From Deltaproteobacteria bacterium (GTDB taxonomy: Bacteria > Desulfobacterota > DSM-4660 > Desulfatiglandales > HGW-15), in the NCBI GenBank assembly GCA_020060805.1, contig JAGUZM010000005.1, positions 1 through 24,452 of the forward strand: 24,452 nt of DNA. The letters are read 5' to 3'. The first letter of the stretch is position 1; each line of letters starts with the position of its first letter. Of the stretch, positions 1 to 24,452 are shown piece by piece. The notes beneath the pieces are model-generated. The model did not search any database. It had not been told where the DNA came from and saw nothing but the letters and a program-made list of their open reading frames with translations. Both the position numbers and the translations under genes were made by a program.

Positions 1-43
1 TGAACGTTCCTGAATGTTAATAAACTTTGCTAATTAGCCTCTG

Positions 44-1345
44 TCATTTCATCAAATAGTTAGGAAGAAAAAGAGCGAGCTGAGGAAACAGAAACAGCAG
101 TGCCCCAAAAACGACTATCCCCAGCAAGAACGGAACTACGCCCCTATAGACTGTCGCCATGGGTGTCCTGCTGATTTTGTGAACGATGAACACATTTGAA
201 GCCACCGGCGGTATGACAATACCGATCATTACCGTCATCGCGATGATAATGCCAAACCAGATGGGATCAAACCCCAACTTCTGAACAGCAGGAAAGAAGA
301 CTGGCGTAGCAAGGACCATGAAAGCAAGGTCATCAATAAACGAACCACCGATCAGGTACACCAAGCAGATAATTAAAATAACGACATTCCTATGAACGTG
401 GAGAGTTGTGACCCAATCTGATATAAGCTGAGGAATATTTGTTATGGTAATGAAATGGCCCAGTATTGAAGATCCTGCAATCAGCATAAGGATCATGCAA
501 GCGGTGCGTGTCGCATCTCTAATGGCCTTGACATAGGCTACGAAGGTCAATCTTCCAGTCAGAACTATTAGGAGGAGCACAGTCATTGTCCCCACGCTTC
601 CGGCTTCCGTCGGGGTAAAAAAACCAGTTAAGAGACCGACCAGCATAAGGGCGAATATAGCGAGTACGACTGCAGCTTCAGGTAGTGAGGCAATCCTCTC
701 CTTCCAACTAAACTTTTGACCGGCTGGTGCTACCGAGGGGTTAATTCGGGCCCATCCGTAGATGATGAGAATAAACAAGAGAGCAATCCCAAGACCCGGA
801 ATAATACCAGCCAGAAACAACTTGCCGATCGATTGTTCGGTAATGAGCCCGTAAATGATTAGAAAAATAGTAGGTGGGATAAGACAGCCAAGTGTGCCTA
901 CGATGGCCACGAGTCCCGTTGAAAGCCTTTTGTCATAATGGTAGCGATCCATTTCCGGAATAGCGACACTGCTGAATGTCGCAGCTGTTGCATTTGCCGA
1001 CCCACACAGCGCCTTGAATGCCGCAGCGCCCCCAACTGTCGCCATTGCAAGTCCCCCCGGAATGTGGCCTAAGAATCGGTAGGCTGTGTTATAAAGCCTT
1101 TGTGCCATTCCCGATGCGAAAGCAAGCTGCCCCATGAAGATAAACAGCGGGAAGACTGAATAGCCATACGATACGAAAACGTCGTAGACGTCTTTTGCCA
1201 TCATATGGGTTGCCGCTTCGAAATTAACGAGATAGCTGAACCCTGCGAACCCTACCAGTATCATACAAAAAGGCAGTTCGAGACCAGTGAAAAACAGTAG
1301 GAGGAGGGCAACCAAGGCAAGACATCCAACCATTACCTCATTCAT
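44..1345 (-). CDS. dctM: TRAP transporter large permease subunit (DctM family)
   Basis: 433-aa uninterrupted ORF that is hydrophobic throughout, with length and multi-span character typical of DctM. Its start overlaps the stop of the upstream DctQ-like ORF by 8 nt (ATGAATGA on the minus strand), indicating translational coupling. Confidence 0.9.
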   Translation of the reverse strand: MNEVMVGCLALVALLLLFFTGLELPFCMILVGFAGFSYLVNFEAATHMMAKDVYDVFVSYGYSVFPLFIFMGQLAFASGMAQRLYNTAYRFLGHIPGGLAMATVGGAAAFKALCGSANATAATFSSVAIPEMDRYHYDKRLSTGLVAIVGTLGCLIPPTIFLIIYGLITEQSIGKLFLAGIIPGLGIALLFILIIYGWARINPSVAPAGQKFSWKERIASLPEAAVVLAIFALMLVGLLTGFFTPTEAGSVGTMTVLLLIVLTGRLTFVAYVKAIRDATRTACMILMLIAGSSILGHFITITNIPQLISDWVTTLHVHRNVVILIICLVYLIGGSFIDDLAFMVLATPVFFPAVQKLGFDPIWFGIIIAMTVMIGIVIPPVASNVFIVHKISRTPMATVYRGVVPFLLGIVVFGALLFLFPQLALFLPNYLMK

Positions 1346-1820
1346 GCTCTCCTCCTACAATTCTCACAATGTCGCAGACGAAGACTACCGATAAAACGAA
1401 GAAGCACGCTGCAAGGGCGAAGGAGATGGGGTGGAGCGGAAGTTGAAGAGTGCCTGAGACTTCTCCTCCTTTCCAGAACCCGAAGCCTATTTTCATCGAG
1501 TTCCAGCTGATGAGGATAGATAAAACGATGGCCGCGCATCTCGTAGCGAGATCTACTAGGTTCCTTGTTTTTCGGGGTAGGGCGCTTGTGACGAAATCGA
1601 CGGAAATATGGTCTTTCATCCAAAAGGAAGTGGGAACAGTAAAGCCTATGACGATTCCGCAACAGATTGCAATAATTTCAACGGCACCGGGTATCGGCAT
1701 GCCGAAAGGTCTCATCACTACGTCAAACGTGGTTAGCAGCATGATGAGGGTCAGGAAAACGCCTGCTATAGCATGCATTGCTAGATTGATCCTGGCAAAA
1801 GTCTTGATAAAGACATTCAT
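1338..1820 (-). CDS. dctQ: TRAP transporter small permease subunit (DctQ family)
   Basis: Small hydrophobic four-helix-type protein directly upstream of and overlapping dctM. The track ORF extends to 1895, but the ATG at 1820 (MNVFIKTFARINL...) follows GGAGG at 7-nt spacing and removes an overlap with the upstream gene, so 1820 is the preferred start. Confidence 0.8.
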   Translation of the reverse strand: MNVFIKTFARINLAMHAIAGVFLTLIMLLTTFDVVMRPFGMPIPGAVEIIAICCGIVIGFTVPTSFWMKDHISVDFVTSALPRKTRNLVDLATRCAAIVLSILISWNSMKIGFGFWKGGEVSGTLQLPLHPISFALAACFFVLSVVFVCDIVRIVGGEHE

Positions 1821-1882
1821 AAAGCGTCCTCCGATCCATACGACCATTCCTCCTCGGCCGAGTGTCTCTGAACGTGAGCAAA

Positions 1883-2374
1883 CTACTCCCACCAAACACC
1901 GGTCGTCTTCCAGAATTCCTTGTCCTCCTCTTTCCAGTCCGGCCCAAATGTCTTGTCCATATATGAGCCAAGCCTATTGAACCATCGCCACCAAGGATGC
2001 TTTCCTTTATCTCGCGCCTCCAGTATATCGTTCAATAGAAGCACGATGTCAGACATCTTTTCCATGGGGATGTAGGAGGCTGCACCGTTGTGGAAAGACT
2101 TAAACAGGTTGTCCTTGGTCAGCGCATGGGCAGTGAGCATGACGGGAATAACGTCATGCTTCTTAGCTATTTCGAGGAGCTCGTATCCGTCGACACCCAT
2201 AATGTCCAATATCGCTATGTCGAAGAACTGTGTCTCCAGGAGCTCTTTTGCTTCCATGAAAGAAGATGCCTTTTCGACGTGACACATAGCCAGTAATTCG
2301 GCAAGTGCGCTGAGAACATCAGGCTCATCATCCACAACAAGAATTCTCTTCAACTCCAATAAATCGCGTTGCAA
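1883..2374 (-). CDS. Stand-alone response-regulator receiver (REC) protein with Trp-rich C-terminal tail (paralog 1)
   Basis: REC hallmarks are present: VVDDEPD acidic pocket, phospho-acceptor context AILDIMG, and MLTAH Thr. There is no DNA-binding or enzymatic output domain. The roughly 45-aa tail (HPWWRWFNR...FGPDWKEEDKEF) is conserved with the 15821-16309 protein. TTG start preceded by AAGGAG at 7 nt. Confidence 0.85.
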   Translation of the reverse strand: MQRDLLELKRILVVDDEPDVLSALAELLAMCHVEKASSFMEAKELLETQFFDIAILDIMGVDGYELLEIAKKHDVIPVMLTAHALTKDNLFKSFHNGAASYIPMEKMSDIVLLLNDILEARDKGKHPWWRWFNRLGSYMDKTFGPDWKEEDKEFWKTTGVWWE

Positions 2375-2459
2375 CTTTTTTCTCCTTGTTCAGGTCAGCT
2401 ACTTTGTGGGTGTTTTCTGCGCTGGGTCAAAATACAGTGAAATAAAGGCGATGCATCTA

Positions 2460-4043
2460 CTACGGACGCTCGATAAATCCGACTGAAAACACATTATCTT
2501 GGCTATTGTAGGTTACACATGAATTTTGGCGCCACTTGCCGTCATCTGTTTTTCCGTAATCATAACGGATAAAGGCTCCGCGGCTTTCCTCTCTAAGGAT
2601 ACTTGTCTCAAGAATTGTCTGCAGGGTAAAGATGCCGCTTTTCAAGTCCTCCAGTTTCGCCACGTCACGCGAGTTGCTAGGCACAAGCCCCGAGACCCTG
2701 TTTTGAAGTTCGGAAACTCTCCTTATTCCCTCAGAAAGCCCCTCTTCACTCCTGACAACGCCGGCGTGTTTCCAGGCAATATCTCGCAGCAGCTGCCGTG
2801 CGCTTCTTAAATCAATGCCTTTAGAGGAACTCTTGAAAATGCCCGACTCAACTCTTTCGACGCCATTGGCTGCTATACCATGTTTTGTCGATGCATGCTC
2901 CGCCGCCCCTCGCCCTGCTATGATTCCGGTTACCGCGCACTCAGTCAAAGCGTTCCCCCTCATTCTGTTTGCCCCGTGAAACCCCCAGACTATTTCTCCG
3001 CAAGCAAAAAGACCCCGAAGAGTTGTCTCTCCATTTTCATCTACCTCCACTCCTCCCATAAAGAAATGCGCGGCAGGAGAAACAGGAAATGGGCTCCGGG
3101 CAAGGTCAATTTTCCTTTGTGGCAACAGAGTGAAAGGACGTTTCGAATACAAAGAAGCAGGGACACCCGTGTAATCCAGGGTGACCGGCCCCTGGAGACC
3201 TTCCTCATATAGAACGGCTGAGAAAGAATCCCTTCGACTCTCTATGGCTTCATTGGGATCGCCTATTCGGTGCTTGACAAGAATATCCTCCCCGCTGCTG
3301 TTGAGAATCCGCGCCTCTTTTGGATAAGGGGGATAGACGAGAAGAAATGGTGCGCCTCGTTGGGCAAGAACCAGTGGGTAGAACTGCACGAATTCCATAT
3401 CCCAGAGTCTGAGACCTGCCTTCGCAGCCAGATAGTAGCTCTGCCCCAGCATGTTCCTCTGATTGTCGTTGTGGAGGTAGAGCGCACCGGCACCGCCTGT
3501 TGCCAAGATCACAGCTGGAGCCTGAACTTCTGTCCGGCGGCCACTATTATCATAGCCTGAAACGCCTGATACCGAGCCGTCCCTGCTCATTATCTCCGTC
3601 ACATAGAATCGAGGGACTGATTCAATGCTCGGAGAGTTTTTTAGGTTGCCGGCGAGCCGTTTGACCAATGTGAGACCCCGTATCATATCGTTCGACTCGC
3701 TCTTTACGGCGTAACCTCCACGGAATGCCGCAAATTCCACTCCCCAAGAGGATAGTAGGGAAAAGGCCTCTAGCGCCCGGTCGGCAATCATATTCACTAT
3801 AGATTTTTTATTTAGGCCTTTGCCTGCAAGAAGGGTATCAGCAACATATTCTTCAACGCTGTATGCCTTGGACGGTCCTGCAAAAACTCCATTCGAGATG
3901 GCCGAGTTGGTTCCAAACCCGATACTGCCTCTATCCAGCAGCAGGACACGGGCGCCTTTCCGGGATGCTTCAAGGGCGGCAATCATCCCGGCACATCCGG
4001 CCCCGACAACCACAACGTCCGACCTGACCAATCGAATGGACAT
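2460..4043 (-). CDS. FAD-dependent oxidoreductase of the fumarate reductase / succinate dehydrogenase / L-aspartate oxidase flavoprotein family
   Basis: N-terminal dinucleotide fold VVVVGAGCAGMIAAL...LLLDRG. Family motifs AAHFFMGGVEVDENGETTLRGLFACGE and C-terminal REESRGAFIRYDY. 527 aa. GGAGAG upstream of the ATG. Confidence 0.85.
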   Translation of the reverse strand: MSIRLVRSDVVVVGAGCAGMIAALEASRKGARVLLLDRGSIGFGTNSAISNGVFAGPSKAYSVEEYVADTLLAGKGLNKKSIVNMIADRALEAFSLLSSWGVEFAAFRGGYAVKSESNDMIRGLTLVKRLAGNLKNSPSIESVPRFYVTEIMSRDGSVSGVSGYDNSGRRTEVQAPAVILATGGAGALYLHNDNQRNMLGQSYYLAAKAGLRLWDMEFVQFYPLVLAQRGAPFLLVYPPYPKEARILNSSGEDILVKHRIGDPNEAIESRRDSFSAVLYEEGLQGPVTLDYTGVPASLYSKRPFTLLPQRKIDLARSPFPVSPAAHFFMGGVEVDENGETTLRGLFACGEIVWGFHGANRMRGNALTECAVTGIIAGRGAAEHASTKHGIAANGVERVESGIFKSSSKGIDLRSARQLLRDIAWKHAGVVRSEEGLSEGIRRVSELQNRVSGLVPSNSRDVAKLEDLKSGIFTLQTILETSILREESRGAFIRYDYGKTDDGKWRQNSCVTYNSQDNVFSVGFIERP

Positions 4044-4079
4044 TCTCCGCTCTCCGACTGTGGACTGCAGATTATGGGT

Positions 4080-5384
4080 TCATGAGGCGGTCCTCTTGTC
4101 CACAAACCGCTTTGACTTGTAATCCGATCGCGGAAGCGTATTTAGCGGGACTGCTTCTACAGGAATTCGAATTTCGAAACGTTCCCTTAGCGCCCTCTCC
4201 AGCCGTTTACAGAGTTGGGCCGGGTCGCGGCCTTTGCCGGGCTCGACGCACACCTTTACCTCGCCCATGCCATCTTTGGTATAGGCGATGATCTGGTACT
4301 CTTCTCCAATGAGAAGACAGCTCTCCACCACGTTGCCCAGATCAGAAGGAAAGAGGTTCATTCCCCGGATGATGATCATGTCATCACTTCTGCCGAGAAC
4401 ACCCCCTTCAAGCAGTCTGAAGGTGCGTCCGCACCCGCACTGCGCAGTACTTACTCGGACAAGATCGTGTGTCCGGAAACGTATCCCCGGAGAGGAGGTC
4501 CTGCCGAGATTGGTCAGGACCATCTCTCCCATATTTCCATCCTCCAAAGGCTCGCCGGTAGTTGGGTCAATCACCTCAAGGATGAATTCCGTCTCGTTGA
4601 CATGAATAGCGGTTCGTTGATGTTCGCAGTGAAGGGCGTAGGCGCCTACTTCGGTCAGACCGGGGTAATCGTAAGGAGTAGCCCCCCACGCCTCGGAGAT
4701 CTTCTTCTGAATCGAAGGAACGAGCCCTCCGGGTTCACCGGCATGGATCAGCAAGCGTACCGAACTCTTACTTAAATCTATGTTATTGTCCGCAGCGGCC
4801 TCTGCCATGCGCAAGGCATAAGTGGGCGTGCAGCAGACTACCGTTGCTTGGTTTTCTATGAGGCTCCTCAACCTTTGCACGGTATTCCAACCGCCACCTG
4901 CTATGGCAAGCGCGCCAATTTGAAAAGTCCCTTCGAAGAGACCCCAAAACGCCACGTGTGGACCAAAAGCAAACGGAAAAAAGACAACATCGGAGGGCCG
5001 CACACCCGAGGCCCACAGTGACATGGCAGCGCACTTGCCACGCCACTCCCAACTCTCTCTGGTATCCATCCATTTCAGGGGCAATCCAGTCGTCCCTGTC
5101 GTCTGATGATATCGGACATAATTCTCCAGGGGCTCAGAAAGGTTTGTTCCGAATGGCGGATTCTCCGTCTGATCCTTCTGGAAATCCCGCTTGTAGGTGA
5201 ATGGAAGCATCCTCAAGTCTTCGAGTGAGCGAACTCGTTCAGGATTGATTCCGCATTCCTCGTACTTCCGTCTGTAGAATGGGTTGCCACTCACCTTCCG
5301 CAGCAAACCCAGCAGCTTTTGTTCCTGGAGAGCACGGATCTCCCCACGTGAGGCCGCTTCGAAGGGGGTGAAGTTGGAACGCAT
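4080..5384 (-). CDS. Phenylacetate-CoA ligase (PaaK) / coenzyme F390 synthetase-family aryl-acid CoA ligase
   Basis: PaaK-type N-terminus (SRGEIRALQEQKLLGLLRKV), P-loop YHQTTGTTGLPLK, and C-terminal LPRSDYKSKRFVDKR. The track ORF reaches 5417, but the ATG at 5384 (MRSNFTPFEAAS) follows AGGAGG at 6 nt and avoids overlapping the upstream ORF. Confidence 0.85.
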   Translation of the reverse strand: MRSNFTPFEAASRGEIRALQEQKLLGLLRKVSGNPFYRRKYEECGINPERVRSLEDLRMLPFTYKRDFQKDQTENPPFGTNLSEPLENYVRYHQTTGTTGLPLKWMDTRESWEWRGKCAAMSLWASGVRPSDVVFFPFAFGPHVAFWGLFEGTFQIGALAIAGGGWNTVQRLRSLIENQATVVCCTPTYALRMAEAAADNNIDLSKSSVRLLIHAGEPGGLVPSIQKKISEAWGATPYDYPGLTEVGAYALHCEHQRTAIHVNETEFILEVIDPTTGEPLEDGNMGEMVLTNLGRTSSPGIRFRTHDLVRVSTAQCGCGRTFRLLEGGVLGRSDDMIIIRGMNLFPSDLGNVVESCLLIGEEYQIIAYTKDGMGEVKVCVEPGKGRDPAQLCKRLERALRERFEIRIPVEAVPLNTLPRSDYKSKRFVDKRTAS

Positions 5385-5404
5385 TGTCTTCCTCCTGCCA
5401 ATTG

Positions 5405-5725
5405 CTATCTGTTCCACTCTTTCTGCGCACGCTCCAGCGCGGCAAAGACATCCTCGTAGGCATGCCCCGGAACGTATGGAGGCAGTTCCTCGATGATTCG
5501 GATATAGTAAGGCTGTTCAGATCTAAGCCCGGATTCGCCTCGCAGCCATAGGACATCCGCGCCGTGAAGTTCGTCCCTTGATCTGGCTATCTCGGCCTTC
5601 ACGTGTTTGGTGTTATACTTATCGGGTCCTGGAGTCAGGTCTTTTATGAACAATTGGGTCTTACCAATCTTCAGATCTTCGTATTTCCTAACAAACGTCT
5701 GCCATTCTCTGGCCATAATTGCCAC
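5405..5725 (-). CDS. Hypothetical 106-aa soluble protein translationally coupled to the UbiD-family gene (candidate accessory subunit)
   Basis: The ORF starts 3 nt after the UbiD stop. Its GGAGGT RBS (7-nt spacing) overlaps the UbiD stop codon. It is charged and soluble with no Cys, and I recognise no family motif. Confidence 0.65.
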   Translation of the reverse strand: MAIMAREWQTFVRKYEDLKIGKTQLFIKDLTPGPDKYNTKHVKAEIARSRDELHGADVLWLRGESGLRSEQPYYIRIIEELPPYVPGHAYEDVFAALERAQKEWNR

Positions 5726-5728
5726 CTC

Positions 5729-7165
5729 CTATTTGAAACCGTAATTCTTCCAATTATCGAGTACCTTTTGTTGAATCTGCTGACCATAGATCCCCTTGAA
5801 ACACGATTTTATTGGAACGAGTTCCTTGTTCCAATCCGGCGGCCAGGTAGCGTCGAAAATCACCGAACACCCCTTGAGCGCGGCTCTTTCCTTGAGATTA
5901 TACATGGGCGTGAGGGAATTGGCTCTTCCTTCGTACCATTCGTAATGGATACCTCGTCCCGGGTGACAAACGGTTGCAAATGCGTGCAATACCTCATTCA
6001 TATTAAAGACGTCCACATCGGGCCCAACCATGATGTGTTTATTGGTCATGACACGACGCGCGCAAAAATATTCCAATACCTTTTTCGCAATTTCCGGCCC
6101 GCCCTCCTCGACACCAACTACGATGAGGTGGGTGACTCCTTCGGGGGGAACATAGACGTCGGTGACCGGAAGACCCCTTCGCAACAGCCCCTTTTTCATG
6201 GAGACGGCGGCAGTCAGTGAAGCGGCGATGTTGCTGTCGTCCGGGGGAGTCCCCAGCGCGATCATTGTGAGGATCGGATCGTTGCGGTGGGTTATAGCCG
6301 TGACCTTCACAGCGATTCCCTCGCACATGGTGCCGCTCCGAAACCCGGGATATTCGCCGAAAGGTCCATCCGGCGCAACCTTGTCAGGCTGCATTTCCGC
6401 TTCAATCACGATCTCTGCATTTGCTGGCACCATGAGATCAGAGGTCTCGCATTTGACTAATTCTACGGAAGCGCCCCCTAGTCCCCCCGAAAACTCCGCC
6501 TCGTTTTCCTGGAGAGGAATCGGCGCTGTGGCCATCAGGTGAGACACCGGGTCGGCCCCTAGTACAATGGCTACAGGCATTGGCTTGTTCTGGGGGAGGT
6601 ATCTTTCCTTGAAGATCTTGGCAAACTGGCTGGTGGTCTGGGGCCAACCCGTCAACCAGTTCTTGTTGTGAATCATAAAGCGATACATTCCCCAGTTGGT
6701 CCAGTTGGTCACAGGATCCTTGCAGATGATGATGTCCCAAGTACCTATGTACCGTCCGCCATCGCCTTCATGGATCATCGGCGCAGGAAATTTGTTCAGG
6801 TTGATATCGTCTCCCATCATAATATTTTGCTTGCAGGGAGCAGAGCGCTTCTCCAAGATCGTCGGCGGAATTTTACTGCCCAGCTTCACATCATAAGTGC
6901 GATAGATCTCACGTACGGAGGCGTTCCGAGGTAAACCCAAAGCCATGGCAACCCTCGGCCAAGTGCCAGAGGTGCCGTTAGAAATTGTATACCCCTTGGG
7001 GTAATCCTTGATGTTTTCGAACAGAAGACATGGCCCATACTGCTCATAGTTGCGGCGTCCGATAGCCCCGACCTCAATATCCCAGTCCACCTGTTTGGAT
7101 ATCCTGAGCAGGTCCCCTTCCTTCTCCAGAGCTTTGAAAAACTCCCTATGGTCTTTATATGGCAT
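5729..7165 (-). CDS. UbiD-family prFMN-dependent (de)carboxylase (paralog 1)
   Basis: 478 aa. UbiD-type N-terminus (HREFFKALEKEGDLLRISKQVDWDIEVGAI) and the canonical loop DGPFGEYPGF. AGGAGGG RBS. Confidence 0.9.
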   Translation of the reverse strand: MPYKDHREFFKALEKEGDLLRISKQVDWDIEVGAIGRRNYEQYGPCLLFENIKDYPKGYTISNGTSGTWPRVAMALGLPRNASVREIYRTYDVKLGSKIPPTILEKRSAPCKQNIMMGDDINLNKFPAPMIHEGDGGRYIGTWDIIICKDPVTNWTNWGMYRFMIHNKNWLTGWPQTTSQFAKIFKERYLPQNKPMPVAIVLGADPVSHLMATAPIPLQENEAEFSGGLGGASVELVKCETSDLMVPANAEIVIEAEMQPDKVAPDGPFGEYPGFRSGTMCEGIAVKVTAITHRNDPILTMIALGTPPDDSNIAASLTAAVSMKKGLLRRGLPVTDVYVPPEGVTHLIVVGVEEGGPEIAKKVLEYFCARRVMTNKHIMVGPDVDVFNMNEVLHAFATVCHPGRGIHYEWYEGRANSLTPMYNLKERAALKGCSVIFDATWPPDWNKELVPIKSCFKGIYGQQIQQKVLDNWKNYGFK

Positions 7166-7223
7166 TTTTATTTAACCCTCCTTGAAATGATCTCACGTTC
7201 ACCTTATTCGTTATGGCTCTTCA

Positions 7224-7238
7224 GCAAGGAGTGTGCCA
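7224..7238 (-). promoter_or_regulatory. Sigma-54 (-24/-12) promoter of the module A operon
   Basis: The minus strand reads TGGCAC-ACTCC-TTGC, an exact match to the TGGCAC-N5-TTGC consensus. It lies about 60 nt upstream of the UbiD ATG at 7165, and a sigma-54 activator gene is divergent from it. Confidence 0.75.
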
Positions 7239-7434
7239 GATAACCATTAAGCTATCCCGTCTGCATCATTTGCCGCCGATGGAAAACGAAGCGAGCGCGA
7301 TTCAAAAAGAGCAGGGGCAAGCGCAGCCACGTTTTCCTGATTTTTTGACAGGAGAGCTTGAATAGAGACATGCGTTCTATGAAGCCGTTCATTGTTTCTC
7401 TTGACACTAAATGCATTGATGGTATCCTCGATTG

Positions 7435-7457
7435 TGTCCAGCAAGTGGACATGTCCA
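7435..7457. promoter_or_regulatory. Composite palindromic operator / putative activator-binding site (site A)
   Basis: The plus strand reads TGTCCA-GCAAG-TGGACATGTCCA; the reverse complement is TGGACATGTCCA-CTTGC-TGGACA. This is a 12-bp perfect palindrome plus a third half-site. The site is 197 bp upstream of the sigma-54 promoter and about 20-30 nt upstream of the activator start codon. The same architecture recurs at 12137-12159 and 22944-22966. Confidence 0.5.
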
Positions 7458-7475
7458 AGCACAACTTTTCCGAGG

Positions 7476-8912
7476 ATGATGATGATGTACACCACTGAAA
7501 GAGACCATCTCACAATAATGAAAGAGGCACTCGGCGCCTATGGGTTTTCTCGGCTGATATCCCTTGCGCTTCGTTTCTTTGTACGAAACGCGTACGAGAG
7601 CCTGGTCATTACGGACAAGGAGGGGCGGATCCGCTTCATGGACCGAGGTTCCGAGAAACTTTTCGGGCTGGGCAAGGGTGAGGCATCGGGGCTCGAAATC
7701 GAGGCTCTTCTCCCGGATACCGCACTGCCCAAGGTAATCGAGACGGGTTATCCATCCATCGGGCGAGTCCTTAACGTGAAGGGAGTGAAGAAGATCGGTT
7801 CTTCCTATCCCCTTATCAAGGACGGGGAAGTCATAGGCGCCATAGGTCGCGTGCTTTTTCACTCTCTCGAGGAGGTGGAGCGCATCAACGATAAGATGAA
7901 GATGCTCAGGAGAGAAGTACGGACTTTGCGTCAAAGGTCGCAGAGTGAGTACAGTGCAGCCTACACCTTCCAGAATATTTTGGGAAAGAGTCCCGGAATC
8001 AAGAACTGTATTGCGATGTCCAAGAAGATTGCCATCGTCCAATCCGACGTGCTGATTTCAGGCGAAAGCGGGACAGGGAAAGAGCTCTTTGCGCAAGCTA
8101 TCCACAATTTCAGCGGATCCGACAGGCCTTTTGTGCGTGTCAACTGTCCGGCTATTCCTTTTGAGCTCGCTGAATCAGAACTCTTCGGATACGAGAAGGG
8201 GGCTTTTTCGGGTGCCGACCGGGAGGGCAGGAAAGGTAAATTCGAGGCCGCCGAAAATGGGACCGTATTCCTGGATGAAATCAATTCGCTCCCCCTTTCC
8301 ATTCAAGGAAAACTTCTCCGTGTCATTCAGGAGCGAGAAGTGGAAAAGGTAGGAAGCACGAGAACGAAGAAGCTCGATATCAGGATTATTGCAGCTACCA
8401 ACACTGACTTGAAGAAGGCCGTAAGCGCCGGATCTTTCCGGGAAGACCTGTACTATCGAATTGCAAGAACAAGTATCCACATTCCTCCCCTGAGAGAACG
8501 AAAGGAGGATATCGCTATTTACGCAGAGCACTTCCTGGTTTCGATAAATAGGCGGTTTGGAACACATTTCAATAAAATCTCGGATGACGCCCTTGCTTGC
8601 CTGAAACAATACTCTTGGCCGGGAAACATTCGAGCTCTCATCAACGTCCTTGAGCAAGCATGCCTAAGAGAATGGGAAGGGGACGAGATTCCGTTGTCGG
8701 CGCTTCCAGATGATCTGACATCGGACTACCGGAGGGACGAACCGGTTCGAGGCAATCGTCTCAGAACCACTCTTGAAAAACAGGAAATGGAGTTAATTAT
8801 TCAGACTCTTAATCGGGTGAAGGGGAATAAGAGACAAGCGGCAGTTCTGCTCGGAATACCGAGATCGAGTCTCTATAACAAGTTAAATTTCTACGGCAAG
8901 CTAAAAGATTAG
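7476..8912 (+). CDS. Sigma-54-dependent transcriptional activator (PAS-like sensor, AAA+, Fis-type HTH), paralog 1
   Basis: Walker A GESGTGKELFAQAIH, the sigma-54 contact loop ELFGYEKGAFSGA, Walker B GTVFLDEI, and a C-terminal HTH (GNKRQAAVLLGIPRSSLYNKL). The start is uncertain. The track ORF begins at 7392 but would then contain the operator. Four consecutive ATGs at 7476-7487 follow GAGG, and alignment with paralog 2 (MAIIKEALGSY vs LTIMKEALGAY) supports a start in this run. Confidence 0.9.
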   Translation: MMMMYTTERDHLTIMKEALGAYGFSRLISLALRFFVRNAYESLVITDKEGRIRFMDRGSEKLFGLGKGEASGLEIEALLPDTALPKVIETGYPSIGRVLNVKGVKKIGSSYPLIKDGEVIGAIGRVLFHSLEEVERINDKMKMLRREVRTLRQRSQSEYSAAYTFQNILGKSPGIKNCIAMSKKIAIVQSDVLISGESGTGKELFAQAIHNFSGSDRPFVRVNCPAIPFELAESELFGYEKGAFSGADREGRKGKFEAAENGTVFLDEINSLPLSIQGKLLRVIQEREVEKVGSTRTKKLDIRIIAATNTDLKKAVSAGSFREDLYYRIARTSIHIPPLRERKEDIAIYAEHFLVSINRRFGTHFNKISDDALACLKQYSWPGNIRALINVLEQACLREWEGDEIPLSALPDDLTSDYRRDEPVRGNRLRTTLEKQEMELIIQTLNRVKGNKRQAAVLLGIPRSSLYNKLNFYGKLKD

Positions 8913-8924
8913 CCTGTTTTCGCA

Positions 8925-10841
8925 TCATGTCGTGGCCGCGGCGCTGCACCTTTTTACATATTCCGCGACTACTAGTGGAATCGCTATAGCGATTCCGACC
9001 GCGTCGAAAATCAAACCAGGGATGATCATGACACCCCCGCCGCAGAAAAAGATCATCCGCTTGGGCCAGGAGAGCGAGCGGAACAGATAGCCTTCAAGGC
9101 CCATTGATATCACGTAAATGCCAGCAATCGCGCTCACGGCTCCCTCCACAATGTCGAAAAGCGACCCCTGGAGCAGCAGGGCGGGGCGATATGCGAATAT
9201 GAATGGGATAATATATGCAGCAATCCCGAGTTTCATCGATTGCAGTGCGGTCTTGAACATACTTGCTCCGGCAAGCGAGGCTGCAGCATAAGCCGCCAGG
9301 CAGACCGGGGGCGTCAGAAAGGAGAGGATTGCGTAATAAAAAACGAAGAAATGCGCTATTAATCCAGGAATTCCGGAGTCGACCAGGGCGGGGGCGATGA
9401 GGACCACCATCAGCAGGTATGCGGCGGTGACTGTCATCCCCATCCCCAGGATGCTTGCACCGATGGCCGCAAACAGCAGGAGCAGAAAAACATTTCCTCC
9501 TGCCAAAGATACCAACATGTCGGAAAATATGAAACCGAGTCCGGTGATGCTCAAGACGCCGATGATAATGCCTGCCCCGGCACTCGTGACCCCTACTTCC
9601 AAAAGCCCCCTTCCAGTATCACGAAGGACCGAAAGAGCTTTGGTCCATGTCACGCCTTGATGTCTCGCAAAGCAGAGGCCCAATGCGAGAGACCCCCCGG
9701 CCGTAATGAGACCGGAGCTCTCCGGCTCCCAGCCAAAGAAGAAAAGCAAGCCGATCAGCACTAGGAATGGCAGAACAAATGTCCAGCCTTTCAACACGAC
9801 CCTCCAGAAATTTGGGATCTGCTCAGATGGCATGCCTTTGAGATCGAGCTTAGCCGCCCTTAAGTCAACCTGAATGAACACCGCAAGGTAGTAGAGAGTC
9901 GCTGGGATAATCGCCGCGATGGCGATCTCCGAGTAGGGGATGTTAAGAAATGTGGCCATCAGGAAGGCCGCCGCCCCCATGATGGGAGGCATGATCTGAC
10001 CGCCGGTAGAAGCGACAGCCTCGACGGCGCCGGCGAAATAGGGGGGGTAGCCTGATCTTTTCATCAGTGGGATCGTAAACACCCCCGTCGTCACCACATT
10101 GGCTACGGCGCTCCCCGAAATGGAGCCAAACAGGCTCGATGCGATGACCGCCACCTTGGCCGGACCACCCCTGTATCTCCCCATCAAAGAAAAGGCGATG
10201 TCTATGAAAACCTTCCCGCCGCCTATAACCGAAAGCACTTGTCCAAACAACACGAAAACCAGCACTATGGTCGCCGATACATTCAAGGGCACACCGAATA
10301 TCCCTTGTTCGTCCAGATAGAGAAAGGTGACCAAAGAGGTGAAGGGTATACTTCTCATCCCCAAGATGCCCGGGAAATGAGACGAAAAGAGCGCGTAGAA
10401 TAGGAAAGGCAACATGATAATCACAAAGGGCAAACCGACGACTCTTCTGGATGACTCAAGGACCAGTAGCACTGCAATGAGGCCGAGTAAGACACGTTCC
10501 TGTGTAATTAGACCCGACTCAACAGCAAGGATCTCGTAATTCACGCTGACATAGAGTCCCGACATGATCGCGAGAATGGCAAAACAAAAATCATACCACG
10601 GCAGCCGATTTAATGCCTTGCCTTTCCTAATGGGGAATAGAAGAAACGAAGCTGCTATCACTAAACCGAAAACTACCCCCAAATATTGCTGAGTAAACAA
10701 GGGAATTTTCACGAATTCGCTAAGATGCAGCATGAAGACGATGCCGCTTATAGGGATGAGGGCGAGAACGAAGTCGGTCAAACCCCCAGCCCATCCTTTG
10801 AGTCTCCGAAAAGAAGTCTCCACGCCCTTCCTTTCACTCAT
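8925..10841 (-). CDS. TAXI-type TRAP transporter fused permease (DctQ-DctM fusion, 4TM/12TM type), copy 1
   Basis: 638-aa polytopic membrane protein immediately downstream (51-nt gap) of a TAXI-like binding protein gene. Paralogous to 16360-18249, for example FGSISGSAVANVVTTGVFTIPLMKRSGY vs FGMMTGSQTANVAAVGTLTIPLMIRSGY. GAGGTGGAG RBS. Confidence 0.9.
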   Translation of the reverse strand: MSERKGVETSFRRLKGWAGGLTDFVLALIPISGIVFMLHLSEFVKIPLFTQQYLGVVFGLVIAASFLLFPIRKGKALNRLPWYDFCFAILAIMSGLYVSVNYEILAVESGLITQERVLLGLIAVLLVLESSRRVVGLPFVIIMLPFLFYALFSSHFPGILGMRSIPFTSLVTFLYLDEQGIFGVPLNVSATIVLVFVLFGQVLSVIGGGKVFIDIAFSLMGRYRGGPAKVAVIASSLFGSISGSAVANVVTTGVFTIPLMKRSGYPPYFAGAVEAVASTGGQIMPPIMGAAAFLMATFLNIPYSEIAIAAIIPATLYYLAVFIQVDLRAAKLDLKGMPSEQIPNFWRVVLKGWTFVLPFLVLIGLLFFFGWEPESSGLITAGGSLALGLCFARHQGVTWTKALSVLRDTGRGLLEVGVTSAGAGIIIGVLSITGLGFIFSDMLVSLAGGNVFLLLLFAAIGASILGMGMTVTAAYLLMVVLIAPALVDSGIPGLIAHFFVFYYAILSFLTPPVCLAAYAAASLAGASMFKTALQSMKLGIAAYIIPFIFAYRPALLLQGSLFDIVEGAVSAIAGIYVISMGLEGYLFRSLSWPKRMIFFCGGGVMIIPGLIFDAVGIAIAIPLVVAEYVKRCSAAATT

Positions 10842-10892
10842 ATCTCCACCTCTTTGCGTCGGTGACTACGTAAGCGATAACCTTATTGTTTG

Positions 10893-11921
10893 CTATTTCT
10901 GTTCCTTCTTCAGGAGTTCCTCCTGAATGTTTGCCATTTCTTTGGTCCAGACGCCCTTTTCTTTGAAAAGCCTCACCGCCCCGGGGTGATAGGGAACAAT
11001 GAACTGGTTGGTAAGAAAGATCTCGGGCTTCCACGCTTTCAATCCAGCATGGATTTTCCCAAGCTCCTGATGATGATCCCAGAGGATCTTCATCACGTCG
11101 TACACCTTATCGTCAGGGTAGTTTGACCTGCAAATCAGGTAGATATCGTACCCCCACAAATAGCCTTCCTTTTCAATTCCGGTGTTCCCCGGACCAGGGG
11201 CGACTTTGACAGGATAGCCCGGGAAGAATTGTCGGGTACGGGCCAAAGCCTCCTGGGAAGTATCGAATTGAAGAAGGCGAGCCCCCTTCTTCGCATGGAG
11301 TTCATCGATGATAGGCATGCCCAGCGCTGCCGCCCCGCTCGCATCAGCCCGTCCGTCGATTACCACCGCCACGGCCTCCTGGACCGAATTGACCGGCACA
11401 GGTGTCACTTCGCTCCACTTGACTCCACCATTAGCCAGATACGCCTCTATTTGCAGTTGAAGAGATGGTACAGGCATGTTGCCGCCGACCCGCTTTCCCT
11501 TAAGGTCAGAATAGGAGAAGATACCGGAATCTTTCGCCACGACCAGACATCCAAGGTTATTCACGCTTATGGCAACCAAACGGACCGGAAAACCTTTACC
11601 CCCCGACAGCTTGGAGTAGACCGATTCGCCCAGCCAACTCTTCTCTGCATCCCACATATTGAGAACGCCCAGATCAATGCTGTCCCGTTCCATGAACGGG
11701 AGCCATGCCACAGGCCCTTTCATAGGTTTTACTGTGGGGACAACATCAGAGTGATCGGAAACTACTTTTGCAACCGCAGTTCCTACTACGTTGAAAAAGG
11801 AACCGACCGGATGTGTCCCGATGCTCATGAATTCTTTTGCGGGTGCCGACTCTGCTCCAAGTACCCAAGCAAGACAAAGAAGGGTAGCCATTATGATCAA
11901 GAACTTCACATTCCTTTTCAT
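10893..11921 (-). CDS. TAXI-family TRAP solute-binding protein, copy 1
   Basis: Signal peptide (MKRNVKFLIIMATLLCLAWVLGAESAPA) and a periplasmic-binding-protein-sized 342-aa ORF. The N-terminal IGTHPVGSFFNVVGTAVAKVV resembles the TAXI G-x-G-G-x-Y-x-x-G region. Sits directly upstream of a fused TRAP permease. AAGGAG RBS. Confidence 0.8.
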   Translation of the reverse strand: MKRNVKFLIIMATLLCLAWVLGAESAPAKEFMSIGTHPVGSFFNVVGTAVAKVVSDHSDVVPTVKPMKGPVAWLPFMERDSIDLGVLNMWDAEKSWLGESVYSKLSGGKGFPVRLVAISVNNLGCLVVAKDSGIFSYSDLKGKRVGGNMPVPSLQLQIEAYLANGGVKWSEVTPVPVNSVQEAVAVVIDGRADASGAAALGMPIIDELHAKKGARLLQFDTSQEALARTRQFFPGYPVKVAPGPGNTGIEKEGYLWGYDIYLICRSNYPDDKVYDVMKILWDHHQELGKIHAGLKAWKPEIFLTNQFIVPYHPGAVRLFKEKGVWTKEMANIQEELLKKEQK

Positions 11922-11999
11922 GGTCGTGCTCCTTTCCAGTTTAAGGTGAAAACCTATCTCCCCGGGATTCGGTCTTCCTCAGATCTTCGCTTGAACAAA

Positions 12000-12014
12000 G
12001 CAAAATACTTGCCA
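12000..12014 (-). promoter_or_regulatory. Sigma-54 (-24/-12) promoter-like element for the TAXI operon (copy 1)
   Basis: The minus strand reads TGGCAA-GTATT-TTGC with correct GG/GC spacing, about 80 nt upstream of the ATG at 11921. Confidence 0.6.
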
Positions 12015-12136
12015 CTCCGCGGCTTATCAAAGGCATTCGTCACGAATAGGCAGGGAAACTGTTTAAAAACAGCCATGAGATAGAAAATGCCCTCTTCAAA
12101 GCTTGCATTTCTGTATCTGAAGCGGACGCATGCCTT

Positions 12137-12159
12137 TGGACATGTCCATGCATTGGACA
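12137..12159. promoter_or_regulatory. Composite palindromic operator / putative activator-binding site (site B)
   Basis: TGGACATGTCCA-TGCAT-TGGACA. The 12-mer is identical to site A, with the same 5-nt spacer length and third half-site. It lies about 125-145 bp upstream of the 12000-12014 promoter. Confidence 0.5.
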
Positions 12160-12336
12160 CCTGTTTTCGAATCGGTCTCGCAATAAGCCCACCCGGCAGA
12201 ACCGAACTTCACCACGACTTCGTTGGTATTGGTCCTTTGTCCAGTTGCTTTTCAGAATCGTCTCAACGCTTCGTCAATTGCTAGTCCGCGCGCCCTCTTG
12301 CCTTAGAACAGACATATTCTGAAGAGATCGTCGGCT

Positions 12337-12633
12337 CAACTTTGACGAATTCGTAAAAAGTCGAAAATGCGCTTTTTCAGTCATCCCGGTGAAAACCGGG
12401 ATCCAGTGATTTCAAGAACTTCCGGATGCCGGATCAAGTCCGGCATGACGGCCTCAGGACTTTTTACGAGATTGTCAACTTTGATGCTCCCGTAAAAAGT
12501 CCGGCGCGTCCATTCCGTTCATGGTTCGATACCTCACCACGAACGGAATATCATACACTTACGGCTGTTTAGTCCGTTCCCCCTGAGGTATCGAAGGGTG
12601 AACGGGACTTTTTACGGGGCCTCAACTTTGATG
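12337..12633. repeat. Two tandem MITE-like / REP-like non-coding repeat elements
   Basis: The direct repeat CAACTTTGA(C/T)G occurs at 12337-12347, 12476-12486 and 12623-12633. Each interval is bounded by inverted repeats: CGTAAAAAGTC (12352-12362, 12491-12501) and GACTTTTTACG (12458-12468, 12606-12616). Internal hairpins: CCCGGT-GAAA-ACCGGG (12385-12400); ATGCCGGA-TCAAG-TCCGGCAT (12426-12446); ATTCCGTTC/GAACGGAAT (12512-12520 / 12541-12549); and a 22-nt imperfect inverted repeat 12515-12536 / 12584-12605 (19 of 22 positions pair). Confidence 0.6.
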
Positions 12634-12671
12634 TTTTGCGCTTTTTTATATGAAAATTACTCCATGTCTTT

Positions 12672-12686
12672 AGGCATGGTCTTTGC
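12672..12686 (+). promoter_or_regulatory. Possible sigma-54 (-24/-12) promoter for ubiX
   Basis: The plus strand reads AGGCAT-GGTCT-TTGC with correct GG-N10-GC spacing, 197 nt upstream of the ubiX ATG. This is weaker than the other three elements and has a long leader. Confidence 0.4.
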
Positions 12687-12882
12687 TGAACGGTTACATG
12701 TGGTGGAGCGGAGATGTGGATATCATCTCACTCTCACGCCGCTCATGATAGAATCGCAATTGATCAGCGAATGGCAAAGAAACTCGACCTACATGGTTGG
12801 ATACATTGCTTAAGCACGAGCACTTTAGACGCGGTCATAAAGCTATTGACGCTACACCAAAACGGTTTCCAAGGAGAATATA

Positions 12883-13470
12883 ATGGGAAAACGGATCGTG
12901 ATCGGATTATCCGGAGCAAGCGGGATGATATATGGCATACAGTTATTAAAGGTACTTAAGAACATTGAAATTGAAACGCACCTCATTATGTCAGAATCCG
13001 GCATGAGGAACCTTCAAATCGAGACTTCCTTTACTCCTTCTGAGGTTGCTGCTATGGCTGATTTCACATATGACAACAGAGATGTAGGCGCAGCTCTTGC
13101 GAGTGGATCATTTTTGACAGAAGGAATGGTGATTGCTCCATGCACCATAAAGAGTTTGTCTGGGATCGCCAATTCTTATTGTGAAAATCTGCTAGTAAGA
13201 GCTGCAGACGTCACACTTAAAGAAAAGAGAAAACTGGTTCTGCTGGTAAGAGAAACCCCTTTGCACATAGGACATCTGAGGTTAATGACTAGGGCCGCAG
13301 AAATGGGTGCGCATATATTGCCCCCTGTGCCCGCTTTCTATCACCGGCCAAAAACGATTGATGATTTGATCAATCAGACTGTGGGAAAGGTACTTGATTT
13401 TCTGGAGATTAGGCACGACCTATTTACTAGATGGGGGGAAGAGTCTCAAAGTGGGAAATCAAGACAATAA
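12883..13470 (+). CDS. ubiX: UbiX-type flavin prenyltransferase (prFMN synthase)
   Basis: 195 aa. Characteristic N-terminus MGKRIVIGLSGASGMIYGIQLLKVL, plus VIAPCTIKSLSGIANSY and LLVRETPLHIGHLRLM. AGGAGA RBS. Confidence 0.9.
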   Translation: MGKRIVIGLSGASGMIYGIQLLKVLKNIEIETHLIMSESGMRNLQIETSFTPSEVAAMADFTYDNRDVGAALASGSFLTEGMVIAPCTIKSLSGIANSYCENLLVRAADVTLKEKRKLVLLVRETPLHIGHLRLMTRAAEMGAHILPPVPAFYHRPKTIDDLINQTVGKVLDFLEIRHDLFTRWGEESQSGKSRQ

Positions 13471-13533
13471 TCTTGTAAAAGGAAATCAGGAGCAGCTTCG
13501 ACGATGATGGGGTTTTGAGTCTTAAAAAAATGT

Positions 13534-14523
13534 CTATAGATGTAATAACCTTTTCGCGTTTCCCTCGAAAATCATTTTCTTGTGATCCTCGGGGATGGTA
13601 ATCGTATTTATTGCATCGATCGTTAGCCGCAGGTACCTGGCTCCACACTCGCAGTCATATGGCATATCTGTTCCAAATAGCATATGCTCAGATCCAAAGA
13701 AGGCATATCCGCACATAAGACTGTTTGGTGCTCCATAGAGGGCGGTGTCGCCATAAAACCTGCGAAAATACTCTATTGGAGGTTTGTTGAGATGTTTTTT
13801 GAATTTCGCTCCGAGGCAAACGTCTGCAAAATCCTGACCGCCTGCCATACGATCCGCAAAGTAGGGTAGCATGCCCCCACAGTGATGGGTTATGATCTTC
13901 AAGTTGGGATATTTCTCCATGATCCCGCTAAAAACAAGCCTTGTCATTGCCGAAGTTGTTTCATAGGGCCAGCCAAACATGCTGAAGATCCAGTACTTGG
14001 AATGATCTTCACTCCTGTAATCGGAGAAGCTTCGATCCCTTTGAGGGTGAATCCAGATTGGAAGGTCGTATTGTGACATTTTGTCGTAAAGCGGGAGAAA
14101 CTCTTTTTGATCTATCGGTTTGTCGTTTGTGGGCGTATATATCTGCACACCCTTAAAGTTTAGTTGAGTGATAGCTCTATCGAGTTCCTTTAAAGCGGCA
14201 TCGATATCGTTCATAGGAAGGCAGGCTACTGCGGCTACAAAGCGCCGAGGATATTTGGCTACCAGCTCTGCCATTTCATCATTTGCGAGTTTTGCGAGCT
14301 CAACTGCTTCCTTATCTCCGACGACGGATTCGATGGGAGGAGAAGCCAGGGTCAAAACCTGTCTGAGCCCGTCGAACTCATCAACAATGCCAAACCATCT
14401 GTCCAAATCCCACAGGGTGGGGACCGCGTCATCCACCCCGCGCAGGTAATAGTCACTTCGCGCTTTTCGATCGAGAGCATTCTTATAGTTGATGGGTAGA
14501 ATGTGGGCGTAGATATCTATCAT
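13534..14523 (-). CDS. Amidohydrolase_2 (ACMSD / non-oxidative aromatic decarboxylase-hydratase) family protein
   Basis: The N-terminal MIDIYAHILP aligns with the ACMSD-type IDIHSHILP metal motif. It also has WIHPQ, ITHHCGG and FGTDMPYD motifs. The start is ambiguous. The track ORF uses a TTG at 14589 with no RBS; the ATG at 14523 gives a family-typical 329 aa, but its GGAG is 12-13 nt away. Confidence 0.8.
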   Translation of the reverse strand: MIDIYAHILPINYKNALDRKARSDYYLRGVDDAVPTLWDLDRWFGIVDEFDGLRQVLTLASPPIESVVGDKEAVELAKLANDEMAELVAKYPRRFVAAVACLPMNDIDAALKELDRAITQLNFKGVQIYTPTNDKPIDQKEFLPLYDKMSQYDLPIWIHPQRDRSFSDYRSEDHSKYWIFSMFGWPYETTSAMTRLVFSGIMEKYPNLKIITHHCGGMLPYFADRMAGGQDFADVCLGAKFKKHLNKPPIEYFRRFYGDTALYGAPNSLMCGYAFFGSEHMLFGTDMPYDCECGARYLRLTIDAINTITIPEDHKKMIFEGNAKRLLHL

Positions 14524-14625
14524 AAATTTCGGAATCTCCGCTTGCTTTTTCAATCCGAGGCTTAATTCAGCTGCATTTCTTCGAGGCAATCATGAGCACG
14601 GTGCGGCTCCGTTCTACATGTATAA

Positions 14626-15759
14626 TCAATCCATTCTTTCCTGGATACATCCGAACGGCTCACGTTTGATCAATGCTTCAAAACACTTGTTGCAGGAGAC
14701 GCACTTCGCTTTGTGCGCGGGATCTCTTTGCCATTCGGTGATCAGTTGTGGTTCTCTTATAAGAGGACGTGAAAGCGAAATGAGATCAGCGTCTCCCGTT
14801 TCAATGATTTCTTCCATGAGACTGAAAGACCTCAAACCGCCTACTATCATAATAGGCACATTCACTTTGGGCCGAACTTCTTTACACCATGGCCTGAAAT
14901 ATGCCTCCCGATCACGCGCGGTGATCTGTGTGCGGAACTCTGATTTTGAATACCCTTTGCCCCGTAGTCCAAGGCTGATCTCCAATGCCGTATATCCGGA
15001 TTCCGCAAGGAGTCGGCACGCCTGCCGACCTTCTTCAAAGCTGAGTCCTCCCGGCCGACCGTCTTGTACCCCGATTTTGATCATCACGGGGTAGTCCCCG
15101 CCTGTCGATGCCACAATTTGACGATAGATCTCGAGATGTATCCGGAGGCGGTTTTCGAGACTCCCTCCCCACGAATCGGTTCGCCGATTTGTCAATGGTG
15201 AAAGAAATTGGCTCAAGAGATAACCGTGGGCGGCATGGATCTGCACAGCATCAAAGCCGCTCGCCCTGGCCCTTACCGCGGCTTCGCCGAAAGCGTGAAC
15301 TACCGTAGAGATGTGATCTTCAGTCATGACCTGGTAGGAGTTTGGGTCGAGCAAATCATCTTCAATTCGTGAAGGCGAAAGCGCCGACTGATCTTTAGAC
15401 TTTATGAACTTCACCCTCTCAATGCCGGCATGAAATAGTTGAGCCGCTATTTTCGCTCCGAAATTATGAACCTTGGATGTCAATTCCCTGAAACTTGGGA
15501 TGCAGTCATCCTTAGCCAGGGAGTTCTGAAAACCGGATATCCTTCCTGAAGGGTGCACATAGGTAATCCCTGTGATAATCAGGCCCACCCCGCCGCTTGC
15601 CAGATCGGAGCAAATCTTTAATTGCTCCGCTGAGACACAGCCGTTTCTCTCGGCCGAGCCATCGTATGTGGCAGACCTTACAAAACGGTTTCGCAAAACC
15701 AAACCACCGATCGGGAATGGCTGAAAAATCTTGTTCAATGGAGATCCCCCCTTTTTCAT
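14626..15759 (-). CDS. Old Yellow Enzyme / 2,4-dienoyl-CoA reductase-family FMN oxidoreductase, short form ending in a 4Fe-4S Cys motif
   Basis: OYE TIM-barrel motifs (LRNRFVRSAT, VQIHAAHGYLLSQFLSPLTNRRTDSWGGSLENR). The C-terminus is C-VS-C-NK-C-x11-C (CVSCNKCFEALIKREPFGC), and the protein stops 7 residues later. There is no C-terminal FAD/NAD(P)H domain. Confidence 0.85.
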   Translation of the reverse strand: MKKGGSPLNKIFQPFPIGGLVLRNRFVRSATYDGSAERNGCVSAEQLKICSDLASGGVGLIITGITYVHPSGRISGFQNSLAKDDCIPSFRELTSKVHNFGAKIAAQLFHAGIERVKFIKSKDQSALSPSRIEDDLLDPNSYQVMTEDHISTVVHAFGEAAVRARASGFDAVQIHAAHGYLLSQFLSPLTNRRTDSWGGSLENRLRIHLEIYRQIVASTGGDYPVMIKIGVQDGRPGGLSFEEGRQACRLLAESGYTALEISLGLRGKGYSKSEFRTQITARDREAYFRPWCKEVRPKVNVPIMIVGGLRSFSLMEEIIETGDADLISLSRPLIREPQLITEWQRDPAHKAKCVSCNKCFEALIKREPFGCIQERMD

Positions 15760-15820
15760 TCCATTGTGAGAGACTGTACTGTAGAGAGACTTCTTTGTCG
15801 CTGTTCACGCCATTGCCTGG

Positions 15821-16309
15821 TCACGGTCCCGCCTTGATTCTGAACTCCTCGTCCATCTCGACCCAGCCCGGACCGAATCTCTGGTCATAAAAAGCGGCAA
15901 AACGATCGTACCATCGGGCCCATGTGCTTTTCCCCGCCTGCAGCGCCTCAAGGACGTCATTCAGGTAAGCGGCAATATTCTCGAGTTTTTCCTTTGGTAT
16001 GAAAAAGGCGGCACCCTGCTTGAATGACTTCACCGTGTCCTGAACGGTTAAAGAGTGGGCAGTGAGCATTACGGGGATCACCCTCCTGCGCTTTGCAACC
16101 TCAAGAAGCGAATACCCGTCGACTCCCATGATGTCGAGCACGGCGATGTCAAAGTACTCGTTCTCGAGAAGTTTCTTCGCCTTTTCAAATGTCTCGGCCT
16201 TCACCACGTCGCACATCGATAGGAGGGACTCCAGTGTGGCCAGAATATCGGGTTCATCATCGACCACGAGAACTCTTTTGTATTTCAACACGTCCTTTCT
16301 CCTGTTCAC
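15821..16309 (-). CDS. Stand-alone response-regulator receiver (REC) protein with Trp-rich C-terminal tail (paralog 2)
   Basis: VVDDEPD, AVLDIMG, MLTAH and FFIPKEK (conserved Lys present). The tail is STWARWYDR...FGPGWVEMDEEF. GTG start preceded by GAGGA. Alignable along its full length with the 1883-2374 product. Confidence 0.85.
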   Translation of the reverse strand: MNRRKDVLKYKRVLVVDDEPDILATLESLLSMCDVVKAETFEKAKKLLENEYFDIAVLDIMGVDGYSLLEVAKRRRVIPVMLTAHSLTVQDTVKSFKQGAAFFIPKEKLENIAAYLNDVLEALQAGKSTWARWYDRFAAFYDQRFGPGWVEMDEEFRIKAGP

Positions 16310-16359
16310 TTATCCTCATTTTTGTCTGCCATTTGGACTTCATCCCTGCCGTGAGCCCC

Positions 16360-18249
16360 CTAGCTCTTGCTTTCTACCGGATACGAGCTGCCCCTAGACA
16401 TCCGTGAACGGATATTCCGCCATAACAGAATGGCTGCTATGGTCAACAGCCCGAGCATGTTCAATACTATGTTATGAGGGATAAGGCAAATGCTTGCGCA
16501 TAGGACGAGAAGCCTTTCAGGCAGCGTCAGCTTGGAAGTGGCGAAACCCAGGAACGACATGGATATTCCACCGATGGCGACGAACGCAGTGAAAATGCGG
16601 TAAATTACATAAACGACAGATCCCTTCAGCATGATCTCCGGCGAATAGACGAAGAGAAAGGGCACGATGAAAGTCGGCGCAGAAATCAGGAATGCCAGAT
16701 TGGTAGTTTTCAGAGGATCTGTCCTGGCAATACCCGCTGCCGCAAAGGAGCACGGTGCTGAAGGGGGGGTGATGTTGCCGAGAACCCCGAAGTGGAAAAT
16801 GAACAAGTGCGCTGCCATGGGATGTATCCCACTCTGAACGAGTGCAGGCGCGGCAAGGATTGCCAGGATGAGATAAGCCGTCACGGGGGGCAGAGGCAGC
16901 CCGATAATTACCGAGGCGACCATGGTCAGGAGGAGCAGGACGATTTTGTTCCCTCCTGCTACATAAAGCAGTATCTCTGTAAAGCGGAGTCCCAGCCCTG
17001 TGAGATTGATCACTCCCTCGATGATTCCGGCCGCTGCGCACGACATAATCACGATCAATGCCGTTTTCGGGCCGTTTTCAAGGGCCAGGATCAACTTTGA
17101 GAAGGACATCCTTGTCGCCTTTCGGAGTAGGCTGATGGCGAGCAGTGCAATGATTGCCCAAAACCCGGCCTTCTTGGTGCTCACATTCTCGACAATCAGC
17201 AGGTAGAAGATGACCAGGAGCGGAAAAAAGAGATGACCATACTGGCTCAGCAGTGAACGGATCTTCGGCAGTTCAGATTTGGGCGCCTTTACGAGCCCGA
17301 GTTTCTTGCCCTGGATCTGTATGAACGTGAATACGGTCATGTAGAAAAGGAGGCCGGGTACCAGTGCGGCGCGCATGACGTCCAGGTAGCTTCCGCCGAT
17401 GATCTCAGGGATGATGAAGGCCGCTGCCCCCATCACAGGGGGAACCAACATTCCCCCTGTTGAAGAAAGCGCCTCAATGGCTGCGGCCATTATGGGCTTG
17501 TATCCTGAGCGGATCATAAGGGGAATGGTCAAGGTGCCTACAGCCGCAACGTTTGCCGTCTGGCTTCCAGTCATCATGCCGAAAAGGCAGCTCCCCAGGA
17601 CGGCTGCTTTAGCGGCCCCGCCCCTGAACCTCCCAAAAATGCCGTAGCCAATGTTCGTAAAGGCGTGAGTACCACCCGTCTGTTCGAGGAAGGCACCAAA
17701 AATGAGGAAAATGATGATCACGGTCGCGGACACGCTCAAAGCAACCCCCAATATTCCCTCGGTGCTGAGGAACATGTGCGAAACCACCCTCTCGAACGAA
17801 TACCCGCTGTGAGCGAACATGGAAGGCAAGTACTTTCCGAACGCTACATAGGCAAGGCTCAACAAAACCAAAACGCACATGGTGAGCCCCATGATGCGAC
17901 GCGTCGCCTCTGTGACGAGCACGATCGCCGTTGTTCCCACAATGCAATCCAAAATGTTCGGCGAGCCCTCCCTTGATGCGATGTTCTCATACTCCAGCAG
18001 AACATAAAGGGAGATGAATGCACTCAAAAAAACCAGAACGTAGTCTATCGCCAAGGCGGTACCAGTGTGTCTGCTACGGAATGTTTTCTGCAGGGGCAAG
18101 AGAAGGAATACCAGGATGAGCCCGAACCCGAGATGGATAGATCTCTGCTGCATTGCAGGAAGCTGCTGTATCCCAGCAGTGTAGATCTGGAATAAAGACA
18201 TCGCGATTGCAATGATCCCTATGACCCTTTTTGAAGTAATCCATCTCAT
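16360..18249 (-). CDS. TAXI-type TRAP transporter fused permease, copy 2
   Basis: 629-aa polytopic membrane protein paralogous to 8925-10841. GGAG RBS at 6 nt. Confidence 0.9.
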   Translation of the reverse strand: MRWITSKRVIGIIAIAMSLFQIYTAGIQQLPAMQQRSIHLGFGLILVFLLLPLQKTFRSRHTGTALAIDYVLVFLSAFISLYVLLEYENIASREGSPNILDCIVGTTAIVLVTEATRRIMGLTMCVLVLLSLAYVAFGKYLPSMFAHSGYSFERVVSHMFLSTEGILGVALSVSATVIIIFLIFGAFLEQTGGTHAFTNIGYGIFGRFRGGAAKAAVLGSCLFGMMTGSQTANVAAVGTLTIPLMIRSGYKPIMAAAIEALSSTGGMLVPPVMGAAAFIIPEIIGGSYLDVMRAALVPGLLFYMTVFTFIQIQGKKLGLVKAPKSELPKIRSLLSQYGHLFFPLLVIFYLLIVENVSTKKAGFWAIIALLAISLLRKATRMSFSKLILALENGPKTALIVIMSCAAAGIIEGVINLTGLGLRFTEILLYVAGGNKIVLLLLTMVASVIIGLPLPPVTAYLILAILAAPALVQSGIHPMAAHLFIFHFGVLGNITPPSAPCSFAAAGIARTDPLKTTNLAFLISAPTFIVPFLFVYSPEIMLKGSVVYVIYRIFTAFVAIGGISMSFLGFATSKLTLPERLLVLCASICLIPHNIVLNMLGLLTIAAILLWRNIRSRMSRGSSYPVESKS

Positions 18250-18485
18250 GCTTTACTCCAATTCCGGCAGGATTTTGTCATTACTGCGGCAACTGAGCGT
18301 CATGGTTGTCGTTTTGCTGACCGGAGCCTGTCTCATCAAGACCGGCAAATGGAACTGCATGCCTCCACATTTTCAGCGGGACAGTTAGTCCAAGCCGGGT
18401 TGGCCGACAGTCCTATTCGGTCGCCTCTTGAGAAGGGCATTCGATAATGTGCATCAGGCGACTCTCTGCAAAAAGGTCATGGAGG

Positions 18486-19451
18486 CTACTTGAAAATACC
18501 GGCTTCTTTGAAGTACTTTTCAGCCCCTTTGTGAAATGGGAAGGCGATGGTGCGTTTTACGCTTTGAGGGTTCATCTCGTTCGCAACCGGGTGGATCTCA
18601 ATCAGCTCTTTTCTGTTTTCAAAAAGCGCTTTGGTCATTTTGTAAACGAGATCCTCCTTCACCCCTTCGTGGGTTTCGAGCGGCACGCCGAATACGAGAA
18701 TTGGCGTAGGCTGATCGACGCCGCTGTAAGATCCCGGTTTCAGAGTGTCATGATAGAGATATGGGTTTTCCGGCAGGATCTTCTTCAGCACTTCCTCGTT
18801 GGCTGGGATCACACGGATTTCCTTTCGAATGCTGAGTTCCTTCATGGCCGGAATCGGGTATGCGCCGGAGATAAACCCAGCATCGATGCTCTCGTCCTGC
18901 AAGCCCTCGACCACCTCCTTGTAGCCTAGCCACAGTTGCTTGTACATGTCTTTGGTGACTCCGTGGGCCGTGATCAAATCCAGAGCTAACTGTGATGTTC
19001 CGCTACCGGCCGCACCAAGGGCCACCCTCTTGCCCTTCAGATCGGCAATGGTCTTTATGGAGGAATTCTTGAGCACTACCAGGTTCATCCCCGCGCCGTA
19101 TAGAAAGGTGATGGCCCGGAGTCCATCGTAAGCCTTTTCAAATGGCGGCTTTCCTGCATAAGCCAAATAGAGAAGCTTCGAGTCACTTATCCCAAAGGCG
19201 GCCTGCCCCTTTGATTGTTTCTCGTCGAGATACTTGATCGTGGCGGAAGACCCGCCTGTCCCTTCCACCATCATCTGCACTTCGGGTACGTGTTTGTTCA
19301 GGACCTTGGCAATCGCTCCTCCAAGAAAGTAGGCTGTTCCTCCAGAGCCCGGCGTGTAAATGGGAATGACCTCTTTTGCAATGGAAACTGGAGTTTGACA
19401 AAGAACCGCCATCCCAAAAACTGCCATAAGGACCATTTCAAACTTTTTCAT
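18486..19451 (-). CDS. TAXI-family TRAP solute-binding protein, copy 2
   Basis: Canonical TAXI N-terminal region IYTPGSGGTAYFLGGAIAKVLNKHVPEVQMMVEGTGGSSATIKYL. Signal peptide MKKFEMVLMAVFGMAVLCQTPVSIA. The ATG at 19451 follows AGGGGGG; the track ORF (to 19493) would overlap the ligase gene. Confidence 0.85.
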   Translation of the reverse strand: MKKFEMVLMAVFGMAVLCQTPVSIAKEVIPIYTPGSGGTAYFLGGAIAKVLNKHVPEVQMMVEGTGGSSATIKYLDEKQSKGQAAFGISDSKLLYLAYAGKPPFEKAYDGLRAITFLYGAGMNLVVLKNSSIKTIADLKGKRVALGAAGSGTSQLALDLITAHGVTKDMYKQLWLGYKEVVEGLQDESIDAGFISGAYPIPAMKELSIRKEIRVIPANEEVLKKILPENPYLYHDTLKPGSYSGVDQPTPILVFGVPLETHEGVKEDLVYKMTKALFENRKELIEIHPVANEMNPQSVKRTIAFPFHKGAEKYFKEAGIFK

Positions 19452-19485
19452 AAAGCCCCCCTTTCTCTTAACGGGTTCGTTGCAA

Positions 19486-21057
19486 TCAAACATACTTGCG
19501 CCTCATCTCCTTCTTCTCCAGTTTGCCGGTCGGATTCCTCAGTACTTCATCGAAGATGATGCGCCTCGGTCTCTTGTATCTCGCAATTTTTCTTTCAAAA
19601 AAGGCGGTCAACTCTTTCTTCGTTTCACTTGAATCAGGGATATTCGACTTGAGTTTAATTACCGCCGTGACCATCTCACCTAGCCTGTCATCGGGGAGCC
19701 CTATTACAGCCACATCGTGAACTTTGGGATGAGTTTGTATCAGCTCTTCGACTTCAGTGGGGTACACGTTCTCGCCCCCACAGATAATCACGTCCTTTTT
19801 CCTATCGACGATCCAATAAAACCCCTCCGAATCCCTTCTCGCCAAGTCGCCGGTATATAGCCAGCCGTCCCTTATCGTTCTTGCGGTCAGTTCCGGATTT
19901 TTGTAATACTCTTTCATGACGCCGTTCCCTCGGACAACGATTTCTCCGACATCTCCCCGCCGTGTATCGTTGCCGGAATCATCCACCAGTTTCACCTCCC
20001 AGTTGAATCCCGGCTTGCCGATCGAGCCCACTTTGTGCTCGTTCTCGATCCCGAGGTGAAGACATTGAGGCCCAGTTCCCTCAGTGAGCCCATAGTTCTC
20101 ATCAAAGATCATGTTAGGGAATTCCTTTTTCCACCTCGTGATCAGACTCGGCGGAACCGGTTGCGCGCCGAGCAAAAGGAGTCGCCATTCACTCAAATCG
20201 TAATCTGATTTCTTCAGTGTCCCCGCTTCCAGTTCCCCCAGTATGTCCTGGATCCATGGAACGAGGAGCATGCAAACAGATCCTCGCTCCTCCGATAGAA
20301 CCCGAAAAATCGCTTCCGGAGTAATTTTGTCTCCCTGTATTATGGCCGATTCACCCATGATGAGACTGGAAAGCCAGTGAATAAAATCCCCGGTGTGGTA
20401 GAGAGGCTTCAGAATCACGAATATGTCGCCGCTCCTTCGAAGCTGATGTACCACCTCGATGATCGCAGCGTGCTCCATGTTGTTGTGGCTGAGCAGAATG
20501 GGTTTCGGCTTCCCTGTAGTTCCCGATGTGAAATAGAGACCGCAGGGGTCACTAGGCTCAAGGCGTGTAAAAAATGGTTCCGGGGAGGATCCAGCCATAA
20601 TCGCGGGGAGACATTCCATGCCCCTTGCGGCACTCGGCCCGTTGACGAATATGACGAAATCACGTTTCTTCTCGAGTTCCGCCTCGATTACTCTGGGGGC
20701 GAATTTCTCGTCGAGGATCATTGCCGCCGGTTCGGCTACGTCCATGCAGTGGCGGAAATCATCCGATGTGAACCGAAAGTTGAGAGGAACGACAACTGCG
20801 CCTGTACGAATGATCCCAAAGTACGCCGCCACCCAGGAGATGGAATTCATCATCCAATGAATCACCTTATCTCCCTTCCTTACGCCTCTTCCTGTGAGGG
20901 AGTTGGCGATCCTGTTGACCATCTCATTCAACTCTCTCCAGGTGACCTCAACTCGCAGGTTTTTACTCGGCAGCCGTTCAACGAGGGCGATCTTGTCAGA
21001 ATGCATCCTCGCGTTCCTTGCCAGCATTTCTGAGATATCCATGACGCCTATTACCAT
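19486..21057 (-). CDS. AMP-forming acyl/aryl-CoA ligase (classical ANL adenylate-forming superfamily)
   Basis: AMP-binding signature YFTSGTTGKPKPILLSH, then GYGLTE-like NYGLTEGTG, and WLYTGDLARRDSEGFYWIVDRKKDVIICGGENVYPTEVE. The start could be 21057 or 21042 (MDISEMLARNA); neither has an ideal RBS. Confidence 0.85.
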   Translation of the reverse strand: MVIGVMDISEMLARNARMHSDKIALVERLPSKNLRVEVTWRELNEMVNRIANSLTGRGVRKGDKVIHWMMNSISWVAAYFGIIRTGAVVVPLNFRFTSDDFRHCMDVAEPAAMILDEKFAPRVIEAELEKKRDFVIFVNGPSAARGMECLPAIMAGSSPEPFFTRLEPSDPCGLYFTSGTTGKPKPILLSHNNMEHAAIIEVVHQLRRSGDIFVILKPLYHTGDFIHWLSSLIMGESAIIQGDKITPEAIFRVLSEERGSVCMLLVPWIQDILGELEAGTLKKSDYDLSEWRLLLLGAQPVPPSLITRWKKEFPNMIFDENYGLTEGTGPQCLHLGIENEHKVGSIGKPGFNWEVKLVDDSGNDTRRGDVGEIVVRGNGVMKEYYKNPELTARTIRDGWLYTGDLARRDSEGFYWIVDRKKDVIICGGENVYPTEVEELIQTHPKVHDVAVIGLPDDRLGEMVTAVIKLKSNIPDSSETKKELTAFFERKIARYKRPRRIIFDEVLRNPTGKLEKKEMRRKYV

Positions 21058-21121
21058 CCTTCCGGCACTAAGGGTTGAGGAAGAAGGCCAGAACTATGAC
21101 GTTTTACCGGAACATACTAAA

Positions 21122-21162
21122 GGCCGCCAACCTTAACTAATCACGGCTGAAGGAAGGCGGCC
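21122..21162 (-). other. Intercistronic stem-loop between the UbiD paralog 2 gene and the CoA ligase gene
   Basis: GGCCGCC (21122-21128) and GGCGGCC (21156-21162) form a perfect 7-bp GC-rich stem, with inner CCTT/AAGG pairing. On the transcribed strand only TTT follows, so this is not a canonical terminator. Confidence 0.3.
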
Positions 21163-21173
21163 GGGAGCAAGAA

Positions 21174-22691
21174 CTACCTTCCCGTTTTGGCGAGCGACCG
21201 AGCATATTCGGTCTGCATGCCACGAAAATCGGCAAGCTGCTTCTCGGAGAACCATTTTTTCAGGTCAACTTTGTCCACAGGATAATGGGGTCGAGTGAAG
21301 TAGTGCGCGGTCTTGAAGGGCTTTGTTGCGTCGAATGCCATCCCGCCTTCCCATCCGCCAAGGCCACTCTGCCTGACTTCTTTTGGCTGGGCTGCTATGC
21401 CGCGCCCCCCGCGTGGAAGCTTAATAATATCTTTGTCGGGGTCGACACGGCTCTCCAGAGCCCACATCACGTCGTCGGCATTGTAGATGTCTACATCCTC
21501 GTCAACGGCAATCGCCATCCTGATACCAGGCGCATCCGCAAGCGCCGAAAAGAGAATGTTCCTCTGAAATCCTTCCTCCTGCGATCGCTCCTTGCGCACC
21601 TGGAAAATGACTCCACTCCCCCACTTGAAGTAATCGGGGATGTTGACATCCACACATATGCCCGGGGCAATCCTTTCTGCCATCTCGAAAAACGTTGCCT
21701 CCCTGAGCAGATCGAAACACGCGTATTCCAGCCCTGCCGCAAGGGGGGTGTAGAAGATGGGACGTTCCTTCCTCATGGTGACAGCGGTGACTTGGAGTTT
21801 ACGCACCTTCCATGTGGTGCCCATATATCCTACCCATTCCGGGAAAAAATTAGTCTCCCCCTGGCGCTGCACTCCCAGTTTTTCTGCTTCTTCGCTTTCC
21901 CACACATTCTGGGAGGTCGGCTCTAGATAACCTTCCAGCACTATCTCGGCATCCGCGATGGCATACGCATCAACGGTCCTCGCTTTCACCAGTTTGACCG
22001 GCGCCCCCTGAAATCCACCGGCGATTCCCAGTTCATCGCTTCCGTGAGGCACGATCGTTCTCACGTTCCAGGTGCCCGCCACGATGCCGACTGCAGGGCT
22101 GGGGTTCATATTCACGGTTATTGGAATCCTCTCGTCACGATGGGTCTTGAAGGCCATCATCCCAATGTGAGTGATTTGGGCAGTTGATATCGAAGCCCAG
22201 TCTTTACCCCTGAAATGAATCCGATTGAATGAGATGTTCGTATCGCCTTTTCTGTAGACATCGCACAGGAGCTGATTTCCGCACCCGATGATCCTGCCGG
22301 CATCGAATTCCGTGTGTTTGATGATCGGAAGCATTGTTGGTACATCGATGTCCTTGGTGATTACCACTTCCTGGCAAGGCGCGTCTTTCACTATCTGGGG
22401 AGGTATCGGCTCTCTCAACGCCTCCACAAACTTGAATTTAAGCTTGTTCGGGTCGCTCACTCCGTAGAGGTCGGCAATCGGTTCTCGCCTTCCGAAAATA
22501 TTGCCGAGGTCGCGAAAACCGGGGTATCCCTTTATTTTGTCGAAAAGGAGTATAGGTCCCTTCTCCAACGCCTTTTGAATCCCGGCGATTTCGTAGATCG
22601 GATCTACCTCTTCCTTCACATGGACCACCTGGCCTTTCTTATCCAGGTAAGCCAACGCCCCTCTTATGGACGTCACATCTCTTTTTTCCAT
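21174..22691 (-). CDS. UbiD-family (de)carboxylase, divergent paralog 2
   Basis: UbiD-like N-terminus (IRGALAYLDKKGQVVHVKEEVDPIYEIAGI) and overall length. The canonical GPFGE loop is replaced by ETNFFPEWVGYMG. The start is set at Met17 of the track ORF (ATG 22691), which follows AGGAGG at 5 nt. Confidence 0.85.
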   Translation of the reverse strand: MEKRDVTSIRGALAYLDKKGQVVHVKEEVDPIYEIAGIQKALEKGPILLFDKIKGYPGFRDLGNIFGRREPIADLYGVSDPNKLKFKFVEALREPIPPQIVKDAPCQEVVITKDIDVPTMLPIIKHTEFDAGRIIGCGNQLLCDVYRKGDTNISFNRIHFRGKDWASISTAQITHIGMMAFKTHRDERIPITVNMNPSPAVGIVAGTWNVRTIVPHGSDELGIAGGFQGAPVKLVKARTVDAYAIADAEIVLEGYLEPTSQNVWESEEAEKLGVQRQGETNFFPEWVGYMGTTWKVRKLQVTAVTMRKERPIFYTPLAAGLEYACFDLLREATFFEMAERIAPGICVDVNIPDYFKWGSGVIFQVRKERSQEEGFQRNILFSALADAPGIRMAIAVDEDVDIYNADDVMWALESRVDPDKDIIKLPRGGRGIAAQPKEVRQSGLGGWEGGMAFDATKPFKTAHYFTRPHYPVDKVDLKKWFSEKQLADFRGMQTEYARSLAKTGR

Positions 22692-22775
22692 TCTTCCCTC
22701 CTGATGATCGCAATTTCTTTGTTGGCTCAGTTCACTCAAAGTTGTCTACGCTCGATTTCTTATAACTGCCTATTA

Positions 22776-22790
22776 GCAAAGAACGTGCCT
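22776..22790 (-). promoter_or_regulatory. Sigma-54 (-24/-12) promoter of the module B operon
   Basis: The minus strand reads AGGCAC-GTTCT-TTGC with correct GG/GC spacing, about 85 nt upstream of the ATG at 22691. A sigma-54 activator gene is divergent from it. Confidence 0.65.
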
Positions 22791-22943
22791 CAATCTACTT
22801 GCCTGATTTTACACTATAAAATAAATGTACAACCAAAAAAAGTCTGCATATCCTCTCAAAGATGTCCATTTTGCAGACATCGTTCTAGATAATATCTTCT
22901 GATTCTATGAACTTACTCAAATATTGAGATCATGACCTAAAAA

Positions 22944-22966
22944 GAGACATGTCTTTTTGCTGGACA
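22944..22966. promoter_or_regulatory. Composite operator / putative activator-binding site (site C)
   Basis: GAGACATGTCTT-TTTGC-TGGACA matches the reverse complement of site A at 18 of 23 positions. Shared parts are the GACATGTC core, the TTGC spacer end and the TGGACA half-site. A partial inverted copy, TGTCCA-TTTTGCA-GACAT, lies at 22863-22880. Confidence 0.45.
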
Positions 22967-23027
22967 ACCTCATTCATCTGAACCATATTGGGGCAAGAAG
23001 ATTAGATTTTTGCTTTTGGAGCCGCGC

Positions 23028-24452
23028 ATGGATGAGTCCAGTTTTATGGCAATTATAAAAGAAGCGTTGGGTAGCTACCCTTTGAGCCCGGCGATTGCAC
23101 ATGCAATTAGATTTATGTTCATGAATAACTACGAAAGCATGGCAATCATTAATGATCATGGTGAAATCGAGTTCTTGGATCGGCTCTCTGAAAAGGCTTT
23201 CGGGGCTCCGCACGGGACCGCAAGAGGAAGACAGGCCAGAGAGATCATCCCCACTTCTGGACTTCCCGATGTACTTCAAACGGGTAAGCCCCACATAGGC
23301 AAGATTTTTAACGTTAAAGGAAGGCAAAGGATCGTCTCCAGATTCCCCGTATTTTGGGACGGACGGCCGGTTTCCGTTTTTGGCCGTGTCCTCTTGGCTT
23401 CTCTCGAAGAACTCGAAAGGGTACGGCACGAATCACAGAGGCTCAGAAACAAAGTCATCACTGTTCAGGAAAAAATACTCGGTGAACATCAGGCCACTTA
23501 TGTATTCGACAATATCCTCGGCACAAGCGGAAAAATACAGCAAACCAAGTTCCTCGCCATGAAAATGGCTGATAGTGATGCCGACATTCTCATTTATGGA
23601 GAAAGTGGCACGGGAAAAGAGTTGTTCGCTCATGCCATACACAACCAGAGCAGGCGTTCCACAAAGCCCTTTGTGAAAGTCAATTGTCCTGCTATCCCGA
23701 TTGAATTGGCAGAGTCGGAGCTCTTTGGGTATGAGAAAGGCGCCTTTACCGGAGCGAGAAAGGGAGGCAAGCTAGGTAAATTTGAAATAGCTCAAGGGGG
23801 CACAATATTCCTGGACGAAATAGGATCTCTGCCTATATCAATTCAATCTAAACTGCTCCGAGTTATCCAGGAACGAGAAATTGAGAGGCTTGGAAGCCAA
23901 AAGTTGATAAGGCTGAACATACGAGTAATAGCTGCAAGCAACATCGATCTAAGGGCACTTGTCGATCAAGCCAAATTCCGTGACGACCTCCTTTACCGTC
24001 TTTCAAAAGCGGTTTTGAAACTCCCGCCGCTTAGAGAGAGACCTGAGGATATTCCCACTTATATAAGCAACTACATGAAAGTAATTGGGAGAAATAAAGG
24101 GATTTCAAATGAGGTTCTGGTACATCTCATTAAATACTTCTGGCCTGGGAATGTCCGTGAGCTTATAAACACATTGGAACAATCGAATTTCCGAGCATCC
24201 CCAAATGAGGAAATCCGACCAGCCCATCTCCCAGAGGAGGTTAGGGCGGCCGATCGTTCTTCTGTTGAAGATAATTCTTCCCCGGAAGGTTCTCTGAGAT
24301 CAAGGATTGAGGAAACAGAAAAGAAATGTATCGCTAATGCCCTTCGGATAACCAAAAGGAATAAGAGAAAAGCAGCCCAATATCTGGGTATTCAGCGGTC
24401 CCTTCTCTATAATAAAATGAAGAAATACGATCTCGACAAAGACGTTCTATAA
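23028..24452 (+). CDS. Sigma-54-dependent transcriptional activator (PAS-like sensor, AAA+, Fis-type HTH), paralog 2
   Basis: GESGTGKELFAHAIH, ELFGYEKGAFTGA (canonical GAFTGA), GTIFLDEI, and HTH RNKRKAAQYLGIQRSLLYNKM. The ATG at 23028 follows GGAG at 6 nt, whereas the track ORF starts at a TTG at 23010. The stop codon is the last triplet of the window. Confidence 0.9.
   Translation: MDESSFMAIIKEALGSYPLSPAIAHAIRFMFMNNYESMAIINDHGEIEFLDRLSEKAFGAPHGTARGRQAREIIPTSGLPDVLQTGKPHIGKIFNVKGRQRIVSRFPVFWDGRPVSVFGRVLLASLEELERVRHESQRLRNKVITVQEKILGEHQATYVFDNILGTSGKIQQTKFLAMKMADSDADILIYGESGTGKELFAHAIHNQSRRSTKPFVKVNCPAIPIELAESELFGYEKGAFTGARKGGKLGKFEIAQGGTIFLDEIGSLPISIQSKLLRVIQEREIERLGSQKLIRLNIRVIAASNIDLRALVDQAKFRDDLLYRLSKAVLKLPPLRERPEDIPTYISNYMKVIGRNKGISNEVLVHLIKYFWPGNVRELINTLEQSNFRASPNEEIRPAHLPEEVRAADRSSVEDNSSPEGSLRSRIEETEKKCIANALRITKRNKRKAAQYLGIQRSLLYNKMKKYDLDKDVL

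Follow-up and report, generated by a model that had tools for sequence, protein, structure and literature searches.

Two gene sets for aromatic dicarboxylates in a putative sigma-54-controlled island: an isophthalate-type module and a phthalate-like module

The aromatic dicarboxylic acids at issue here are phthalate-type plastic chemicals. For isophthalate, the closest described system is a gene cluster of Syntrophorhabdus aromaticivorans that, according to its report (PMC9516798), is induced by isophthalate, SynarDRAFT_0374 included, and encodes an isophthalate-specific isophthalate:CoA ligase (IPCL). The same paper finds no IPCL activity with benzoate, phthalate or terephthalate, and therefore ligation precedes decarboxylation; isophthalyl-CoA is given there as the substrate of the decarboxylase. 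A role in binding the second carboxylate has been proposed for two polar residues of IPCL, His146 and Tyr252. The S. aromaticivorans UI locus, which we retrieved with a primer from PMC9516798, runs in the order UbiD, small protein, ligase, with BenE and UbiX downstream. For phthalate, the proven phthaloyl-CoA decarboxylases (PCDs) are at least 74-75% identical among themselves (PMC8269228).

The stretch of DNA analysed here (the window, 24,452 nucleotides) comes from a sulfate-reducer-like genome and carries two separate gene sets for uptake, CoA attachment and carboxyl removal. Module A closely matches the studied isophthalate pathway and module B resembles the phthalate pathway. We consider it probable that the whole is a sigma-54-controlled catabolic island in which module A follows an isophthalate-type logic and module B a phthalate-type logic; in its host, a Desulfobacteraceae-like anaerobe, it would channel aromatic dicarboxylates into benzoyl-CoA.

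Layout of the window

All genes named in a first-pass annotation were recovered in place by ORF calls, Pfam and NCBIfam, and its proposed sequence of uptake, CoA ligation and UbiD-type aryl-CoA decarboxylation, with prFMN supplied by UbiX, fits both modules. Its transporter inventory was incomplete, overlooking a TAXI-TRAP system at 8925-11921 that was thus left without a module. That the modules are parallel systems rather than a recent duplication is borne out by their catalytic pairs, with 25% identity between UbiD-A and UbiD-B and 23% between the two ligases; the two activators are 48% identical and the two REC proteins 56%. A DNA relative at 92% identity has module A and ubiX and lacks module B at that position, so the pairing of the modules and the idea of a shared ubiX are specific to this genome; the absence of module B beside ubiX in this relative counts against our overall reading.

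Module B and the phthaloyl-CoA decarboxylases

21174-22691, minus strand: UbiD-B, phthaloyl-CoA-decarboxylase-like
19486-21057, minus strand: ANL-superfamily acyl/aryl-CoA ligase (PF00501 and PF13193)
18486-19493, minus strand: TAXI solute-binding protein (TIGR02122, 236 bits)
16360-18249, minus strand: fused TRAP permease (TIGR02123, 591 bits)
15821-16309, minus strand: REC-only response-regulator protein B (PF00072, E 2e-11)
14626-15759, minus strand: short OYE flavoenzyme with a 4Fe-4S motif (PF00724, E 4e-60)
13534-14589, minus strand: Amidohydro_2 protein of the ACMSD/LigW-like metal-dependent decarboxylase subfamily (PF04909, E 1e-35)

UbiD-B, whose start at 22691 in the first-pass annotation has a Shine-Dalgarno sequence and agrees with 505-aa homologues, has PCD as its closest characterised relative, in support of the UbiD-type aryl-CoA decarboxylation suggested there. 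The match to PCD (PDB 8pmk/8oz5) is full length at 346 bits (E 1e-102), the next PDB family reaching 173 bits, and the two have in common a C-terminal SLA(K/R)TGR motif and an (F/H)PEW loop. No NCBIfam model reaches its cut-off for the module B ligase; its homologues (58-71% identity) adjoin UbiD-B-type genes only. The TAXI protein is 64-92% identical to those of other module-B-type loci, the permease 74% identical to that of L006 and 91% to that of L015, and the set of UbiD, ligase, TAXI protein and permease recurs together in L006, L007, L013, L014, L015, L037 and others. Module B would use the same logic as module A with unrelated parts, pairing an ANL-type ligase and a PCD-like UbiD with a TAXI-TRAP importer of its own, and with o-phthalate as the leading candidate for its substrate, though not an established one.

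It is possible, if rather unlikely, that module B instead represents an undescribed pathway for another dicarboxylate, be it terephthalate, a hydroxy- or hetero-aromatic dicarboxylate, or an unsaturated aliphatic di- or tricarboxylate, in which the ligase and UbiD-B would make an intermediate that the FeS-OYE reduces and the ACMSD-like amidohydrolase_2 protein decarboxylates or hydrolyses. UbiD-B is only 39-40% identical to the proven PCDs of T. chlorobenzoica and EbN1, and in a neighbour-joining tree it falls outside the CoA-transferase-linked proteobacterial PCDs, in an ANL-type-ligase-linked subclade from uncultured Desulfobacterota and Syntrophorhabdaceae. A. aromaticum EbN1 has an o-phthalate TAXI protein, but the one in module B shares 27% identity with it and is not its orthologue. 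Both differences count against the phthalate-type reading, as does the recurrence of the FeS-OYE and amidohydrolase_2 genes, which would be superfluous for a simple route from phthalate to benzoyl-CoA: the module-B-type operon of L014 contains an Amidohydro_2 gene and a short FeS-OYE (59% identical), and the cassette of L015 is accompanied by Amidohydro_2, UbiX and REC genes, the last encoding an 81%-identical homologue of REC protein B at the same position. The UbiD-B-type locus L012, which lies among PrpD, mutase and CoA-transferase genes, also counts against our reading, its aliphatic-looking surroundings hinting at non-aromatic substrates. A cluster 85% identical to UbiD-B (P0124) includes a Syntrophorhabdus protein from a terephthalate-wastewater reactor, and the anaerobic terephthalate pathway has not yet been elucidated (PMC13040137). 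Against this alternative, no other characterised enzyme comes nearly as close to UbiD-B as PCD, with which it shares the C-terminal tail and PEW loop; most module-B-type loci (L006, L007, L013) lack the OYE and amidohydrolase_2 genes; and a related sulfate reducer, Desulfosarcina cetonica, uses an ATP-dependent phthalate ligase together with PCD (PMC13040137), a likeness of design.

The OYE, which is without an FAD/NAD(P)H domain, has its 4Fe-4S motif at C353-x2-C356-x2-C359-x11-C371. PDB neighbours of the Amidohydro_2 protein include ACMSD, 5-carboxyvanillate decarboxylase and gamma-resorcylate decarboxylase, and its homologues extend to L008 and L011.

Module A and the isophthalate cluster of Syntrophorhabdus aromaticivorans

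5729-7165, minus strand: UbiD-A, isophthaloyl-CoA-decarboxylase-type UbiD (homology, DGPFGE catalytic loop)
5405-5716 (alternative start 5725), minus strand: small protein of the SynarDRAFT_0374 / phenylphosphate-carboxylase gamma family (PF09662)
4080-5384 (alternative start 5417), minus strand: PaaK-type aryl-acid:CoA ligase, orthologue-like of IPCL
2460-4043, minus strand: divergent FrdA/NadB-superfamily flavoprotein (FAD_binding_2 and Succ_DH_flav_C)
1883-2374, minus strand: REC-only response-regulator protein A with a Trp-rich C-terminal tail (PF00072, E 2e-11)
1338-1820, minus strand: DctQ small TRAP permease (PF04290, E 3e-22)
44-1345, minus strand: DctM large TRAP permease, last module A operon gene in the window (PF06808, E 3e-87)
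8925-10841, minus strand: fused TRAP permease of the middle TAXI system (TIGR02123, 640 bits)
10893-11921, minus strand: TAXI solute-binding protein of the middle system (TIGR02122, 140 bits)

UbiD, small protein and ligase stand in module A in the same order as in S. aromaticivorans, and this core triplet is found again in L008, L009, L010 and L011. Among characterised enzymes, the module A ligase is indeed closest to the PaaK-like isophthalate:CoA ligase of Syntrophorhabdus named in the first-pass annotation (57% identity over 425 aa); His146 and Tyr252 of IPCL are kept in the window ligase and in that of L008, and the pair is not conserved in a second ligase subgroup. Over the 148 aa of the C-terminal part that were compared, UbiD-A and the UbiD whose gene lies upstream of SynarDRAFT_0374 are 72% identical. 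The small protein (103/106 aa), earlier regarded as lying outside the described pathways, is 55% identical to SynarDRAFT_0374 and therefore belongs to the described isophthalate cluster. It scores 28.2 bits against PF09662 (gathering score 25), a model that all seven family members tested match, and because PF09662 is the phenylphosphate-carboxylase gamma family it is probably a small subunit of the decarboxylase UbiD-A. In the mechanism we propose, the IPCL-like ligase would form the mono-CoA thioester, and a two-component prFMN enzyme (UbiD-A with its gamma-like small subunit) would strip the free carboxyl group to yield benzoyl-CoA.

The best NCBIfam model for UbiD-A is phenyl_P_alpha, at 376 bits (cut-off 564.6), which, like the short stretch available for comparison with the isophthalate enzyme, counts against our reading. 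Clustering with phenylphosphate-type enzymes, which the first-pass annotation would have held against its scheme, is unworkable as a discriminator: UbiD-A itself scores best against the phenylphosphate-carboxylase alpha model, and the UbiD of the isophthalate cluster would presumably favour it too, since it is about 72% identical to UbiD-A over the available part.

An order of events in which the UbiDs act first, on free acids (a phthalate isomer giving benzoate, for example), and leave the monocarboxylate product for the ligases to activate, seems improbable to us. UbiD-A does resemble free-substrate (de)carboxylases, scoring about 240 bits against Fdc1/PA0254 besides its phenyl_P_alpha match, and L001-L003 encode an IPCD-like UbiD and small protein without an adjacent IPCL-type ligase. 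However, according to PMC9516798, IPCL takes isophthalate and not benzoate, and the reported substrate of the decarboxylase is isophthalyl-CoA. The window ligase retains both residues proposed for second-carboxylate binding, and the nearest characterised relative of UbiD-B works on a CoA ester. We give very little credence to module A as a phenylphosphate-, benzene- or naphthalene-type carboxylase of a non-acid aromatic whose product the ligase then activates: its top model and gamma-like subunit would suit such an enzyme, and the benzene carboxylase cluster, as proposed, also has a layout of small subunit, UbiD, CoA ligase and UbiX, but the alpha model score is below cut-off, Pfam and NCBIfam detect in the window no second UbiD (beta), HAD phosphatase subunit or phenylphosphate synthase, the operon has one carboxylate-type TRAP importer within it and another beside it, and the orthologous S. 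aromaticivorans cluster is the isophthalate-induced one described above.

Of the importers, DctQM had been taken as the TRAP system of module A; elsewhere it is the middle TAXI system that most consistently accompanies module-A-type cassettes. Its permease is 59% identical to one adjoining the module-A-type locus L008, and its TAXI protein 62% identical to those beside UbiD-A-type cassettes in L008 and L009. The middle system would most likely import the isophthalate-type acid, and DctQM(P) may import a related precursor. A Shine-Dalgarno sequence accompanies the DctQ start at 1820, which agrees with a 160-aa gene call in L010. DctM scores 290 bits against TIGR00786 (above cut-off), and in the 92% relative the genes that come after DctM encode DctP, an SDR, an Amidohydro_2 protein and an AOR.

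The flavoprotein scores 251 bits against the nadB model, below its cut-off of 453; it keeps equivalents of NadB R290, H351 and R386, has Tyr at the H244 position, and is missing the TE..RGEG and AADxTG motifs in comparison with NadB. In REC protein A the acidic pocket is present, as are Asp57 and the residues Thr and Lys. Our scheme assigns no step to the flavoprotein, the FeS-OYE, the amidohydrolase_2 protein or the REC proteins.

Promoters, activators and ubiX

7223-7238, minus strand: sigma-54 -24/-12 promoter of the module A operon (TGGCACACTCCTTGCT, perfect consensus match)
11999-12014, minus strand: sigma-54-type promoter of the middle TAXI-TRAP genes (TGGCAAGTATTTTGCT, one mismatch, 78 nt 5' of the start codon)
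12672-12687, plus strand: sigma-54-type promoter of ubiX (AGGCATGGTCTTTGCT, one mismatch, about 195 nt 5' of ubiX)
22775-22790, minus strand: sigma-54-type promoter of the module B operon (AGGCACGTTCTTTGCT, one mismatch, 84 nt 5' of the UbiD-B start)
7392-8912, plus strand: sigma-54 activator A, with sensor domain, AAA+ domain and HTH_8 (PF00158, E 4e-65)
23010-24452, plus strand: sigma-54 activator B, with HTH_8 (PF00158, E 8e-66)
12883-13470, plus strand: UbiX flavin prenyltransferase, prFMN synthase (NF004685, 267.6 bits, cut-off 188)
12336-12630, no strand: repeat-rich intergenic insertion of 27-nt units and a 36-nt hairpin

UbiX is the only one found, as had been noted, and its protein sequence is 89% identical to that of the 92% relative and 58% to that of S. 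aromaticivorans. Both UbiDs would obtain prFMN from it, though this sharing by the two modules is an inference; the relative has no module B there. Neither the 92% relative nor any other locus fetched has the repeat-rich insertion.

Each module does have a divergent sigma-54 activator, as earlier described; for the PAS domain ascribed to both, Pfam gives only a sub-threshold match in activator A (E 0.004) and none in activator B. Activator A, whose true start is probably near 7476, is 55% identical to the activator of L008, and homologues of activator B (48-58% identity) adjoin UbiD-B-type genes in L026, L028, L029, L037 and L048. Seven matches to the promoter pattern were found where 2.4 were expected, four of the seven properly placed and oriented. 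These -24/-12 promoters, of both operons, the middle transporter and ubiX, are presumably driven by the two paralogous activators; among related loci, the module A promoter element occurs 5' of UbiD-A-type genes only in those with a sigma-54 activator.

Gene content and control of the locus

Open reading frame listing and profile searches confirmed every gene named in the first-pass annotation, with start codons refined by ribosome-binding sites and the lengths of homologues. That gene list was nevertheless incomplete, having overlooked a third transporter (a TAXI protein and a fused permease) between the two modules.

Principal features of the window (coordinates, strand where relevant, description)
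7165 to 44, minus strand: module A operon, encoding UbiD-A, the small protein, the PaaK-type ligase, the flavoprotein, a REC-only protein, DctQ and DctM
within module A, minus strand: UbiD-A, 478 aa
ATG at 5716, minus strand: module A small protein, 103 aa, start preceded by a Shine-Dalgarno sequence
from 5384, minus strand: PaaK-type ligase, 434 aa
2460-4043, minus strand: module A flavoprotein (FAD_binding_2 / Succ_DH_flav_C)
8925-10841: fused permease of the middle TAXI-TRAP transporter
10893-11921: TAXI protein of the middle transporter
22691 to 13534, minus strand: module B operon, encoding UbiD-B, the ANL ligase, a TAXI protein, a fused TRAP permease, a REC-only protein, OYE and Amidohydro_2
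within module B, minus strand: UbiD-B, 505 aa
within module B, minus strand: OYE, 377 aa, with a CxxCxxC-x11-C 4Fe-4S motif and without an FAD/NAD domain
7223-7238: sigma-54-type promoter upstream of UbiD-A, a perfect match
11999-12014: sigma-54-type promoter upstream of the middle TAXI gene
12672-12687: sigma-54-type promoter upstream of ubiX
22775-22790: sigma-54-type promoter upstream of UbiD-B

The accompanying interpretation, in which each module converts a different aromatic di- or poly-carboxylate to its CoA thioester and decarboxylates it with a UbiD enzyme, is largely correct: module A appears to be of isophthalate type (gene order, and 57% identity of its ligase to a characterised isophthalate:CoA ligase), and module B appears to follow the logic of phthalate degradation with a UbiD 39-40% identical to phthaloyl-CoA decarboxylase (PCD). 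The view that the modules are parallel also holds, with identity between counterparts of 25% for the UbiD proteins, 23% for the ligases, 48% for the activators and 56% for the REC proteins; with catalytic pairs only 23-25% identical, recent duplication is ruled out and the modules therefore reflect parallel recruitment. Only one UbiX gene is present in the window (NF004685 at 267.6 bits, cut-off 188), located 64 bp from the end of the module B operon. A scan of the window at Rfam gathering thresholds returned no RNA family.

Two sigma-54 activators are encoded, each divergent from one of the two operons, and both combine the AAA+ sigma-54 interaction domain (PF00158, E ~1e-65) with HTH_8; neither carries a REC domain, and the 'PAS' label originally given to their sensor domains corresponds only to a sub-threshold match in activator A. 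The pattern TGGYAY-N5-TTGCW occurs seven times against 2.4 expected, four of these occurrences being intergenic and correctly oriented. Taking as the signature of a regulon a PF00158 plus HTH_8 activator together with TGGCAC-N5-TTGCW promoters upstream of the target operons, we found the motif upstream of UbiD-A-type genes in related loci only where a sigma-54 activator is present; versions under GntR or MarR control lack it. A common upstream activator site (GACATGTC-like palindromes) was not significant, with 16 matches against 9.9 expected. Each operon also encodes one REC-only protein (1883-2374 and 15821-16309) in which the phospho-acceptor residues are intact and a Trp-rich tail of ~45 aa forms the C terminus; homologues of these proteins are found in L015, one of the loci fetched from other genomes and metagenomes (81% identity), and in two more of these, L035 and L036 (47%). 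No histidine kinase gene occurs in the window. The locus also offers a testable regulatory scheme of paired sigma-54 activators and REC-only proteins encoded within the operons.

Module A and the isophthalate cluster of Syntrophorhabdus aromaticivorans

Phthalate isomers are high-volume plastic chemicals and, to our knowledge, their anaerobic breakdown is known from few organisms only. Enzymes for isophthalate are known from one syntrophic bacterium only, and for terephthalate no anaerobic pathway has been described (PMC13040137). Cloning primers are published for SynarDRAFT_0374 and SynarDRAFT_0375 (PMC9516798), and a search with one of them recovered the locus of S. aromaticivorans UI (L004) along with a Syntrophorhabdus MAG, nearly identical to it, that came from a reactor fed with terephthalate wastewater. 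L004 encodes, in order, a UbiD (C-terminal part only), a 104-aa protein (SynarDRAFT_0374), the isophthalate:CoA ligase IPCL (SynarDRAFT_0375), a BenE transporter and UbiX. The order UbiD, small protein, PaaK-type ligase is common to the window, where the ligase is 57% identical to IPCL over 425 aa, the small protein 55% identical to SynarDRAFT_0374, UbiD-A 72% identical to its counterpart over the C-terminal 148 aa that can be compared, and UbiX 58% identical. Moreover, His146 and Tyr252 of IPCL, proposed from a homology model to bind the second carboxylate (PMC9516798), are both kept in the window ligase, within FGPHVA and VGAYALH. Judged by these comparisons, module A joins the characterised isophthalate ligase/decarboxylase system as a new member. 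IPCL accepts isophthalate and not benzoate, phthalate or terephthalate (PMC9516798); CoA ligation thus precedes decarboxylation in the characterised system. The two clusters differ in uptake, which relies on BenE in S. aromaticivorans and on TRAP/TAXI systems in the window, and in the divergent FrdA/NadB-like flavoprotein and REC-only protein that the window operon adds. Control in the window is by a sigma-54 activator, whereas no regulator is visible in the 8-kb locus of strain UI, and the window host is Desulfobacteraceae-like while S. aromaticivorans is a syntrophic fermenter.

Homologues of UbiD-A at 60-78% identity are numerous and, by source annotation, come from Desulfobacterales, Syntrophorhabdaceae, Pelotomaculum (from a terephthalate reactor), and Chloroflexi and Bathyarchaeia MAGs. 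The core triplet of UbiD, small protein and ligase recurs with varying regulators and transporters: with a sigma-54 activator, UbiX and TAXI-TRAP in locus L008, with GntR and TAXI-TRAP in L009, and in a layout nearly identical to that of the window in L010 and L011. The isophthalate-type cassette is widespread and modular, occurring in Desulfobacterota, Syntrophorhabdaceae and Pelotomaculum as well as, by annotation, the Chloroflexi and Bathyarchaeia MAGs. Both of the proposed carboxylate-binding residues are kept in the L008 ligase too; a second ligase subgroup, represented in L009 and L001, has Tyr and Trp at the positions of IPCL His146 and Tyr252.

The L001-L003 loci of Syntrophorhabdaceae (~10001-16481 in L001) are a separate case, encoding a UbiD and small protein 93% and 79% identical to the S. 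aromaticivorans pair near a PaaK-type ligase of this other subgroup, which shares 44% identity with IPCL and has Tyr/Trp in place of His146/Tyr252. The ligase is coupled to a long OYE, DctQMP and a second UbiD of 488 aa, in a system that may serve a different isomer. The L009 contig (16168-19402) has, besides its module-A-type cassette, two more UbiD genes and another PF09662 small protein, and UbiDs with gamma-type small subunits therefore exist as multiple paralogues in one genome.

For SynarDRAFT_0374, published work reported neither similarity nor ligase-related activity. We find that the small protein of module A matches PF09662, the gamma subunit of phenylphosphate carboxylase, at 28.2 bits (gathering score 25), as do all seven family members tested, SynarDRAFT_0374 included (best E 1e-9); the score against TIGR02725 was 30 bits against a cut-off of 135, and a PDB profile search with this family of small proteins turned up no relative of solved structure. 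The best model for UbiD-A is in turn that of phenylphosphate carboxylase's alpha subunit (TIGR02723), at 376.3 bits and below the cut-off of 564.6. Because the small protein matches PF09662 and UbiD-A scores best against the alpha model, we infer that a decarboxylase of isophthalate type may be heteromeric, combining a UbiD with a small subunit of the gamma type. The idea is modestly new in that the published work on SynarDRAFT_0374 did not recognise such a subunit, and it gives this unexplained protein a likely role as the small subunit of the decarboxylase.

The likeness to PpcABCD extends to the best-scoring alpha model and the gamma gathering score. Module A as phenylphosphate carboxylase proper is rejected all the same, given an alpha score below cut-off and the missing partner subunits: the 19 proteins of the window include no beta UbiD, HAD-type delta phosphatase subunit or phenylphosphate synthase, and in place of these there are a CoA ligase and carboxylate importers. 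A hydroxyarylic acid decarboxylase of the VdcBCD/BsdBCD type likewise finds no support, UbiD-A and UbiD-B scoring 252.5 and 219 bits against the VdcC model NF041204 (cut-off 650). The first-pass annotation would have read clustering with the phenylphosphate type as evidence against an aryl-CoA decarboxylase; this yardstick is unusable, as the UbiD of the isophthalate cluster is itself ~72% identical to UbiD-A over the available part, and phenylphosphate-type affinity thus appears to be a property of that UbiD lineage.

The proteins of the middle transporter are 59-62% identical to those adjoining the module-A-type cassettes of L008 and L009. At 62% identity to the TAXI proteins beside these cassettes, the middle TAXI protein is the best candidate for importing the putative module A substrate.

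Module B and a ligase-linked subclade of PCD-like enzymes

UbiD-B matches PCD (PDB 8pmk/8oz5) over its full length (346 bits, E 1e-102, residues 23-521), the next PDB family being protocatechuate decarboxylase at 173 bits, and is 39% identical to the PCD of Thauera chlorobenzoica and 40% to that of Aromatoleum aromaticum EbN1. UbiD-B and PCD have in common a C-terminal tail ending in SLA(K/R)TGR (SLAKTGR in UbiD-B) and a (F/H)PEW-x-GYMG loop (FPEWVGYMG in UbiD-B, FHPEWAGYMG in PCD) where canonical UbiDs have EGPFGE. Bona fide PCDs are 74-85% identical to one another, with those of deltaproteobacteria forming a clade apart from beta- and gammaproteobacterial PCDs (PMC8269228), and each of the best 120 matches to PCD shares at least 75% identity with it. 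Against so tight a family, the 39-40% identity of UbiD-B places it outside.

Plasmid 2 of strain EbN1 encodes UbiX, PCD, SptAB and TAXI-TRAP, of which the TAXI-TRAP and the nearby UbiX are common to the window. Activation differs, the window using an ANL ligase and the denitrifier PCD system a succinyl-CoA:phthalate CoA transferase; no type III CoA transferase (CoA_transf_3) was found in the window with Pfam, and module B adds the FeS-OYE, amidohydrolase_2 and REC genes. Orthology of the module B TAXI protein with the o-phthalate TAXI protein of EbN1 finds no support at only 27% identity. A similar design, compared by description only, is that of the related sulfate reducer Desulfosarcina cetonica, in which an ATP-dependent CoA ligase for phthalate (PCL) acts before PCD (Geiger et al. 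2019, cited by PMC13040137 and PMC9516798): in module B the ligase (19486-21057) lies directly downstream of UbiD-B and is followed by TAXI-TRAP, with ubiX close to the operon end. Module B would follow known phthalate logic with a PCD-like enzyme. Speaking against a simple o-phthalate assignment are the low TAXI identity, the aliphatic-looking context of L012, another fetched locus, and the recurrence of OYE and amidohydrolase genes in some loci.

Relatives of UbiD-B at 62-90% identity include, by annotation, proteins from Syntrophorhabdaceae and Syntrophorhabdus sp. PtaU1.Bin058; by cluster membership they bear MAG names only, with no named isolate among them. Scanning metagenomes with the family alignment gave 80 loci, among which homologues of the module B ligase (48-71% identity) adjoin genes of the UbiD-B subclade only. 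In a neighbour-joining tree this ligase-linked subclade stands apart both from PCDs linked to a CoA transferase and from numerous further clades of PCD-like enzymes. A four-gene core of UbiD, ligase, TAXI protein and permease recurs under GntR regulation in L006, L007 and L013, under MarR regulation in L014, where a short OYE (59% identity) and Amidohydro_2 lie inside the operon, and beside a transposase fragment in L015, where the TAXI protein, permease and REC protein are 92%, 91% and 81% identical to those of the window and Amidohydro_2 and UbiX are also present. A modest new point is the delimitation of a PCD-like subclade that is tied to a ligase and repeatedly accompanied by FeS-OYE and amidohydrolase genes; the substrate of this subclade becomes directly testable.

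The metagenomic loci L041-L093 contain a large further radiation of UbiDs resembling PCD, with identities of 42-55% to UbiD-B and 32-39% to PCD, without a module-B-type ligase nearby and mostly without a nearby type III CoA transferase.

It is tempting to speculate that module B, with its short FeS-OYE and ACMSD-like amidohydrolase_2, belongs to an undescribed anaerobic pathway for a substrate other than o-phthalate, a proposal that we regard as tentative and rather unlikely. Such a route would start with CoA ligation followed by PCD-like decarboxylation, and candidates for it include the missing anaerobic terephthalate route and hydroxy- or hetero-aromatic dicarboxylates. The nearest solved relatives of Amidohydro_2 include ACMSD, 5-carboxyvanillate decarboxylase (LigW) and gamma-resorcylate decarboxylase, the substrate of LigW being a hydroxy-methoxy-isophthalate, and paralogues at 45-49% identity occur in the module-A-type neighbourhoods of L008 and L011. 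Decarboxylation of hydroxylated phthalate-type acids by Amidohydro_2 is a reasonable guess only.

Pairing of the modules, accessory genes and an intergenic insertion

L011, from a Desulfobacteraceae MAG (GCA_003599615.1), shares 92% DNA identity with the window across positions 3-12272, and its ubiX is 84% identical in nucleotide and 89% in protein sequence to that of the window. Beyond ubiX, L011 has HU and TerB genes where the window has module B. Since this relative lacks module B beside ubiX, we regard the module as an accessory cassette of the window's genome, a view that fits the transposase-flanked copies seen in L015 and L008. The ubiX gene is ancestrally linked to module A, and it is plausible, if unproven, that it serves both modules.

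The flavoprotein is a divergent relative of FrdA and NadB that keeps the equivalents of NadB R290, H351 and R386, and among the loci compared only the window and its 92% relative have it inside the operon. We reject its assignment as a genuine NadB or FrdA: model scores fall below cut-offs, Tyr stands in place of H244, and neither the TE..RGEG nor the AADxTG motif is present.

In L010 and L011 (17168-21437) the module A operon extends past the position of the window's left edge with DctP, SDR, Amidohydro_2 and AOR (aldehyde:ferredoxin-oxidoreductase-family) genes, and an SDR-AOR-DctPQM set lies 3' of the module-B-type cassette in L013 (16053-21518). That SDR, AOR and Dct genes trail both cassette types suggests a common pool of accessory genes, which possibly, and speculatively, feeds alcohol or aldehyde precursors into the dicarboxylates.

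Between the promoters of the middle TAXI gene and ubiX lies a repeat-rich intergenic insertion (12336-12630), which neither the 92%-identical relative nor any of the 94 loci fetched contains. A 27-nt unit (TCAACTTTGA-N6-CGTAAAAAGTC) occurs in it three times, in both direct and inverted orientation, together with a 36-nt imperfect hairpin, and the insertion may be a small MITE/REP-like element.

Follow-up and report, generated by a model that had tools for sequence, protein, structure and literature searches.

The locus studied here carries an island for anaerobic aromatic-acid breakdown with two UbiD decarboxylase genes, and it raises the question of whether its operons are under sigma-54 (RpoN) control. 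The window, i.e. the whole stretch of DNA analysed, comprises 24,452 bp from a Deltaproteobacteria bacterium (JAGUZM010000005.1). The original prediction had placed the whole island under RpoN on the strength of four -24/-12 elements, upstream of ubiD1, the first TAXI operon, ubiX and ubiD2. From the sequence evidence, it is highly probable that the island is a set of sigma-54-dependent transcription units, ubiX being less certain than ubiD1, TAXI-1 and ubiD2. A conventional activator-dependent switch is well supported, because four sigma-54-type promoter sequences are present and three of them share a predicted activator site that is unique in the genome.

Four -24/-12 elements and their significance

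The four strings were found at the positions and on the strands originally reported, with GG and GC exactly 10 nt apart in every case, and each was oriented toward its adjacent gene. Compared with the classical consensus TGGCAC-N5-TTGCW (review, PMC7057263), P_ubiD1 (7223-7238, minus strand; TGGCACACTCCTTGCT) had no mismatch, P_TAXI1 (11999-12014, minus strand; TGGCAAGTATTTTGCT) and P_ubiD2 (22775-22790, minus strand; AGGCACGTTCTTTGCT) had one each and the P_ubiX candidate (12672-12687, plus strand; AGGCATGGTCTTTGCT) had two. With corrected gene starts (ubiD2 ATG 22691; EBP1 ATG 7476, as in P0242), the GC element lies 59 nt from the start codon of ubiD1, 79 nt from that of the substrate-binding protein (SBP) gene of TAXI-1, 197 nt from that of ubiX and 85 nt from that of ubiD2. 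Transcription would be predicted to start near 7212 for P_ubiD1, 47 nt ahead of the ubiD1 ATG at 7165, near 11988 for P_TAXI1, 67 nt ahead of the SBP ATG at 11921, and near 22764 for P_ubiD2, 73 nt ahead of the ubiD2 ATG.

The bare GG-N10-GC geometry is uninformative, with 209 occurrences in the window against 205 expected. The longer string GGCA-N6-TTGC occurred five times in the window against 1.02 expected, a count of at least five being reached in one of 100 shuffles, and four of the five matches fell in the intergenic 9.8% of the window (binomial estimate, P ~4e-4). When the elements were scored with a sigma-54 matrix trained without the window's contig, on predicted rather than mapped sites and crude ORF calls, ubiD1 reached 18.5, TAXI-1 17.1, ubiX 19.6 and ubiD2 18.5 bits, corresponding to ranks 32, 49, 21 and 31 among 58,816 GG-N10-GC sites. 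Under a Markov-1 intergenic null (643 kb of intergenic DNA), 35 sites of at least 16 bits were observed against 3.1 expected, and 21 of at least 18 bits against 1.0. Gene-oriented intergenic sites with at most one mismatch to the consensus numbered only 14 in 5 Mb, three of them on the window's 24.8-kb contig. Elsewhere in the genome, 35% of the non-coding matches of at least 18 bits lay within 3 kb of an EBP gene, compared with 3.2% expected.

These figures bear on an alternative reading, namely that the elements are chance matches or non-promoter sigma-54 binding sites and that sigma-70 promoters drive the operons. GG-N10-GC alone is indeed at chance level, a sigma-70-like sequence (TTGATA-17-TATTTT) overlaps P_TAXI1, and E. 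coli is known to have intragenic and non-productive sigma-54 sites (PMC4591121). Nevertheless, about 0.01 sites of at least 16 bits would be expected in the 2.4 kb of intergenic DNA of the window, where four were observed; all four point the right way with a start codon 59-197 nt away, EBP genes lie divergent to two of them, three are accompanied by an operator unique in the genome and two are kept across orthologues, while sigma-70-like matches are themselves at chance level overall (20 against 17.4). We regard this alternative as very improbable.

Two paralogous activators and a shared putative operator

The genome contains a complete rpoN gene, whose product has the AID, CBD and DBD Pfam domains, and about 30 genes for activators of the bacterial enhancer-binding protein (EBP) type. 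The gene lies on contig C161, not on that of the window. The host bin is a metagenome-assembled genome of about 5 Mb with 7.9% contamination, and compositionally the window's contig is an outlier, with a GC content of 50.3% compared with 55.7% and a tetranucleotide correlation that is the fourth lowest among 158 contigs; rpoN may therefore come from a different population.

The two divergently encoded sigma-54 activators of the original prediction were both confirmed by Pfam. EBP1 (7476-8912, plus strand) and EBP2 (23028-24452, plus strand, continuing past the window end) are paralogous PAS-AAA+-HTH proteins, 48% identical over their whole length and divergent to ubiD1 and ubiD2, respectively. 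Both matched Sigma54_activat (PF00158; E = 4e-65 for EBP1 and 8e-66 for EBP2), followed on the C-terminal side by AAA_lid_14 and HTH_8. EBP2 has the canonical GAFTGA loop, from which the GAFSGA of EBP1 departs. A profile of the N-terminal region matched the PAS domains of CitA (E = 3.7e-7) and FixL (E = 1.7e-3), and an AF2 model of this domain had a PAS-like beta-sheet topology at low confidence (pLDDT 62). The best model match was NCBIfam NF041552 (PrdR), covering residues 31-474 of EBP1; since the scores of 428 and 404 bits are under its cut-off of 795, the two proteins are not PrdR equivalogs.

A putative 21-bp operator, TGTCCA-N7-GACATGTC, was found in three copies in the 5-Mb genome, all on the window's contig; they precede the ubiD1, TAXI-1 and ubiD2 promoters by 138-206 bp. 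The pattern GACATGTC-N9-GACA likewise occurred three times in the whole genome, always in this island. For the core TGTC-N9-GACA, 0.34 occurrences would be expected in the window; four were present, every one in a regulatory region of the island. Among 77 fetched loci, 13 contained the 21-bp motif, and each of the 13 is either a locus with an EBP of this family or a fragment of the window's contig.

Measured from their centres, operator A (7435-7455; TGTCCAGCAAGTGGACATGTC) precedes the GG of P_ubiD1 by 206 bp, and operator T (12139-12159; GACATGTCCATGCATTGGACA) precedes that of P_TAXI1 by 138 bp. P_ubiD2 has two sites, B1 (22863-22879; TGTCCATTTTGCAGACA), centred 82 bp upstream of its GG, and B2 (22946-22966; GACATGTCTTTTTGCTGGACA), about 168 bp upstream of the promoter. 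Operator A ends 20 bp ahead of the EBP1 ATG and begins just past the sigma-70-like promoter of EBP1 (7401-7428, plus strand; TTGACA-16-TATCCT, with TG), which suggests that EBP1 may repress its own gene. This promoter is the best sigma-70-like match in 5000-24452 (10/12), although such matches occur at chance count overall. Similarly, operator B2, which ends 61 bp ahead of the EBP2 ATG, overlaps a -35 hexamer of sigma-70-like type (22961-22966).

The promoter and operator architecture of both ubiD1 and ubiD2 is kept in orthologous loci. In L036, a site of perfect consensus lies at the same place as P_ubiD1; operator A is conserved there as well as in L038 and L073, and the promoter and operator of L038 are similarly arranged. 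L032, L033 and L034 retain P_ubiD2 together with its operators. Three-way identity between the window, L032 and L033 was 88% for the P_ubiD2 core and 80% for operator B2, compared with 55% for the entire intergenic region. It was 78% for a conserved AT-rich box at about -40 to -57 (22804-22821, minus strand; TTTTATAGTGTAAAATCA), which may be an IHF-type bend site; genes of the HU/IHF family were found in the genome. The B1 spacing of 82-86 bp is kept in L029, L032, L033 and L073, and the more diverged L029 and L074 have the promoter variant TGGCAG-N5-TTGCA with an operator spacing of 82-83 bp. A search for an orthologous context of P_TAXI1 found none. Close orthologues of the ubiD2 module carry a GntR regulator instead of the EBP/sigma-54 architecture, so sigma-54 control is not intrinsic to the pathway.

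Taken together, the matrix scores, the contig-unique operator, the divergent EBP genes, the complete rpoN and the conservation of promoters and operators give strong in silico support to RpoN/EBP control of P_ubiD1, P_TAXI1 and P_ubiD2. The original proposal is thereby supported in part.

The ubiX element and the extent of the operons

P_ubiX is the weakest of the four cases. The flavin prenyltransferase gene ubiX (12883-13470, plus strand) encodes the prFMN synthase, and the original prediction had it co-regulated with both decarboxylases. Its element has a good score and is similar to ubiD2-type promoters between about -60 and -8, in the core as well as in the AT box at -60, but it lacks a nearby operator and comparative support, and as a promoter it is plausible only. 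No TGTC-N9-GACA lies closer than 500 bp to it, the nearest operator being operator T at 513 bp. In 35 kb of upstream DNA from 29 ubiX homologues of the order, taken as a negative control, no sigma-54 match of at least 10 bits was found (0/29). Between operator T and P_ubiX lies a tandem block of MITE-like repeats (12337-12633), and P_ubiX ceases to be homologous to P_ubiD2 about 10 bp from the 3' edge of this block.

It is possible, though we consider it rather unlikely, that only the ubiD1, TAXI-1 and ubiD2 units are controlled by EBPs and sigma-54, and that the ubiX element is a promoter copy cut from its enhancer by the 297-bp repeat insertion. The element would then now be weak or silent, or the gene would be read from another promoter, and ubiX would not be tightly co-regulated. 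The missing operator, the position of the repeat block, the homologues lacking a site and the long leader of 185 nt (predicted start near 12698) all favour such an uncoupling. On the other hand, the matrix score of P_ubiX is the highest of the four, no alternative promoter appeared in the promoter scan, and EBPs are able to act across several hundred bp. In addition, ubiX sits within an EBP-controlled operon in L038, which suggests that co-regulation of prFMN supply has been selected elsewhere.

As for the other units, P_ubiD1 would transcribe module A (44-7165, minus strand), namely ubiD1 and the genes for a 106-aa protein, a PaaK-like ligase and a flavoprotein, the four of which are syntenic in L036, and probably also the receiver protein gene and dctQM. 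P_TAXI1 would serve the first TAXI-TRAP transporter (8925-11921, minus strand; SBP 10893-11921, fused permease 8925-10841) and, less certainly, P_ubiX the prFMN synthase gene. Module B (13534-22691, minus strand) consists of seven co-directional genes over 9.16 kb, and P_ubiD2 would drive ubiD2, the ligase gene and the second TAXI system (SBP and permease), and probably also the genes for a receiver protein, an OYE flavoenzyme and an amidohydrolase. L023, L026 and L074 show synteny for the ubiD-ligase-SBP-permease core, and in L038 the amidohydrolase and receiver genes are within the same operon.

A single 9-kb transcript of all seven genes, as originally proposed, is consistent with the sequence: scans of the module B gaps detected no internal sigma-54, sigma-70-like or terminator consensus. 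Directly after ubiD2 there is, however, a GC-rich hairpin with a weak U tract (21122-21162, minus strand; z = -2.0) that the terminator scan missed. It may be an attenuator or a stabiliser, and together with a 236-nt gap it leaves room for attenuation or processing. One may tentatively suppose, as a minority view, that the sigma-54 promoter mainly gives a short, abundant ubiD2 transcript ended or stabilised at the hairpin, the downstream genes being expressed by read-through, by processing or from an internal promoter that escaped recognition in the gap of 116 nt or that of 236 nt. High decarboxylase levels are thought to be necessary because phthaloyl-CoA is unstable, as stated in a review (PMC13040137), which would fit such a transcript, as would the gap lengths: in orthologous loci the ubiD-ligase gap is just 21 nt, and the SBP-permease gap, 236 nt in the window, is 22-30 nt. 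Yet neither gap has a consensus of the kinds scanned for, the 236-nt gap folded no better than its shuffles, and the seven genes all run in one direction with partners that are syntenic elsewhere.

Proposed mechanism and comparison with known systems

We propose that EBP1 and EBP2, each with a PAS sensor, an AAA+ ATPase and a Fis-type HTH, bind the shared composite palindrome TGTCCA-N7-GACATGTC (core TGTC-N9-GACA) at copies that precede the -24 element by 138-206 bp, with an extra proximal copy for P_ubiD2 at 82 bp. The PAS domain would sense an effector, for which the aromatic dicarboxylate substrate and its CoA ester are the presumed candidates. The EBP hexamer would reach promoter-bound E-sigma54 by DNA looping, possibly aided by a bend at the AT-rich box, and ATP hydrolysis would open the closed complex. 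Both activators probably repress their own synthesis, as the operators lie on or beside the sigma-70-like promoters of their genes, and cross-talk between them is likely, as the operators of both are nearly identical.

In gene content the island resembles anaerobic phthalate and isophthalate clusters, in which a UbiD-like decarboxylase is found with UbiX and a CoA ligase or transferase (the IPCL cluster of S. aromaticivorans, PMC9516798; review, PMC13040137). Module A with its PaaK-like ligase, small protein and UbiD-like decarboxylase, and module B with an AMP-forming ligase, a UbiD-like decarboxylase, a TAXI-TRAP transporter and ubiX nearby, are alike to them in genes. The passages on sigma factors and regulators in these two papers do not mention sigma-54 regulation of such clusters.

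With activators of the PrdR, RocR and AcoR type, EBP1 and EBP2 share the domain order PAS-AAA+-HTH and the lack of a receiver domain, but the regulated genes differ. Classical sigma-54 systems of the NtrC type combine GG and GC 10 nt apart with an upstream palindromic enhancer and a divergent activator gene. The island has the same spacing, a palindromic enhancer with 17-bp periodicity 80-210 bp upstream, a candidate bend site, rich in AT, between enhancer and promoter, and a divergent activator gene whose own promoter overlaps the enhancer. It departs from the classical pattern in that two of the four sites have A rather than T ahead of GG, and in the composite operator of three half-sites (TGTC-N9-GACA, then TGTC), which is specific to this EBP family.

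A close parallel is RedR1/RedR2 of Aromatoleum anaerobium, described as two paralogous bEBPs that control three sigma-54 promoters in anaerobic resorcinol degradation (PMC10084136). There, as here, a single cluster for anaerobic aromatic catabolism combines two paralogous EBPs with several sigma-54 promoters. The differences between RedR1 and RedR2 are essentially those of the N-terminal tail, whereas EBP1 and EBP2 are just 48% identical over the full length; the operator of the island is defined in silico alone, and its targets are UbiD/prFMN decarboxylases, CoA ligases and TAXI-TRAP transporters. By analogy with RedR1/RedR2, the two paralogues of this island are likely to interact at shared sites.

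The four predicted promoters

Four -24/-12 strings had been quoted from the sequence as sigma-54 promoters, and all of them were found in the window at the positions and on the strands claimed. P_ubiD1 (TGGCACACTCCTTGCT, 7223-7238, minus strand) has no mismatch to TGGCAC-N5-TTGCW, P_TAXI1 (TGGCAAGTATTTTGCT, 11999-12014, minus strand) and P_ubiD2 (AGGCACGTTCTTTGCT, 22775-22790, minus strand) have one each, and P_ubiX (AGGCATGGTCTTTGCT, 12672-12687, plus strand) has two. They face ubiD1 (5729-7165, minus strand), TAXI-TRAP operon 1 (8925-11921, minus strand), ubiD2 and ubiX (12883-13470, plus strand), respectively; a non-coding stretch of 961 bp lies between TAXI-TRAP operon 1 and ubiX. The first gene of module A is ubiD1, which is followed on the minus strand by genes for a 106-aa protein weakly similar to the gamma subunit of phenylphosphate carboxylase, a PaaK-like ligase, an FAD flavoprotein, a receiver protein and dctQM.

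Mechanical ORF calls overran the regulatory regions, starting the activator gene EBP1 at TTG 7392 (overrun 7392-7475) and ubiD2 at TTG 22739 (overrun 22692-22739). The true start of ubiD2 is ATG 22691, preceded by an AGGAGGG ribosome-binding site, and that of EBP1 is ATG 7476, as seen from the alignment with its paralogue EBP2 and from the gene call of the collection protein P0242. With the corrected starts, the distance from the GC element to the start codon is 59, 79, 197 and 85 nt for ubiD1, TAXI-1, ubiX and ubiD2.

The GG-N10-GC geometry alone is uninformative, since the window contains 209 such matches and 205 are expected. GGCA-N6-TTGC was found five times against 1.02 expected, a number reached in one of 100 shuffles. 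Four of the five matches are intergenic, although intergenic DNA makes up only 2.4 kb (9.8%) of the window (about 4e-4 by our own binomial estimate), and all four are oriented toward the neighbouring gene. Genome-wide, only 14 gene-oriented intergenic sites have at most one mismatch to the consensus, and three of these are on the window contig.

Scoring with a sigma-54 weight matrix, which had been proposed as a check, was performed with 24 columns trained iteratively on non-coding sites, the window contig being left out; the training set consisted of predicted sites and relied on crude ORF calls. The promoters of ubiD1, TAXI-1, ubiX and ubiD2 scored 18.5, 17.1, 19.6 and 18.5 bits and ranked 32, 49, 21 and 31 among 58,816 GG-N10-GC sites. 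In the 643 kb of intergenic DNA of the genome, 35 sites reached at least 16 bits (3.1 expected under a Markov-1 model) and 21 reached at least 18 bits (1.0 expected), so that about 0.01 chance sites are expected in the intergenic DNA of the window. Outside the window contig, 9 of the 26 non-coding matches of at least 18 bits have an EBP gene no more than 3 kb away (35%, compared with a genome fraction of 3.2%), whereas none of the five coding matches has one. No match of at least 10 bits turned up in the negative control, the upstream sequences (35 kb) of 29 ubiX homologues. The self-trained matrix underscores variant -24 boxes: TGGCAG in locus L029 obtained 12.1 bits and TGGTAC in loci L073 and L041 fell below its 6-bit threshold, and these variants were picked out by eye. 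Scans for sigma-70-like promoters and terminators gave match counts at chance level. Control by RpoN and the EBPs is supported for three of the promoters, and we consider it highly probable that P_ubiD1, P_TAXI1 and P_ubiD2 are real, EBP-responsive and presumably RpoN-dependent.

The activators and a shared candidate operator

The divergent pair of sigma-54 activators was also confirmed: EBP1 (plus strand) lies opposite ubiD1 and EBP2 (plus strand) opposite ubiD2, and both contain Sigma54_activat, AAA_lid_14 and HTH_8 domains. The two proteins are 48% identical over their full length. The sigma-54 contact loop is the canonical GAFTGA in EBP2 and GAFSGA in EBP1 (residues ~270-276, encoded in the 8160-8200 region). 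A profile of the N-terminal 170 residues from ten family members matched the PAS domains of two proteins, the cytoplasmic one of CitA (E = 3.7e-7) and that of FixL, and a low-confidence AF2 model of the sensor domain (pLDDT 62) shows a PAS-like sheet that leads into a long linker helix. PrdR was the top NCBIfam model for both proteins, with a score far under its cut-off. Their relatives form hundreds of clusters at 50-90% identity in metagenomes of anaerobes.

The window contains exactly four copies of the palindrome TGTC-N9-GACA (0.34 expected), a count that no shuffle reached. The sites are operator A (7435-7451), operator T (12143-12159), operator B1 (22863-22879) and operator B2 (22950-22966); with the corrected start of EBP1, operator A is intergenic and not coding. 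Three of the four extend to a composite GACATGTC-N9-GACA (TGTCCA-N7-GACATGTC when read from the opposite strand), and the composite 21-mer has three copies in the whole 5-Mb genome, all on the window contig. The operator centre is 206 bp upstream of the GG of P_ubiD1 and 138 bp upstream of that of P_TAXI1, and P_ubiD2 has two operator centres, 82 and ~168 bp upstream. The 21-bp motif was present in 13 of 77 fetched loci, and all 13 contain an EBP of the EBP1/EBP2 family or are pieces of the window contig. These sites are probable targets of the EBPs. A common regulon with cross-talk between the paralogues is predicted, because the operators are near-identical at both ubiD regions and at TAXI-1.

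On the side of the activator genes, the operators end 20 bp before the ATG of EBP1 and 61 bp before that of EBP2. There they adjoin or overlap sigma-70-like promoters, TTGACA-16-TATCCT at 7401-7428 (the closest match of this type in the region covered by the scan) and TGGACA-17-CATATT at 22961-22989, an arrangement that suggests autorepression of the EBPs.

Related loci, ubiX and module B

In three loci (L032, L033 and L034) a ubiD2 orthologue stands divergent to the gene of an EBP2 orthologue with 87-89% identity, and the promoter and both operators are kept. In a three-way comparison of the window with L032 and L033, the sigma-54 core of P_ubiD2 was 88% identical, operator B2 80%, an AT-rich box (about -40 to -57) 78% and operator B1 67%, compared with 55% for the whole ubiD2-EBP2 intergenic region and 34-50% for the spacers. 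The more diverged locus L029/L074 (ubiD2 75% identical) has TGGCAGGACCATTGCA and two or three operators, the proximal one likewise 83 bp from the GG; L073 has TGGTAC-N5-GTGC with an operator at 86 bp. In L031, a 52% ubiD2 homologue is preceded by a 21-bit sigma-54 site 55 nt before its start. In L073 (257-5573), a member of the same EBP family stands opposite an operon for a xanthine-dehydrogenase-type molybdoenzyme (FAD_binding_5, Fer2, MoCoBD), after which come a ubiD2 orthologue and a CoA transferase gene, so the predicted control by this family also covers other aromatic or heteroaromatic pathways.

On the ubiD1 side, UbiD1 as a query against the genome and metagenome contig collections retrieved homologues of only 33-42% identity, unusable for footprinting. 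Among the relatives, one 71% orthologue was found (genome G022, locus L003), and the 478 bp upstream of it showed no -24/-12 element that was obvious to the eye. Locus L036 encodes an EBP 70% identical to EBP1 and has the gene order of module A (ubiD, small protein, PaaK-like ligase, flavoprotein). Its ubiD is preceded at 51 nt by a perfect TGGCACAGTCGTTGCT, and the operator TGTCCAAAAAATGTACATGTCC lies 28 bp ahead of the EBP gene. In L038, from a Desulfobacteraceae MAG, TGGCATAACAATTGCT and TGTCCAATAATTAAACATGTCC are present.

The island is rare in the order: in order-wide searches UbiD2 was found in 4 of 209 genomes and SBP1, the solute-binding protein of operon 1, in 3 of 209, where its homologues stand in other contexts with no sigma-54 sites. 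In close ubiD2-ligase-TAXI orthologues (79-85% identical; L023:9131-16096 and L026:9260-16018) the place of the divergent EBP is taken by a GntR/FCD regulator encoded upstream in the same direction, and no sigma-54 site was found at their ubiD2-type gene. The catabolic module is therefore wired to different regulators across lineages, the regulator having been replaced around a conserved catabolic core.

The element before ubiX has the top matrix score of the four. Its core is identical at 19 of 21 positions to the ubiD2-type promoter of L033, the upstream box TTTTATA-TG-AAAAT is common to P_ubiX and P_ubiD2, and its local alignment to L032 and L033 beats all 300 shuffles. Three observations count against it: no operator was found within 500 bp, the nearest being operator T, 513 bp away; a sigma-54 site was found at none of the 29 ubiX homologues of the order; and between operator T and P_ubiX lies a 297-bp tandem block of MITE-like repeats (12337-12633), with the similarity to P_ubiD2 stopping ~10 bp from its 3' edge. 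The block consists of two units, each CAACTTTGAYG...CGTAAAAAGTC...hairpin...GACTTTTTACG; one more unit is intergenic on another low-GC contig (C134:22758-22845), and the family is small, its 11-mer occurring ten times in the genome, four of them in the window. Rfam models matched nowhere in the window. This holds also for the 185-nt leader of ubiX, which folds no better than shuffles and contains no convincing small ORF. Sigma-54 control of ubiX is plausible, and the balance leans modestly toward P_ubiX being a real, EBP-responsive promoter. In L038 (457-9617) ubiX is the last gene of one EBP-controlled operon comprising ubiD, a TAXI SBP, a permease, a ligase, amidohydrolase_2, a receiver protein and ubiX; coupling of prFMN synthesis to the decarboxylase has therefore been selected elsewhere.

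Module B (13534-22691, minus strand; 9.16 kb) contains seven genes in the same direction, for ubiD2, an AMP-forming ligase, a TAXI SBP (SBP2), a permease, a receiver protein, an OYE flavoenzyme and amidohydrolase_2. The amidohydrolase and receiver genes also accompany ubiD in L038, and thus the amidohydrolase and an orphan receiver protein recur with UbiD. The gaps of module B contain no sigma-54 site of at least 9 bits and no sigma-70-like or terminator consensus, and a single transcript is plausible from the layout. In the 116-nt gap after ubiD2, only 21 nt long in the orthologues, a GC-rich hairpin is followed by a weak U tract (21122-21162, minus strand; z = -2.0), and attenuation of the transcript at this point is a live alternative; the hairpin may be an attenuator or an mRNA stabiliser that raises the decarboxylase relative to the downstream genes. 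The SBP2-permease gap of 236 nt is unusually long, and it folds no better than shuffles and has no convincing small ORF.

Host, mechanism and known systems

The window makes up 24,452 of the 24,759 bases of contig C560, which belongs to a MAG of 5.03 Mb and 627 contigs with a bin contamination of 7.9%. The MAG has one complete rpoN with AID, CBD and DBD domains, about 30 full EBP genes and genes of the HU/IHF family. The GC content of the contig is 50.3% compared with 55.7%, the second lowest among the 158 contigs of at least 10 kb, its tetranucleotide correlation is the fourth lowest of the 158, and it clusters with the low-GC contigs C476, C296, C134 and C614. The contig could be an island acquired horizontally, or the DNA of a co-binned organism; the two EBP genes on the contig themselves imply a sigma-54-containing host. 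In L033 (11604-15091), from a groundwater metagenome, IstB-like, phage replication protein O-like, SSB and HTH_17 genes lie beside the EBP2/ubiD2 orthologue, a neighbourhood typical of mobile elements and consistent with lateral spread of the module.

The circuit is a standard bEBP/sigma-54 one with a conventional mechanism, not a new one, and would therefore not surprise a specialist. E-sigma54 would be held as a closed complex at the -24/-12 elements; the PAS-domain EBPs, at the TGTC-N9-GACA palindromes, would oligomerise once a putative effector binds, reach the promoter by looping and open the complex with ATP. The conserved phasing of 82-86 bp at P_ubiD2, together with the conserved AT-rich box, fits a face-of-helix requirement, and the box, which loosely resembles WATCAA-N4-TTR, may be an IHF site.

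Tentatively, and with slightly less than even confidence, we propose that EBP1, EBP2 and their relatives are a widespread, undescribed family of PAS-type sigma-54 activators dedicated to operons for prFMN/UbiD decarboxylases in the anaerobic degradation of aromatic dicarboxylates (phthalate-isomer-like). Such a family would use the conserved 21-bp operator, set 82-86 bp from the promoter in a fixed helical phase, and the two paralogues of the island would cross-talk at near-identical operators, so that both substrate modules, a transporter and the synthesis of the cofactor are coordinated. If this is true, the family could supply isomer-specific sensors for anaerobic phthalate metabolism.

The gene content of the island resembles anaerobic phthalate and isophthalate clusters, with a UbiD-like decarboxylase, UbiX, a CoA ligase and TAXI-TRAP uptake (PMC9516798, PMC13040137); the passages of these papers on 'sigma' and 'regulator' make no mention of sigma-54 regulation of the clusters. 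A literature search found no paper joining 'sigma-54' with UbiD or phthalate terms, and regulation of anaerobic UbiD/prFMN-dependent degradation of aromatic acids (phthalate-type pathways) is essentially uncharacterised. The analysis supplies predicted starts of four promoters (about 7212, 11988 and 22764 on the minus strand and 12698 on the plus strand), a 21-bp operator, two candidate sensor-activators and natural variants including GntR-regulated orthologues; these predicted parts make the regulatory logic directly testable and could feed biosensor design. The closest described system is RedR1/RedR2 of Aromatoleum anaerobium, in which two paralogous bEBPs and three sigma-54 promoters serve anaerobic resorcinol degradation (PMC10084136).

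Follow-up and report, generated by a model that had tools for sequence, protein, structure and literature searches.

The locus raises the question of which protein reads a composite DNA motif that recurs in three regulatory regions of a 24,452-nucleotide stretch of DNA (the window), and which genes are controlled by this reading. Two of the copies, sites A and C, are located shortly before the genes of sigma-54 activators (EBPs): the ATG run of EBP1 lies 18-27 nt downstream of site A, and the ATG of EBP2 is located 61 nt downstream of site C. We propose, with a probability of roughly 0.85, that the motif serves as upstream activating sequence (UAS), or enhancer, for an orthogroup of sigma-54 EBPs that had not been characterised before and that includes EBP1 and EBP2 as paralogues. 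The features on which the argument is built are listed in Table 1.

Table 1. Genes, operons, promoters and putative operator sites of the window; a slash within a sequence marks the junction of two abutting half-sites.
Feature	Position	Strand	Description
Operon of P1	44-7165	minus	UbiD1, small subunit, PaaK-like ligase, FAD reductase, REC, DctQM
Sigma-54 promoter P1	7223-7238	minus	TGGCACACTCCTTGCT, TGGCAC-N5-TTGCT, perfect match
Candidate sigma-70 promoter of EBP1	7401-7428	plus	TTGACA-16-TATCCT, extended TG, 10/12
Site A	7435-7457	minus	TGGACATGTCCA-CTTGC-TGGACA; plus-strand reading TGTCCA-GCAAG-TGGACA/TGTCCA; 17-bp inverted repeat 7435-7451, 12-bp palindromic core 7446-7457
EBP1 (P0001, 478 aa)	7476-8912	plus	PAS-like sensor, sigma-54 AAA+ domain, Fis-type HTH_8
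Operon of P2	8925-11921	minus	NMT1_3 binding protein, fused DctQM-type permease (TTT transporter)
Sigma-54 promoter P2	11999-12014	minus	TGGCAAGTATTTTGCT
Site B	12137-12159	plus	TGGACATGTCCA-TGCAT-TGGACA = TGGACA/TGTCCA-TGCAT-TGGACA; core 12137-12148, 17-mer 12143-12159
Operon of P3	13534-22739	minus	UbiD2, AMP-ligase, binding protein, permease, REC, OYE, amidohydrolase
Sigma-54 promoter P3	22775-22790	minus	AGGCACGTTCTTTGCT
Site C2	22863-22879		17-mer TGTCCA-TTTTG-CAGACA, 10/12
Site C, extended	22933-22966	plus	TGACCT-AAAAA-GAGACA/TGTCTT-TTTGC-TGGACA
Site C	22944-22966	plus	GAGACATGTCTT-TTTGC-TGGACA
Weak sigma-70-like pair upstream of EBP2	22961-22989	plus	TGGACA-17-CATATT, 9/12
EBP2 (P0002, 474 aa)	23028-24452	plus	EBP1 paralogue, 48% identical

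Sites A, B and C agree letter for letter, and in their coordinates, with their description in the first-pass annotation. Sites A and B are identical at all 18 specified bases and differ in spacer and orientation, and the reported inversion of the motif between sites A and C relative to the divergent gene pair is real. A common plan of three half-sites with a 5-nucleotide spacer had been ascribed to all three sites; the N5 third half-site exists, but site C in fact contains four half-sites, arranged as two degenerate 17-mers that abut. Its variant half-site TGACC(A/T) recurs in loci L184 and L157 and in a clade with tandem cores. The partial inverted copy noted at 22863-22880 is present, but is better read as the full 17-mer of site C2, which corresponds in alignment to the site nearer the promoter in the orthologue G003. 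Site C appears to work together with C2, and this module-2 orthologue keeps the layout of both sites. A degenerate 12-mer at 7365-7376 also exists, but it matches at only 6 of 12 positions and carries no weight, because matches to the 12-mer are no commoner than chance predicts even when only three mismatches are allowed.

The sites are positioned as enhancers of sigma-54 promoters would be. The distances to the -24 element are 197 bp from A to P1, 123 bp from B to P2, 154 bp from C to P3 and 73 bp from C2 to P3, so that the earlier values of 197, about 125 and 154 bp were borne out. UASs are expected approximately 70-300 bp upstream of a -24/-12 promoter (GG-N10-GC), and the distances are 73-197 bp in the window and 68-290 bp in relatives. 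The sites have dyad symmetry and occur in multiple copies: the 12-bp palindrome, the 17-bp inverted repeats, three to four half-sites per array and the second site in region C. Each of sites A, B, C and C2 contains TGT-N11-ACA.

Conservation of the motif was analysed at 45 loci of the orthogroup, defined by a PAS-like sensor, an AAA+ domain and a Fis-type HTH, from genomes and metagenomes with the window excluded. The 12-bp core (T)GGACA/TGTCC(A) is present in the 400 bp preceding the activator gene at 36 of the 45 loci, as opposed to 0 of 30 paralogue controls, although these counts overstate the significance because related loci are not independent; the other nine loci have no good core. Within the same order, the composite score reaches 13-18 out of 18 upstream of all eight orthogroup EBPs, and 10-13 in 22 paralogue controls. 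The aligned orthologue sites have (T/a)GGACA/TGTCC(A/g) in common. De novo discovery of 8-mers, run without the window, recovered ACATGTCC in seven of eight orthologue regions and in none of the 22 controls, with a shuffle maximum of 3-5. At 27 of the 34 metagenomic loci a core matching at least 10 of 12 positions lies between -79 and -21 relative to the EBP start, and nearly all of these loci have a divergent sigma-54 promoter. Each orthologous locus combines homologous catabolic genes with a -24/-12 promoter in divergent orientation. The motif persists where the sensor domains are as little as 35% identical, and it extends to other families of the phylum, including the phylum-level relatives G329 and G444, but is absent from relatives at 31% identity or less. 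The idea that two sigma-54 activators share an operator at three regulatory regions has thus gained strong comparative-genomic support, as the motif tracks the orthogroup in different genera, families and metagenomes.

The motif also follows the DNA-binding domain of the activators. Both EBPs match the Pfam families Sigma54_activat and HTH_8, and their recognition helices, PRSSLYNK in EBP1 and QRSLLYNK in EBP2, are near-identical. Only EBPs with the motif carry the HTH signature GNK(R/K)..PRSx(L/F)Y(N/K)K. The correlation is not absolute, because the recognition helix of L123 resembles those of L109 and L110, which have the motif, yet no site lies upstream of L123. Outer half-sites alone are not specific, since C237, a non-orthologous EBP of the same genome, has the look-alike site TGTCCT-N5-GGGACA.

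The invariant unit of the arrays appears to be the 12-bp palindrome. It can be understood as the point at which two 17-bp repeats of the form TGTCCA-N5-TGGACA abut. The palindrome followed by N5-TGGACA, originally taken for the composite unit, is one of several array types, and what stood of that proposal is the N5 half-site as the commonest flank. It occurs in 17 of 37 sites; an array may have it to the left or right of the core, on both flanks, or lack it, and the spacing of inverted half-sites peaks sharply at a gap of 5, with 12 sites on the left and 8 on the right. Alternatively, the palindrome GGACA/TGTCC itself may be the primary unit, bound by one dimer or by two HTH domains that neighbouring dimers contribute from opposite helix faces, with the N5 half-sites and additional cores as auxiliary anchors, and the motif would still be an EBP enhancer, with a geometry other than that of NtrC instead of two classical 17-mers. 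The core is the sole element present in nearly all loci and stands alone in G096a and G096b, tandem cores recur with a 10-bp period in one clade and a 16-bp period in two loci, and the column information of the aligned sites is concentrated in the 12-mer; the outer TGT/ACA is missing from the core-only and 10-bp tandem-core sites, which depart from a simple 17-mer model. Nevertheless, we consider this alternative rather unlikely. The 12-bp core does not suit one HTH dimer, because its half-site centres are only about 6 bp apart, on nearly opposite faces of the helix, which is atypical for Fis-type HTH dimers. Dyads of 16-18 bp are the established norm for such dimers, as in NtrC, NifA and FhlA. 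Arguing in the same direction are the frequency of the gap-5 half-site, the complete four-half-site arrays in G176, G329 and site C, and the TGT-N10-12-ACA sites predicted for the closest family (PMC6615313).

It is highly improbable that another linked transcription factor, either a repressor or a global regulator, occupies the motif while the EBPs use a different, unrecognised UAS. The binding of EBPs to the motif rests on sequence comparison, and a site in the leader of the EBP gene is in a typical position for a repressor. However, the EBP is the sole gene invariably next to the motif across genomes and metagenomes, whereas the catabolic neighbours vary, and the presence of the motif co-varies with the HTH sequence of the EBP. 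Site B is at UAS distance from a sigma-54 promoter without an adjoining EBP gene, no second non-AT-rich k-mer common to the EBP upstream regions emerged from the de novo discovery, and the window encodes no DNA-binding protein other than the EBPs.

The frequency of the motif in the window and in the 5.03-Mb draft genome bears on chance. GACATGTC has three copies in the window, at sites A, B and C only, where shuffled sequences give 0.37, and none of 100 shuffled windows reached three copies. A scan of the genome for further copies found three of the composite GACATGTC-N7-TGGACA, all within the window, and two of TGGACATGTCCA, both also within the window. GACATGTC alone is not enriched genome-wide (47 copies), and only for the three copies in the window is there an N5 half-site or, at a distance of up to 400 bp, a sigma-54 promoter. 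That the resemblance of the three sites reflects local duplication of regulatory DNA or chance, without selected function, has a negligible probability, because the match of A and B at their specified bases and the paralogy of the modules are outweighed by the differing spacers and flanks, the flipped orientation, a joint expectation of about 7e-8 (at genome density) for all three intergenic regions to contain a copy, and the deep conservation described above.

The best-scoring curated family for both EBPs is PrdR (NCBIfam NF041552), and the alignment covers profile positions 135-577, from the PAS-like sensor through the AAA+ domain to the HTH, with the first 134 positions missing. PrdR is the sigma-54 activator of the proline reductase genes in Clostridioides. 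Equivalog identity with PrdR was rejected, as EBP1 scores 428.1 bits and EBP2 403.9 bits against a cutoff of 795 bits. Control of prd genes was rejected as well: the neighbouring target operons instead encode UbiD, CoA ligases, TTT/TRAP transporters, OYE and amidohydrolase. The host belongs to a different phylum. For PrdR and 14 other groups of Clostridiales EBPs, UASs of the form TGT-N10-12-ACA have been predicted, usually multiple and 100-250 bp from the promoter, and NifA (TGT-N10-ACA) and FhlA belong to the same UAS class (PMC6615313). The 17-bp dyad TGTCCA-N5-TGGACA resembles this class as TGT-N11-ACA, in the multiple sites per promoter, in the distance of 70-290 bp to a -24/-12 promoter, in the predicted Fis-type HTH reader and in the EBP gene adjoining the target operon. 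It differs in that the dyads abut at zero spacing and the 12-bp junction palindrome is better conserved than the outer half-sites, in the core-only or 10-bp tandem arrangement of some relatives, and in the extended half-site TG(T/A)CC(A/T).

By analogy with NtrC, NifA and XylR, a mechanism can be proposed. The sites themselves, their uniqueness in the genome, their geometry relative to the promoters, their conservation, their link with the orthogroup and their preferred spacing are observed; that the EBPs bind and activate there, that they repress their own genes, and which EBP serves which site are inferred. The C-terminal Fis-type HTH domains of EBP dimers would bind the half-sites TG(T/A)CC(A/T), which are set as 17-bp inverted repeats, and the best-conserved 12-bp junction TGGACA/TGTCCA would arise where two repeats abut. 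An effector signal received by the PAS-like N-terminal domain may lead the dimers to form an AAA+ hexamer on the array, which would switch on the UbiD-decarboxylase, CoA-ligase and TTT-TRAP transporter operons for the breakdown of aromatic acids. EBP1 is likely to act at sites A and B, which share their specified bases, and EBP2 at sites C and C2.

The location of the core is suggestive of feedback on the activator genes. It usually precedes the start codon of the activator by about 20-60 bp (18-30 nt in seven EBP1-type loci read directly), and in most relatives -10-like boxes are found 11-31 bp upstream of the core. Autorepression is plausible because the core is just upstream of the activator start and downstream of a -10-like box. 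The array would be located in the promoter or in the first approximately 25 bp of the activator's transcript, and its occupancy would damp the activator's own sigma-70 transcription; we put this at slightly below even odds. The weak sigma-70-like pairs reported at sites A and C both exist. That of EBP1, which has an extended TG, stops 7 bp short of site A, which places the predicted transcription start at about the first base of the site, but the pair upstream of EBP2 matches only as well as expected by chance in this region. Hexamers resembling a -10 box are common in AT-rich leaders. Self-repressing divergent EBP operators include those of PspF at pspF-pspA, XylR at Pr/Ps and NtrC at glnAp1/glnL, where the enhancer of the divergent promoter overlaps the sigma-70 promoter or leader of the activator, so that one site activates the operon and limits activator synthesis. 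The comparison of the sites described here with these operators is one of position alone.

Cross-talk between EBP1 and EBP2 is possible, and their site use may overlap because the two recognition helices are nearly alike. In Aromatoleum anaerobium, an anaerobic aromatic pathway has three sigma-54 promoters that are controlled by two paralogous bEBPs, RedR1 and RedR2, acting on conserved UASs that they share; these two proteins are nearly identical and form hetero-oligomers (PMC10084136). EBP1 and EBP2 are likewise a paralogous pair with three sigma-54 promoters, for which RedR provides a documented precedent of interplay between activators, but at 48% identity they are much less similar to each other. 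We speculate that the determinant is the zero-spacer 12-bp junction, bound by two dimers on opposite faces, in place of the classical 17-bp dyad, that the leader site is a negative-feedback operator, and that mixed oligomers of EBP1 and EBP2 on shared sites integrate the signals of the two aromatic-acid modules as in RedR1/RedR2; this combination is improbable as a whole.

The motif is a well-supported and fairly ordinary case of a known bacterial gene switch, and the general picture of sigma-54 activation is unchanged. It offers the UbiD-decarboxylase and CoA-ligase modules of uncultured anaerobes a specific DNA site together with a defined orthogroup of regulators, can be used for regulon prediction in metagenome-assembled genomes, and could aid the construction of effector-responsive reporters for aromatic acids. 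The modules resemble isophthalate and phthalate-type gene clusters, the regulation of which is not covered in PMC9516798. The relatives form a natural series of variation in a sigma-54 enhancer, comprising a core with an N5 half-site, two abutting 17-mers, and tandem cores with a period of 10 or 16 bp.

The motif repeated at the three sigma-54-associated regions of the window is real, genome-specific and widely conserved, and is very probably an enhancer/operator. Sites A, B and C matched the first-pass annotation exactly, and its distances of 197, about 125 and 154 bp to the sigma-54 promoters were correct on re-measurement. Site C has a weak fourth half-site (TGACCT, 22933–22938), and a second full 17-mer, C2, is located 73 bp from promoter P3. 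The EBP1 and EBP2 proteins, two sigma-54 enhancer-binding proteins (EBPs), are 48% identical. The start codon of EBP1 is ambiguous within 9 nt because four successive in-frame ATG codons (7476–7487) directly follow GAGG (7472–7475).

Genes (content assigned by Pfam annotation), promoters and operator sites of the window
Feature	Position	Strand	Description
Unit 1	44-7165	minus	UbiD1, small phenylphosphate-carboxylase-gamma-like protein, PaaK-like CoA ligase, FAD reductase, REC, DctQ, DctM
Unit 2	8925-11921	minus	NMT1_3 binding protein and fused DctQM-type permease
Unit 3	13534-22739	minus	UbiD2, AMP-ligase, binding protein, permease, REC, OYE, amidohydrolase
UbiX-like gene	12883-13470	plus
EBP1	7476-8912	plus	PAS-like sensor, sigma-54 AAA+ domain, Fis-type HTH_8
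EBP2	23028-24452	plus	PAS-like sensor, sigma-54 AAA+ domain, Fis-type HTH_8
Sigma-54 promoter P1	7223-7238	minus	perfect TGGCAC-N5-TTGCT
Sigma-54 promoter P2	11999-12014	minus
Sigma-54 promoter P3	22775-22790	minus
Candidate sigma-54 promoter of ubiX	12672-12687	plus	weaker
Site A	7435-7457	minus	TGGACATGTCCA-CTTGC-TGGACA
Site B	12137-12159	plus	TGGACATGTCCA-TGCAT-TGGACA
Site C	22944-22966	plus	GAGACATGTCTT-TTTGC-TGGACA
Site C2	22863-22879		TGTCCATTTTGCAGACA

The genome scanned is a 5.03-Mb draft of 627 contigs with 55.7% G+C, in which the window is contig C560. The composite GACATGTC-N7-TGGACA is confined to the window, which holds all three of its genome-wide copies, and both copies of TGGACATGTCCA in the genome are also located here. 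The sequence GACATGTC alone occurs 47 times without enrichment, and most copies outside the window are inside long open frames. Only the three window copies, at sites A, B and C, are accompanied by a -24/-12 promoter (within 400 bp) or an N5 half-site; shuffled windows contained 0.37 copies, and none of 100 reached three. If copies were scattered at their density across the genome, the joint expectation for a copy in every one of the three regulatory intergenic regions would be about 7e-8. Two of three TGTCCA-N5-TGGACA dyads in the genome belong to the window; the only other perfect one (C195:2759) is treated as chance because it is inside a 353-codon open frame without a sigma-54 promoter. 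Near-perfect cores on contigs C77, C536, C521 and C268 were rejected, being inside long open frames without a sigma-54 promoter. A degenerate 12-mer at 7365–7376, which had been proposed as a further site, matches at 6 of 12 positions and had to be dropped, since chance accounts even for three-mismatch matches to the 12-mer. The IHF consensus WATCAANNNNTTR has no match anywhere in the window.

The invariant element among aligned sites is a 12-bp palindrome, (T/a)GGACA|TGTCC(A/g), referred to as the core. The spacing of flanking half-sites was profiled in 37 sites. Inverted half-sites separated from the core by exactly 5 bp are present on the left in 12 sites and on the right in 8, with at least one in 17 of the 37. 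Direct TGGACA at a gap of 4 bp, equivalent to two tandem cores with a 10-bp period, was found in 10 of the 37, and a 16-bp core period occurs at two loci (G020, L178). Smaller peaks comprise 8 sites with a left gap of 15, 6 with a right gap of 10 and 2 with a right gap of 13, and the remaining gaps have counts of about 0–1. The sharp gap-5 peaks indicate that the third half-site claimed at N5 is a real and preferred geometry, but its side varies (A differs from B and C); N5 half-sites flank both sides in G176, G329 and site C, and are wholly missing in G096a and G096b. Most simply, the arrays can all be described as 17-bp TGTCCA-N5-TGGACA dyads that abut, with the core as their junction. Given the core-only and tandem-core sites, a rival reading in which the 12-mer itself is the binding unit is possible but less likely. 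An RNA hairpin role for the leader palindrome was set aside by reasoning, as the loop-less 12-mer would form a 4-bp stem at best.

A search of 209 same-order genomes with the EBP1 sensor domain defined an orthogroup with members in G140, G096 (two copies), G020, G176, G003, G030 and G025, which are 35–67% identical. The composite scores 13–18 of 18 at all eight loci, mostly 25–60 bp upstream of the EBP start, compared with 10–13 in 22 more distant paralogues. Each locus has a divergent -24/-12 promoter 68–290 bp from the site, and homologues of the catabolic genes were found at these loci. De novo motif discovery, advised in the first-pass annotation and run here without the window, bore out the motif: ACATGTCC and ATGTCCAA were each recovered upstream of 7 of the 8 orthologues and in 0 of 22 controls, and an 8-mer was common to at most 3–5 regions in shuffled sequences. 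G003 carries the orthologue of module 2, the UbiD2/EBP2 region (UbiD2 75% identical). In the alignment with region C, C2 pairs with the promoter-proximal site of G003, and site C pairs in the same orientation with its EBP-proximal (cat)ACA|TGTCCG-N5-TTGACA; G003 and the window thus have the two-site layout of module 2 in common.

For metagenomes, an eight-sequence sensor-domain alignment was too divergent, and a three-sequence alignment worked. It found 42 loci, of which the 34 that were non-redundant with enough upstream sequence were counted. The core, at 10/12 or better, is present in 27 of the 34, between -21 and -79 relative to the estimated EBP start and most often between -36 and -44, with a divergent sigma-54 promoter at nearly all of the 27. 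Sampling at phylum level contributed G329, G444 and, as a weak case, G498, and relatives of at most 31% identity in this sample have no site upstream. The G329 array reads TGACCT-N5-TGGACA|TGTCCA-N5-TTGACA, plus a third 17-mer. Under a uniform criterion with the window excluded, the core is present at 36 of 45 orthogroup loci and 0 of 30 controls, for which the nominal P of 3e-13 overstates the significance because related loci are not independent. In L079 (1127–1225; G025:C3) and L140 (9307–9477), the sequence with the sigma-54 promoter TGGCATAAAAATTGCT recurs as an exact duplicate flanking a run of N; the run probably marks a scaffolding gap or a left-out stretch, so promoter distances there are uncertain.

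Motif-bearing EBPs have in common the HTH GNK(R/K)xAA..G(I/M)PRSx(L/F)Y(N/K)K, and motif-less paralogues mostly have GN(R/K)xxAARILGIHRTGLYQK. Locus L123 is an exception, with a helix like those of L109 and L110, yet no site upstream. This co-variation makes it unlikely that a different protein occupies the motif, as does the EBP being the only gene invariably linked to it; site B, without an adjoining EBP gene, is nevertheless at upstream-activating-sequence distance from its promoter. Similarity of the sites through duplication or chance is excluded by their differing spacers and orientation and by conservation of the motif across relatives.

The 17-mer has the form TGT-N11-ACA. Sites of this class, typically several copies 100–250 bp from the promoter, are known for NifA and FhlA and have been predicted for PrdR as well as 14 further EBP groups of the Clostridiales (PMC6615313). 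PrdR is the top curated family for EBP1 and EBP2, which score 428 and 404 bits where the cutoff is 795; the two proteins have a PrdR-like architecture but fall outside the PrdR family proper. A full-length EBP1 search of genome contigs gave only relatives of at most 42% identity, with the AAA+ domain responsible for the matches. In species-representative genomes from outside the lineage of the window, the top full-length relatives are from the Bacillota Alkalicoccus and Alteribacillus (L001–L004; 41–42% identical over residues 32–473). They are consistent with a PrdR-like architecture and suggest that sensor-EBPs of this type are spread across phyla.

The core ends 18–30 nt ahead of the EBP start codon at seven directly read EBP1-type loci (those named are window site A, G140, G096a, G096b, G020 and G176). 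Most loci have a -10-like box, often TG-extended, 11–31 bp upstream of the core, so that the array would be among the first nucleotides transcribed; the clearest boxes belong to one clade, and such hexamers are frequent in AT-rich DNA. Of two sigma-70-like pairs proposed earlier, that at 7401–7428 (10/12, extended TG) ends 7 bp before site A and is a candidate promoter; that at 22961–22989 is at chance level. The array would thus occupy the position at which PspF, XylR and NtrC have self-repressing operators. Autorepression of the EBPs via the array is possible, with the balance tilting slightly against it. The recognition helices, RSSLYNK in EBP1 and RSLLYNK in EBP2, and the presence of GACATGTC in all sites make cross-talk plausible, for which RedR1/RedR2 offer a precedent (PMC10084136). 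Because A and B are identical at 18 of 18 specified bases and C is degenerate, EBP1 may primarily serve A and B, and EBP2 may serve C and C2.

The orthogroup would represent a previously uncharacterized, PrdR-like putative controller of UbiD/CoA-ligase/transporter modules. The succession of UbiD, a small protein and a PaaK-like CoA ligase at 4080–7165 resembles, judged on gene order only, the isophthalate-induced cluster of Syntrophorhabdus aromaticivorans, which comprises a decarboxylase, a hypothetical protein and the phenylacetate-CoA-ligase-like IPCL (PMC9516798). A word search of that paper found neither "regulator" nor "promoter", and "sigma" only as a chemical supplier; a literature search for GACATGTC together with sigma-54 found no paper. 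An enhancer/operator of known type will not surprise a sigma-54 specialist. The motif offers a means of predicting regulons in uncultured anaerobes that degrade aromatic acids, and in the orthogroup sites nature provides a series of enhancer geometries.

Site B and the candidate ubiX promoter are separated by a block rich in repeats, with hairpin-forming units (12337–12633), which lengthens the distance between them to about 510 bp. Elsewhere in the genome, TGTCCT-GAATC-GGGACA (C237:4593-4609; L097:2667) is located 174 bp past the stop of a non-orthologous EBP (741 aa, HTH ISRNTLYQK), and a sigma-54-like promoter follows after another 150 bp or so; TGTCCT-GATTT-AGGACA (C371:1748-1764) is 237 bp from a second such promoter. 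Look-alike TGTCC-N7-GGACA sites therefore seem to serve further EBPs in this genome. A stop-to-stop open-frame mask for sorting TGTC-N9-GACA matches into coding and intergenic was too greedy, covering site A itself. TGTC-N9-GACA occurs 84 times, compared with 33 for N8, 60 for N10 and 47 for GACA-N9-TGTC, an excess that may reflect many EBPs (at least 30 AAA+ matches) using TGT-N11-ACA-type sites.
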